64,000 nt of DNA from Heteronotia binoei (Eukaryota), in the NCBI RefSeq assembly GCF_032191835.1, contig NC_083237.1:8494001-8558000 (forward strand), written 5' to 3'. Of the stretch, positions 1 through 64,000 are shown one piece after another. How positions within the stretch are numbered: position 1 is the stretch's first letter; each line of letters starts with the position of its first letter. The notes under the pieces are model-generated. The model ran no database searches, had not been told where the DNA came from, and saw nothing but the letters and a program-made list of their open reading frames with translations. Position numbers and translations under genes: made by a program.

Positions 1-891
1 TTCATAGTGTTGTGCATTTTGATGATGAAATACATTTAAAGCAATACTGCAGTGCCCACAGATGGGTTAATTTCTTCATTTATTATTCATTAAAATATTT
101 AGATAACACTATCAGTCAATCCATTTTGTTCGTGATTCAAGATGGATTGACTGATAGAAGGAATTTCTGGTATATTGGAGAACCAAGAGGCAGAATTTAT
201 GTCCAAGTAGTTAACTGAGCTTTATGGAGGAACATCCCAAACCAGCTCTGTCCATAACCCAACTCATTGATCAGCTATATTACCAATCAATATAGCCTCT
301 GTCTTCCCACCTTTAAACGTCTGGGGCTTATTTTTTTTAACAGAAATCACAGTTTTGAAAAGTTCAGTTTAACATTTCTATTACATTATTTCAGCTTGGA
401 TGAAAATGATAATAGAATTGTCAGGTTAGAGATGACACTCTATCAAATCTAAAGACAACCTCACTTTCCAGATCCAGATCACCCTGCCAAAAATGACTCA
501 AAGTCTCTGGTGTCTTTGGATTTCTCAGGAAAATCCTGGAACCATCAGACAGATCAAAGAGTATATATGTGTATGCTGCCACTTGTATTTTGCTGTACTT
601 TGTAATTAATAAAACATTTAAGGAAAGCAAAGCAATGTATTTTCCAAATGGTTTGGCAGAATCAAAACTTGGTTTGGTCATCAAAGTGGTTACAAGCGCA
701 AGGTCATGACTCTGAGATGCTCTTTGCATCTCATATAGGTAGAGAATGGGGGGTGGAGGAGGGGTTTAACTGCCAGAAAGGGTTCATGCATCTTGACTGT
801 AATCATAGCATTGGCCTGTTCACACTAGATAAAAACACTAGAAGATAAGAAGAGTCCTGAAGGATGCTCTATTCTGGTTTGTGTCACTTAC

Positions 892-1018
892 CCTCCTGGT
901 TTGCAATCTTTGCTTCTTGGCACGGAACGCAATCGTAGCAGCAAAACTTCTCCCCTTCCTTCTTTTTCTTATGATAACCAGGCTGACAGTGTCCGTTACA
1001 TATAGATGTAGGGAGCAC
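892..1018 (-). CDS. Vmn2r: V2R gene A, exon 5 (cysteine-rich NCD3G domain)
   Basis: 127 bp, aacag|GTG ... G|gtaagt. Encodes VLPTSICNGHCQPGY...FCCYDCVPC. Exon 6 would lie left of the window. Confidence 0.93.
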
Positions 1019-1248
1019 CTGTTCATAAACATGAAAATTATATAGATGTGCCACAGTATTTAATTCCAGGGCTTTTTTTGGGGGGGGGGGGGAGAAAAAG
1101 CCTAACGAACTTATTTGCATATTAGGCCACACCCCTGACAGCACCATTGCTCCACACAGCCTATCTATAAAAGAATGTCAGAATCTCTTCTAGTGAACCG
1201 TCAATGCAGGAACTGGACCCACCCTTCGACATGCACTAGAACCTATAC

Positions 1249-1476
1249 CTGGTTGAAACTGTGGGGCCACACAATTTGATCTTCATGAATGATGAATTTC
1301 TCTCCTTCGGGAGCACTGGGATTCAGACTTCCCACTTTCACTTTCAAGAAGGAATTGTTTGAGAAGGTGACCAGATTCATTACATCAAATCGAGCTGCCA
1401 TTTCCTTGTTATCATTAAAATATACTGTTTCACCTGCTGAATTATTAAACGCAATTCCTTGAAGGAATGGATGGAG
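1249..1476 (-). CDS. Vmn2r: V2R gene A, exon 4
   Basis: 228 bp, atag|CTC ... CAG|gtatag. Encodes LHPFLQGIAFNNSAGETV...WPHSFNQ. Not in the ORF track; read manually. Confidence 0.9.
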
Positions 1477-2217
1477 CTATTTTTTTTTTAAGAAAGGAAA
1501 GAATGACAGAAAAATATATTACAATAACAATGCAAAATACCAACAGCTGTGTTGGTCTGAAGTAACAGAACAATGTTTGAGTCCAGTGGCACATTTATGT
1601 CCAACAAAGTTTAATTCTGGAAATAAGCTTCCATATTCATGCACACTTCTTCAGATACATCAACAAGATTTCCACAACCATTACATATAGGTAGAGAATG
1701 GGGGGTGGAGGAGGAGTTTAACTGCCAGAAAGGGCTCATGCATCTTGACTGTAATCATAGCATTGGCTTGTTCACACTAGATAAAAACACTAGAAGATAA
1801 GAAGAGTCCTGAAGGATCAGACCAGTGAACCATCTAGTCTTGCAACTTTGCAGTTATTTTGGAGGATGAACATAGGGCATATAGGTTGAGGAGGACTTTC
1901 CCTTTACTACCTCTGTATATGCAGGCTTCTTTTAGTCACCATGAGTTTCATAAGGGTTATCTGCCCAAATGGAGATTAATACCAGACAGCCACCTGCTTT
2001 CATCACAAATGGAGACCATAGATGTCAGGAGCACTGAAGCTACCCTGCAATCCATCTTTTGAGTTCCTAGTGTACAAAATTGTCATATCTGAGACTATTT
2101 CAAGCCATAAATGCACGCAACATCCTTTCACAGTTATTCATGTTAAGAGAAGTTTGAAATGATCTCAACCAAAACATAACTTCATAACAATAATAATAGT
2201 TTATTGAGAAGTACTAC

Positions 2218-3069
2218 CAGCCAAGGCTGAAGATCCTGCAATTCATCTCCTTTACTATCCATTCGTCTGTGCTTGGATGTGGAAGCAGACATGGAATGCA
2301 AGGCATGTGCCACAGCATAGACAGCATTATAGATGCTATAGCTCTGGCCAGTCACGCTCATTTCAAAAATTGGCCCAGGAAGGCTCTCCAGTCTCTCTTC
2401 CCCAGTACATGTCGCATCGCTATTCTCTGGGTCCTCGGATTTTGGAAATGAACAGCCAAATGCTTGTTCCCAGAAGTACTTCAGAAAGCCATCTCCTTGT
2501 TTCTTATAAGGTTTCACATTTTGAAGAAACTTCTGGAAACCTTCAAGATTCTCTGAATGAGGTGTGAAGAAAATGGCACCTTGGTAGAATTCAAAATTCC
2601 ACTTCCTCTGGAGGGATGTTAATGAAAAATCAACTTGGCCCACCAGAATCCACACTTTTCTAAGTGAGGGATTTTCTTCATCTCCAGTCCCTCCTAAGGA
2701 TATTAATGTCATCAGCCAGTTAATGGTAGTAGGTCTTCCATAAAGGATGAATGCACTTGCTTGGGTATGTTTGAAATGCAGGTGTGCTGTGAAGAACAAA
2801 TAACTGAAGTAATCCATATCCTCTTCCTGATGATGGGATACTATTCTTTTGACGAAGGCTAGACAGATCCCATTGGGGTTAAGTAATGGCTCTAGACTAT
2901 ACAAGAAGTGTTCTCCGCTGTCATCATCCACAATGAAAAGCCCAACCCAAGTCCACTGGAAATGTTTAAGTAACCTCACGATCTGTTGGACTTCATTTAG
3001 TTCCATGTGGTAAAAGGAACGGGGTTGCCTAATCTCCTTCTCCTCTTGGGCAAATGACCCATATGTGAG
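2218..3069 (-). CDS. Vmn2r: V2R gene A, exon 3
   Basis: 852 bp, open frame, ttttag|CTC ... CTG|gtagta. Encodes LTYGSF...HFQWTWVG...FWEQAFGC...CTGEE...YNAVYAVAHALH...LQPW. Confidence 0.93.
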
Positions 3070-4472
3070 CTAAAAGATAAGACACCAAGTGAACAGAAAT
3101 CAGACTACATGCATGCCTGCTCAGCCAACAGATATGTGCATGTTCTATGAGAGCTGAAGCCACTTCTACCTGAATATTCTGAGACCATGAAGGGAGGAGA
3201 GCAATTCTTGGGAAAAATAATTTGCTACCTCTCCCAAGGAACTGCCCTGACAATATTACCTCAGCATCGGAGTAAGTCACCCCATAATACTACAAAAAGT
3301 AATGGAACCCATTACAACAAAAAGTAATAGAAACTCAGTCATGGCATTAACTACTAAGGAAAAAAATTCAGGCCTCAACAATAACTTTCTCTTTAGTAAT
3401 GCAGTACAATGGAGAGTAAAATTTGGAATTTGAAAAAATACCCTTCATTGAAAACATCAAGAAAGCAGAAATATAACTGGGGTCAAATTGACCCCACCAT
3501 TTTTAAAAACATAAAACACAGTTAGGAGTCTGTAAAACTGTCACAGTACTAAAACTTAACAATAGTTCAATGTGGAACAACAGGTAAGAAACAAAAAAAA
3601 AATGTCTTGCAAGGGGAGAGAAAGACACCATTTCCCAAATTTGCAATACTGTTCAACTTAAGTTTTGATTTAGCACAATGAAGGGAAACAATCAGCTCAG
3701 TGGACAGTTGGCTGGGGGTCATCTAGAATCCAAGGCTGAATGGCTCCTTCAATGTGGAAAATGCATGATTCAAAGCAGGCCTGCAGACTGGTTCTGGCTT
3801 GTCTTGAAGGGATATAGAATGACAACGTTTGCAAAATTTCAATACAGCAATTTGAGCTTTTCCATGTGACTAATAAAACATAAGGAAACCTTTGACAGAG
3901 CACAAATTCAGGACTTTTACTTGCTCCTACAATATATACAACCATGGCTTTTTTTGTAGAAAAAGCTCAGCAAGACGTCATTTGCATATTAGACCACACC
4001 CCTGAAATCACCTTATTCTCATTCATAATTTTTCAATTACTTCCTCTTATGTGGCCTCAGTGGCATGATGAAGATTTCCATCTGTCTGCTTTATATGTTT
4101 TGGTTATTTCCCCATTTTTTTTGTGGGAAAAACATCAGAAAGTTTGTCAAATCTTAGAGTTCAGCAAAATTTTCACAGGGGTGGGGGGGTGGGGGGCGCT
4201 GAACGGTGGAGTCTAGAAGCAAGTAGTTTTTTGGAGGGGGGCAGGTAAGAAAGAAAGAGCATGATACAATTTAGAGGTTCCAGAGCTCTGCTCCTGTGAG
4301 CTCCTGCCCAAAATGAGGCATCCCTAACAATATCCTGATACATCAAGACTCTATGCACCTGGCAGGACTTTACTTTTTTTGCCTGATGTTCTGACTTTGT
4401 CAGGCTCAAACCATATAGCAGAAATAAAGCAATCTTTTGTAAAACTATTATACCTCTAGGTATAGAACTCAC

Positions 4473-4764
4473 CTGTGGAACTTTGTGGAGCTCTAGAATA
4501 TCTGCCATACGGAGAGAGACCTCAGGACTAAGTCCCCCAATGACAGCTATTAGACTCTTCTTGGTGTCACATCTATAGTTGGGGACAAATCTATGGGATC
4601 TGCAGAGCAAGTTCAAAGTAGCCTGATAGGTCATCCATTCATCAGAATAACTCTCATAGATATGGAACCCAAGGGAGACATTTGGCAACATCTTGACATT
4701 CTCATTGATCTCCTTAACTGCAGATTCCAGAGCCAAGACATGTTGGTAGTTCTTTGTTGTCATG
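4473..4764 (-). CDS. Vmn2r: V2R gene A, exon 2
   Basis: 292 bp, tttacag|C ... CAG|gtgag. Encodes TKNYQHVLAL...EINEN...LPNVSLGFHIY...VIGG...HKVPQ. Confidence 0.95.
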
Positions 4765-4929
4765 CTGTAAACAGAGTTCATTTTTCATATCCAGAAGAAA
4801 TCTGAGTTGTTTAAATGCTTTTACCACAGTAGCAATCTATTTGTTTCATGTTTAACTTTCTCAATATAAAATATATATTTCCCTTGCTGTAGATACGTCC
4901 TCTTTTTCCCAAGTAGTGTTTATAACAGC

Positions 4930-5240
4930 TAAGAACATAAGAGAAGCCATGTTGGATCAGGCCAATGGCCCATCCAGTCCAACAATCTGTCTCACACAGT
5001 GGCCAAAAAAAAAAAAACAGGCTCCATCAGGTGGTCCATCAATGGGGCCAGGACACTAGAAACCCTCCCACTGTGGCCCCTCCAAGCGCCAAGAATACAG
5101 AGCATCAATGCCCACAACAGAGAGTTCCAACAATACACTGTGGTTAATAGCCACTGATGGACCTCTGCTCCAGATGTTTATCCAATCCTCTCTTGAAGCT
5201 GTCTATGCTTGACGCTGCCACCACCTCCTGTGGCAGTGAA
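4930..5240 (-). mobile_element. Short CR1 3' fragment
   Basis: Same CR1 3' UTR and tail as the other copies. Similar short copies at 8677-8741 (-), 15140-15425 (+) and 38040-38222 (+). Confidence 0.85.
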
Positions 5241-6429
5241 CTAAGAGTTAGATGCTGTCACTCTAAATGGGCTCTAAATTCATGTGATCTCTGTTTCACA
5301 GTAATACCAATGGTGCTTTCAAGGCACTTAAAAGTTAATGTGCAAATACAAATGGTCTTGCAAATGTTGGTATAATTGTATCAAGGAAGTTTGCTTTTTA
5401 ATTCCTTTGCACTGTTTTTCAGAGGAACAAATTACAGCTCTGCAAGAACTTGTGGAGATCATCTCACCTTGGTCTCCCAGCTCCTAGTCGGAAACAAGTG
5501 TTGGTGGGGTCACTACCACTGAACTGGAGTAAGCAGCCAGGCCTAGGTGAGTTATGGAAAGATGAATGGCAGCAAGTCACCTGGCGCTTGTTATTGGGCC
5601 TGTCTCCAATGAATTCTTCCTCAGTTGCCAAGACAACCCAGAAAAGAACAACTTCCCATATCCTCTAGCTTCTCAAACCAAACCTTGGATATTATTGTGG
5701 TTGCCTAACAGCAGCTACTGAGGAAATCTGTTATTTACATATACAGATGTTACTTTTATCACGGGAGGGGGCGCTAATCTCTCATCTTCTTGTGCTTCTT
5801 TGTTAGTTTTTAAAGATTTTCCCCTCAGCCATTATGAGGCTTTTTATCAGATTTGCTTTTTCTGAGGACAACCCAGGATTCTGATTTTAGGTATTCGTAG
5901 ATGGGGCCATGTTGAGAATTAGATATATGAATAAAGAAAACAAATGCAGGAATACTGAAGAAAGGTGAGATTTGAGAACCTTCATGTTCTCAAATTATGG
6001 GATTATTTAATTGTGCAAATTCTCCAAGTTAAAGTGGAATGTAAGAGCAGTCCAACTCAGTTTAAAGGAGAAAGGACCACACAATAAGGTGTTGGAATAA
6101 TGGGCATCCCCTTTACACTAAGATACACAGAGAACATTTCAACAGTGGAAGCAGTTCACATAAACACATGAAGCTTCCTTACACTGGATCAGACCCTTGG
6201 TCCATCAAAATCACTATTGTCTACTGAGAAAGGCAGTGGTTCTCTAAGGTCTCAGGCTGAGGTCTTTCACATCGCCTCTGCAAAGCAGATGCTTTGTCAA
6301 TCACAGCCCCTCTCCACTTTGTTATGTCGAGTATATGTTTTTAACCAAAAGAAGAATAATTTGGCTTTCAAATTGGAGCAGGATAGGCTATCAATGACAT
6401 TAATATTTGTAATAATAGCAGCAGAGAAG

Positions 6430-6622
6430 TGGAATGGTATACGGTAGTCCAGTGCCATCAGATCTCAGAAGCTAAGCATGGTCAGTAGTTGGATGGGAGA
6501 CCCCCAAGGAAGACTCTCCAGAGGCAGGCAAAGGCAAACCACCTCTGCCTCATCACTTGCCTTGAAAACCCTAGGAGGTGACCATAAGTCAACTGGAACT
6601 TGATGGCATTTTACGCACAATA
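6430..6622 (+). mobile_element. 5S-rRNA-derived SINE with RTE-like tail
   Basis: GATCTCAGAAGCTAAGCA...AGTAGTTGGATGGGAGACC resembles 5S rRNA boxes, followed by AGGCAAACCACCTCTG. Copies at 8062-8240, 19165-20112 (split by CR1), 25440-25615 and 41218-41330. Confidence 0.7.
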
Positions 6623-6927
6623 TAGAAACAACCCTAAGGCCATGATGACCCATAGAATTAAACTGAAGCTTTCCCAACCATCCTATATAATTTCTTGCTC
6701 TCCATAATACATTTGACCATTTTAAAAACCTTTCCCATCACTGCCACCTGTATTTGAAAACAGAGATTAAAAGAAGAGAGATCTGTTCAGTAACTAGAAA
6801 AGGCACAACAAAAAAGACACATAGTTGGGAATGCAGGGAAAGAAAAGAAAAACCTTCATTCTACATGTATTTTGTCTTATTTTGATTGGTCTAGCTCACT
6901 GGAAGATGCAGGGAAACCTTGTCTTAC

Positions 6928-7202
6928 ATTGTTCTGTCGAGAATGTCCAGGCAATGAAATTCGTTGAAAGAAAATTCAGAAAACCAGCTGGGAATCTGAG
7001 AGACAATTCCACCTATAATGAGGTTCCCTGACTGAGAACTCTCATGCAGGCCAGGTAGGAAACCTTTCAAGAGACACATATCTATTTTGCATGCCACAGG
7101 ACGCAACCCAAGCAGCCATGTCACTACCAGCAACACCAATGAGTGGTGAAGGTGATCTGTGGGTATAGATGTTCCTGAGCCCATCTGAAGCACCAGTCCC
7201 AT
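6928..7202 (-). CDS. Vmn2r: V2R gene A, exon 1 (signal peptide and start of Venus-flytrap domain)
   Basis: Encodes ...LVLLVVTWLLGLRPVACK...GNLIIGGIVSQ, matching V2R exon 1. Donor AT|gtaag at 6928/6927, phase 2. Start codon uncertain (ATG at 7202 or 7184). Symbol is family-level only. Confidence 0.8.
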
Positions 7203-8753
7203 TTAAACAGACTGTCTGGGATGGCAACTGAGAATGCCAATATGCATCTTGATATGAGTCAATTGAGATTCTGAATGCAAGAGATGATTCTGAAAATGCG
7301 GCTTGCAAATGTGGATTGTCCAAGGAACGTGTGAGAGATTAAAGTGACAGATCCCTGCCAGTCTCTTTCATCATCTTTCATTTCTCAAAAGAATAAGTGT
7401 TATTATAAGCAAAATAACTGGCTTATTCATTGATTTCTATCCCCTTCTGAAAAGCCATGGAGCTTTGGCCACCTGTAAAAATTACAGTGATTACAATCAT
7501 TCCAAGAAGAGATCATTATCTTTGCTAAATTTGTTTCTGGTCATCAGGAAAATACAGGAAAATTGCACAAAGTAATAGAATATATGGGTATAAACTAGGA
7601 ACTTGAGGAACACCTGATCTGCTGCAAAGATGAGTACAAGGTAGCTAAACAATTATGGAGGCCTAAAAAGTTTCAGTTGCACACTGGTAGGAAGAAGAAG
7701 AAGAAGAAGAAGAAGAGGAGGAGGAGGAGGAGGAGATTGTATTTATGCCCTACCCTTTGCTACTCAAAGGAATCTCAGAGCAGTTTACAATCTCCTTTCC
7801 CTTCCCCTCCCCACAACACACAACAGACACCCTGTGGGGTAGGTGGAGCTGAGAGAGCTCCGACAGAAACTGCTCTTGAGAGGAACAGCTCTGTGAGAGC
7901 TTGTGATTGACTCAAGGTGACATCAGCAGGTGCATATGGGGAGTGTATAATCAAACCTGGTTCTCCCAGATTAGAGTCCACACACTTAACAACTGCACCA
8001 TACTGGCTCTCACACATTTCCTGATGTCTCAAATATATATACCATTTTATCACAGCATTGGGCCATGGAATACTATGGTATAGCATGATATTCTCAGATC
8101 CCAGAAGCTAAGCAGGGTCAGTAGTTGGATTGGGGGCTACAAGGATGACTCTGCAGAAGAAAGCAATGACACATCATCTCACTTGTCTTGCAAGACCTTG
8201 TTGGAGGCATGAGAAGTCAATTGTGGTTCAACAGCATGTGGGTGCATATGGAGATATCTCACCAATGCAACAGTCCCTCAGGAAGAGGCTGAGGTCTTCC
8301 TAAGTAAAATGATTAACTGATAATAAAGATTTGTAAAAGTGACTGTGGAACCACAGAAATGAGTTATTCTTAATTAATTGAGTGGAAAAGATGCCCCTTT
8401 ATTCCAAAATTATAAATACAGAGGAAATATGGCAACTAAGTGTCAGTGAACATTTATGCTTTGCACAGTTCGATAAACTCCATTGTGGTATATATATACT
8501 CAGCAATCATGCAATCCAGTGAATAACTTATATGAATTAGCCTTATAATGGTTGTGTTTCCTAAAGATGCGTGGGAAGAATGGATACCACTGACACCTCT
8601 GATAGCCCAAGATGGGTCTTTTATTAGGATCATTGATTTTTTTGTATATACTATACATAAAACATATAATACAATAAGAACATAAGAGAAGCCATGTTGG
8701 ATCAGCCAAATGGCCCATCCAGTCCAATACTCTGTGTCACATTATGGTTTTTA

Positions 8754-8983
8754 TTAAATCTTCTTCCTGATTATCTGATTCCTGTTATTCAGCTCAGTTC
8801 TCAGAACAATGATATAACATTTTGTGCTTAACAAAAATTGCTAGAATCGAAGATGCGGTCAGTGAAAAAGAAAGAGCAATGGCAGTCAATTTCATCCCAA
8901 AAGGTTCTTGATAAGACAAAAAAAATTAAACTCTTGGGCATACATCAATCATTCTCTGTGCTCAGATACTGATCCTCTGGACA
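8754..8983 (-). pseudogene. Orphan V2R exon-6 relic (paralog of gene C exon 6) with an internal deletion of about 653 bp
   Basis: CPEDQYLSTEND*CMPKSL...SYQEP matches the start of exon 6 and ...LRTELNNRNQIIRKKI* matches its end. The two halves are fused at tttg (8821-8824). It has a stop, a +1 frameshift and no acceptor. The 3' flank aligns with 28945-29480. Confidence 0.9.
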
Positions 8984-9875
8984 GAAGAGGACTCAGAAGA
9001 GTGTTTTTGAAGAGTGTTTTGAAGGATACCACTGTGCTAGTCTTTCATTCCCAATGGGGTATCATGGGCTAAAGTTGACATGGTTCAGCGAGGGAGGGTA
9101 AGACAAAAAGTGGCACAGATACACTTGGGCCAGACTTAGACTTGGTGGAGACTCCTAAGAGAATGTATAGTTGCTGCTAGGGGCCACCTTGGGGGTGATT
9201 CAGAGGCCAATACTTCATGCACATGAGAGAGGAAATGAGGGGGAAATGAAGAAATACCAGCTTTGCATTAGTTATGTCACTTTTAGGAAACACTATAAGT
9301 CACATAAGGGATGTTGGGGATGTTCTAGATTTTGCCAGAATTCCCTCTTTTTTTGCAAAATGCTAGAGGGTCCCCTATGTCAATTTCAGTTTTGGCCAAG
9401 TTGGTGTGATGCCAGCATGCCAGGCCTGCTTCTCTATTCCACCAAGAAGTTTGGCCTTTCATCCTGGTAATCCTAGCTCAGAGTAGGCCAAAAGCCTTAT
9501 CTGTGGGGCCTAATCCCGAAGTCTCTGCTCTAGAAGACATTTTCACTAGTGAGTCCCTGGGACAGCTATCCCTCCCTCTCATAGGCTCAGACCCAGAAAA
9601 CCAGGTCCACAATCTCCCCTAAAGCCACCAACTTCTATGTGGAGTCTAGATCTCCAGACTAGAGAAATTGAATACCATAAAGAACAAAACAGAAGCTTCA
9701 GAAGGTTCACTCTACGGCTTACCATCCCTATAGCATTCCTGCCCTCCCCTCACCAAACTCCACCTTCACAGCCCAACTGAGAGTCTGCAACCCCATTCTC
9801 CCCCCACCTAGAAGAACAAATGGAGACAGCAGGTCTGTGTGGAGTAGCACATTGGTGAACAGCTAGGAATGCAGC

Positions 9876-10762
9876 TATAACAGCTCATCTTGCTGTCTAT
9901 CTTGTTCGCTTCTATTAGCAGCGTATGGCGACCTCAGCCCCTATTTCAGCCTCAGTCTTCCTTTTTAAATTTTACCTCACAACTACTGAACACCAGGGGT
10001 GGGTATAATATGGATTTCTTAATCTTAGTCTCTTCGGGGTTTTTGTTGTTTTCAGAGGGATGGACCCTCAATATGTAGGGGACTACAGCAGCTTTGATGG
10101 TTTTCCCAATATACAGGCACCAGAGAACTTAAAAGTAAACCACAGAAATTTATTTACACACACAGTCTTCAACTGGGGAATGGAGATATTTACATGGGCT
10201 AAATTGTATCTCCAATAGATAACAGTTTCTAACTAGTTCAGGCTTTTTTGTACAGATTTTACTTGTGTCTCTCAAGGTTCACAGTTCATATATTCCTCAC
10301 TCTCCAGCACTGTTTTAGGTTGGCCTCTTGGGCGTAATGTGCCAAGTCTCTTGAGTCGACTGGTGTCTCTACTCCCAGCCCTTCAGACTCCTCTAGACCC
10401 ACATCTTTCCCCTCATTCTCCTCTTTAGTTCTTAAGAGAAGTGTATATGGTTCTGTGACCTCTCAGGTCTTTCACTGTGACTCTCCTTCTGTCACACATA
10501 GCTCCTTGGCTGTCTCTACAGAGCTAGCAGTGAGCTTTACTTCACTCGAAGTCTCCCCTCAGCTCCTGTCTCAGTTCCTTCTCAAAGCCAACTGCTCTCC
10601 TCAGCAGTCTCCTTCAGACTGTTAGTCACTGACGACTCTCAGCTGTTAACTGTCAATCACACCTACTGAGAGTTCCGAGCACTCCGGCCCCCACCCTCAG
10701 ATCATCTGACTCAGGCTCTATGCGTCCTTCGTTTTTCTCTTAAGCCTTCTATTACCGTCACA
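9876..10762 (-). mobile_element. Probable solo LTR (887 bp) with 5-bp TSD
   Basis: Minus-strand termini TGTGACGG...GTTATA (expected ...TTACA). GCAGC duplicated at 9871-9875 and 10763-10767. AATAAA at 10154-10149. Confidence 0.65.
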
Positions 10763-10892
10763 GCAGCCCATGCCCAGGACCCAGTCAGATACCTGCTCTG
10801 GTATGTGTAGATATAGTTCCTTCCTGGATTGGGTCTCAATCAAACCCTAGCAGAAGATGGTAGAGTTTTGACTAGCTGGAGAAGGAAGCTTT

Positions 10893-11179
10893 GGGCATTT
10901 TCGCACTGACCTTACTGCCGAGCAACGTCCCTCTTCACCGCACAGTGTCTGCGCGGATTTTGCACCAATTGCTCCGCAGAACCCGGAAGAGCTGCAAAGT
11001 CCCGCGGCTTTTGCGTCGCAAATGTAAAGTTGGTTTTTGGCGAAAACCATTTGCAACGCAAAAGCCGTGGGACTTTGCGGCTCTTCCGGGTTCTGCGGAG
11101 CAATTGGTGCGAAATCCGCACAGATGCTGCGAGGTGAAGAGGGACGTCGCTCAGCAGTAAGGTCAGTATGAAAACGCCC
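10893..11179. mobile_element. Fold-back MITE, Harbinger/PIF-like (GGGC...GCCC termini, 3-bp TSD TTT)
   Basis: Near-perfect palindrome over about 287 bp. Confidence 0.85.
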
Positions 11180-11390
11180 TTTGACTCTTAAAAACTTAAG
11201 CCCTGAAAATCTTGCTGGTCTCTTTGGTGCTATTGGACTTGAATCTTGGACCAGTCCCATATAATCACCCTAAACTACCTGAAAGGCTGTGAAGGAAAAC
11301 TGGAGAAAAGGAGACCAATATAAAATAAGTGGGTCACTATTGTGCAGAAAGGCATGGTATAAAAGAAGTAAATATAACCAATGCTGCATT

Positions 11391-12292
11391 TCAATTCTTT
11401 TTCAATATTAACTGCTCTTTTCGGTTCAGATCAGGCCTCAGCAGAATAATGTAGCATTTTGAGGAAAATATACAAATCAGCAAACCAGAACTGGAGGCTA
11501 AGATTGAGAAGATCTCCACAGATACCATATACTTCCCTTTGCTGCTCAGATAAGCTGGAACAAAGGCTAACCAAACACTGCAAAACACCAGCATGCTGAA
11601 GGTGATGAACTTGGACTCATTGAAACTGTCTGGCAACTTCCTACCTAGGAAAGCTACAGTCAAGCTGATGAAGGACAGAAATCCCATGTAGCCCAGGACA
11701 ACATAAAACATGATAACTGACCCTTCGTTACATTCTGCTATGATCTCTTTAGCCATTGTTTGCATATCAAAATCTGGAAAGGGTGGTGAGGTTCCTAGCC
11801 ACACTGTACAAAGGGCTGCTTGAACAAGGGAACAGAAAAGCACACAGGTGGTAGCCATCCTTTTCCCCACCCATTTTCTCATGTAGGACCCGGGTTTGGT
11901 GGCCATGAAAGCTATCTCCACAGTGATGGTTTTGGCCAAGACACAAGAAACAGCCACTGAAAAGATGATGCTGAAAATGGATTGCCGGAGGAAGCAGGTC
12001 ACCTTGTTTGGTTGTCCAAGGAACAGCAAGGGACAGAGGAAGCAGAGGGTAAGGGAAACAAGAAGAGTGTAGGTGATATCCCAGTTGTTGGCTCTGACTA
12101 TGGGGGTATCTTTGTGCCTAATAAAAATTCCCAGAACCAAAGTTGTGATGAGGGAGAAAGAAAGCACAAAAGCAGTCAAACTGATCCCCAAAGGTTCTTC
12201 ATAAGACAGAAAGCTTATAATCTTGTGTATACATTGATCCTGGCCCATGCTTGGATATTGATCTTCTGGACATGTCATACAGTCATCTATAT
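11391..12292 (-). CDS. Vmn2r: V2R exon 6 (end of cysteine-rich domain plus 7TM), assigned to gene B
   Basis: 902 bp, ctcttcag|AT ... TGA. Encodes [12 protein letters not shown]...CFLRQ...CNEGS...[14 protein letters not shown]. Linked to exon 5 only across the N-gap at 12349-12667. Confidence 0.9.
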
Positions 12293-12348
12293 CTGAAGAG
12301 AGAGAGACAGAGAAAAGCAGGTCCCATCTCAGTTTAAATTCACAGGTG

Positions 12349-12667
12349 NNNNNNNNNNNNNNNNNNNNNNNNNNNNNNNNNNNNNNNNNNNNNNNNNNNN
12401 NNNNNNNNNNNNNNNNNNNNNNNNNNNNNNNNNNNNNNNNNNNNNNNNNNNNNNNNNNNNNNNNNNNNNNNNNNNNNNNNNNNNNNNNNNNNNNNNNNNN
12501 NNNNNNNNNNNNNNNNNNNNNNNNNNNNNNNNNNNNNNNNNNNNNNNNNNNNNNNNNNNNNNNNNNNNNNNNNNNNNNNNNNNNNNNNNNNNNNNNNNNN
12601 NNNNNNNNNNNNNNNNNNNNNNNNNNNNNNNNNNNNNNNNNNNNNNNNNNNNNNNNNNNNNNNNNNN
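12349..12667. other. Assembly gap (319 N)
   Basis: Run of N, 56 bp from the exon 6 acceptor. Confidence 1.
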
Positions 12668-12819
12668 AGATTACAAACCCTGATGGCATCTTTAAAGTGC
12701 TCTTATTCAGTCATTACATCACATCAGGGATGGGGGGATCCCCCCAGAAGGGGTGGCGAGAGAAAAAGGTGCCAGCATGGCATTTGTCACTGTCATTATA
12801 CAAAGACTTGACAGAACAT

Positions 12820-13040
12820 CTCTGCCTTACAGGCCCTGCGGAACTGTAAAAGATCCTGCAGGACCCTGATGTCTTCTGGCAGAGCGTTCCACCAAGTCGG
12901 GGCCAGGACTGAAAAAGTCCTGGCCCTTGTTGAGGACAGCTGGACTTCTTTCAGGCCACGATCACCACCAGATTTCGACCAATGGAGCATAACGCCCTTC
13001 CAGGGACATACTGGAGGAGGCAGTCCCGTTTGATGTTGAA
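12820..13040 (-). mobile_element. Older L2 ORF2 C-terminal fragment
   Basis: RARTFSVLAPTWWNALPEDIRVLQDLLQFRRACK is similar to the L2 C-terminus. Confidence 0.75.
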
Positions 13041-13348
13041 TTTCTCCATTTGATGTCAAAACTATTGAGTATATATGTTGGTTAATACAGCAAAGTTGCA
13101 CATCAAGGGAAAGGTGGCGTTACGTGCAGTAACCTATCTTCAAGCAATTCTATTGCAACCGATAATGGACTTACTTTTAAGGACACTTAATCATATTTAC
13201 AGGCAATTTGTAATAGGAAAAAAAAGATGCCTATCCAAAATACAATTCAATGGCTGCAATCACATACACTAAGAGATGCACGAGTGCCATGGACATGAGA
13301 TGCTCTTTGCAAAATGATTATCTGAATTTTCTGACTTGCATCACTTAC

Positions 13349-13475
13349 CCATCTGGTTTGCAATCTTCCCTTCTTGGCATGGAACACAATTATAACAGCA
13401 AAATTTCTCCCCTTCCTTCTTTTCCTTATGATAACCAGGCTGGCAATGGTCATTACAAACAGAATTAGGGGTCAC
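13349..13475 (-). CDS. Vmn2r: V2R gene B, exon 5
   Basis: 127 bp, aacag|GTG ... G|gtaagt. Encodes VTPNSVCNDHCQPGY...FCCYNCVPCQEGKIANQM. Confidence 0.93.
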
Positions 13476-14633
13476 CTGTTCAAAAACATAACAATTATAT
13501 TCATGTGCCAAATTATTTAATTCAATAATGAGCTGTTGAAATAGAACAAAGCCTAAAACAGCTAGCTGGTATCTTTTAGATTATGTCATGTATTATATTT
13601 TCTGTGTTTGATTGAAAATAGGTTGGAATGAGGAAAAAAAATAAGTACTAATTCATCATCTTTCCCAAACAGGAAAGCCAACTGGTGGTCAGTTGTAGTC
13701 CATGACAAAGGTGTAGCTCCACGACTGCTGGCTGTTTTAATGATGTATAGTTATAACAAATGTTTGATTTTAATTATATATTGTGAAATGTTAATTTAAA
13801 GTGTAATTTTATACTTTTATGTTAGTTTTATATATGTTGTAAGCCGCCCTGAGCCACTCGGTGGGAAGGGCGGGATATAAATCCCAGATAAATAAATAAA
13901 TAAAATAAAAATAAATAAAGGTTGTGATTTGTATTTATTCTTTGCCTTTTCTCACTGAGATTCAAGATCCCACAGTTTAAGTCAATACAACCAACAGGGT
14001 GAGGTGTCCAGTAAATAATGCAACAGGGTTTGGATTACAGAACTCTGAAAACAATCAAAATCTCAGAATAGATCTGAAACCAAGCTGAAACAATGCAGAA
14101 GTGTTAATTTGACACATTGGCCAATACAGAAAGTATATAGTAGAACTGTAGTTACAGGAACAGACAGTGCATATTATACAAAGTGGTATGGTCCACTGTC
14201 ATGGTCATTTTACTAAAGCATGTTTCTGAAACATTTCACTACAATATACCACTATTAGCTGTAAAAAAAAGCCCTATTGAGACATTCAGGTTTGCATAAT
14301 TTGCAGAAAGCCAGGAGAAAAAGTGACTTCTTTAACAAATCAATCAATCGTTTATTATGGCCAAAAGACCAGCAGAATTAGATACAGAAAAAAAAGACAA
14401 ATCAGACAGGACATTCTGTAAGGCAGAAATTTCTATTTTATCTGCAATTCATTTCCAACATTGCTGTTAAACACTTTAATGAAGCTGCATCTCTGTTCAG
14501 TTGTGCATTTCTGCACAAAAGGCCACAGTGACTTTAGCATAGAGCCTATCTATAAAAGAATGTCAGAATCTCTTCTTATGAACCATCAATGCAGAAAGAG
14601 GACTCACCCCTTAAAATGCACTAGAATCCATAC

Positions 14634-14861
14634 CTGGTTGAAAGTGTGAGGCCACACAATTTGGTCCTCATGAATGATGAATTTCTGCCCTTCAGGAGCA
14701 CTGGGATTCAGACTTCCCACTTTCACTTTCAAGAAGGAATTGTTTGAGAAGGTGACCAGATTCATTACATCAAATCTAGCTGGCATTTCCTTGTAACCAT
14801 TAAAATGTACTGTTTCGCCTGCTGAATTATTAAACACAATTCCTTGAAGGAATGGATGGAG
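14634..14861 (-). CDS. Vmn2r: V2R gene B, exon 4
   Basis: 228 bp, aaag|CTC ... CAG|gtatgg. Encodes LHPFLQGIVFNNSAGE...WPHTFNQ. Confidence 0.9.
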
Positions 14862-15720
14862 CTTTTTTTTTTTTGAAGAAAGAAAAGAATGACGGAAAAA
14901 ATATATCACAGTAACAATGTAAAATGCATTCAGTTGGGCAACTGTGTGGGTCTGAAGCAACAGAACAAAGTTTGAGTCCTGTGGCACTTTTAAAACCAAC
15001 AAGTTTAATTCTTGGTGCAAGCTCCCTTGTGCAGGCACACTTCTTCAGATACGCCGAAACAGACTTCTACAACCATTACATAAAGGTGGAGAAGGGGAGG
15101 AGGTTAGTTGCCAAAAAGAGCTTATGCATCTTGACTATAATCAAAGGAGGTGGTGACGGCTGCCAGCATAGAAAGCTTCAAGAGGGGATTGGAGAAGCAT
15201 ATGGAGCAGAGTCCATCAGTGGCTATTAGCCACAGCATAATTGATGGAACTCTCTGTCTGGGGCAGTGATGCTCTGTATTCTGGGTGCTTGGGAGGGGGG
15301 CAACAGTGGAAGAGCTTCTAATGTCCTGGCACCACTGATGGACCTCCTGATGGTACCTGGTTTTATTGGTCACTGTGTGACACAGAGTGTTGGAATTGGA
15401 TGGGCCATTGGCTTCTTATGTTCTTAAAGCATTGCTCTATTCACACTAGACAGAAACACATGAAAATAAGAAGAACCCTGAAGGATCAGATTAGTGGACC
15501 ATCTAATTCAGCATCCTTCCAGTTACTCTAGAGGGCCAACGTAGGGCTGGGAAGGACTTTCCCCTTATTGGCTCTGTATATGCAGGTTTCCTTTAGCCAC
15601 CATAGATTACATATGGGTTATTTGCCCAAAAGGAGAACAATACCAGACAGCCACCTTCTTTCATCACATAATTCTAAATTGTGGTTGTAGGTGTCAGGAG
15701 CACTGAAGCTATCCTATGAT

Positions 15721-15927
15721 CAGGGTTTCCTCTAAGCTGAGTTAGTGTGAGCTAGCTCACAGTTTTTTAGCCTCTGGGTCACACTTTTTTTGTCCCAGCT
15801 CAGGGAAAATGGCCCCAGCACAAATTAATTGATGCAGTAGTCAAATTGCTGGCTCACAGTTTTAATGCCAGTAGGTCATGGAGTAGAACGTTTGCTCACA
15901 AGATTCCACAGCTTAGAGGGAATATTG
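15721..15927. mobile_element. hAT-type MITE (TTCCCTCTAAGCTG-type TIRs) in gene B intron 3
   Basis: 8-bp TSD CCTATGAT/CCTATGGT. Absent in gene A. Related copy at 51605-51798 with TSD CCTGTCAC/CCTGTGAC. Confidence 0.8.
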
Positions 15928-16107
15928 CCTATGGTCCAGCTGGTGAGTTTCAAGTGTGCATGAGTGACATATCTGAAAGGAGATTATTTCAAGCCATAAA
16001 TATATGCTACATCTTTTCACTATTATTCATGGCAGAGGAAGTTTGAAATTATCTCAACCAAAACGTAACTTCATAACAGTAATAACAATTGATTGAGAAA
16101 GTACTAC

Positions 16108-16962
16108 CTGCCAAGGCTGAAGATCTTGAAATTCATCCCCCTTGGTATCCATTCTTGGTCTGCACTTGGATGTGGAAGCAGACATGGAATGCAAGGCATG
16201 TGCCACAGCATAGACAGCATTATAGATGCTATAGCTCTGGCCAGTCATGCTCATTTCAAATATTGGTCCAGGAAGGCTCTCCAGCCTCTCTTCCCCAGTA
16301 CATGTCGCATCGCTATTCTCTGGGTCCTCGGATTTTGGAAATGAACAGCCAAATGCTTGTTCCCAGAAGTACTTCAGAAAGCCATCTCCTTGTTTCCTAT
16401 AAGGTTTCACATTTTGAAGAAACTTCTGGAAACCTACAAGATTCTCTGAATGAGGTGTGAAGAAAATGGCACCTTGGTAGAATTCAAAATTCTCATTCCT
16501 CTGGAGGGATGTTACTAGGAAATCAACTTGGCCCACCAGAATCCACACTTTTCTAAGTGAGGGATTTTCCTCATCTCCAGCCCCTCCTATGGATATTAAT
16601 ATCATCAGCCAGTTAATGGTAGTAGGTCTACCATAAAGGATGATTGCACTTGCTTTGCTATGTTTGAAACATGTGTATGCTGTGAAGAACAGAGAACTGA
16701 AGTAATCCATTTCATTTTTCTGGTGATGGGATGCTATTCTTTCTATGAAAGCTAGACAGATTCCATTGGGGTTAAGTACTGACTCCAGACTATGCAAAAA
16801 GTGTTCTCCACTGTCATTATCAATAACAAAAAGCCCAACCCAAGTCCACTGGAAATGTTTAAGTAACCTCCTGATCTGCTGGACTTCATTTAGAACCATG
16901 TGGTAAAAGGAATGGGGTTGCCTCATCTCCTTCTTCTCTTGGGCAAACAACCCGTATGTGAA
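16108..16962 (-). CDS. Vmn2r: V2R gene B, exon 3
   Basis: 855 bp, open frame, ttttag|TTC ... CAG|gtagta. Encodes FTYGLF...WTWVG...FWEQAF...LQPWQ. Confidence 0.95.
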
Positions 16963-17124
16963 CTAAAAGAAAAGATACCAGATTAACAGAAATCTGATTA
17001 CGTGCATGCCTGTCCAGCCAACGAATACTTGCATGTTCTATGAGAATTGAAGCTGCTTCTTTCTGAATGTTCTGAGACTATTAACTTCCTTCAGTAATGT
17101 AGGACAAAGACAAGCACAACAACA

Positions 17125-17790
17125 ACAATTTTTATTTATATCCCGCCCTCCCCGCCAAAGCAGGCTCAGGGCGGCTAACAACACAATTCCATACATTGGT
17201 TATACAAGATTAAACAAAGACTACATTAACAGTTTAATTAAAATTCTAAAATTGATAAAAAATATGCTGGTGCTATTTTACAAAGGCAAATTCCTTAGCA
17301 GTTTCCCTCTTGGTTAGTGAAGGCCAGTCGAAAGAGGATAGTCTTGCAGGCCCTGCGGAACTGTTCAAGATCCTGCAGGGCCCGCATTTCCTCTGGAAGT
17401 TGGTTCCAAAGGCGTGGAGCCATAGTAGAGAAAGCCTTGTCGCGGGTGCTTTGTAGTTTCACCTCTTTCGGCCCAGGAATAGTCAGCAGGTTTTTCCCGG
17501 CTGACCTCAGTGCTCTCTGGGGTTCATATGGGGAGAGACGGTTCCTAAGGTAGGCAGGTCCTCGGCCATATAGGGCTTTAAAGGTAATAACCAGCACTTT
17601 GTAATGAATCCAGTATACAACTGGCAGCCAGTGCAGTTCACACAGCCCCAGCTGTATGTGCTCCCACTTTGGGAGCCCCAACAGCAATCTAGCTGCCGCG
17701 TTCTGCACCAGCTGCAGTTTCCGGGTTCGGTACAAAGGCAGCCCCATGTAGAGGGCATTACAGTAATCCAGTCTCGAGGTGACCGTAAAT
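17125..17790 (-). mobile_element. L2 3' fragment, same family as 21375-24510, in gene B intron 2
   Basis: Encodes RLDYCNALYMGLP...HWLPV...LLTIPGP with the same 3' UTR. Absent from the homologous gene A intron. Confidence 0.92.
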
Positions 17791-18296
17791 GGATGAAATT
17801 TGGAATCGAGTCCAAAAATACCCCTCATTGAAACCATCAACCCCACAGAAATGTAACTAAGGTCAAATTGACCTAGGGTTGCCAGGTCTGATTCATGAAA
17901 TACCTGGGGACTTTGGGTATGGAGCCAGGAGTTTTTGGGAGTGGAGCCAGGAGCAAGGGTGTGACAAGCACAATTGAACTCCAAAGGGAGTTCTGGCCAT
18001 CACATTTAAAGGGACTACACACCTTTTAATGCCTTCCCTCCATTTAGAAATAATGAAGGATAGGGGCATTGAATTGAGCCCCCATGACGTGCAAGTTCAG
18101 CCCTCACCTCCAGATTCTTGGAAGGGCTATAAACATCTAACAATATCCTGATACATTAAGTCACTTGGAATTAGTGTTCCTTTGAAGTTTCAGCTTAGTT
18201 CTTTTATGCAGTTCTGTCCTTATCAAGCACTAAACCTATACCGGAAATAAAGCAATCTTTTTGTGAAACGATTATACTCCTAGGTATAGAACACAC

Positions 18297-18588
18297 CTGT
18301 GGAACTTTGTGGAGCTCTAGAATATCTGCCATACGGAAGGAGATCTCAGGGCTAAGTCCCCCAATGACAGCTATTAGACTCTTTTTGGTGTCACATTTAT
18401 AGTTGGGGACAAATCTATGGGATCTGAAGAGCAAGTTCAAAGTAGCTTGATAGGTCATCCATTCATCATAATAACTCTCATAGATATGGAACCCAAGGGA
18501 GACATTTGGCAATATCTTGACATTCTCATTGATCTCCTTAACTGCAGATTCCAGAGCCAAGACATGTTGGTAGTTCTTTGTTGTCATG
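18297..18588 (-). CDS. Vmn2r: V2R gene B, exon 2
   Basis: 292 bp, tttacag|C ... CAG|gtgtgt. Encodes TKNYQHVLAL...HKVPQ. Confidence 0.95.
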
Positions 18589-19200
18589 CTGTAAACAGAG
18601 TTCATTTTTCATATCTAGAAGAAATCTGAATCGTTTAAATTTTTTTACAGGTGTAGCAATTTATTTTGTTTCATGTTTAACACACTCTCTCTCTCTCCCT
18701 CTCTCTCCCTCCCTCCCTCTATCTCTTGCTGTGAATACTTCTTCTTTGTCCCAAGTAGTGTTCATGACAACTAAGAGTTAGACACAGTCACTCTAAATAG
18801 GCTCTAGATTCATCTGATATCCATTTCATAATAATACCAATGGTATATTTTCAAGGCACCTAAAGTTAATGTTTAAATACAAATGGTCTTGTAAATTTTG
18901 GTATCGCATCAGGGAAGTTTGCTTTTTAATTCTTTTGCAGTGTTTTGCAAAGGAACAAGCTACTGCTCTGCAAGAACTTGTGGAGATCACCTTGGTCTCC
19001 CAGCTCCTAGTCAGAAACAAGTGTTTGTGGGGTTCCTGCCACTGAACTGGCTCTCTGAATCATTTGACTTTCAAACAGGAGCAGGATAGGCTTACAGTGA
19101 CTATAGCATACTGCATGGATTGTAAAACCTTCTTTAATATTTGAAATAAGAACAGCAGGGATGTGGAGTGGTATACTATGGCCCAGTGTCATTAGATCTC

Positions 19201-19962
19201 AGAACATAAGAACATAAGAGAAGCCATGTTGGATCAGGCCAATGGCCCATCCAGTCCAACACTCTGTGTCACACAGTGGCCAAAAAAATTATACACACAC
19301 ACACACATACACACACACACATATACACACTGTGGCTAATAGCCACTGATGGACCACTGCTCCATATTTTTATCTAACCCCCTCTTGAAGCTGGCTATGC
19401 TTGTGGCCGCCACCACCTCCTGTGGCAGTGAATTCCACATGTTAATCACCCTTTGGGTGAAGAAGTACTTCCTTTTATCCATTTTAACCTGACTGCTCAG
19501 CAATTTCATTGAATGCCCACGAGTTCTTGCATTGTGAGAAAGGGAGAAAAGTACTTCTTTCTCTACCTTCTCCATCCCATGCATAATCTTGTAAACCTCT
19601 ATCATGTCACCCCGCAGTCGACGTTTCTCCAAGCTAAAGAGCCCCAAACGTTTTAACCTTTCTTCATAGGGAAAGTGTTCCAAACCTGTAATCATTCTAG
19701 TTGTCCTTTTCTGCACTTTTTCCAGTGCTATAATATCCTTTTTGAGGTGCGGTGACCAGAATTGCACACAGTATTCCAAATGACATTGCACCATCGATTT
19801 ATACAGGGGCATTATGATACTGGCTGATTTGTTTTCAATTCCCTTCCTAATAATTCCCAGCATGGCGTTGGCCTTTTTTATTGCAATCGCACACTGCCTT
19901 GACATTTTCAGTGAGTTATCTACCACGACCCCAAGATCTCTTTCTTGGTCAGTCTCTGCCAG
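19201..19962 (-). mobile_element. CR1 3' fragment inserted into a 5S-derived SINE in gene B intron 1
   Basis: ORF 19336-19926 matches the CR1 ORF2 C-terminus, with an AACATAAG tail. The homologous site in gene A (about 6465) is empty. Confidence 0.93.
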
Positions 19963-20487
19963 TCTAAGCTAAGCATAGTTGGTACTTGGATGGGAGATCA
20001 CTGAGGAAGACTCTGCAGAGGCAAAGTCAAACCACCTCTGCTTCATCATTTGCCTTGAAAACCCTATGGGATGGTCATAAGTCAGTTGCAACTTGATGGC
20101 ACTTTATGCACGCAATAGAATCAACCCTAATTAACCCATGGAATTAAATTAACCCAGCTGCCCTGAGCCCAACTGGGGAGGGTGGGGTATAAATGCAAAA
20201 TAATAAATAAATAAATAAATTGAGGCTTTCTGAATCATTTCTATATAATTTCTTGCTCCCCGTAATACATTTGGCCATCATAAAATGGTTTCTCACCACC
20301 ACCACCTGGTATTTGAAAACAGAGATTTCATTAAGAGAAAAGAGATCTGTTTAGTAACTAGAAAAGACGCAACAAAAAATGACAAATAGTTGGGAGTGCA
20401 GGGAAAGAAAAACCTTAATTCCACATGTATCTCCTCTCATTTTGATTGGTCTAGCTCGCTGGAAGACACAGGAAAATGTTTTCTTAC

Positions 20488-20762
20488 ATTGTTGTGTCAA
20501 GAATGTCCTGGAAATGAAATTCGTTGAAAGAAAATTCAGAAAACCAGCTGGGAATCTGAGAGACAATTCCACCTATAATGAGGTTCCCTGACTGAGAACT
20601 CTCATGCAGGCCAGGTAGGAAACCTTTCAAGAGACACATATCTATTTTGCATGCCACAGGACGCAACCCAAGCAGCCATGTCACAACCAGCAACACCAAT
20701 GAGTGGTGAAGGTGATCTGTGGGTATAGATGTTCCTGAGCCCATCTGAAGCACCAGTCCCAT
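20488..20762 (-). CDS. Vmn2r: V2R gene B, exon 1
   Basis: Near-identical to gene A exon 1. Donor AT|gtaag, phase 2. Start codon uncertain. Confidence 0.8.
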
Positions 20763-21374
20763 TTAAACAGACTGTCTGGAATGGCAACTGAGAATGCCAG
20801 TATGCATCTTCATATGAGCCAACTGAGCTGCTGAATGACAGAAAAGATTTTGAAAACTCAGTTTGCAAATGTGGATTGTCCAAGTGACATATAAGAGATC
20901 AAGGTGACAGAGTCCTGCCTTTCATTTCTCAAAAGAATAGGAGGTGTTCACAGCAGTCATTTTGTAGAAAAATAGGTGGCAGAGCTCATCCAGGGCTTGT
21001 TACGCAGCTGCAATACTATTCAATGGAAAAGGAGGTGGAACTCGCAGAAGGAGGAGGTTGAACTCTCAGAAAGGTTCAGGAGCTGCACTCCTGTGAGCTC
21101 CCACTGAATCTGAGGCCTGGGTGGTTATATAAGCAATGCGGTTTGCTTATTCATTGATTTCTATCCCCCTCTGAAAAGCTGTGGAGTTTTAGCCACCTGT
21201 AAAAATTATAGTGATTTCAATCATTCCAGAAAGAGATCATTATCTTTGCTAAATTTGTCTCTGGTCATCATCAGCTGCAATTCAGGGAAAAAACAAAACT
21301 ATATTCACAGACCTCCTCTACTCCTTAGTGCAATATTATTAAACAACTGGAATGTGAACCAGAGGAAGCCCAGG

Positions 21375-24300
21375 TAGATAGATAGATAGATAGATAGATA
21401 ATTTTTATTTATATCCCGCCCTCCCCGCCGGGGCAGGCTCAGGGCGGCTAACAGTAACAGTAACATTCCATTGTATAAAAACAAGGTTACATTCAACATT
21501 AAAATTCTAATAGATTTAAAATTAATTACAGTTATAAAAGTGCTAATGCTATTGCTATTTGTTCTTTATTATGATGGCGGTATCATTAGTACTTAATTTT
21601 CTACATCATCGAAAGCCAGTCGGAAGAGGAAAGTCTTGCAGGCCCTGCGGAATTGTTCAAGATCCCGCAGGGCCCGCATTTCCTCTGGAAGTTGGTTCCA
21701 TAAGCTCGGGGCCACAGAGGAGAAGGCCCGATTGCGGGTGCATTGCAACTTCACCTCTCTTGGTCCGGGGATAGTCAGCAAGTTTTTTCCAGCTGACCTC
21801 AGTGCTCTCTGGGGTTCATATAGGGAGAGACGGTCCCTGAGGTAGACAGGTCCTCGACCATATAGGGCTTTAAAGGTAATGACCAGCACTTTGTAACGAA
21901 CCCGGTATATAACTGGCAGCCAGTGCAGCTCGCGCAGCCCAGGCTGTATGTGCTCCCATTTAGGGAGCCCCAACAGTAGCCTGGCCGCTGCGTTCTGCAC
22001 CAGCTGCAGCTTCCGGGTTCGGTACAGAGGCAGCCCCATGTAGAGGGCATTACAGTAATCCAGTCTCGAGGTGACCGTTGCGTGAAGTACCGTTGCCAGA
22101 TCTTGGCGCTCTAGGAAGGGAGCCAACTGCCTTGCCCGCCTCAGGTGGAAGAAGGCTGACTTGGCAGTGGCTGCAATCTGGGCCTCCATTGATAATGAAG
22201 GCTCCAGTAAAACTCCCAGACTCCTAACCCGGTGCGCCGCTTTCAGCGGCGCCCCGTCGAAGACCGGAAGAGGTGTTTCCCCTTCCCGGGCGCCCCGACC
22301 CAGACAAAGGACTTCTGTCTTCGCTGGGTTCAATTTCAGCCCGCTCCTCCTCAACCACATTGCCATATCCTGCAGGGCCCGGTCTAGATTCTCAGGGACG
22401 CAGTCAGGCCGGCCGTCCATTAGCAGATAGAGTTGGGTGTCATCTGCATATTGATGGCACCCAAGTCCGTATCTCCTGGCAATCTGGGCAAGAGGGCGCA
22501 TGTAGATATTGAATAATATTGGTGAGAGAACTGCCCCCTGAGGCACTCCACAGTCCAGTGTGCGCCTCCGGGACCGCTCGCCACCAATTGCCACCCTTTG
22601 TCCCCGATCCTCGAGGAAGGAGGAGAGCCATTGTAAGGCAGACCCCCTCACCCCTATATCGGCGAGGCGGCGGGTCAGTAGCCGATGGTCGACCGTGTCG
22701 AACGCGGCCGACAGGTCTAACAACATCAGCACCGCCACACCGCCCCGATCCAGATGCCGTTGGAGATCGTCTACCAGGGCGACCAGTACTGTCTCCGTCC
22801 CATAGCCCGGGCGAAAGCCGGACTGGCAAGGGTCTAGGATGGAAGCGTCATCCAGAAAGCTCTGCAACTGCGACGCCACTGCCCTCTCAATTATTTTACC
22901 TAAAAACGGTAAATTAGAGACCGGTCGGTAGTTTGCCAATTCGGCCGGATCTGCTGTAGTTTTTTTCAGGAGGGGTCGGACCAAAGCCTCTTTCAGGGAT
23001 GATGGAAAACGCCCCTCTGAGAGGGATCTATTTATGATGTCCCGTAAAGGACATTCAAGCTCCCTCAGGCAAGATTTAATTAGCCAGGAGGGGCATGGGT
23101 CCAGATCGCAAGTTGTAGGGCGCGCAGAGGAGAGGATTCCGTCAACTTCCTCCAGGCTGAGCGGGTCGAAATGATCCAGAGTTAAATCAGAAGACAGGCA
23201 AGGGGCCTCGGGCTCATGTACTGTATCTAAGGTGATGGGCAGGTCCTGGCGGAGCGACGTGATTTTGTCTGCAAAAAATTTCGCAAAAGCCTCACAGCCT
23301 ATTTCTAATTCTCTTACGTTTGGTCTGCCTTGGGGCAGAGTAGTTAAGTGTCCAATTATTTTGAATAATTGTGCCGGGCGCGAATTTGCAGACGCAATCT
23401 TGGCCGCAAAGTACTTCTTCTTTGCGGCCTTGACTGCCATCTCATACGACCTCATAAGCGTTCTGTAGGATGTTCTCGCCGCTTCGCCACGAGTGCGCCG
23501 CCACTGCCTCTCTAGTCGTCGGAGTCCTTGTTTCAACCGGCGTAGCTCCAGGGTATACCAAGGAGCCAGCCTTGAACGAGGGCGCAGAGGACGTCGGGGT
23601 GCGATCTCGTTGATTGCCCCAGATAGCCGGTCTTGCCAGGCATCAACCAGGGCGTCAAGGGAATCACAAGGGGGCCAAGGATCCCGAAGAGCCGTTTGGA
23701 ACCGTTCCGGGTCCATCAGGCTCCGCGGGCGAGCCAAAATAGGCTCTCCGCCCTTACAGGGTTGTGGTAGCGTCTCCATACGAGCCTTGAGGGCTAAGTG
23801 ATCCGACCATGGTATCGCCTCCGTTGCGATTTCGTTCACTTTAATCCCGGCCGCAAAGATCAGATCTAATGTGTGCCCCGCCTGATGCGTGGGAGTCGTA
23901 ACAAATTGGGAGAGTCCTAGTGTCGCCATGGAAGACACTAGGTCCATCGCCTGAGTGGAAGCCGCGTCATCGGCGTGGACATTGAAGTCACCCAGGACCA
24001 GAAGCCCCGGGCACTCCAACGCCCAGCCGGACACCGCCTCCATCAGGGATGGTAAGGCGCTGGCCGGTGCGTTAGGCGGACGGTACACCAGCCAGATCGC
24101 CAACCTCTCCCCGACATCCAACGCAAGGCCGACACATTCAACACCATCGATCTTTGGGGCCGGGAGGGCCCTGAAGGAGTAAGCCTCCCGTATGAATATC
24201 GCCACCCCGCCCCCCCGCCCGCTAATCCGCGACTGGTGGAAGACCGAGTAGCCCGGGGGGGTCATCTGGGAGAGTGCCATTGTCTCTCCCTCTTGAACCC

Positions 24301-24510
24301 AGGTCTCGGTCACGCAAGCCAGGTCTGCATCCTGCCGAAGCAGGAAGTCCTTAATGGTCTCGATCTTATTGTTTATAGACCTGGCGTTGCATAACACCAG
24401 TGTCGGACGCGGGCAATTTCTCTTGGTCCCCCTACTTGTCACCGTTGGGATGGGAAGTAGACTAGAAGGGGGCCGAGCACTGTTTTGTCTCTGTCTCCTG
24501 GTGCTCAATA
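21375..24510 (-). mobile_element. Young L2-clade LINE, 5'-truncated, with uninterrupted ORF2 (APE endonuclease plus RT, 21593-24508)
   Basis: 971-codon ORF with NARS, VTETW, GDFN, TLDL, SDH (endonuclease) and DLSAAFDTVDH, GVPQG, YADD (RT), plus the HWLPV C-terminal motif. L2-type 3' UTR with a (TATC)n tail. Rich in CpG. Confidence 0.95.
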
Positions 24511-26228
24511 CATAGAAGAGTGAGAAGTCATAGCATTAAATTTCAGATAAAGGGACAGGACATTCCCCCCCCCCCCTCCAGTATGTTAGCAACAGTAGAC
24601 ATGCCAATAATCTGGTAACTTTCCACTCAGCACTGATTTTTTTGTCACTCCACTAATCCTGACGCTCTAGGCAATCACCAAATATTTTTTTCCTTGGGGT
24701 TCAGTGAGCCCAGTTCTAAACATCTTTTCTGCACGAACACTGGTAACTTGATCAAGATCATAGAAAGCAGTCATGAACAGAATACCTGCTCGGAACCTCT
24801 ACTGATCAGTTCAAAGGGGCTTACTCCCAGGAAAAAGTTTTTACGATTGGTTTGATCAAAAAATCCATATCGGATGACCCAGTAGCAGTCCCTTTTATTG
24901 AGCTTTGACCTTTGATCCAGGAGTTAGAATCATAGAGCTGGAAGGGACCTCCAAGGTCAGTTCTGTGATTCAAAGACCCCCAACCTATTGGGATTCCAGG
25001 AATGAGCTTCCCTGAGGTGGAATCCCCAGAGGCTTGCCCGCATTACCAAGAGCCCCATTAATCTTTGCTTCTACATGACAGTGGAGGTACCTTTCCCACC
25101 ATGAGGTAACAGAATATAGGGCTGTACACCAGGTGCTTTAAGAACACCTTGTCTGCTGCAAAGAGTAGCCTAAGGTAGCTAGACAATTAAGGAGGTCTAT
25201 AAGGGCTCAACTGCACACTGCCAGTTATTTTACCATATTTGTAATAGTGATTGTGCAACCACAGAAATGAGCTATTCTTCTCATCAGCTCTGGAGAATCT
25301 TTTCTTGAATAGCTGGTCCTCAATGTTTGGCTCAAACATATTAACAGCTAGGGTCTCATTTCTTCTGTATGCAACCATATTGGGGGGGGGGGGTGTATGC
25401 AAATATATATGTAGTATTTGTATCCTTGCATTGAGACATGGGAAACTATAGTATAGCCTAATTTGTCAGATCCGGGAAGCTAAGCAGGGTTAGTAGTTGG
25501 ATTGTGGACTCCCTGGAAGACTCTGTAGAAGAAGGCAATGGCACATCACCTCACTTACCTTGTAAGATCTTGTTGAGATCATAAGTCAGTTGTGATTCAA
25601 CAGCATGTGCGTGCATAAGGTATTCCACAATTTATAAGATGCAACAATCACTCAGGAATATGCTGAGGGTCTTCCTTAGTAAAAGTATAAAATGATACTA
25701 ATACAGATTTGTAATAGTGATTGTGCAACCACAGAAATGAGCTATTCTTCTCATCAACTCTGAAGGATCTTTTCTTGAATAGCTGGTCCTCAATGTTTGG
25801 CTCAAGTATATTAACAGCTAGGGTCTCATTTCTTCTGTATGCAAGAACCTGGAAATCTACGTCTTGTGGCACAAGCAACCATGGGATTACATCTTGGCGA
25901 AATTTACTGACAACGTCAAATCTCCCGAAAAACTAAATTTGTCCTTTAATTTCACTCCCATATGACTCCCTATCCTAGAGTACTTAGCAAGACAACAGGA
26001 ATGCCCTAAAATAGTCAATGACTTGTGCCTATGGTAATTTTTTTTAGTTTTTTATTAGGTCACTTACATGATTAATGTCTAAGTTCAAATGCTTTTCCTG
26101 TATGCCTTTATGTGTGCTATACTTTTCTTGCTTTTTTCCCCCTACTGTTGCTGATAACATGCAAAATCACTCAAAGGTTTGTTCTGTATCAGAGCTTTTT
26201 ACAAATGATCAATAAAATGTTAATTGAC

Positions 26229-28913
26229 CCCAATTGAAAAAATAGAAATTGAAGCAGCAATCAATGTGATGAAGAATGATAAAGCTCCCGGGCCAGACGG
26301 CTATACAGCTAAATATTTTAAAACTTTTAAAGATGAATTAATACCAAAATTACAGAAGCTGATGAATGTAATAAGAGCTAAAGGGAAGGTACCAAATACA
26401 TGGAAGGAAGCTGTTATTTCTTTGATACCTAAAGAAGAAAGAGACGTCACAAATGTGAAAAATTATAGACCAATTTCACTTTTGAACAATGATTATAAAA
26501 TATTTACAAGAATTCTGGCGGAACGACTTAAGCAATATCTGATAAATTTTATAAAGGAGGACCAAGCTGGTTTTCTTCCCAAAAGACAAATAAGAGATAA
26601 TATTAGAACTGTTGTAAATATTGTAGAATACTATGAAAGACATCCAGAAAAGGAAGTAGCACTATTTTTTGCGGATGCAGAAAAAGCATTTGACAATTTA
26701 AATTGGGACTTCATGTTTGCAGTGATGGAAAAAATGGAGCTTGGAGAAAGTTTTATAAGAATGATAAAGGCAATATATTTTGAACAAAGGGCAAGGTTGT
26801 GCATCAATGCAGATCTTACAGACGAAATGAAAATTAGTAAAGGTACTAGACAAGGCTGCCCGCTTTCGCCATTGTTGTTCATAATGACTCTTGAAATTTT
26901 ACTGATGCAGATCCAAGATGAAAAAGATTTAGAAGGACTACAAATAAAAGGGTATACCTATAAATATAGAGCATTTGCGGATGATATAATGTTTATAAAT
27001 GAAAACCCCTTACAAGCTACACCGTTGTTGCTAACGAGAATACAAGAGTTTGGGGAGTTGGCGGGACTGTACATAAACAAAGAAAAATCAAAAATCTTAT
27101 GTAAGAATATGCAGAAAAATAGACAACAAGAACTACAAAGACTAACGGGTTGTGAAGTTACCTCTAAGGTAAAATACCTAGGGGTAGAGATAACAATGAA
27201 AAATATTGATCTGTTTAGGAACAACTATGAAAAGCTCTGGCGTAAAATAGAAGAAGATATGCTAAAATGGAACAAGCTCAATTTGTCATTGTTGGGCAGA
27301 ATAGCTGCAGTAAAAATGAATATCTTACCAAGGATTATGTATTTGTTTCAAACCATCCCCATTGTGAAAGATGTTAAACAATTTGATAAATGGAGAAGAA
27401 AAATTTCGGAATTTGTGTGGGCCGGGAGGAAACCTAGAATTAAAATGAAAGTCCTGATAGATGCAAAAGAGAGAGGTGGGTTTCAATTACCAGATTTGAA
27501 ACTGTATCATGAAGCAATTTGTCTAGTATGGTTGAAAGAATGGATAATGCTATTAAATAAAAAACTTCTAGTGTTAGAAGGCCATGGAAAAAAATTCGGC
27601 TGGCATGCCTACTTGTATTATGGGAAAAAGAAGATGGACGGTCTTTTCTCTCACCACTATATAAGGAGCAGCTTACTAAATGTGTGGATAAAGTACAAGA
27701 AATATGGCAATGAGAGAAGACCTTTGTGGATAGTGCCGGCTGAAGTGATAAAGTTAACGGCCAAAACAGTAAAGGAAAAACAACTATCATACAACCAACT
27801 ACTAAAAATACAAAGTTGGAAAATAGAACTGAAAACGGCAGAAGAATTGAATCATAAATATGATTGGTTTCAAATGCAACAAATAAAAAGCTTGATGGAG
27901 AATGATATCAAAGCTGAAGGAATAAGGAAAGAGCAAACAGAAATGGAAAGAGTTCTGCTTGGAGATAACGAGAAATTAATTTCAAAAGTGTACAAATTAC
28001 TTTTACAATGGACTACAGAAGATGAAGTAGTGAAATCTCAAATGATAAAATGGGCAATTAATGTAAATAAAGAAATAAAGATGGAATCTTGGGAATTTTG
28101 TGGAAAAACTCTATGAAACTCGCAACATGTCATAGTATTAAAGAGAACTGTTTTAAGATGATGTATAGATGGTATATGACTCCAAAAAAATTAGCAAAAA
28201 TGAACAATAAGATGCCAGATAGGTGCTGGAAATGTAAAAAGCATGAAGGTTCTTTCTACCATATGTGGTGGACTTGTGAAAGAGCTAAAATGTTTTGGCA
28301 GATGATTCAACAAGAGATATCTAAGATCCTGGGATATGAATTTAACAAAGAAGCAGAGACTTCTCTGCTGGGATTACAAATGGAAAAATTTCCAAAAGAA
28401 GATAGAACTTTAATATGGTACTTGCTCTCAGCTGCTAGGACATTGTATGCACAGTTGTGGAAGCAAGAAAAAATACCAGAAAAATGGGATTGGACTATAA
28501 AAGTTATGTCATGGAGTGAAATGGACAAATTAACAAGAAAACTAAGAGACTGCGATTTAGAACTTTTTAATCGGGAGTGGAAGAAATTCAGAAGATATGT
28601 AGAAAAAGAGTGGAAGATAAAAGGGCATTGGACAATTTTTGATGATTAAGATTTTTAAGATAAGAATATAACTTTTGAAGGGGGGATCTTTTTCTTTATT
28701 AATTTTTGTTTTTTCTTGATAGTTAAAGGTACCTTTAATATCTGTTTTTTTTTAAAAAAATAACACTGGCGGGGGTCAAGCATTGGGGGGAGGGGTGGGA
28801 GAAAAGTAAGATGTGGGGTAGAATGATGTTTTTTTTCTATCTTAAGCTTTTTATAAGTTGTAGATATAGTTCTACTACCATATGTTACTAATAAAATTGT
28901 TTATACCAAAAAA
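26229..28913 (+). mobile_element. L1-clade LINE, 5'-truncated (RT plus C-terminal zinc knuckle), one frameshift
   Basis: KAPGPDG, YRPISLLN, DAEKAFD, GTRQGCPLSP, FADD and CWKC...HMWWTC motifs. AATAAA near 28890 and a short A-tail. 18-bp TSD AATAAAATGTTAATTGAC at 26211-26228 and 28914-28931. Confidence 0.95.
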
Positions 28914-29230
28914 AATAAAATGTTAATTGACAAAAGAAAAAGAAACAGAAATGAGCTATTCTTGATTCAGTCATTCCGTGCAAAAGATGCTCCTTTATCA
29001 GGAATTATAAATGGGACTGCAAAGGAAATACGGCAAATAAATATCAGAGGACATTTATGGCTTGCACAGTTTGCTAAACCCCATTGTGGTATGTGGTTAA
29101 TTTAATAAAAAACTGATCCAGAAGCAACACAATTAAAATGGAGGAGTGTCATTAACATTTTGCATTCTAAATAAAGATAATCAGCAATCATGCAATCCAA
29201 AGAATAATTTATATGAATCAGCCATATAGT

Positions 29231-29346
29231 CAGGGCTTTTATTGAGCAGGAATGCACAGAAACGCAGTTCCAGCTAGCTTGGCATCAGGGGGTGTGGCCT
29301 AATATGCAGATGAGTTCTGCTGGGCTTTTTCTACCAACCCCCCCTG
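29231..29346. mobile_element. hAT-type MITE downstream of gene C
   Basis: CAGGGCTTTT...CCCCCTG with a perfect 8-bp TSD CATATAGT. Absent from the paralogous flank at about 8540. Related copy at about 54803-54906. Confidence 0.8.
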
Positions 29347-29484
29347 CATATAGTGGTTATGTTTCTCTAATATGTGTGAGAAGAATAGACGGCACTGACA
29401 CCTCTGATAGTCCAAGATGGCTCTTTAATTAGGTTTATTGATATTTTTTGTATATAAGCATACATAAAACATAGAATGGTTTTA

Positions 29485-30386
29485 TTAAATATTCCTCCTG
29501 ATTATCTGATGCTTGTTATTCAGCTCAGGTCTCAGAAGAATAATATGGCATTTTGGGAAAAAGATACAAGTCAATAACCCAGCACTGGATGCCAAGATCG
29601 AGAAGACTTCCACAGCTACCATGTATTTCCCTTTGGTGCTCAGATAGGTTGGAATGAATGACAACCAAACACTGCAGAACACCAACATACTGAAGGTGAT
29701 GAACTTGGCTTCATTGAAGCTGTCTGGCAAATTTCTGGCTAGGAAAGCCACAGTCAAGCTTATGATGGACAGAATTCCCATATAGCCCAAGGAAATATAA
29801 AATAGAATGATGGATCCTTCATTGCACTGGACTATGATCTCCCTAGTCAGGGATTGTGTGTCAATATCTGGGAATGGAGGGGAGGTTACTAGCCACACTA
29901 GACAAATGGCTGCTTCTATATGGAAACAGGAGAGGACAATAGTGTTGGCCAGTCTTTTCCCCACCCACTTCCTCATGTTGGATCCTGGGATGGCAGTCAT
30001 GAAAGCTACAACCACCGTGATAGTTTTGGCCAATACACAAGAAACAGCCACTGAGAAAATGATACTGAAGGCGGATTGTTGGATGAAACAGGTCATCTTC
30101 CTGGGATGTCCAATAAAGAGCAAAGAACAGAGGAAGCAAAGCAAGAGGGAAATGAGGAGATAGTAGGTGATATCACGGTTGTTGGCCTTAACTAAGGGGG
30201 TATCTTTGTGCTTAATAAAAATTGCTAGAATCAAAGATGTGGTCAGTAAAAAAGAAAGAGCAATGGCAGTCAAACTGATTCCTAAAGGTTCTTGATAAGA
30301 CAGAAAGTTTAAACTCTTGGGTATACACCGATCACGTTCTGTGCTTGGATACTGATCCTCTGAGCACTTGATACAGTCTTCCATAT
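29485..30386 (-). CDS. Vmn2r: V2R gene C, exon 6 (7TM)
   Basis: 902 bp, ctcctcag|AT ... TAA. Class C 7TM motifs present. Exons sum to 2625 nt, giving 874 aa in an open frame. Confidence 0.96.
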
Positions 30387-31062
30387 CTGAGGAGACAAGA
30401 GGATATGTGTTCTATTTCAGGTTCAATTCACATGTGACTAAAGTCCAACTATCATTATCATCTTTGCTATAAGATCAATAAGACATTTTATATAATCTAT
30501 TTCCTGCTTCTTTTCATCATTAATAAACATGATTTAGAACAATGTTATAAAGAATGTTATGATTGCTTATTAAATCTGGGATGCCATTGTGTGAGCCCTT
30601 TCATTTCAAATGAGGCATAGGGCATCTTGACTTGATTCAGCAAAGGGAGGGCGAGAAAGAAACTCTATTTTCCTGTGTTAGTCTGAAGAAATTGGTTGAT
30701 ATACAGCAGATAGTTACATTCAGCAACTCCTTGGAGTAAAGCAATTGATAGCATTGTCCCAGCAAGCTGACAAAAGTGTGGGCTTGCAAACTGTGTTTAT
30801 TTTTACTGTTTTGTAAGTCTGTTTGTATAGCCCTTAATAAAGCCTGCTGGGGAACCCTTTGAAGACAAAAAAGAGGATGAGGAAATGAAGACTATATTCA
30901 GGGGAACTGCACTGCTCTATTATTAATTATTTATTTTTAGGGAATGGAAAAGGCTCCAGTCTCCAACCCCAGCATTCCCAGGTATTTTCCTGAGTTGGAC
31001 CTGGCAACCCTAGTTGGATCAGATAGAGTTTCTTTCCCTTTCCATAATTCTGGGTGGCCAGT

Positions 31063-31167
31063 ATTAAGCACCTTAAGCTTCTTCAGTGGCGTGTTGTGGG
31101 AGGAAGTGATTTCAGCATTAAGCACCTTAAGCTTCTTCAGTGGCGTGTTGTGGGAGGAAGTGATTTC
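31063..31167. repeat. Perfect 54-bp tandem duplication in gene C intron 5
   Basis: ATTAAGCACCTTAAGCTTCTTCAGTGGCGTGTTGTGGGAGGAAGTGATTTC occurs twice. Confidence 0.9.
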
Positions 31168-31409
31168 CAGTCACAATATGTAGTTTTGGATGAACAAGGC
31201 CAAGTTAGTGGTGGCCAGGCTAGAAGCCACAGTGGCATTGTACAAATGCAGGCAGCTCATTTGAGCAGACAGTTTGAGGGGTGCAAATCAGCTATTTGAT
31301 TTCATAACAAAGCCAAGTTTAGCCCATCTCTTGGGGAATGCTAGAACAATGAAAAAGTTAACTGGATCATCAGAGTCTAATGCACAGAAGCTGGCCACAC
31401 ATCACCTAC

Positions 31410-31536
31410 CCTTTTGGTTTGTGATCTTCCCTTCTGGGCATAGAGTACAATTGTAACAGCAAAACTTCTCCCCTTTCTTCTTTTCCTTCCGGTAGCCAGG
31501 CTTACAGTGATCATTACACCGAGACAGGGGTAGCCC
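31410..31536 (-). CDS. Vmn2r: V2R gene C, exon 5
   Basis: 127 bp, gatag|GGG ... G|gtaggt. Encodes [15 protein letters not shown]...[13 protein letters not shown]. Confidence 0.92.
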
Positions 31537-31825
31537 CTATCCAAAAAGATGAAGAGTTCAAAGACAGCAGTTGGATTGGAATTTCAGAAAACGGTCAAGG
31601 TTCAGTGACCTGCTACTATATGTTTGACAACATTATTTCTGCAGCATCTCTATTTTGTGAGGAAAATGCTGTAAACAAGGAAATGAAATGTATTACACAG
31701 CCCTCACTCCATAGTCCAAACGTTTGCTGGATTTCTCACGAAGCCTCCACATTTTAATGAAGGCATGGAGATGATTTCATATTGTTCACAAGTTTTCCTG
31801 ACTTGTACCTCATAATTCTCCTTAC

Positions 31826-32053
31826 CCTTTTAAAACGTCTTGGCCAATCAATTCTGTCATCGTAAATAATAAATTTTTCCTCTTCAACAGCATTGAGATT
31901 CACTCTTCCAATGTTCACCATCCGGAAGGATTTATTTGGGAAAGTGACCAAGTTCATTATGTCCAATCTCGCTTCCATTCCTCTATCATTATTAAAGGAT
32001 ATTGTTTCACCTGCTGAGTTATTAAATGAAACTCCTTGAAGGAATGGGTGGAC
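31826..32053 (-). CDS. Vmn2r: V2R gene C, exon 4
   Basis: 228 bp, actag|GTC ... AGG|gtaagg. Encodes VHPFLQGVSFNNSAGE...WPRRFKR. Confidence 0.92.
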
Positions 32054-33874
32054 CTAGTTGATGGAGAGAAGAGACACAGATATGAAATTATATTGCCAAA
32101 AGGTCTTTATTTTGCAATAATTCCATCTTTGGATTTTTTTTTTCCAGTAACAAAAAACAACAACTAAAAAGAGATAAAGGTGCTTACTTTATATATAATA
32201 ACTGCTGCCAGACTAAGGTATGGAAGGTGAAAATAATTCCTAGCAGGAAATTGTTCACTGACAAAGTTTAAAGCCTTTCATTTAAATAACAAATTATCTA
32301 CTCTGCAAAAGAATTAAGATTTCACTATTTGCAATTTCACAAAATATGGCAAAAGGCATGGAATCAACCTGGTAAGGTTTTCCCTTTTATTTCATATCTA
32401 TAACTGCGTACATAATTATAACATAAAATATATTTTCCCCCCCAAAAGAAGGAAGGTTATCTTTAATTAACAAGAAAACACCCAAAAACTCAAAAAGGCA
32501 TGGGAATACACACTGGAAGAAAGAAAGAAATGTTAGAGAAGCTAAGAAAAGAACCCACAACAAGAATTAAATAGATTTGAACTTGTCATTAAAAATAGAG
32601 AATGATCCTTGCTGACCTCACTCAGCTCTCCTGTTAGTTGTTGATTCCTCAGACTTTCTCAGCTTGCAGTGAATGAGCTGAATCTTTCAACTCTTCCACC
32701 ATCCCAGCTGGGAGGGTTCTTTTTAAAAATCTATCCTGAAATGGATGTAAAATCTCCATGGTCCCCACCAACTGGCATCTTATCAATGAGGTCTCTGGTG
32801 CTCCCCTGCCTTTGATTCCTCTCCCCCCCTCCCGGGTCAGGACATTAAAAATAATCCATCTTTCCCCTTATTTGCAGTGTGGCAGTACCGCAGTACTGGG
32901 GTCTGAGCTCTCTGCTCATGACCTGAGTTCAATCCCAGCGGAAGCTGGTTCAGGTAGCTGGCTCAAGGTTGACTCAGTCTTCCATCCTTCCGAGGTCGGT
33001 AAAATGAGTGCCCAGCTTGCTGGGGGGAAAGTGTAGATGATTGGGGAAGGCAATGGCAAACTACCCCGTAACAAGTCTGCTGTGAAAACATGGTGATGTG
33101 ATGTCACTCCAGAGTCGGAAATGACTGGTGCTTGCACAGGGGACTACCTTTACCTTTTTAGCCATTGCTTTATCTATCACCATAAATGTGGGTGCTTTCC
33201 TTCCTTTGGCTTATTTTATTATTTGGTTCCTTTACAACCTTGTGGCTGCTGGGGTTGTAAAATCAATTTTTGACATTTACGAACATTCCCACATGCCTGA
33301 GATGCAGGGACCATTTGCCGAACTGCTAGGAAGAAACATGAAGCAGTAAAAGGTATGGATGTAGAAGTGGCAGTAAACCAAAGAGGAGGGAAAGGTGGAG
33401 CAGAAAAGTGAGGACGCTTGTCCTGACAGGAGGAGGAGGAGGAAGGAGGAGGAGGAAATTGGATTTATACCCAGCCCTTCACTTGGAGTCTTGGAGCAGT
33501 TTACAATCTCCTTTCCCTTCCTCTCCCCAGAACAAACGCCTTGTGAGGACGGTGGGGCTAAGAGAGCTCTTTCAAGAACTGCTGTTGAGAGTTCTCAAAA
33601 CTTTCAAAACTCAGACTGACCCAAGGTTACTCCAGTGGCTGCATGTGGGTGAATGGGGAATCAAACCCAGTTCTCCCAGATTTGAGTCTGTGCACTTAAC
33701 CACTGCGCCAAACTGGCTGAGTAACTTCTTCTCTCCCACATGCACAGAAATGAACTCAAAAGAGCTGTTCAGTCAAAGAAGCAATGGAATGTGATCCTAT
33801 TGGGATACATGTGCATAACAACCCCACCTTCATCCTAACAGGACAGGGAAAGAATCAGTCAGTGGAAGCATTAC

Positions 33875-34723
33875 CTGCCATGGCTGGACATGTTTAAAAT
33901 CCTTGCTTAATCTCTGGCTGGATCTGGATGAGTATATCTGTTGCAAAGAATGCCCTATGGCATAGACAGCATTATAGATAGTGTAGCTTTGGCTGGTCAT
34001 GTGCATTTCAAAAAGAGGCCCCGGTAGGCTCTCCAACCTCTCTTGTCCAGTACATGCATCATGAACATCCATGGACTCCGAGGCATTTGAAAATGTGCAG
34101 TCAAATGCTTGCTCCCAGAAATCCTTGAGGAACCCATCTTTATGTTCTCCAGAAGGTTTTATATCCTGAAGAACTTTGGAGAATCCTGGAAGCTCATTTG
34201 AGGGAATTTTGAAGACAATGGCACCATGGAAGAATTCAAAATCCCATTGCTTTTGAATGCCTGACAAAACAAAATCACCCTGGGCTGTCATGATCCACAC
34301 CTTCCTAAACGAGATGTTTTCCTTATATCTAAGATCACCTACCAACAGAAATGTGTTAAGTGCCGTACTAGTCAAAGATTCTCCATACAGGATAAATGCA
34401 TTGATTTTGCTATCAATAAAAGGTACATATAAATTTGATAGTATATCGAAGAAAACATCAAAAGAATTTGCATATTCCCGATCTAAGATGTTTTGAGTGA
34501 AGGCCAAACAGATTCTATTCTTGGAGAGCAATGGCTCCAGGACCCGTAGAAAATGGTCTCCACGATCATCGTCTGCAGCAAAGACCCCAACCCACGTCCA
34601 TCCAAAATGCTGAAGCAACCAGATAATCCCCATATACTGATGGGATTCATTGGGAACCCTATGAAAAAAGGAAGTCAATAGCGTCGCATCCTTCTCCTTG
34701 GGTGCAAATGAGCCATATGGGAA
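33875..34723 (-). CDS. Vmn2r: V2R gene C, exon 3
   Basis: 849 bp, open frame, ctttag|TTC ... CAG|gtaatg. Encodes FPYGSF...VPNESHQYMGII...FWEQAF...QPWQ. Confidence 0.95.
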
Positions 34724-34994
34724 CTAAAGAGAAAAACAAAGATTTTATAAAGATATGAGAATAGATGAACGTCCATTTTCTGGTCTGGTGATGGAGGAGA
34801 CATGACACTGTATGGGCAATCACCCTGCCTCAAAGAATGTTATTGCAGACATTCTTGTTAAGGGATAGCTTGAGAGGGATGGATGGAGCGTAACAACAGG
34901 GTCTCAGCTGATTACTCTTAACATTCCACAATTGGGAGAGATACATTTACACATCATGTCAGTCTCCAGTTTTGACTTGTTTATTTGCTTCACT

Positions 34995-35254
34995 GACCAA
35001 TTTCGCACTCAGTTTACCCCACGGTCACATTCCTCTTCTCTGTGCAACATCCGTCGGATTTCCCACTATCTGCGCTGGAGTTACAGGAAGTGTTGCGGCT
35101 TTGATGCAGCAGATGGAAACTGATTTTTAGTGGTTTCTGTTTGCTGCACGAAAGCTGCGGCGTTTCCTGTAACTTTGGTGCCGATAGTGGGAAATGTGAC
35201 GCTGCGCAGAGAAGAGGAACGTGACCACGGGGTAAGCTGAGTGCGAAATTGGTC
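34995..35254. mobile_element. Fold-back MITE, Harbinger/PIF-like (3-bp TSD ACT)
   Basis: GACCAATTTCGCACTCAG...CTGAGTGCGAAATTGGTC with a palindromic interior. Confidence 0.8.
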
Positions 35255-35559
35255 ACTGTTTCCCCCCTCCCTTTAATTTGATCCAAACACCTGTTGATCA
35301 TATAAACGTAGCTCATTATTCCTGTTTGCATCTGTTTAAATATCAGTCAGTCAACCAATCCTTTATTACGGTCCAAGGACCAGCCGGTTTGAAGCAAGTA
35401 GAAAGCAGGTTTTTAAAAGTATTTAAAAATAAGTTCTAAATCAATTACATTCCCTTAATCACACAATTCCTTTTTCTTAGAGCTAATACACAGAATTTTG
35501 CTATCACACATTACCCGTTTCTGACTATCCCTTAACAAGAATGTCTGTAATATTTCAGG

Positions 35560-35870
35560 TCTGAGGTCGATATAGTCTTGCAAGGATTTGAATTTCGAAA
35601 GTAATGGGATAAGTATTTAACATCTCTCATCCTGATAGAGGTTTACAATGTAAAAGTATATTTGTGACCGTCTCAACTGCATTACTCAAACAAAGGCAAC
35701 AGTGCTGTTGGATAGGCAAGTTGGAAAATCTACCACTTAAAATGGCAAAAGGAAAGGTGTTAAAAAGGGCTCTTGAAAAAGCCCATATGTGCCTTGCTTG
35801 AGTAATGTCCAAAAGATAAGAGGATGGTGTAAAATTCAAGTCCTTCCTTAGATTCTTACAGCTTAAGGGG
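35560..35870 (-). mobile_element. Degenerate LINE ORF2 C-terminal fragment (Cys/His knuckle)
   Basis: AILSGRFSNLPIQQHCCLCLSNAVETVTNILLHC resembles non-LTR C-terminal zinc knuckles. Clade not determined. Confidence 0.45.
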
Positions 35871-35889
35871 AGCATCTTCATTGTGTTAT

Positions 35890-36035
35890 ATGCTAATTTG
35901 CTGCTCACCCTCTACCTATATGTATTTCAGTAAGCTTCCATTTCAGTGTATCTGAGGAGTGTGCTTGCACATGAAAACTCATGCTTTGAATAATACTTTG
36001 CTGGTCTTAAAGGTGCCACTGGACTCAAACTTTAT
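35890..36035 (+). mobile_element. Penelope-like element terminal relic with a minimal hammerhead-ribozyme-like core (35948-35984)
   Basis: gtat-CTGAGGA-GTGTGC-TT-GCACAT-GAAA-AC-TC-atgc. Related degenerate copies on the minus strand at about 1575-1700 and 14975-15055. Confidence 0.6.
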
Positions 36036-37021
36036 CCTTCTTCATATTACCAATGTCTTACCAAATTTTCCCAAATGATTGGAATATGCTGCAATTTCTG
36101 GGAACAAGTCATAGAAAAATCTTCAAAAAAGTACATTATAATACTCAGTCCTTCTTGAGAACCCCTGCCTCCACAGAGGAACTCTGCTGTGGGATTGCGG
36201 CTCACTAACATTCCCATCAGGAGAGACATGAGGAGGCATGAAGGGAGCTGGAATGATCACCTTCCTCTGTCTCCATACTGGCGTACACCTAGGGGCATCC
36301 ATTTTACGGAAGAGGGCCGTTGGCACCTTTGCACTTTTCCTGTCCTCAGGCCTCTGCATGCTGCTGGTGTGTAAGAGTCTTTCTCATCATCCCTGCTCTG
36401 AATTCTGGACCACTTTTTACTGTTGGACAATATCTCTTCACCTTCCTGAGGGTACATTTTGCCCTATATCTGGAACATCTTGCTTCCCAGCAGTGAATTC
36501 TCCAAATATACCCTCATTTTGATGAGCTCTCTTCACTCTTGAAACATTGACTGTTTTGCTGCTTCTGTGGACCTCTTCAAGATTTGTATTTATCACCCTT
36601 CTCTAAAAATCACTCTCCCCCCCACACCGTGTTTCTCTTAGTTAGCTCTTGTGTGTGTGTTTATTGTATGCATTTTGCTTTATTCTTTCCCTTTTCAATA
36701 AAAAAAACCCCTTTCCAGTTGAACATCTGTTTGGTTTATTTGACAGTTCTCTTAAGGCAAAAATCCTTGTAAACATTGGTGGAGTATCCCAGTTACCCCC
36801 TCAGTCTGTCTCCTTAAAGCTATCCCCCCAACTAAGTAGGAGACTGCCTCTTTGGATAACACTATGCCCAGTTTGTTGGTCTTTCAGGGCAACAGCCTGG
36901 CCCATGTGTGAAACAGGATGTTGAGCTAATTGGACCACTGGTCTGTTTGTGTAGGACTTATGTTCTTAATTCTAAGGAAAAGAGCACAGCTTGTGAAATA
37001 ATTTCCATGCACAGAACCTAC

Positions 37022-37313
37022 CTGTGGTACCTTGTAAAGACGTAGGATGTTTGCCATATAGAAGGAAATATCAGAGTCAAGTCCCCCGATGATGGCCATT
37101 ACATTTTTATGCATGTCACATTCATAGTTTGGAAAGTATCTATGCAATTTGAACAACAGATCCAGAGTAGTACGATAAGTCATCCTCGCCTCATAGCAGC
37201 TGTCACAGATGTGGAACCCAAGAGTGTCATTGGGCAAGATCTTGGAATTTTTATTGATCTCATTGACTGCAAACTCCAAGGCCAGAACATGTTGGTAGAA
37301 CTTTGGCAGCACT
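37022..37313 (-). CDS. Vmn2r: V2R gene C, exon 2
   Basis: 292 bp, ttttag|A ... CAG|gtagg. Encodes KFYQHVLALEFAVNEIN...YKVPQ. Confidence 0.95.
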
Positions 37314-38442
37314 CTAAAAGGAGAGTTCAATGTCCTTAGCAGGAGAATTGTTTTGTGGGTCTAGGGGACTGTGCTTTTGCCATTGAAAAACTTAGCTGCA
37401 ATGTGTTTATTAGTGTTCAAACTTCTTTGCTTGCTTTGCTACACTATGGAGGCAGCTATATATCAGAATAAAGATTTGCTCCCACTTTGAGTTTCATGGC
37501 CTTCAGCTGAGAATATTCAGCATTTCAAGCCCTATCTCAGGAAATGCGTGGGTAAAGATCTTTTAAAAGGAAGTATTCCACAAAATCTCCATTGATCAAG
37601 CTTGAAAACTTCATAGCAGGCTACAATAAGAGCAACACTTAAACACCTTATTCTAACATTATCAGTACTTCATAAGTAGCTACCTAGGATGTACCATGAG
37701 GTACTACCACAGATTGTCTTTCACAGATTTTCTCATGCTTCACAATCTGTCATGCGCTTGAATCTGAAGTTTTTGTTACCTTCATTTTTGTCCAGTTTTT
37801 CACAACCTCATACATTTGCTCTGTATAGAATTTGCACACAGGGATGGATGTCTCTATTTTTGGAGAGGGGGCAAAGTTAAAAAATTTCACCCCCCCCCGC
37901 TACCCTCCCACCATGAAAACCTACCTATTTTTGGAGGGGAAAGGGGTGCTGTGGCACCCCCTTACTCTGGCACCCGGGGTAGCTGCCCCTTCTGCCCCCT
38001 GCTGCTCCGGCCTGCTTCTAACCACATAACAAGGAGGTGGTGGCGGCCACAAGTATAGCCACCTTCAAGAAGGGTTTAGATAAAAATATGGAGCACAGGT
38101 CCATCAGTGGCTATTAGCCACAGTGTATGTGTGTATATAAAATTTTTTGCCACTGTGTGACACAGAGTGTTGGACTTGATAGGCCGTTGGCCTGATCCAA
38201 CATGGCTTCTCTTATGTTCTTAACAATGTGGTGTGACATATTCTCCTCTGAAAATATCTCTTTATGCTCTCCACTCTCCAAACCCAGGGGAAAAAACCCC
38301 CTCATAATCAGAAAAGGAGACATGATTTAGGAAAGTAAGATCTGTAACAAAAGACAGCTTGTACATTCTTTGGCTAGCCTGAAGCATGTTAAAAAGACCA
38401 CTGTGTTTCAAAAGAAGCAAGAGAAAAATGGTGATTCCTTAC

Positions 38443-38669
38443 TGTGGTACCTTGAACAACTCCTGTGAAGGATGACAATCAAAAGTTATTTCATGGATGT
38501 GGGAAATGGTCAGAGAAGCAATCCCACCGATTAGGATATCCCCTGGCTGGTGCCATTCATGTAGAATAGGGAGAGAGTCCACCATGGGGCAACTTCTAGT
38601 TTCTGTTTCACATGCTGTTGGGAGTAAGTGCAACAGCACTGCAACCAGCCCAACCTCTGCAAGCATCAT
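38443..38669 (-). CDS. Vmn2r: V2R gene C, exon 1
   Basis: ATG at 38669, signal peptide MMLAEVGLVAVLLHLLPTAC, then HEWHQPGDILIGGIAS. Donor CA|gtaagg, phase 2. Confidence 0.93.
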
Positions 38670-39920
38670 GACTAGGGATCTAACATCTCCTGTGTCTGTC
38701 TACATCTTCAGCCTAATTTTATCAGGCTACCTCTACTCGGTCAACACACCTCTTAATTTAGTGTCTAAGCTACATCACCAATACAATGCAAATGCAGATC
38801 TTGAATGACAGCAGCAATTGCAAATTTTCTGAATTCAAGTCTGCTATCACAAGGCAGCTCGCACTGACAGAACCCTTGCCTATTCTATTCCATAAAGTCT
38901 TTGTGATGAAGGAAGTTTTTGTTACCATCTTCTGACTTGTTTATTAGTTTTTTTAGTCAAGGGAACGAATTGCAGAGATTTAATAATTGTGGACGGAGAT
39001 AATTGCCACTGTAGAGTTTGGAAAGCAAGATTTTTCCCAGAGTGGATCTCTAGTCTCACTTGTTACTTGAGTTAGGTTTGCAGGCTGCTCACTGGCAAAC
39101 AGGGGTGGGAGGGCATAGCAACAGAAGGACATAGTGCATAACCGTGCTTCTGGCAAATACCAGAACTGACATCAAAATGCTAGTATGATGTCATGGTGAC
39201 CCTCTAGGATATGTGCAATACATGTCATCATGATGGCAATGAGACATCACTTCTGGGTATTCACCAGAAGTGACATTACGCCTCTTGTGTAATTCTATTT
39301 CTTTAAAAAATACCAATGGCTGCTTACTGATGGGTGGTTTAAGCTGTCCTGGAGACGGCAGGCAGGAAGATCTCAAAAAACATGTCTACACGTACACATC
39401 TGGCTGCCATCCCCATCCCGTACCTACCTTGTCCTTGGCCGGATGGGAGCCGCCTCAGAAAGTGGCAGATCTCTCTACACAGTGGAATGTGAAACAAGAA
39501 GTCACTTTCAGGTTTTCATTGTGAGCAATTTCTAACTATATTGATTTATGTGAAGTCAAATTCTAAGCATGTTTCTTCAACCCAATTGAATTCCATTAAA
39601 CTAACTTGCTTGCACTTCCAAAGTGGTACCTAAATTCTGAGGCGGCTCTGAGGTGCTGCCCTGGCCTTCTGGACAGGTGGGAAGTGCCCAGGGAGTGGCT
39701 GATGGGCGCACAAGTGCTGTGGACACTCCTCCACAGGGGATGGGCCATGTGTCCTCTGGATGTTACCAGGCACTCCTTTTCTGGTCGTCTCCCTTCCGGG
39801 TCGGCTTGATGCCACCCTGAGCTGGCCACCTGTTAGTAGCCAACGAGTCACAAAAAGGGGGACCAGATCTCTCTAAACTTAGTGGAATGTGAAGCAAGAA
39901 GTCACTTTCAGGTTTTCATT

Positions 39921-40207
39921 GGGCGTTTTCGCACTGACCTTCAAGTGGTGCGACCACCCTCCTCACGCCGGCGGATCTGCAGGGATTTTGCACCAGAAGC
40001 GCCGGCGCACCCAAAAGAGCCGTCGACTTCTGTCGTGAAACCAGCTCAAACGGAAACCGCCAAGAAGCAGGAAAACGTTTGAGCTGGTTTCGCGACGGAA
40101 GTCGCCGGCTCTTTTGGGTGCGCCGGCGCTTCTGGTGCGAAATCCCTGCAGATCCGCCGGCGTGAGGAGGGTGGTCGCACCACTTGAAGGTCAGTGCGAA
40201 AACGCCC
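39921..40207. mobile_element. Fold-back MITE, Harbinger/PIF-like (3-bp TSD ATT, confirmed by an empty paralogous site)
   Basis: GGGCGTTTTCGCACTGACCTT...AAGGTCAGTGCGAAAACGCCC. Empty site at about 39520. Confidence 0.92.
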
Positions 40208-41370
40208 ATTGTGAGCAATTTCTAACTATATTGATTTATGTGAAGTCAAATTCTAAGCATGTTTCTTCAACCCAATTGAATTCCATTAAACTAACTTGCT
40301 TGCACATCTTCTTAGTGGTAGACAGGCACTGGGCTGCAATGTATTTACCTGTTGGGGGGCTGGTTGTGTGCTGAGGAAGGGCGATACAGAGATCTGTTCC
40401 CTTGGAGCAAATGACGGCTTTGGAGTATGGGCTCTATGGATTTATTCCCTGAACCACCACACCATATTGGCTCTCTTGCAGTACACAGCCTTGCTATGTC
40501 TACTGCCCCCATGAATTACTCCAGTGTTCTGTACACAGGGACATTGTACAGTCCTTCACTTCCAACACTTAGGAACATATCCTTGTTTATTTATTTAAAC
40601 ACTTGTATCCCACCTGTCCGCAGTTACTGAAAGCAACTTGTCAGTGCTGAAAAGAAGACCATGCCCTATATTGTTTTTAATTATGGGGAAGGTGAGGGAG
40701 TTTAGTTGCTTCCAAAATCCATGACGTAACAATTCCCCCCCCCAATATTGTGGCATTCCAAAAACATTACCCCCCCCCCCCACTCCCCTCTTTCTTGCCA
40801 TCAGCTCACAGTCCTATTATGGAGACCACATAATAATTTTTCAAGGCAAGATTTGGCTTGCTATTGCCTTAAAACCCTGTGAGCAACCCGGGACTCCTTT
40901 GCTGGTCTCCCATCCAAACACTAACCAGGGCTGATTCGGAGTAGATTCTGAGCTCTGATGAGATCATGCGAGTCTTGGTGGTGGTAGTGGTGGAAAGTGC
41001 TATCAAATCACAACTGACTTGTGGTGACCCAGTGATGTTATCAAGGCAGGAAACTCAGGGTGGGCATTGGCTAGCATTTGCATTAGAGACCTCCAAGGAA
41101 TTCTGGGGTCATTCCATGCAGGCAGGTAAAGGCAAACCATGAACAATGCACAGGAGCTTCTCTTAGTCCCAGTAAAACTGTGCACAAAAAACAGAGGCAA
41201 ACACATTATTGGGAGGCAAGGTGTTGTGGTATTGCTCAGTGTTATCAGCTCTCAGAAGCTAAGCAGGGTGAGTACACGGATGAGAGTCCACCAACACAAT
41301 AACTAATCACCTCTGCTTCTCAATTGCTGTAGTTTAAAAAAAAAAATACAAAACCCCTGTTGGCCTAGGA

Positions 41371-41681
41371 GTGAGAGGAAAGGAAAGGTCCCCTGTTCAA
41401 GCACCAGTCGTTTCTGACTCTGGGGTGACGTTGCTTTCACAACGTTTTCACGGCAGACTTTTTATGGGGTGGTTTGCCATTGCCTTCCCCAGTCATCTAC
41501 ACTCCCCCCCCCCCCCCCAGCAAGCTGAGTACTCATTTTACCAACCTCGGAAGGATGGAAGGCTGAGTCAACCTCTAGCCGGCTACCTGAAAACCCAGCT
41601 TCTGCCAGGGATCGAACTCAGATCATTAGCAGAGCTTAGGACTGCAGTACTACAGCTTTAACACTCTGCGCCACGGGGCTC
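41371..41681 (-). mobile_element. Sauria-type SINE (RTE/Bov-B-like tail)
   Basis: Typical GGGAAGGCAATGGCAAACCACCCC tail read on the minus strand. TSD TTGGCCTAGG. Confidence 0.85.
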
Positions 41682-43073
41682 TTGGCCTAGGGAAGAAGAA
41701 GACATTGGATTTATATCCCCCCCCCCAGTCAAGAGTCTCAGAGCGGCTCACAATCTCCTTTATCTCCCTCCCCCACAACAGACACCCTGTGAGGTGGATG
41801 GGGCTGAGAGGACTCTCACAGCAGCTGCCCTTTCAAGGACAACCTCTGCCAGAGCTATGGCTGGGGGTGGGGGTATAGCAATTTCAAAAGGACTAATACA
41901 GTTAAACTCTGGCAAAATCTGCCATGTTGAAACCCTGTTACTATTGTGCTTAATGTGCAGCTGAACTAGCAACACTGAACCTACAAAATCTCATCCTTGT
42001 GTGAAAGACTCCTATGAAAAGGGGAGGAGTCAGAGGGGACAGAAACCTCACTAAACTCAGAAGCCCAGTGGTGCAGAGTGGTAAAGTTGCAGTACTGCAG
42101 TCCAAACTCTCTGCTCATGACCTGAGTTCGATCCTGGTGGAAGCTGGGTTCTAGCTGGCTCAAGGTTGACTCAGCCTTCCATCCTTCTGAGGCCGGTAAA
42201 ATGAGTACCAAGCTTGCTGAGGGGGAAGTGTAGATGACTGGGGAAGGCAATGGCAAACCACCCCGTAAAAAAGTCTTCTGTTAAAATGTTGTGATGCGAC
42301 GTCACCCCAGAGTCGGAATCAACAGGTGCTTGCACAAGAGACAAACTTTACCTTTTTAGCCTATTCCTGTTTTATTAGTAATTATTTTAAAGATGCCAAA
42401 CCCAGAACTGGAAGCCATTTGGTGGTAAAGGAGGACATATGTTTGTCCTTGTGTTGTCTGTCCATGTGGTTATGTGTTTGTGTTTTACTTAACATTTCTA
42501 TATATACAATTCTTTCCAAATTTTAAATATTTTTAAAATGTTTTGATTGTTTGTCTCCTTGGAAGCCCTAAACTGGGTGGAAAGGTGGCATAAAATATTT
42601 TAAATAGATAAAACATAATGCATTCACAGTAATATTGTGGAAAATGTCCAAAGCAATACTCATGATGCCTCCATGACAATTACAAGCATATTTTAAGAGC
42701 CATAATTCTCTTTAACAAATGCACCAGATTCAACCTCATTCCTATAGGTTATCAGTAAATGTGAAATACATGAGAGAGAAATACTGAAATGTAGACAAAA
42801 ATATGATCCCTGGATTAAATGAGTACAGTTATTATGAAGGATTAAGCATAAATTCATCTGCAATACAAGAAACCTTTTCCTAGGAATCAGTCCCATTTAT
42901 TAACATTACTTCTGATCAGAGCTATTTGGGATTGCCCTTTAAACGTTACAAACTACATTTAGGAGAATACATAGCTGGGGGGATTACCTCATCACATATT
43001 TTATCTTCCATTTTTATGTTTAATTAATCATATATAATGTATTTAAAGTTACGTAGTACTGTGGCGAGACTCT

Positions 43074-43975
43074 TTAATTCTTTCTCTTTATTAGCTGCTC
43101 CTTTCTGTTCAGCTCTGGTCTCAGCACAATAATATAACATTTTGGGAAAAAAATACAACCCAGTAATGCTGCACTTGAAGCCAAGATAGAGAAGATCTCT
43201 ACAGCTACCATATACTTCCCTTTGGTGCTCAGGTAGGTTGGAACAAAAGACAACCAAACACTACAAAATATCACCATGCTGAAGGTGATGAACTTGGCCT
43301 CATTAAAACTGTCAGGTAAATTCCTGGCTAGGAAAGCTACTGTTAAACTGATGATAGACAGAAATCCCATATAGCCCAAAGTAATATAAAACATGGTGAC
43401 AGAACCTTCATTGCATTCTGCCACTATCTCTTCATTCAGTGACTGCATGTCCAACTGTGGGAAAGGTGGAGATGTTCCTAGCCACACTATACAAATGACT
43501 CCTTGAAGAAGGGAACAGGAAAGGATGATGGAATTGGTCAGCCTTTTCCCTACCCACTTTCTCATCCTGCATCCAGGTTTGGTGGCCGTGAAAGCTACAA
43601 CCACAGTGACTGTTTTGGCCAACACACAGGAAACAGCCACTACAAAGATGATTCCAAAAGCGGACTGTCGAAGAAAGCAGGTCATCTTCATAGGGTATCC
43701 GAGAAATAAGAAAGAACAGATGAAACAGAGTAGAAGGGAAACAAGAAGGGCATAAGTGATGTCCCAGTTGTTCGCTTTCACTATGGGGGTATCTCTGTGC
43801 TTAATAAAAATTCCCAGAACCAAGACTGTGATCAGGGAATAAGAAACCGTAATGGACCCTAAACTAACTCCTAAAGGCTCTTCATAGGACAAATAACTTA
43901 TCTTCTTGAGGATACATTGATCTTGGTCATTGCTTGGATACTGATCTTTTGGGCAACTCATACAGTCATCCGAGT
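43074..43975 (-). CDS. Vmn2r: V2R gene D, exon 6 (7TM)
   Basis: 902 bp, ttcag|AC ... TAA. Exons sum to 2628 nt, giving 875 aa. Confidence 0.96.
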
Positions 43976-44696
43976 CTGAAACAAAAACGAAAGAACACAG
44001 TGCTAATTCAAGTGAGATTTTAAGATGATTAAAATATTCACATTTGAAAAGAGATCTCTGTGGGAAAGGACCACTTTTAACTACTATTATTTATGTGCTT
44101 GAAGTAGATATTAGTATTTAGGGGGATTGCCCAATCAGTCTGCATACCCATTATATCAACTTGGTTACATATTTTATATTATTATTTTCTTCTTGTATGT
44201 AACTCAGCCATACAATAAATAAATACGTGTTTGAAAGTTATTAGAAAAGGCATTTGATATTATTAAATTTCCATATAATTATTAATTCCCGTACGTGTAT
44301 AGAACATTTTAACTCCAAATACAGTTTCAGTTTACTTTATGACCAGAGGCACAGAACAAACAGCAGCAAAACAGATTATTAAAGACATGAGTATATAAAA
44401 TAAAAACAAAAGATTAAACATTGATACAAATAACAACAATCCAAATACATTTGTCTTATCTGAGCAATTCTGGAAAGGCAACAAGATGATTTCTTCCCAT
44501 AAATGAATAATAAAAAAAATGTGCTGGCTTATACATATCATTCTAATCCTGGCCTTTAAGGGACTTAGAACAGCTCCAAAAATATTGTGATGCTAAAGAT
44601 GTTGTGATACCACTGAAGTTCTTATTTGCCATAGTCAGAATATGAAATTTTGTGTTTTACCTCACCTTTGAGATTAGCATTACAGCCCACCAGTTA

Positions 44697-45414
44697 ACAT
44701 AAGAGAAGCCATGTTGGATCAGGCCAATGGCCCATCCAGTCCAACACTCTGTGTCACATAAGAATATAAGAGAAGCCATGTTGGATCAGGCCAAAGGCCC
44801 ATCCAGTCCAACACTCTGTGTCAATAAGAACATAAGAGAAGCCATGTTGGATCAGGCCAATGGGCCATCCAGTCCAACACTCTGTGTCACATAAGAACAT
44901 AAGAGAAGCCATGTTGGATCAGGCCAATGGGCCATCCAGTCCAACATTCTGTGTCACATAAGAACATAAGAGAAGCCATGTTGGATCAGGCCAATGGCCC
45001 ATCCAGTCCAACACTCTGTGTCACACAGTGGCCAAAAAAATTATATATATATATACATGCACACACAAATATATACACACTGTGGCTAATAGCCACTGAT
45101 GGACCTCTGCTCCATATTTTTATCTAACCCCCTCTTGAAGCTGTTTATGCTTGTAGCCGCCACCACCTCCTGTGGTAGTGAATTCCACATGTTAATCACC
45201 CTTTGGGTGAAGAAGTACTTCCTTTTATCCATTTTAACACAATTTCATTGAATGCTCACGAATTCTTGTAGTATGAGAAAGGGAGAAAAGGACTTCTTTC
45301 TCTACCTTCTCTGTCCCATGCATTATTTTGTAAACCTCTATCATGTCACCCTGCAGTTGACGTTTCTCCAAGCTAAAGAGCCCGTTTTAACCTTTCTTCA
45401 TAGGGAAAGTGTTC
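44697..45414 (-). mobile_element. CR1 3' fragment whose terminal 67 bp or so is repeated five times
   Basis: Five direct units ATAAGAGAAGCCATGTTGGATCAGGCC...CTGTGTCAC at 44697-45025, then CR1 3' UTR and the end of ORF2. Confidence 0.93.
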
Positions 45415-46029
45415 TTCTGTATCTCATACTGTAATCTGTACAAGCAGGGCTGGCCCTGCCGTTAGGCAAACTAGGTGATCGCCTAGAGTGCCGGACTTCT
45501 GGGAGCACCAAATTGGGTGCCCCCTATGTGACTTGGTGATGTTATCAGTATGGGGGTGGGCACCAGAAGTTAGTCTCTCCTAGGGTACCAGACAGCCTTT
45601 GGCTGGCCCCGTGTACAGTAGAGTTCCTTCTTTTTAGTCCTCCTAATTTCTCTCTGCTCAGGTGGGTGCTGAGGCAAAGGCATGTAGAAGATGGAAAGGA
45701 CAGCTTTTAAAGGGGCCTAGACAGATCTGTGGGTAGGGTTGCCAGGAGAGATCCATCAATGGCTAATAGCCATTATGAGTAAAGGAAGCCTGCATTTTAA
45801 GAGGCAGCAAACTGCTGAATATTAATGCTAAGATGTAGCATCTGAGAAAGGCCTTGTCCTCTATGCTGCTCGGCTGCTATGTAAAACAAGCTGTTGGACT
45901 ATATAGACCATTGTTTTGATCCAGAAGGCTCTTCATATGATAATAAATGATGTGATTCAGCCTAATAGAGCTTAAGGTTTTCATGTGTTTTTAGTCACGG
46001 ATGTCTTAGAATTCTTTGTTTCCCTACTC

Positions 46030-46165
46030 CAGGGGTGGCCAACGGTAGCTCTTCAGATGTTTTTTGCCTACAACTCCCATCAGCCCCGGCCAGCATGGTC
46101 AATTGCTGGGGCTGATGGGAGTCGTAGGCAAAAAACATGTGCAGAGCTACCATTGGCCATCCCTG
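46030..46165. mobile_element. hAT-type MITE, same family as the nested element
   Basis: TIRs CAGGGGTGGCCAA and TTGGCCATCCCTG. 8-bp TSD CCCTACTC/CTCTACTC. Confidence 0.8.
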
Positions 46166-46373
46166 CTCTACTCTATTGTCAGTAAAAATTTGGTTCATAT
46201 TTTCTTGAACAATGATTGATTTTCCATCACTTAAATTTCCATCACTTCCCTTGGATACCTATAGCTGATTACACTGGAATGGAAAGCATTTGGTTTGAGG
46301 GAATAATTTCCTCAGTTTCTGGGCCTGTGTAGAAATCCTTCTAAACATTTGAAAGGCTAACAGAGAACACTGA

Positions 46374-46660
46374 CGGCGTTTTCGCACAGGGCTTACCCCG
46401 GAGCGACGTCCCTCTTCACCGCGCAGCGTCTGCGCGGATTTTGCACCAACTGCTCCGCAGAACCCAGAAGAGCCGTGAAGAGCTGCGGCTTTTGCGTCGC
46501 AAATGTAAAGTTGGTTTTTGGCGGTTTACATTTGCGACGCAAAAGCCACGGCACTACGCGGCTCTTCTGGGTTCTGCGGAGCAGTTGGTGCGAAATCCGT
46601 GCAGACACTGCGCGGTGAAGAGGGACGTCGCTCCGGGGTAAGCCCTGTGTGAAAACGCCC
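46374..46660. mobile_element. Fold-back MITE, Harbinger/PIF-like (TSD TGA/TAA)
   Basis: Interior nearly identical to 10893-11179. Confidence 0.85.
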
Positions 46661-46831
46661 TAAGTTACTTTAAGGATTCGAAAAATTGCCATCAGAAGGT
46701 ACCCTGAATGCTGGGAAATGTGTTGCACTAACAGTTCCATCATAAGCAAAGTTACCCTTTTCTATGTCCACTGAAGTGAATATGTTTAGAAGCGTATAAC
46801 GCAGTTTAGATTGGCAATGTTAACCACCTAC

Positions 46832-46958
46832 CCTTCTGGTCTGAAATCTTCTCTTTTGGGCAAGGAATACAATTGTAGCAGCAAAATTTTTCCCCTTCCC
46901 TCTTTTTCTTCTGATAACCAGGCTGACAGTAATCATTGCACATTGAAAGGGGCAGCCC
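46832..46958 (-). CDS. Vmn2r: V2R gene D, exon 5
   Basis: 127 bp, gctag|GGG ... G|gtaggt. Encodes GLPLSMCNDYCQPGY...FCCYNCIPC. Confidence 0.92.
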
Positions 46959-47031
46959 CTAGCAAGAAACATGAAATAAGCTTCAGAAGGGGGGAATTAG
47001 ATATTTTATAGTTCATCAGCTGAGGGACGAG

Positions 47032-47381
47032 TAGGGTTGCCAGGTCTGCATTGGAAAATACCTGGAGACTTTGGGGGTGGATCCAGGAGAGGGTAAAGTT
47101 TGGGGATGGGAGGGACCTCAGCATGGTACAATGCCATAGAGCAGGGGTGGCCAACGGAACCTCTCCAGATGTTTTTTTGCCTACAACTCCCATCAGCTCC
47201 AGCCAGCATGGCCAATGGCTGAGGCTGAAGGGAGTTGTAGGCAAAAAAATCTGGAGAGCTACCATTGGCCACCCTTGCCATAGAGTCCATCATTTTCTCC
47301 AGGGAAGCTGATTTCTGCCTGCTGGAGATCAGTTGTAAAATCAGGGGATCTCCAGGCCTCACCTGAAGGCTGGCAACCCTA
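47032..47381. mobile_element. hAT-type MITE (TAGGGTTGCCA TIRs) containing a nested hAT MITE at 47142-47277
   Basis: Inner element CAGGGGTGGCCAA...TTGGCCACCCTTG has a perfect 8-bp TSD CCATAGAG. Outer TSD matches 6 of 8. Confidence 0.85.
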
Positions 47382-47483
47382 GGTACAAGTTTGAAAAATG
47401 AATAACTGACATGGAAGTCAACAGAACATTCTGTAAAACAATAGTTTGCTGGAATTGTGCCTGATATGCTTTAGAATGAATAC

Positions 47484-47711
47484 CTCATTGAAAGTCATTT
47501 GCCACACAATCATATCCTCTTGAATGCTGAACCCATTTTCTCCAATAATGTTTGGATTCGCCCTTCCAATTTTCACTCTAACGAAAGACTTGTTTGGGAA
47601 TGTTATCAGGTTTATAATGTCAAAGCCTGCTCCCATTTTTCTCTTTCGATCCAAAGACACTGTTTCTCCAGCTGAGTTGTTAAAAGAAATGCCTTGAAGG
47701 AAAGTATGGAG
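47484..47711 (-). CDS. Vmn2r: V2R gene D, exon 4
   Basis: 228 bp, ctagcag|CTC ... GAG|gtattc. Encodes LHTFLQGISFNNSAGE...WQMTFNE. Confidence 0.92.
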
Positions 47712-47899
47712 CTGCTAGAAAGAACAAAGGAAAAAACAAAATGAAGAGATGATTATCAGAGTCTTTATGATAAGATCTACAATAGATTACCAATTAATAA
47801 CATGTACAACATAATTTGGTCAGTTAATGCAAAGTTAAACAACTTCTCTGTATATAACTTGTTTGTGCTTATGAAGTCATTGCATTGTGGAAACATTAC

Positions 47900-48763
47900 C
47901 TGCCAAGGCTTTAAATCTTGAAGTTCTGTTTTTTTACTATTCATAATTTTTCTGTGTTTTGATTTGAGAGACTCCATGGCATGAATAGCATGAGCAATGG
48001 TATAGACTGCATTGTAGATGCTATAGCTGTGGCCACTCATGTTCATTTCAAAAAGAGACCCAGGAAGACTCTCCAGCTTTTCATTCCCAGTACATATTTC
48101 CTCATCTTCTACCTCACCCTGGGGGTCTGAATACAAACAATCAAAGGCTTGTTCCCAGAAGACCTTGATAAAACCATCTCCATGAACCCCATAAGGTCTG
48201 ATATCTTGAAGAAAATTTTGGAAGCCTGAAATCCCCTGTGAGTGAATCATGAAAGAAATGGCACCATGAAAGAATTGGAAACCCCAACTCTTTTGAAGTC
48301 CTGTTAGTGCAAAGTCGATCTGGGCCGTCATAATCCACACCTTTCTCAATGAAGTCTCTTCCTCATATGCAGGACTGATTACAAACATAAAAGTGATCAG
48401 GGCTAAAATAGTCCTGGATTCTCCATAGATAATATACACGCTGGCTTTGCCATCTGCAAAATGTAGATATATACTGAAGATTAGTTTGTTAATGTCATTC
48501 AAATCACTCCAACGTGCTTGGTTTGGGATTCTTCCTGCAAATTCCAAACAGATTCCATGTTTGGGAAGCAACGACTCTAGATTCCGTAAGAAATGTTCTC
48601 CACTCTCATCATCTGTAGCAAAGAGTCCAACCCATGTCCATCTGAAATGCTGCAGTAAGTGGATGATCCCCATATACTGATGGGATTCATTGGGGACCAT
48701 ACAGTAAAAGGGAAGGAATTCTGTTGAACCCCTCCCCTCTGGGGCAAATGATCCATAAGCAAT
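47900..48763 (-). CDS. Vmn2r: V2R gene D, exon 3
   Basis: 864 bp, open frame, cccag|ATT ... CAG|gtaatg. Confidence 0.95.
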
Positions 48764-49287
48764 CTGGGACAAAATATGCAGGCATTTTAGAAATGAGTTG
48801 GGAAAGTGGCTGTGTGCATATGCTTTATCATTCAGCGTGCTTTTTTTCTTGTGCATTTTGTATGTTAAAGTAAAAGAAGCTTCTTGTTGAACTTATGGAA
48901 ATCTCTTCTGGCCAACTGTTTCGAGGAAGAAATCTGCCCAAATACACAGTGTGCTATCCTGGGGTGGATTCGATCTTCCTCCAAGAAGCCCCCTCCCCCA
49001 TAAGAAGCCTTCTGCAAACAGAAGTGACGAATTAGAGAAAGAGCCAGTTAATTAGGAGGAACACAATTTTGACTGGAAGAATGTTCAGTCATGTTGGTAG
49101 AATAGGAGTAGAGTCTACCCTGGTACCACTCCCTGTCAGATAACAGAGACCCTGCTGTGACTCACACAAGACTTATTTTTTTCCATCCATAGTTATTTCC
49201 CCTTCTGAATCACAAAGTAACTCCCAGAAAGAAAAAAAGAAATAGTACATTTGGGAAATTGCTCATACCACTGTGCACGTATCCTAC

Positions 49288-49579
49288 CTGTGGAATCTTG
49301 TAGAGAGCCAAGATGTGGCCCACCTGGAAGGAGATATCAAAGCTAAGTCCTCCAATGACTGCCATTAGGTTATTATGGGCGCCACATTCATAGTTTGGAA
49401 TATATCTGTGCAGTTTAAACAGCAGGTCCAGAGTGGTGCGACAGGTCATTTGGACATCATGGTAGCTGTCATAGATGTGGAGCCCAAGAGTGACATTGGG
49501 CAGAATCTTGGGATTCTCATTGATCTCATTTATGGCAAACACCAAGGCCAGGACATGTTGATAGAGCTTTGGCAGCATA
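49288..49579 (-). CDS. Vmn2r: V2R gene D, exon 2
   Basis: 292 bp, tttaaag|T ... CAG|gtagg. Encodes KLYQHVLALVFAINEINENPKILPNVTLG...YKIPQ. Confidence 0.95.
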
Positions 49580-49757
49580 CTTTAAAAAAAAACCCGGTTA
49601 AATGCTTTCTATAGGAGAATTATGTCATTTTAGCAGAACTTCCGTCAATTTTGGCACTCATTTTGTCATCTCAGTGAAAGGATATGCCCTCATTTGTTCC
49701 TGTTGTGGGCTTAGGTGAAGATTTTTTGTTTTAAATGTTGCTAGTGTGAGTTATTAA

Positions 49758-50047
49758 AGAACCCCATGGCGCAGAGTGGTAAAGCTGCAGTACTGCAGTT
49801 GGAGCCCTCTTCTCACGACCTGAGTTCGATCCCAGCAAAAGCTGGTTCAGGTAGTTGGCTCGAGGTTGACTCAGCCTTCCATCCTTCCGAGGTCGGTAAA
49901 ATGAGTACCCAGCTTGCTGGGGGGAAAGTGTAGATGACTGGGGAAGGCAATGGCAAACCGCCCTGTAAAAAGTCTGCTGTGGCAACGTCACCTCAGAGTC
50001 AAAAACGACTGGTGCTTGCACAGGGGACTACCTTTACCTTTTACCTT
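49758..50047 (+). mobile_element. Sauria-type SINE
   Basis: 16-bp TSD TAGTG(T/C)GAGTTATTAA. Further copies at 32872-33158, 42060-42357 and 63555-63831. Confidence 0.85.
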
Positions 50048-50226
50048 TAGTGCGAGTTATTAATGATAAAATTACATTTATAGCCTGACTTCTCATTGGA
50101 ACCCAAGGTGGATTACATGTATGATTAAAAAAAAATCTTTTCAACCCATCAGTAAGTAGATTACAATGATTACAAGATATGATATTTCAGTCTAGAGGCA
50201 AACAACAATCTAACAGCAAAGATTCC

Positions 50227-51031
50227 TAGCAAGACAAAAATCTAGGTATCGGGCTGCCAACAGACAGAGAGAATTCAGCCCATCCCCGGCCGCGCCGCAA
50301 TAGCGGCCATAGGCTGGGGGGCCACGTTTGCCGCCTCGTTGTCGCAGGAGGCTGCGCTCGTTTCCCGGGCATCCAGGACTTGGCTGGGGGTGGAGAGTCG
50401 GGACTATAAGAGTCCTGACCCCGTCCCTGCATTGCGCAATGCATTTTAGCTCTCGGCCCACCCTCCCACCCTGTAGCAGTACAGGCTTGACAGGTCGCCT
50501 TATTAGGGGCCAGGTAGGAATTTTTTCACTCTCACCTGATTGGCTTGTGGTGAGGCGTTTTTCACCTACCTGGTACTGTTTGATAGCAAGGGAATAGAGG
50601 GTATTATTTGTTTAGCTGTTGGCAGAATGGGCAAGGGGTTGTAGAAGCACAGGTGAGCACCCGGGGCACAGCACCAGTTGAGTGCAGGCAATCGGCAGGA
50701 GCGGCAGATGGGCTCCACGGCTCAATGTTGCATAATGCCGATCGTGTCTTGCCTCCCCACTGGATTGGCTCTTCCTGGGTGATGATGCCAAGGTGGGGTA
50801 GCATGACCTGGCCTGCCCGGCCTGACATGAGCCAAATCGGTGGCTCATGCCGGGGGCAGGGTGGCTCGCCCATGCCTGGACAAGGAAGGGTCATGTTATG
50901 ACCCCGGGGCTTGTCCAGTCTAGGTGCCCTTGCCGTACAAGTTGTTATGTTTAATAAAGCAGCCCGTTTTACCAAAATAACGTGTCAGTCTCTTCATTCC
51001 GACTTTGGGGGCGAAAAAAAATGCTGTGACA
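50227..51031 (+). mobile_element. CpG-rich element, possibly a solo LTR, in gene D intron 1
   Basis: TATAAG-like motif near 50405, AATAAA at 50953-50958, ends ...TGTGACA. Possible 4-bp TTCC duplication. The left boundary is uncertain. Confidence 0.4.
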
Positions 51032-52494
51032 TTCCCATAGAGGCTTATTCTGTGGTGATGGCTAAGTTTTCCATTACATGCAGGTCAATCACGTCACCTG
51101 GCAAACCACGTCCTATTAAACCTCTGTTAGAGGAACAGGATGTTTTTAACAGGCTTTTGGCAACCCTAGTTGACTGTCGGAAAGAGGAGGAAACAAACCA
51201 AATAATGCCTGCAAACGTATCTATTTAAAGTAACAAGACAATTAGGTTAAGAGAAACTTTTTCCCCCAACAAAAGTTACATTCTGAGTGAAATAATTAAA
51301 CCACAGCTTTGTCATCCCACCCCCAGGTTATCTAGAAGTTCAGTTGAGGGGGTGCATTTGCTTCTCGAATAAATTCTAAATCCATGCACGTACATGAACA
51401 TCACATAGACCTCAGCCAGGAATCTCAGCCATTGATGCTGTAGACAAATATTTTACTTGGTAACATATTGAAAGGGATCATTGTAAATATTAGGGGTAGA
51501 ATTCCTAGATCAGTAATGGTACAAAATGTTGTCTTCTTAGGACATTGCCATGCATATTGGTGAAAATGTCATCCAGATCTGTAAACTAGCAAAGCACCTG
51601 TCACAAGTGTTCCCTCTAAGCTGGGTTAGCGTGAGCTAGCTCACAGATTTTTAGCCTCCAGCTCACACATTTTTGTCTTAGCTCAGTAAAATTGACCCCA
51701 GAGCACAATAATTGATGCAGTCGCTCACAACTTTAATGCCAGTAGCTCACAAAGTAGAATTTTTGCTCATCAGACTCTGCAGCTTACAGGGAACACTGCC
51801 TGTGACACAAACCAAACCCCCCAAAACTATTGATTTCATTATTGGAAAGATATTGTATTGGAGTGTAAAATGTCCTGTCATTTTTGTGCAAAGGAAATTG
51901 TTCGGCGGGAGCACTGAGGTGAATAGTGATACTCGCTGGTATGTTTTCACCAGAGAGCACATGGCTCACCATATTTAGAAACATTTCCGGGGTGGTAAAA
52001 TAACCTAAAACGCCAACAGCATATTTAAAACTAAAACTCCATATGTCTTGTGAACATGCACTTCCAAACTCTAGCTGTTTGGCTATTGCAAAACTCACAC
52101 TGCTGCAAGAGTAAACATGGGTTCACTTTACCAGGATACATTGGAATTTGGCTTGGGTTATGAACATCTTCTGGGTTACAGACTGTGCCTGTTTTGTGTG
52201 CTTTTGCCAAAGTTAACCAGACCTTTCTATTTAGTCAGTTTGTGCAAGTGATAGCGGCTGGGCTGCAGCAACATAGAGCACATCGGCATTATTTTACTGG
52301 AATAGCAATGGATCAGTGGAAACAACCATAAACGGTTTGCATTTTTTAAAAATTTATTTTTAAATTACTTTCAAAATTTCATTGGAAGAGATACCTAATA
52401 CTATGTCTTCCACCAACAGAAAAGATACTGGGGATACAATCTCTTTCATTTAGTGGAAGCAGACAGAAAGTAATAATTTTAGCCCTTCTGCTAG

Positions 52495-52772
52495 CATAAA
52501 GAAGATATTGGATTTATATCCCACCCTCCACTCCGAAGAGTCTCAGAGCGGCTCACAATCTCCTTTACCTTCCTTCCCCACAACAGACACCCTATGAGGT
52601 GGTTGGGGCTGGAGAGGGCTCTCGCAGCAGCTTCCCTTTCAAGGACAACCTCTGCCAGAGCTATGACTGACCCAAGGCCATGCCAGCAGGTGCAAGTGGA
52701 GGAGTGGGGAATCAAACCCGGTTCTCCCAGATAAGAGTCCGCACACTTAACCACTACACCAAACTGGCTCTC
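52495..52772 (-). mobile_element. tRNA-derived gecko-type SINE (Squam3-like)
   Basis: Head GAGAGCCAGTTTGGTGTAGTGGTTAAG on the minus strand and a (TTC)n tail. Other copies at 7690-8011, 33428-33718, 41693-41860 and 60822-61088. Confidence 0.8.
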
Positions 52773-52830
52773 CTTGTAAAGACCCTTGTAGAAGCCAACA
52801 TCTTCCATAGGATCCAACCCATGGCTCTTT

Positions 52831-52992
52831 NNNNNNNNNNNNNNNNNNNNNNNNNNNNNNNNNNNNNNNNNNNNNNNNNNNNNNNNNNNNNNNNNNNNNN
52901 NNNNNNNNNNNNNNNNNNNNNNNNNNNNNNNNNNNNNNNNNNNNNNNNNNNNNNNNNNNNNNNNNNNNNNNNNNNNNNNNNNNNNNNNNNNN
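52831..52992. other. Assembly gap (162 N)
   Basis: Run of N in gene D intron 1. Confidence 1.
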
Positions 52993-53154
52993 CTCTGTAA
53001 TCCGAGCAGAATGGATGAGCAAGTGATTTTAATACACGAATGGGAAGGCCAGAAGACATGTACTTCATGTACTTTCTTTTGCATTTTATCACTTCTATGA
53101 ATGTTTGGTGGTCTGACAAAGTTTATAGGAAGCCAGGAGCAAATCATTCCTTAC

Positions 53155-53369
53155 TTTGAAACTTGAGAAAGACCCTGAGAAGGATGTTCTTGGAAGGTTA
53201 GTGCACGAATATGATATACAATCTGAGAAGCTATCCCACCAATGAGAAGGTCCCCAGGCTGGTAGCATTCATGTGAAACAGGGAGGGGATCCTTCAAGAA
53301 ACATTGCATAGTGTCTGCTGTGCAGGCCATGGGAGGTAACAGCATCAGCATCAGCACCAGCTTCAGCAT
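53155..53369 (-). CDS. Vmn2r: V2R gene D, exon 1
   Basis: ATG at 53369 (the ORF-track start at 53399 is TTG). Encodes MLKLVLMLMLLPPMAC...HECYQPGDLLIGGIASQ. Donor AA|gtaagg. Linked to exon 2 across the N-gap at 52831-52992. Confidence 0.88.
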
Positions 53370-55392
53370 CCTGGTAGTGATGCTGGTCTTCAGGTGCAAA
53401 CTTTTCTGTGTTCATCTATATCCTCTATCTGACAGGCTAGCAGGATGGTAACTCAGTCTGCAACATATTTTTTTTTAAAAGAAAGTCTGTTAGTCTTTGT
53501 CAAAACATCAGTGGAGTAAAAAGGCATGCTCTGAATGCCAGTTCAGGATCGCAAATGCTGTCATTGCAAACTGTGTGAGATCAAAGTGACAGATACTTGC
53601 CCGCTTCTTTCTCTCAACTCTCAGTGGCAGACTCTTAAACAAATAACAATTTCAGACATGCTTATTTTATTTTCTGGTTCTTTTTCTGGCCACCTGACAG
53701 AAACTCCTAATTATCATAATAGGAGAATTCCAGAAGGAGATAATTACTTCTGTAAAGCGTGAATGTGTAGGTTAGGTTATTTTGCTCAGATCTGAGAGAC
53801 TTCTCTGCTCCAGCAAGCGGGTTTCAGATTACCATGGCAACCCCGTGGAACACCAACACGAAATTCAGAGTACCAAATGAAAACATTAGCTTGACTAGGA
53901 ATTTCACACAGCAGTTCACTGATATTGAGAACAAACCTATGGATGTTTGCTTAGATGTAAATATCAATGACACTACTTCTTGGTTAGATGTTTAGAACTG
54001 CAGTTGTACACCCAAATACGCATGCAACACAATCTCCAGCCTTTCTATAACTGTTGAAATTGCTTCACAACATCTGTACTGAACAGAAGATCACTCATTG
54101 TATAGATTCGCTTCATAATTTGGGTATAGAAATAAATATCTCTTGCTATGTAAAGTAGGGCTACATTCCCCATTTTCCTCATATAAGAGGCTTTTAACCA
54201 AGTTAGCAAGGGTCAACTGAAGCACCCTGAATGTGGGAACCGTTGCCTGAGAACAGATGGGCATTTAAAGCCATATGGGGGTGGTGGGTGGTGGGAAGCA
54301 GGTGGTCCAAAAAAGCACGTCCACACACGCACATCAGCCTCCTGTCCCCATCCCACCCCCAGCTTGCCAGGAGCTGGCTCGAAAAGGCATCACTTTGAAA
54401 GTGGTGCCTTTTCACTGTGGTGCCTCCGAGGTGCCTTCCTGGTCATCTGGAAGGCCAGGAAGCACGCAGAGAGTGCCCAGGGAGCTGCGGATGGGACTCA
54501 TGAGTGTTCCAGACACTTCCCGGGTGCTCAAAGCCCACCCCTTTTCTGAGCACCATCCGGAAGTTCTGGGGTGCTCTATTTCCAGCTGGCTCTCTTTGGG
54601 GTGGCCTCAAGGCACCCCGAACCAGCCATCAGTTATCAGCCATTATGTCCTTCAACATATCAAGCTTGGAACTAACATTGCCTGTGGCTTGTCAGGGTTA
54701 AATTTCACACCCCCCCCCACACACTTTTAGCCATTTCACTACAGCAGTCAGGCAGTGGCTCAAGACCTATACTGATGCCAGGAAACTTGGATGGATGGAT
54801 GGGCAGGGCTTTTTTTGTAGCAGGAACTCCTTTGTTCCAGGGGGATTAGCGACATCAAGGGGGTGCAGATTAGTATGCAAAAGAGTTCCTGCTACAAAAA
54901 AGCCTGATTGAAAGCCTACTCCAAAATCATGAATGGGTTCCCTAAGTGCTTTACATAGAGACTGAACAGGATGGGGATGACTCAGCCCTGAGGAGTGCAC
55001 AAGGCAAGTTCCATACTGATTATTACCAGTCTCCAGCTATGTACAACAACCCTCTGAGACCTGCCCTTAAGGAACTATTTAAGACAATCCAACCCACGTA
55101 CCTTAATCCCTGTTCCTACCTCCAAATGCCTTAGCAAGATGGCATGATTCACAGAATGAATAACAACTGATAAAAATCAGTAAGAACATCAAAGGGGCTC
55201 AGCCCTTGTCTACATTTAGATGGACAGTGATTGATGCCAGCAGCACCTTCAACTTATTGCGGCCAGGCCTGGTACCACAGTGGAAATTATCGAGAGCTGA
55301 TAGGGTATCCAAGAAGACCTGGAGTTGTTCTGCAACTGTGTTTTCTATCTTTTTGCCCGAGAAGGGCAAATTGGAGATTAGGTGACCATTGT

Positions 55393-58300
55393 TAAGAACA
55401 TAAGAGAAGCCATGTTGGATCAGGCCAATGGCCCATCTAGTCCAACACTCTGTATCACACAGTGGCCAAAAATTTTTTATATATACACACACACAAACAC
55501 ACACACACTGTAGCTAATAGCCACTGATGGACCTCTGCTCCATATTTTTATTTAAACCCCTCTTGAAGGTGGCCATGCTTGTGGGCGCCACCACCTCCTG
55601 TGGCAGTGAATTCCACATGTTAATCACCCTTTGGGTGAAGAAGTACTTCCTTTTATCCGTTTTAACCTGTCTGCTCAGCAATTTCATTGAATGCCCACGA
55701 GTTCTTGTATTGTGAGAAAGGGAGAAAAGTATCTCTTTCTCTACTTTCTCCATCCCATGCATTATCTTGTAAACCTCTATCATGTCACCCCGCAGTCGAC
55801 ATTTCTCCAAGCTAAAGAGTCCCAAGCGTTTCAACCTTTCTTCATAGGGAAAGTGTTCCAGCCCTTTAATCATTCTAGTTGCCTTTTTCTGGACTTTCTC
55901 CAATGCTATAATATCCTTTTTGAGGTGCGGCGACCAGAACTGCACACAGTACTCCAAATGAGACCGCACCATCGATTTATACAGGGGCATTATGATACTG
56001 GCTGATTTGTTTTCAGTTCCCTTCCTAATAATTCCCAGCATGGCATTGGCCTTTTTTATTGCAAACGCACACTGTCTTGACATTTTCAGTGAGTTATCTA
56101 CCACAACCCCAAGATCTTTCTCTTGGTCAGTCTCTGCCAGTTCACACCCCATCAACTTGCATTTGTAGCTGGGATTCTCGGCCCCAATGTGCATTACTTT
56201 GCACTTGGCCACACTGAACTGCATCTGCCACGTCGACGCCCACTCACCCAGCCTCAACAGGTCCTTTGGAGTTCCTCACAATCCTCTCTGCTTCTCACCA
56301 CCCTGAACAATTTAGTGTCATCCGCAAACTTGGCCACTTCACTGCTCACTCCCAACTCTAAATCATTTATGTATAAGTTAAAGAGCATGGGACCCAGTAC
56401 CGAGCCCTGCGGCACCCCACTGCTTACCGTCCTCCACTGCGAAGACTGCCCATTTATACTCACTCTCTGCTTCCTATTACTCAGCCAGTTTTTGATCCAC
56501 AAGAGGACCTGTCCTTTTACTCCATGACTCTCAAGTTTTCTAAGGAGCCTTTGATGAGGAACTTTATCAAAAGCTTTCTGGAAGTCAAGGTAAACAACAT
56601 CTATCGGGTCTCCTTTGTCCACATGTTTGTTCACCCCCTCAAAAAAATGTAACAGGTTAGTGAGGCAAGATCTTCCCTTACAGAACCCATGCTGAGTCTT
56701 CCTCAATAACCCGTGTTCATCTACATGCCTACTCATTCTGTCCTTGATAATGCTTTCTACCAACTCTACCAGTATTGAAGTCAGACTGACTGGCCTGTAA
56801 TTTCCCGGATCTCCTCTGGAACCCTTTTTAAAGATGGGGGTGACATTTGCTACCTTCCAGTCCTCAGGAACGGAGGCAGATTTCAATGAAAGATTACAGA
56901 TTTTTGTTAGAAGATCCACAAGTTCAACTTTGAGTTCTTTCAGAACTCTCGGATGTATGCCATCCGGACCCAGTGACTTATTAGTTTTTAATTTGTCTAT
57001 CAGTTGTAGGACCTCCTCTTTTGTCACCTCAATCTGACTCAGGTTTTTCAACACCCCTTCTTATCTTTTACAGCTTCCATTACTTTGTTTGTTAACCATG
57101 TAGGCCTTTTTTTATGCCTGTTTGTGCCTTTCCTAACTTGTGGTATGTATTTTATCTGAGCTTCTAGGATTATAGTTTTAAATAGTCTCCAAGCTTCCCC
57201 AAGGGTTTTGACTGTATTTACCTTTCCTTTCAGTTTCCTCCTCACATGCCTCCTCATCTCAGAGAATTTACCCCTTTTAAAGTTAAACATGGTTGTGGCG
57301 GTCTTATTGGGCAACTCCCTATTTATAAACGGTGAAATCAATAACATTATGAGCACTGCTCCCAAGCGGCGCAATCACTTTTACATCTCTCACCAAGTCT
57401 TGGGCATTACTTAGGACCAAATCCAGGATCGCCCCACCCCTGGTAGGTTCTGAGACCATCTGCTCCATAGCACAGTCATTGAGAGCATCAAGAAACTCAA
57501 TCTCTTTCTCTCGACCAGAACTACCCAATCAATCTGTGGGTAGTTAAAATCACCTATTACGACAGTTTTTACATTTAGCTGCTATCTTTAAGCCTTCCAT
57601 CATATTATAATTGTCCTCTTTCTTTTGATTTGGTGGGCGATAACAAACTCCCATAGTTAAATTTCCTTTTGGGCCCTCTATTTCAACCCAAAGCATTTCT
57701 AAAAGGGAATCTAATTCTCTGACCTCAGTCTTACTGGATTGTATATCCTCTCTGACATACAGAGCCACCCAACCTCCAACCCTTCCCTCCCTATCCTTCC
57801 GATATAACTTATATCCAGGAATCACCGTGTCCCACTGATTCTCCTCATTCCACCAAGTTTCTGAAATTCCCACAATGTCTATGTTTTCTCCCAACACTAA
57901 GCATTCCAATTCACCAATTTTACTTCAAACACTTCTAGCATTTGCATACAAACATCTATAATTTCCCAGGCAAGCTAGGCCCGCCACCTTCCTCCTGCTG
58001 CCTCAAGACTCTGGCAGACAGTCCATACTGCTTGTCACCATCACAGGAGACAACTCTGATCCAGTACCCGGTAGAAAAATAGCAGCCAACCCTTCATCTC
58101 TTTGAGACGAGTCCTCCCGAACCAGAGACATTTCATCTCCTGTCGGCTTTCCCCCAAGATTTAGTTTAAAAACTGCTCTGCCACCTTTTTGATTTTAAGC
58201 ACCAGCAGCCTGGTTCCATCCGGGGACAAGTGGAGACCGTCTCTTTTGTATAGCTCCCGCTTGTTCCAGAAAGCATCCCAGTGCCTAACAAACATAAACC

Positions 58301-59811
58301 CTTCCTCCTTACACCATCGTCTCATCCACACATTGAGACTTCTAATTTGTGCCTGTCTCTCCTGCCCTGCATGTGGAACAGGTAGGACTTCCGAGAAGGC
58401 TACCTTGGAGGTCCTGGCCTTAAGTCTCCCACCTAGCAGCCTAAATTTTTCCTCCAGGACCTCACGACTGCATTTCCTCACATCATTGGTGCTAACATGC
58501 ACCACGACCGCAGGTTCCTCCCCAGCACTGTCTATCAGCCTATCTACTACACGCGTAATTCCGCTACCTTCGCACCAGGCAGGCAAGTCACCATACGGTC
58601 AGTATGCAGTTTCGCCACCCAGCCTTCTACTTGCCTAAGGATCGAATCACCAACTACCAACCCCCACCCTCTCCCCCTGCTCAGGGATGGTTCCTTGGCG
58701 TGAAAGGATTCCTGCTCACCAACCGAAGAAGAGGTCCCTTCTGAGGGCGCATTCCCCTTATCCTCAGCATGGTGCCCTGTTCCCTCTCGACCCTTACGCG
58801 CTCTGGCAGCAATGGGGCTGCTACGTTCAGAGCGGGGCTCATCTAATGCACCCCCGAGAGTCTTCCCCAAGTGCCTAACTGACCATCTCTGCTTCCCCAG
58901 GGCAGTCACCTCAGCCTCAAGGGTACGAACTCGTTCCCTGAGGACCAGGAGCTCCTTGCATCAAGCACACACCTAAGACTTCTGTCCTTTGGGCAGATAG
59001 TCGTACATGTGACACTCAGTGCAAAACACTGGAAAGCCCCCACCCCCCTGCTGGCATTCTATCTTCATGATATATATATATATATATTTTAAAATATACA
59101 GTCCTCTTTAAATGCTGTTTGTTTAAGTGGCTCCCCTTCTAGAGGGTCAACTTACCTTATTGGGAGAACAAGGAAATCAGGGATCTGGGTTCCTGGTCCT
59201 TAGAGAGCCCCTAGGCGAAGAGCCACAGGCCAAGAGCCCTTTAGCTCTCGCCCTTCAGCTCGCGCCTTTGGCAAGGCACAGCTTAAAATGCAAAGAGGGT
59301 GGAGCAGAGGCACTCCTAAGCAATCAGCAACAATCACTCTCAATATCTTTCACCTTTAGCCCACTCAACCAAACAAAGAGCAGTTCTCCAGCTATCACAA
59401 CTCAGAATTTTAGGCAGTCCCACAAACCTCAGAATGAAGTCTTTCAAAACTCAAATTCTCAGCAACATCTCCAGCTGTCTCAGCTATGAGAACTGCTCTG
59501 CTCTGTTCTGCACCTCTCAGACCTCTGTGAGATGTGCTCAGCCTTTGGCAAGGCGCAGCTTAAAATGCAAAGAGGGTGGAGCAGAGACACTCCTAAGCAA
59601 TCAGCAGCAATCACTCTCAAGCTCTTTCACCTTTAGCCCACTCAACCAAACAAAGAGCAGTTCCCCAGCTATCACAACTCAGAATTTTGGGCAGTCCCAC
59701 AAACCTCAGAATGAAGTCTTTCAAAACTCAAATTCTCAGCAACTTCTCCAGCTGTCTCAGCTATGAGAGCTGCTCTGCTCTGTTCTGCTCCTCTCAGACC
59801 TCTTTGAGATT
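55393..59811 (-). mobile_element. Essentially full-length, decayed CR1 LINE (ORF1 zinc finger plus SGNH esterase; ORF2 endonuclease-RT)
   Basis: ORF1 at about 59068-58161 (CTEC...VCA*CKEL, GDSIL, HVSTND, DGLHL) with stops and a frameshift. ORF2 fragments 57909-55514 (ISETWW, YRPP, GNYRPVSLTS, DFQKAFDKV, GVPQG, FADD). 3' tail is (TTCTTATG)-type. Duplicated 5' segment at 59264-59811. Confidence 0.93.
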
Positions 59812-61687
59812 GTTACATCCTCCTCCTCCTGTGATGGCTTTTTAGGTGGTGAGCTTTGATGACTGCCTGGTTTAGTGACTGAGGAAAGGTATCTTGAGTC
59901 AGTAATTGACTTAGGATTGATATCAGGACCTAATTCATATGATCACTGTGACACTGATACTGAAACCTTTATTAGGCATATGTTTATAAGTAATAGGTGG
60001 CAATGCAATTATATTATAAAAGAAAATGCTATTTAAAACTATAAACATCTAAATTTAGTATAAAATCAAGAACAGACTAAAAAAAGGTCTTGTCAATACT
60101 TTGTTTCTTCCCTAAACCAATAAACCCATCCTACTCAGTTTGATTATTGCCCATCAGCGAAAGTAGGCAAGGAAATATTAATATTCATTGAAACATGCAT
60201 ACAAGTAAAGATATATTTGTTCTATGTTTAAACAGCACAGATCTTACTTTCCAACTTTGGTGAGAATTCTCAGTTGGTAACAATACTGGGGGTATAGCAT
60301 GAGAAAGGTATAACATGAGATGGGACTGGAAAAGTAAAACTGTAGAGGGAGGATATGATCCCTATGTGTTTTGGGTAGCCAGGACTGAAAAAGATTCAGA
60401 GTACAAGTAGTAGCCTTCATAGCCCCCAGGATCTTGGTGGCATCCATTGAGGGTAACTGGATCAAAATTTACTCTGAAGCCATTCTGGCAGAATAGACTC
60501 TTTTTTCGCTTTTAAAGGTGATCCTGTCTCTAAACTCTGTAACTATTCAGAGCAGTGGAACTGAGATAAGAGATGCTTAAGTCATTCCTGTGGGCTACTG
60601 CTCCTGTATAAATCACATTCCTTCACTAATATTAGCTCCACTATTATGGATTTTTAATTAGTTATGTTTGAGCACTTGCCAGCTCAGCTCATGTTTTTTT
60701 CACTCTTTACAACCAGGAAACCAATTGCTTGACAAACTGTTCAAATACATGCAAGCAAATATGAAGTAATTTACACTTATGTTGCTTCCCTGTGCAATTA
60801 AAGTGCTTTCTTTTAAAAGAAGAAGATATTGAATTTGTATCCCTCCCTCCACTCCGAGTCTCAGGGAGGCTCACAATCTCCTTTATCCTTCTCCTCCACA
60901 ACAGACACCTTGTGAGGTGGGTGGGATAAGAGTGCTCTCATAAAAACTGCCCTTTTAGGTATAACCTCTACGATAGCTATGGCTAACCCAAGGCCATTCC
61001 AGCAGCTGCAAGTGGAGGAGTGGGGAATCAAACCCGGTTCTTCCAGATAAGACATCACACACTTAACCACTACACCAAACTGGCTCTCTACCATCTATAC
61101 ATTCAGAATTAAGGGAATTCAATTTAGAGCTTGTTCTCCTCCAGACTAAAGATTAGTCTTTTGCTAATTGTTTCTCTTGGTAAAGAAGAACATTTACCAT
61201 GGCATCTCTGTCAAAGCCCTGCCCCCCCCCCCAAAAAAAAATCCTTCTGGTTTTCATTTTATTTCAGTTTCATTACTTCTCAAGAACCATCAGTCTGCTC
61301 AAGGATTAATGAAATTAATCCTTTTAAAAGCGTTTACCAGAAAATATCAATTCAGAAGATGTAAAATCAAACAATTTCTAAGGAAAGAATACATTTTTGC
61401 ATTTTAACAATTGATCAAAGGTGTGTTAACCACAACTGGCTTGGCCTAAATTGTACAAATTATGCAAAACACTGGGGAAAATGCCTTACGCTATTCAAGA
61501 ATTTCCAGACATGTTACAATCACAATTTTTTGTTCTATATACTTCCACCATATGATTTGTCACATATTGATTTTCTTTGTTTGGAACATTTGAATAAACA
61601 TATAATTAAATAAGCTGATTCCCAGAATAGGTCCGCTGTTTCACTTTCATAGACATGACAGGAGACCTTTATAAAAAAGATCAGTAG

Positions 61688-62598
61688 TTAGATTCTGTAA
61701 TTCTTTATTTTTATTATTTGTTCCCTATTATTCAGTTTAGGCCTTAGGACAATAATGTAACATTTAGGTAAAAAGATACAAACCAGTAATCCAGTACTGG
61801 AGGCCAAGATAGAGAAGATCTCCACGACCACCATGTATTTCCCTTTGGTGCTCAGATAGGTTGGAATAAAAGACACCCAAACACTACAAAAGATCAACAT
61901 ACTGAAGGTGATAAACTTGGCTTCATTAAAACTGTCTGGCAACTTCCTGGCTAGGAAAGCCACCGTCAAAGTGATGAGGGACAGAAGTCCCATGTAGCCC
62001 AGCACAATGTAAAACATGAGAACAGATCTTTCATTACATCCTGCTACAATCTCTTCAGTAATTGAACGTGGGTCCAAATCTGGAAATGGGGGAGAGGTTC
62101 CTAGCCATGCAGTACAAATGCTTGCTTGAATAAGAGAACAGGAAATGATGATGGCGTTGGCCACTCGTTTTCCTATCCACTTCCTCATCCTGGATCCAGG
62201 TTGGGTGGCCATGAAAGCTACCACCACAGTGATGGTTTTTGCCAACACACAAGAAACAGCCAGTGAGAAGGCAATCCCAAAAGCAGATTGTTGGAGCAAG
62301 CAAGTCACTTTCCTAGGTCGTCCAATAAATAGAAAAGAACAGAAGAAGCAGAGGAGAAGGGAGATGAGGAGAGTGTAGGTGATATCCCGGTTGTTGGCTT
62401 TGACTATGGGAGTATCCTTGTATTTAATGAGAATCCCCTGAACCACAGCTGTAATCAAAGCAAGAGAAACTGCCACAGAGGCTAAACTGATCCCTAGTGG
62501 TTCTCTATAAGTCAGAAAGCTTATCGTCTTGGGAAAACATTGATCTTGTGCTTTGTTTGGATATTGATCTTCTGAGCATGTGATGCAGTCATCCATGT
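61688..62598 (-). CDS. Vmn2r: V2R gene E, exon 6 (7TM); upstream exons lie beyond the window
   Basis: 911 bp, ttcacag|AC ATG GAT GAC TGC ... TAA. Class C 7TM motifs ([23 protein letters not shown]). Confidence 0.95.
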
Positions 62599-62947
62599 CT
62601 GTGAAGGAAGGAAGAGGAGCACTCTGTAAATCCATTATTTTTTTTTTCCAAATCTCTTTTGTATTCTCAATTTTGGAGTATGTTGGAAAGATTGTCTATA
62701 ACGTATGCTGATGAGGTCATCTGAGAAGCAGTTATTAGATAACTAATTCACAACAAAGTCTCACAGGTGCGTAGTTAAATTTGGCCAATGGAGCAATGAA
62801 CAGACATGGCAGATTTTTTTATAAACATGAGAAGAACCCCAGGTTTGTACAAAAATCTGGGGGGAAATCCGAATTCCCTGCTCCCCCCATCATAGCAGCA
62901 ACATCTGCACCTTTAGGAAATGAGTAACTTCAGTGGCTGTTATTAGT

Positions 62948-63362
62948 ATGAACATATGAACATATGAAGCTGCCTTCTACTGAATCAGACCCTCGGTCCA
63001 TCAAAGTCAGTATTGTCTTCTCAGACTGGCAGCGGCTCTCCAGGGTCTCAAGCTGAGGTTTTTCACACCTATTTGCCTGGACCCTTTTTAGTTGGAGGTG
63101 AACCTGGGACCTTCTGCTTACCAAACAGATGCTCTACCACTGAGACCCCATCCCTCCCACATATGAAACTGCCTTCTACTGAATCAGACCGTCGGTCCAT
63201 CAAATTCAGTCTTGTCTACTCAGACTGGCAGCGGCTCTCCAGGGTCTCAAGCTGAGGTTTTTCACACCTATTTGCCTGGACCCTTTTTTGGAGATGCCAG
63301 GGATTGAACCTGGGACCTTCTGCTTCCCAAGCAGATGCTCTACCAGTGAGCCACCGTCCCTC
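62948..63362 (-). mobile_element. Two tandem copies of a tRNA-head SINE with an (AACATATG)n tail
   Basis: About 210-bp direct repeat with a tRNA-like head GGGAGGGACGGTGGCTCA...GGTTCAATCCC. Partial copy at about 6160-6290. Confidence 0.75.
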
Positions 63363-64000
63363 CCCTATTATATTACTCCCCTATATATTACTGCACAGTA
63401 TTGCCAACTATCAATCCTTGGTTTACGTTGATCAAAAGCAGGGATGGCCATTTTTAGGCCTGTTTTGACCTACCAAGGAGGACTCATCTGAGCCATGCCT
63501 AACAGCAATAACTTGAACCATGTGTACAAAATAAATTAAAAAGGGGCTATTGCCCCATGGCGCAGAGTGGTAAAGCTGCAGTACTGCAGTTGGAGCCCTC
63601 TGCTCACGACCTGAGTTCGATCCCAGTGAAAGCTGGTTCAGGTAGCGGCTTGAGGTTGACTCAGCCTTCCATCCTTCCGAGGTTGGTAAAATGAGTACCT
63701 AGCTTGCTGGGGGGAAAGTGTAGATGACTGGGGAAGGCAATGGCAAACCACCCTGTAAAAAGTCTGCTGTGGCAATGTCACCCCAGAGTTGAAAACAACT
63801 GGTGCTTGCACAGGGGACTACCTTTACCTTTTATTGCCTACCATGTGACGTGCATGACTTACCTAGTCCTGGCTGATAATTACCATTCAGTGACATTCAC
63901 ACCATGAAAGTCAATGTGGTTATATTTTCAGAGCAGTCTGAAAGACCCAGGTTTGAAGCTTGGATCTTTCATGAAAGCTTGCTAGGTGACCCTAAGCCGG

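What the first reader, a model, noticed from the sequence alone, without database searches (positions are those of the whole stretch)
7500..30386. Readable segmental duplication that left an orphan, deleted exon 6 upstream of gene A
The block upstream of gene A (7500-8983) aligns with the block upstream of gene B (about 21230, 25100-25750, 28945-30360), ending in a copy of gene C exon 6. The A-side copy (8754-8983) starts about 20 nt into the exon with no acceptor, has a TGA and a +1 frameshift, and has lost about 653 bp between two TTTG microhomologies (29552-29555 and 30205-30208 in gene C). So the duplicated unit ran from inside exon 6 of the upstream neighbour through the A/B gene, with a breakpoint at about 8984. 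This is a direct record of V2R birth-and-death by unequal exchange.
Basis: partly seen in the sequence, partly recalled or inferred. Interest (0 to 1): 0.7.

Follow-up and report, generated by a model that had tools for sequence, protein, structure and literature searches.

The report
Duplication scar in gecko V2R array
A gecko pheromone-receptor (V2R) gene was copied together with its upstream spacer and a piece of its upstream neighbour's last exon, and that decayed 230-base piece still marks one edge of the copy; it is a clean but ordinary footprint of how such gene families grow.

Summary
All V2R-type genes here lie on the minus strand. Block 713-8983 (gene A exons 1-5 plus 1.8 kb upstream) is collinear with 13296-30366 (gene B exons 1-5, the B-C spacer and most of gene C exon 6). 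The A-side block ends in a 230-nt relic (8983-8754) of C exon 6. The relic starts 20 nt into the exon without its acceptor. It carries a TGA, one extra T and a 653-bp deletion between two CAAA (TTTG on +) microhomologies. Introns and spacer share one neutral divergence (K2P 0.19). The relic groups with C exon 6 (bootstrap 100) on a 3.2-fold longer branch. The extra B-side length is later transposon insertion. No exons 1-5 of the relic exist in 8984-11390.

Two caveats apply. The junction joins unrelated sequence, so homologous unequal crossing-over is not shown. A/B homology stops 53 nt into intron 5, and gene A's exon 6 is off-window, so the far end of the duplicated unit is unseen. The N gap (12349-12667) lies in B intron 5, so the tandem order depends on that scaffold join. 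No reads or sister genomes could be consulted. This is a new example of a known kind (compare the human RCCX module). Interest is low to moderate.

The parts
8754..8983 (-). Orphan relic of gene C exon 6. It corresponds to exon nt 21-182 and 836-902. It has no acceptor, a TGA at 8947-8945, an extra T in the run 8925-8918, and a 653-bp deletion junction (CAAA) at 8824-8821. The old stop codon TAA is at 8756-8754.
8984..11390 (-). 3' flank of gene B running up to the junction. 8984-10888 is unique within the window. 10893-11179 is a palindromic MITE-like repeat. There are no V2R exon remnants here, and one AATAAA/ATTAAA motif at 10154.
8671..8743 (.). A-side-only insertion about 10 nt downstream of the relic's stop codon. 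It contains a 68-nt 5'-terminal fragment (8674-8741) that is 95.6% identical to the interspersed repeat at 19206-19273.
7203..8670 (-). A-side copy of the C-B spacer (upstream region of gene A). It is collinear with 20763-21270, 25106-25749 and 28945-29477, with K2P 0.19. The stretch 7309-7574 is more conserved (90-93% identity).
892..7202 (-). Gene A exons 1-5: 7202-6928, 4764-4473, 3069-2218, 1476-1249 and 1018-892. All are open with intact splice sites. Exon 6 lies off the window to the left.
713..891 (-). Start of gene A intron 5. It has 20 nt homologous to B, then a 134-nt insert (865-732) copied from A intron 3 (1817-1684, 97.8% identical), then 16 nt homologous to B (728-713). A/B homology ends here.
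11391..12292 (-). Gene B exon 6 (7TM domain, intact, 902 nt).
12349..12667 (.). Assembly gap inside gene B intron 5, 56 nt upstream of the exon 6 acceptor. It was neither filled nor looked up.
13349..20762 (-). Gene B exons 1-5: 20762-20488, 18588-18297, 16962-16108, 14861-14634 and 13475-13349. All are open.
21271..25105 (-). B-side-only LINE insertion. Its 971-aa ORF (21596-24508) has Exo_endo_phos and RVT_1 domains. Gene A has about 25 nt at the corresponding site.
25750..28944 (+). B-side-only LINE insertion with an RVT_1 ORF at 26224-28113 and an A-rich 3' tail. It is flanked by an 18-nt target-site duplication, CAGAAATGAGCTATTCTT, at 25732-25749 and 28945-28962. The empty site is preserved on the A side at 8353-8370.
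29485..30386 (-). Gene C exon 6 (intact 7TM exon), the parent of the relic. The microhomologies are at 30205-30208 and 29552-29555.

Best explanation
Gene A and gene B are the two products of one old tandem segmental duplication inside a minus-strand V2R array. One edge of the duplicated unit fell about 20 nt inside the 7TM exon (exon 6) of the upstream neighbour, gene C. From there the unit ran through the short C-B spacer and the ancestral A/B gene. It most likely continued to a point about 2.4 kb past that gene's exon 6.

Joining the two units placed B's 3' flank (..8984) against a headless copy of C exon 6 (8983..). That piece had no acceptor and no upstream exons, so it decayed neutrally. 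It gained a stop codon, a 1-nt insertion, a 653-bp deletion between 4-nt microhomologies and a repeat-fragment insertion next to it. Both receptor copies stayed under purifying selection. LINEs and other repeats later swelled the B-side spacer from about 1.6 kb to 8.7 kb.

The join itself was non-homologous (end-joining or a replication template switch). It was not a crossover between aligned paralogues.

Shown: the collinearity, the position of the edge, the parentage and decay of the relic, equal neutral divergence across the block, and the later insertions. Inferred: that the copies arose in tandem in a single event, that the unit included B's exon 6 and 3' flank, and the mechanism of the join.
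For: - Collinear chain in direct orientation from 872-8983 to 13329-30366, extended to 713/13296 by a 16-nt exact match.
- Neutral divergence is uniform: introns K2P 0.190 and spacer 0.193. The relic against C exon 6 gives 0.143, as expected if only the relic side drifts freely.
- In the exon-6 tree the relic pairs with C at 100% ultrafast bootstrap. Branch lengths are 0.122 for the relic and 0.038 for C.
- The relic's defects were read directly from the sequence.
- No V2R exon 1-5 similarity in 8984-11390 or 12293-13348 by tblastn at E up to 10, and no DNA similarity to the gene C body.
- The 3.2-kb B-side LINE has an 18-nt target-site duplication, and the empty site is kept on the A side.
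- Gene A exons 1-5 have no stop and no frameshift. dN/dS for A against B is 0.37. At the noncoding indel rate, 17.5 frameshifting indels would be expected in both lineages together, giving P(0) about 1.6e-4 for one lineage alone. Gene A has therefore been maintained, and so it should possess a 7TM exon.
- Gene B is complete and in frame across the gap.
Against: - A/B homology stops in intron 5 at A 713 / B 13296. A 1-712 and B 12668-13295 align no better than shuffled sequence. The tandem model therefore needs independent insertions or deletions there, or needs the homologous part to lie in the gap. Intron 2 shows the same kind of mutual replacement over about 1.1 kb, and B 12826-12905 is repeat-derived, so this is plausible but not shown.
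- Gene A's exon 6 and 3' flank are off-window.
- Adjacency of contig 1-12348 and contig 12668+ rests on a scaffold join.
- No sequencing run was listed for a read check.
- The present edge at 8984 could have been trimmed by later deletion.
Confidence: 0.7

Rival explanations
1. A larger block was duplicated, at least C plus B, giving C-B-C'-A. A later deletion then removed C' exons 1-5, its introns and the first 20 nt of its exon 6. On this view 8984 is a deletion scar and not the duplication junction.
For: - Deletions do occur here: 653 bp were lost inside the relic itself.
- Large indels are common along the A/B chain.
- The present-day structure would look identical under this model.
Against: - It needs two events where one is enough.
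- Nothing in 8984-11390 resembles C's introns, its exons or its upstream spacer at the expected 81-83% identity. The only hit to the D-C spacer is a MITE-like repeat at about 72%, which matches another copy of the same repeat better (85%).
Confidence: 0.12
2. The copied unit really ended in intron 5, running from C exon 6 nt 21 to about 53 nt past exon 5. Gene A would then be a mosaic: its ligand-binding exons 1-5 derive from B's lineage and are spliced to a 7TM exon of different origin. Alternatively, gene A is a headpiece without a 7TM exon.
For: - Both ends of detectable homology lie inside the window. The left end, at A 713 / B 13296, sits just after the exon 5 boundary between the extracellular and 7TM modules.
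- Exon 5 is the most diverged exon (82.7% identity).
- A 134-nt piece of intron 3 is copied next to that boundary, which hints at local rearrangement.
Against: - The junction at 8984 still needs B's 3' flank to be joined to C exon 6, which a simple tandem duplication explains by itself. This rival needs a second junction.
- Mutual loss of alignment over about 1 kb is also seen in intron 2, inside the undisputed block.
- B's intron 5 contains repeat-derived sequence and a gap.
- A copy without a 7TM exon contradicts the strong evidence that gene A is maintained by selection.
Confidence: 0.12
3. The arrangement is an assembly or scaffolding artefact. The contig 1-12348 would be misplaced or misjoined, so the apparent tandem arrangement, or the junction itself, would not be real.
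For: - A scaffold gap (12349-12667) separates the A-side contig from the B/C contig.
- No public run was listed to check read support.
- Earlier notes on this assembly mention a possible misjoin elsewhere (unchecked).
Against: - The junction at 8984 and the deletion junction at 8821-8824 both lie inside gap-free sequence.
- The copies differ by 13-19%, so they are not collapsed or split haplotypes.
- The scaffold join gives gene B a correctly oriented, in-frame exon 6 at an intron length like gene C's.
- Even if the contig were misplaced, the relic, spacer and gene A would still be a copy of C exon 6, spacer and gene B.
Confidence: 0.05

Closest known systems
Human RCCX module (STK19-C4-CYP21-TNX) tandem duplication, with the truncated junction copies STK19B and TNXA
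   Same: A tandem segmental duplication whose edges fall inside flanking genes. It leaves headless or truncated partial copies at the junction. STK19B is only 914 bases of the 3' end of STK19. TNXA is a truncated pseudogene with a 120-bp frameshifting deletion (PMC8362596). Here a headless 3' exon copy carries a 653-bp deletion.
   Different: - RCCX copies are 96-98% identical and still recombine by NAHR. The gecko copies are 81-83% identical in neutral DNA, so the event is old and fixed.
- Here both full-length duplicates appear to stay functional.
- Only one end of the unit is visible here.
Expansion of V2R and other chemoreceptor families by tandem duplication (birth-and-death evolution)
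   Same: A tandem array of CaSR-like class C receptors in one orientation, with paralogues of graded age (exon 6 about 77% identical between older pairs). Tandem duplication is regarded as the main way chemoreceptor copy number rises (PMC9018814). Large V2R repertoires in squamates are described in PMC3590772.
   Different: Published repertoire studies count genes and pseudogenes. In the papers I searched I found no base-level description of a duplication junction in a squamate V2R cluster. That search was limited and is not proof of absence.
Microhomology-associated deletion (alt-end-joining or replication slippage)
   Same: The 653-bp loss lies between two identical 4-nt CAAA motifs, and one copy is retained.
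   Different: Four nucleotides of microhomology arise by chance in roughly 2% of random deletions (my own estimate). The mechanism is therefore suggested, not proven.

Membership tests
V2R-type class C GPCR genes (vomeronasal type 2 receptor / OlfC family) | Domain architecture: ANF_receptor (Venus flytrap), NCD3G cysteine-rich domain and 7tm_3 | tested here: met
   Pfam hits: 7tm_3 E=1e-81 to 1e-84 for the four exon 6 copies; ANF_receptor for exons 2 and 3; NCD3G E about 1e-14 for exon 5 of A, B and C. The nearest solved relative is the calcium-sensing receptor, E=8e-80.
V2R-type class C GPCR genes (vomeronasal type 2 receptor / OlfC family) | Six-exon gene structure with the whole 7TM domain in the last exon (the expected structure is from my own knowledge) | tested here: met
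   The gene B model has exons of 275, 292, 855, 228, 127 and 902 nt with GT-AG introns. It gives one open frame of 892 codons plus a stop codon. The joined model was translated only in local scripts and was not sent to any search.
V2R-type class C GPCR genes (vomeronasal type 2 receptor / OlfC family) | Phylogenetic placement inside the V2R clade and not with CaSR, T1R or GPRC6A; expression in the vomeronasal organ | not tested
   No tree against outgroups was made and no RNA run was listed. The V2R label rests on the multicopy tandem array of CaSR-like genes and on earlier scan notes (unchecked).
Tandem segmental duplication | Two collinear, same-orientation blocks with one level of neutral divergence | tested here: met
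   Nineteen collinear blocks. Intron K2P is 0.190 and spacer K2P is 0.193.
Tandem segmental duplication | A head-to-tail junction: the end of unit 1 abuts the start of unit 2, and the end of unit 2 repeats the end of unit 1 | tested here: inconclusive
   The start of unit 2 (8983, equal to C exon 6 nt 21) abuts B's 3' flank (8984), as the model predicts. The end of unit 2 lies off-window. Homology is already lost in intron 5. The units are separated by a scaffold gap.
Non-allelic homologous recombination (classical unequal crossing-over) | The two parental sequences are homologous at the crossover point, giving a hybrid junction inside a repeat or paralogue | tested here: not met
   8984-10888 has no similarity to C intron 5, to the start of C exon 6 or to anything else in the window. 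A crossover between the exon 6 copies would have produced a chimeric full-length exon, not a headless copy 2.4 kb downstream of an intact one. The second parental sequence (gene A's 3' flank) could not be seen.

The most novel reading that the evidence does not exclude
Gene A might be a modular recombinant. The copied block would truly end just after exon 5, so the ligand-binding exons 1-5 from B's lineage were grafted onto a 7TM exon of another lineage. The clustered small rearrangements near both block ends would then be footprints of one replication-based, template-switching event. These are the 653-bp microhomology deletion, the 68-nt repeat-fragment filler and the 134-nt copy of intron 3 inside intron 5. 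That would show V2R diversity arising by shuffling the head and 7TM modules, not only by whole-gene duplication.
Probability: 0.12. Interest if true: 0.55.

Novelty: new member of a known kind. Interest (0 to 1): 0.25.

Why it matters
The locus gives a base-level example of how a squamate V2R cluster gained a gene. One edge of the duplicated unit can be read directly. Its position shows that the join was not a crossover between aligned paralogues. The dead relic also serves as an internal neutral clock beside two copies that stayed under selection.

This is useful for annotation. The 230-nt relic should be called a pseudogene fragment and should not seed a gene model. It is also useful as a marker for tracing this duplication in other geckos. 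It does not change what is known about how receptor families evolve.

Tried and rejected
- Hidden exons 1-5 of the orphan. tblastn of all A, B and C exon peptides against 7203-11390 and 12293-13348 at E up to 10 found only the exon 6 pieces. blastn with word size 7 on 8984-11390 found only a MITE-like repeat.
- Continuation of A/B homology into intron 5. blastn with word size 7 and a Smith-Waterman comparison against shuffles gave a score of 16 against a shuffle maximum of 15, and the only match was the 16-nt identity.
- Read support and expression. The look-up of sequencing runs listed no run, so read laying could not be used.
- Pfam on ten further ORFs in the non-homologous stretches gave nothing, so those stretches could not be assigned to transposon proteins.
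- The large protein searches were not used. The family is not in doubt and the operators had flagged their cost.
- The joined spliced models were used only inside local scripts. All searches were done exon by exon, by reference.
- The N gaps were not filled or looked up.
- Haplotype duplication was rejected because the copies differ by 13-19%.
Full report
**Layout**

The window has two assembly gaps, at 12349-12667 and 52831-52992. ORF listing and Pfam scans show that all receptor genes lie on the minus strand.
- Four long ORFs carry a complete 7tm_3 domain (E=1e-81 to 1e-84). They are the last exons of gene B (12292-11391), gene C (30386-29485), gene D (about 43975-43074) and gene E (about 62600-61688).
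- ANF_receptor exons lie at higher coordinates than each of these.
- Exon 5 of A, B and C matches NCD3G.
- The nearest solved relative of C exon 6 is the calcium-sensing receptor, E=8e-80.

These are therefore CaSR-like class C receptors in a one-orientation tandem array, that is, V2R-type genes. Earlier scan notes call the genome a gecko, and one names Heteronotia binoei. I did not check the species.

Gene models were built from paralogue alignments and splice sites.
- Gene A exons 1-5: 7202-6928, 4764-4473, 3069-2218, 1476-1249 and 1018-892. Its exon 6 lies to the left of the window.
- Gene B: 20762-20488, 18588-18297, 16962-16108, 14861-14634, 13475-13349 and 12292-11391. This is one open frame of 892 codons plus a stop codon.
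- Gene C exons 2-6 were mapped the same way, and its exon 1 is near 38648-38478.

The joined coding sequences were translated only inside local scripts. Every search was done exon by exon, by reference.

**The gap, tested first**

The gap at 12349-12667 sits in intron 5 of gene B, 56 nt upstream of the exon 6 acceptor. To its right lie exon 5, its GT donor and intron sequence that includes a repeat-derived stretch. To its left lie a pyrimidine tract, the AG and exon 6.

Exon 5 ends with one spare base and exon 6 starts with two, so the frame is kept across the gap. The assembled intron is 1056 nt, against 1023 nt in gene C.

The join is therefore biologically coherent, but continuity cannot be proven. 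No base of the relic or of the junction depends on the gap. What does depend on it is the claim that the A-side contig lies directly downstream of gene B. The gap was neither filled nor looked up.

**Checking the observation**

Self-BLAST gives a collinear chain in direct orientation, from 872-8983 to 13329-30366. A further 16-nt exact match extends it to 713/13296.

Read on the minus strand, C exon 6 begins at 30386, directly after the AG at 30388-30387. The A-side copy matches only from 8983, which corresponds to 30366, so the first 20 nt and the acceptor are missing. It has the following defects:
- a TGA at 8947-8945 where C has CGG;
- eight T's at 8925-8918 where C has seven bases, which is a +1 shift;
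- a jump from C 30205 to C 29555 across a single CAAA at 8824-8821.

Gene C has CAAA at both 30208-30205 and 29555-29552, so 653 bp are missing between 4-nt microhomologies (TTTG on the + strand). The old stop codon is at 8756-8754. The relic is thus 8983-8754, 230 nt long, and has stops in all three frames.

**What the relic is**

On the 229 shared columns the relic is 86.5% identical to C exon 6. It is only 72.5%, 71.6% and 65.5% identical to the exon 6 of B, D and E.

A maximum-likelihood tree pairs it with C at 100% ultrafast bootstrap. The branch lengths are 0.122 for the relic and 0.038 for C. That pattern fits one copy drifting freely while the other stays constrained.

Neutral divergence is the same throughout the duplicated block: introns give K2P 0.190 (2164 sites) and the spacer upstream of exon 1 gives 0.193 (1080 sites). 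The relic against C gives 0.143, close to the sum of half the neutral value and half the exon value. This fits a single event that copied the exon-6 piece, the spacer and the gene together.

**Why the B side is twice as long**

- The segment 25750-28944 is a plus-strand LINE with an RVT_1 ORF and an A-rich tail. It is flanked by an 18-nt target-site duplication, and the A side keeps the unoccupied site at 8353-8370.
- The segment 21271-25105 is a minus-strand LINE with an intact 971-aa endonuclease and reverse-transcriptase ORF. Gene A has about 25 nt at that site.
- The segment 19211-19965 is another interspersed repeat, with a clean empty site in A.
- The A side has insertions of its own, for example 5528-6353 and 7687-8029.

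Before these insertions, gene C's stop codon lay only about 1.6 kb from the start codon of the A/B gene.

The stretch 8984-11390 contains no V2R exon similarity by tblastn at E up to 10. Its only DNA similarity to the rest of the window is a 287-bp palindromic MITE-like repeat at 10893-11179. The readable intron beside the gap is equally empty of exon similarity. The orphan is therefore truly headless.

**State of genes A and B**

Across exons 1-5 the two genes are 93.1% identical, with dS 0.148, dN 0.055 and dN/dS 0.37. There are no stops and only one in-frame 3-nt indel.

In 3047 aligned noncoding bases there are 30 indels whose length is not a multiple of three. At that rate 17.5 such indels would be expected in 1774 coding bases. 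The probability of none, even if only one lineage were drifting, is about 1.6e-4. Gene A has therefore been kept by selection, so it should own a 7TM exon to the left of the window. This is an inference.

**Mechanism**

The simplest history is a tandem duplication. Its unit ran from C exon 6 nt 21 through the spacer and the ancestral A/B gene, to a point about 2.4 kb beyond that gene's exon 6. Unit 1 would then be 30366..8984 and unit 2 would be 8983..off-window.

The join is non-homologous. The bases to the right of 8984 resemble neither C intron 5 nor the start of the exon. A crossover between aligned exon 6 copies would have produced one chimeric exon, not an intact exon followed 2.4 kb later by a headless one. 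'Unequal exchange' therefore holds only in the loose sense. End-joining or a replication template switch is more likely. Any junction microhomology cannot be read without gene A's 3' flank.

**Caveats**

- A/B homology stops at A 713 / B 13296, about 53 nt (in B) into intron 5. In A that stretch is also interrupted by a 134-nt copy of A's own intron 3 (865-732 against 1817-1684, 97.8% identical).
- Under the tandem model the two introns should align. They could fail to align because of independent insertions, as in intron 2, where about 1.1 kb on each side is mutually unalignable inside the undisputed block. B's intron 5 also contains repeat-derived sequence and the gap.
- Alternatively, the block really ends there and gene A is a mosaic.
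- The edge at 8984 may have been trimmed by later deletion. A larger C-B block duplication followed by loss of most of C' would look the same today.
- I rank the single tandem event at about 0.7. Each of the two biological rivals is at about 0.12, and an assembly artefact is at about 0.05.

**What could not be done**

- No sequencing run was listed for 6400-12340, so there is no read support or expression data.
- The findings index holds nothing on the left flank.

**Comparison with what is known**

The closest textbook analogue is the human RCCX module. Its tandem duplication left STK19B, which is only the last 914 bases of STK19, and TNXA, a truncated copy with a 120-bp frameshifting deletion (PMC8362596).

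Tandem duplication is the accepted way chemoreceptor families expand (PMC9018814), and squamates have large V2R repertoires (PMC3590772). This locus is a new, well-preserved instance of a known kind. K2P 0.19 implies an old event, probably tens of millions of years, although I have no calibrated rate.

**Verdict**

Interest is 0.25.

Noticed in passing
window 6928-7202 vs 20488-20762; 4473-4764 vs 18297-18588; 2285-2634 vs about 16175-16525: A/B identity is mosaic. Exon 1 is 98-100% identical, exon 2 is 93-99% and the 3' half of exon 3 is 96-99%. The identity drops sharply to 78-85% in the flanking introns. The 5' half of exon 3 (83-92%) and exon 5 (82.7%) sit at or near the neutral level. This looks like exon-limited gene conversion or very uneven constraint.
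   Followed up: partly
window 732-865 and 1684-1817: A 134-nt piece of gene A intron 3 is repeated at 97.8% identity inside intron 5, 26 nt after exon 5 and in the same orientation. It is much younger than the A/B duplication. It is either a small dispersed duplication or a local assembly quirk.
   Followed up: no
window 10893-11179 and 46375-46661 (weaker matches at 39919-40211): A palindromic repeat of about 287 bp that is 84% self-complementary, present in at least two copies at 85% identity. It looks like a MITE-type element.
   Followed up: no
window 7309-7574 vs 20850-21270: The 100-370 nt upstream of the A and B start codons stay 90-93% identical, while the surrounding spacer is 76-80%. 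This is a candidate shared promoter. On the B side the LINE at 21271 inserted immediately beyond it.
   Followed up: no
window 25234-25374 and 25704-25844: A 141-nt segment spanning the LINE insertion boundary (43 nt of host sequence plus the first 95 nt or so of the insert) is duplicated 470 nt away at 95.7% identity. This is a secondary local duplication that arose after the insertion.
   Followed up: partly
window 8977-8994 (minus strand): The junction happens to create a pyrimidine-rich tract followed by AG (TCCTCTTCTGTCCAG) at the start of the relic. This is a possible cryptic acceptor. There is no evidence that it is used, and the relic has stops in all frames.
   Followed up: no
window 19207-19963, 55393-56141, 44959-45414, 4930-5240, 8674-8741: A family of interspersed repeats about 755 bp long has copies 88-98% identical to each other. 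It has therefore been active since the A/B duplication. Short 5'-end fragments of it lie in gene A intron 1 and right after the relic's stop codon.
   Followed up: partly
window 59264-59810, 44696-45025, 62960-63364: Three tandem repeats are visible in the self-comparison: units of about 270 bp (96% identity), about 67 bp (96%) and about 200 bp (90%).
   Followed up: no
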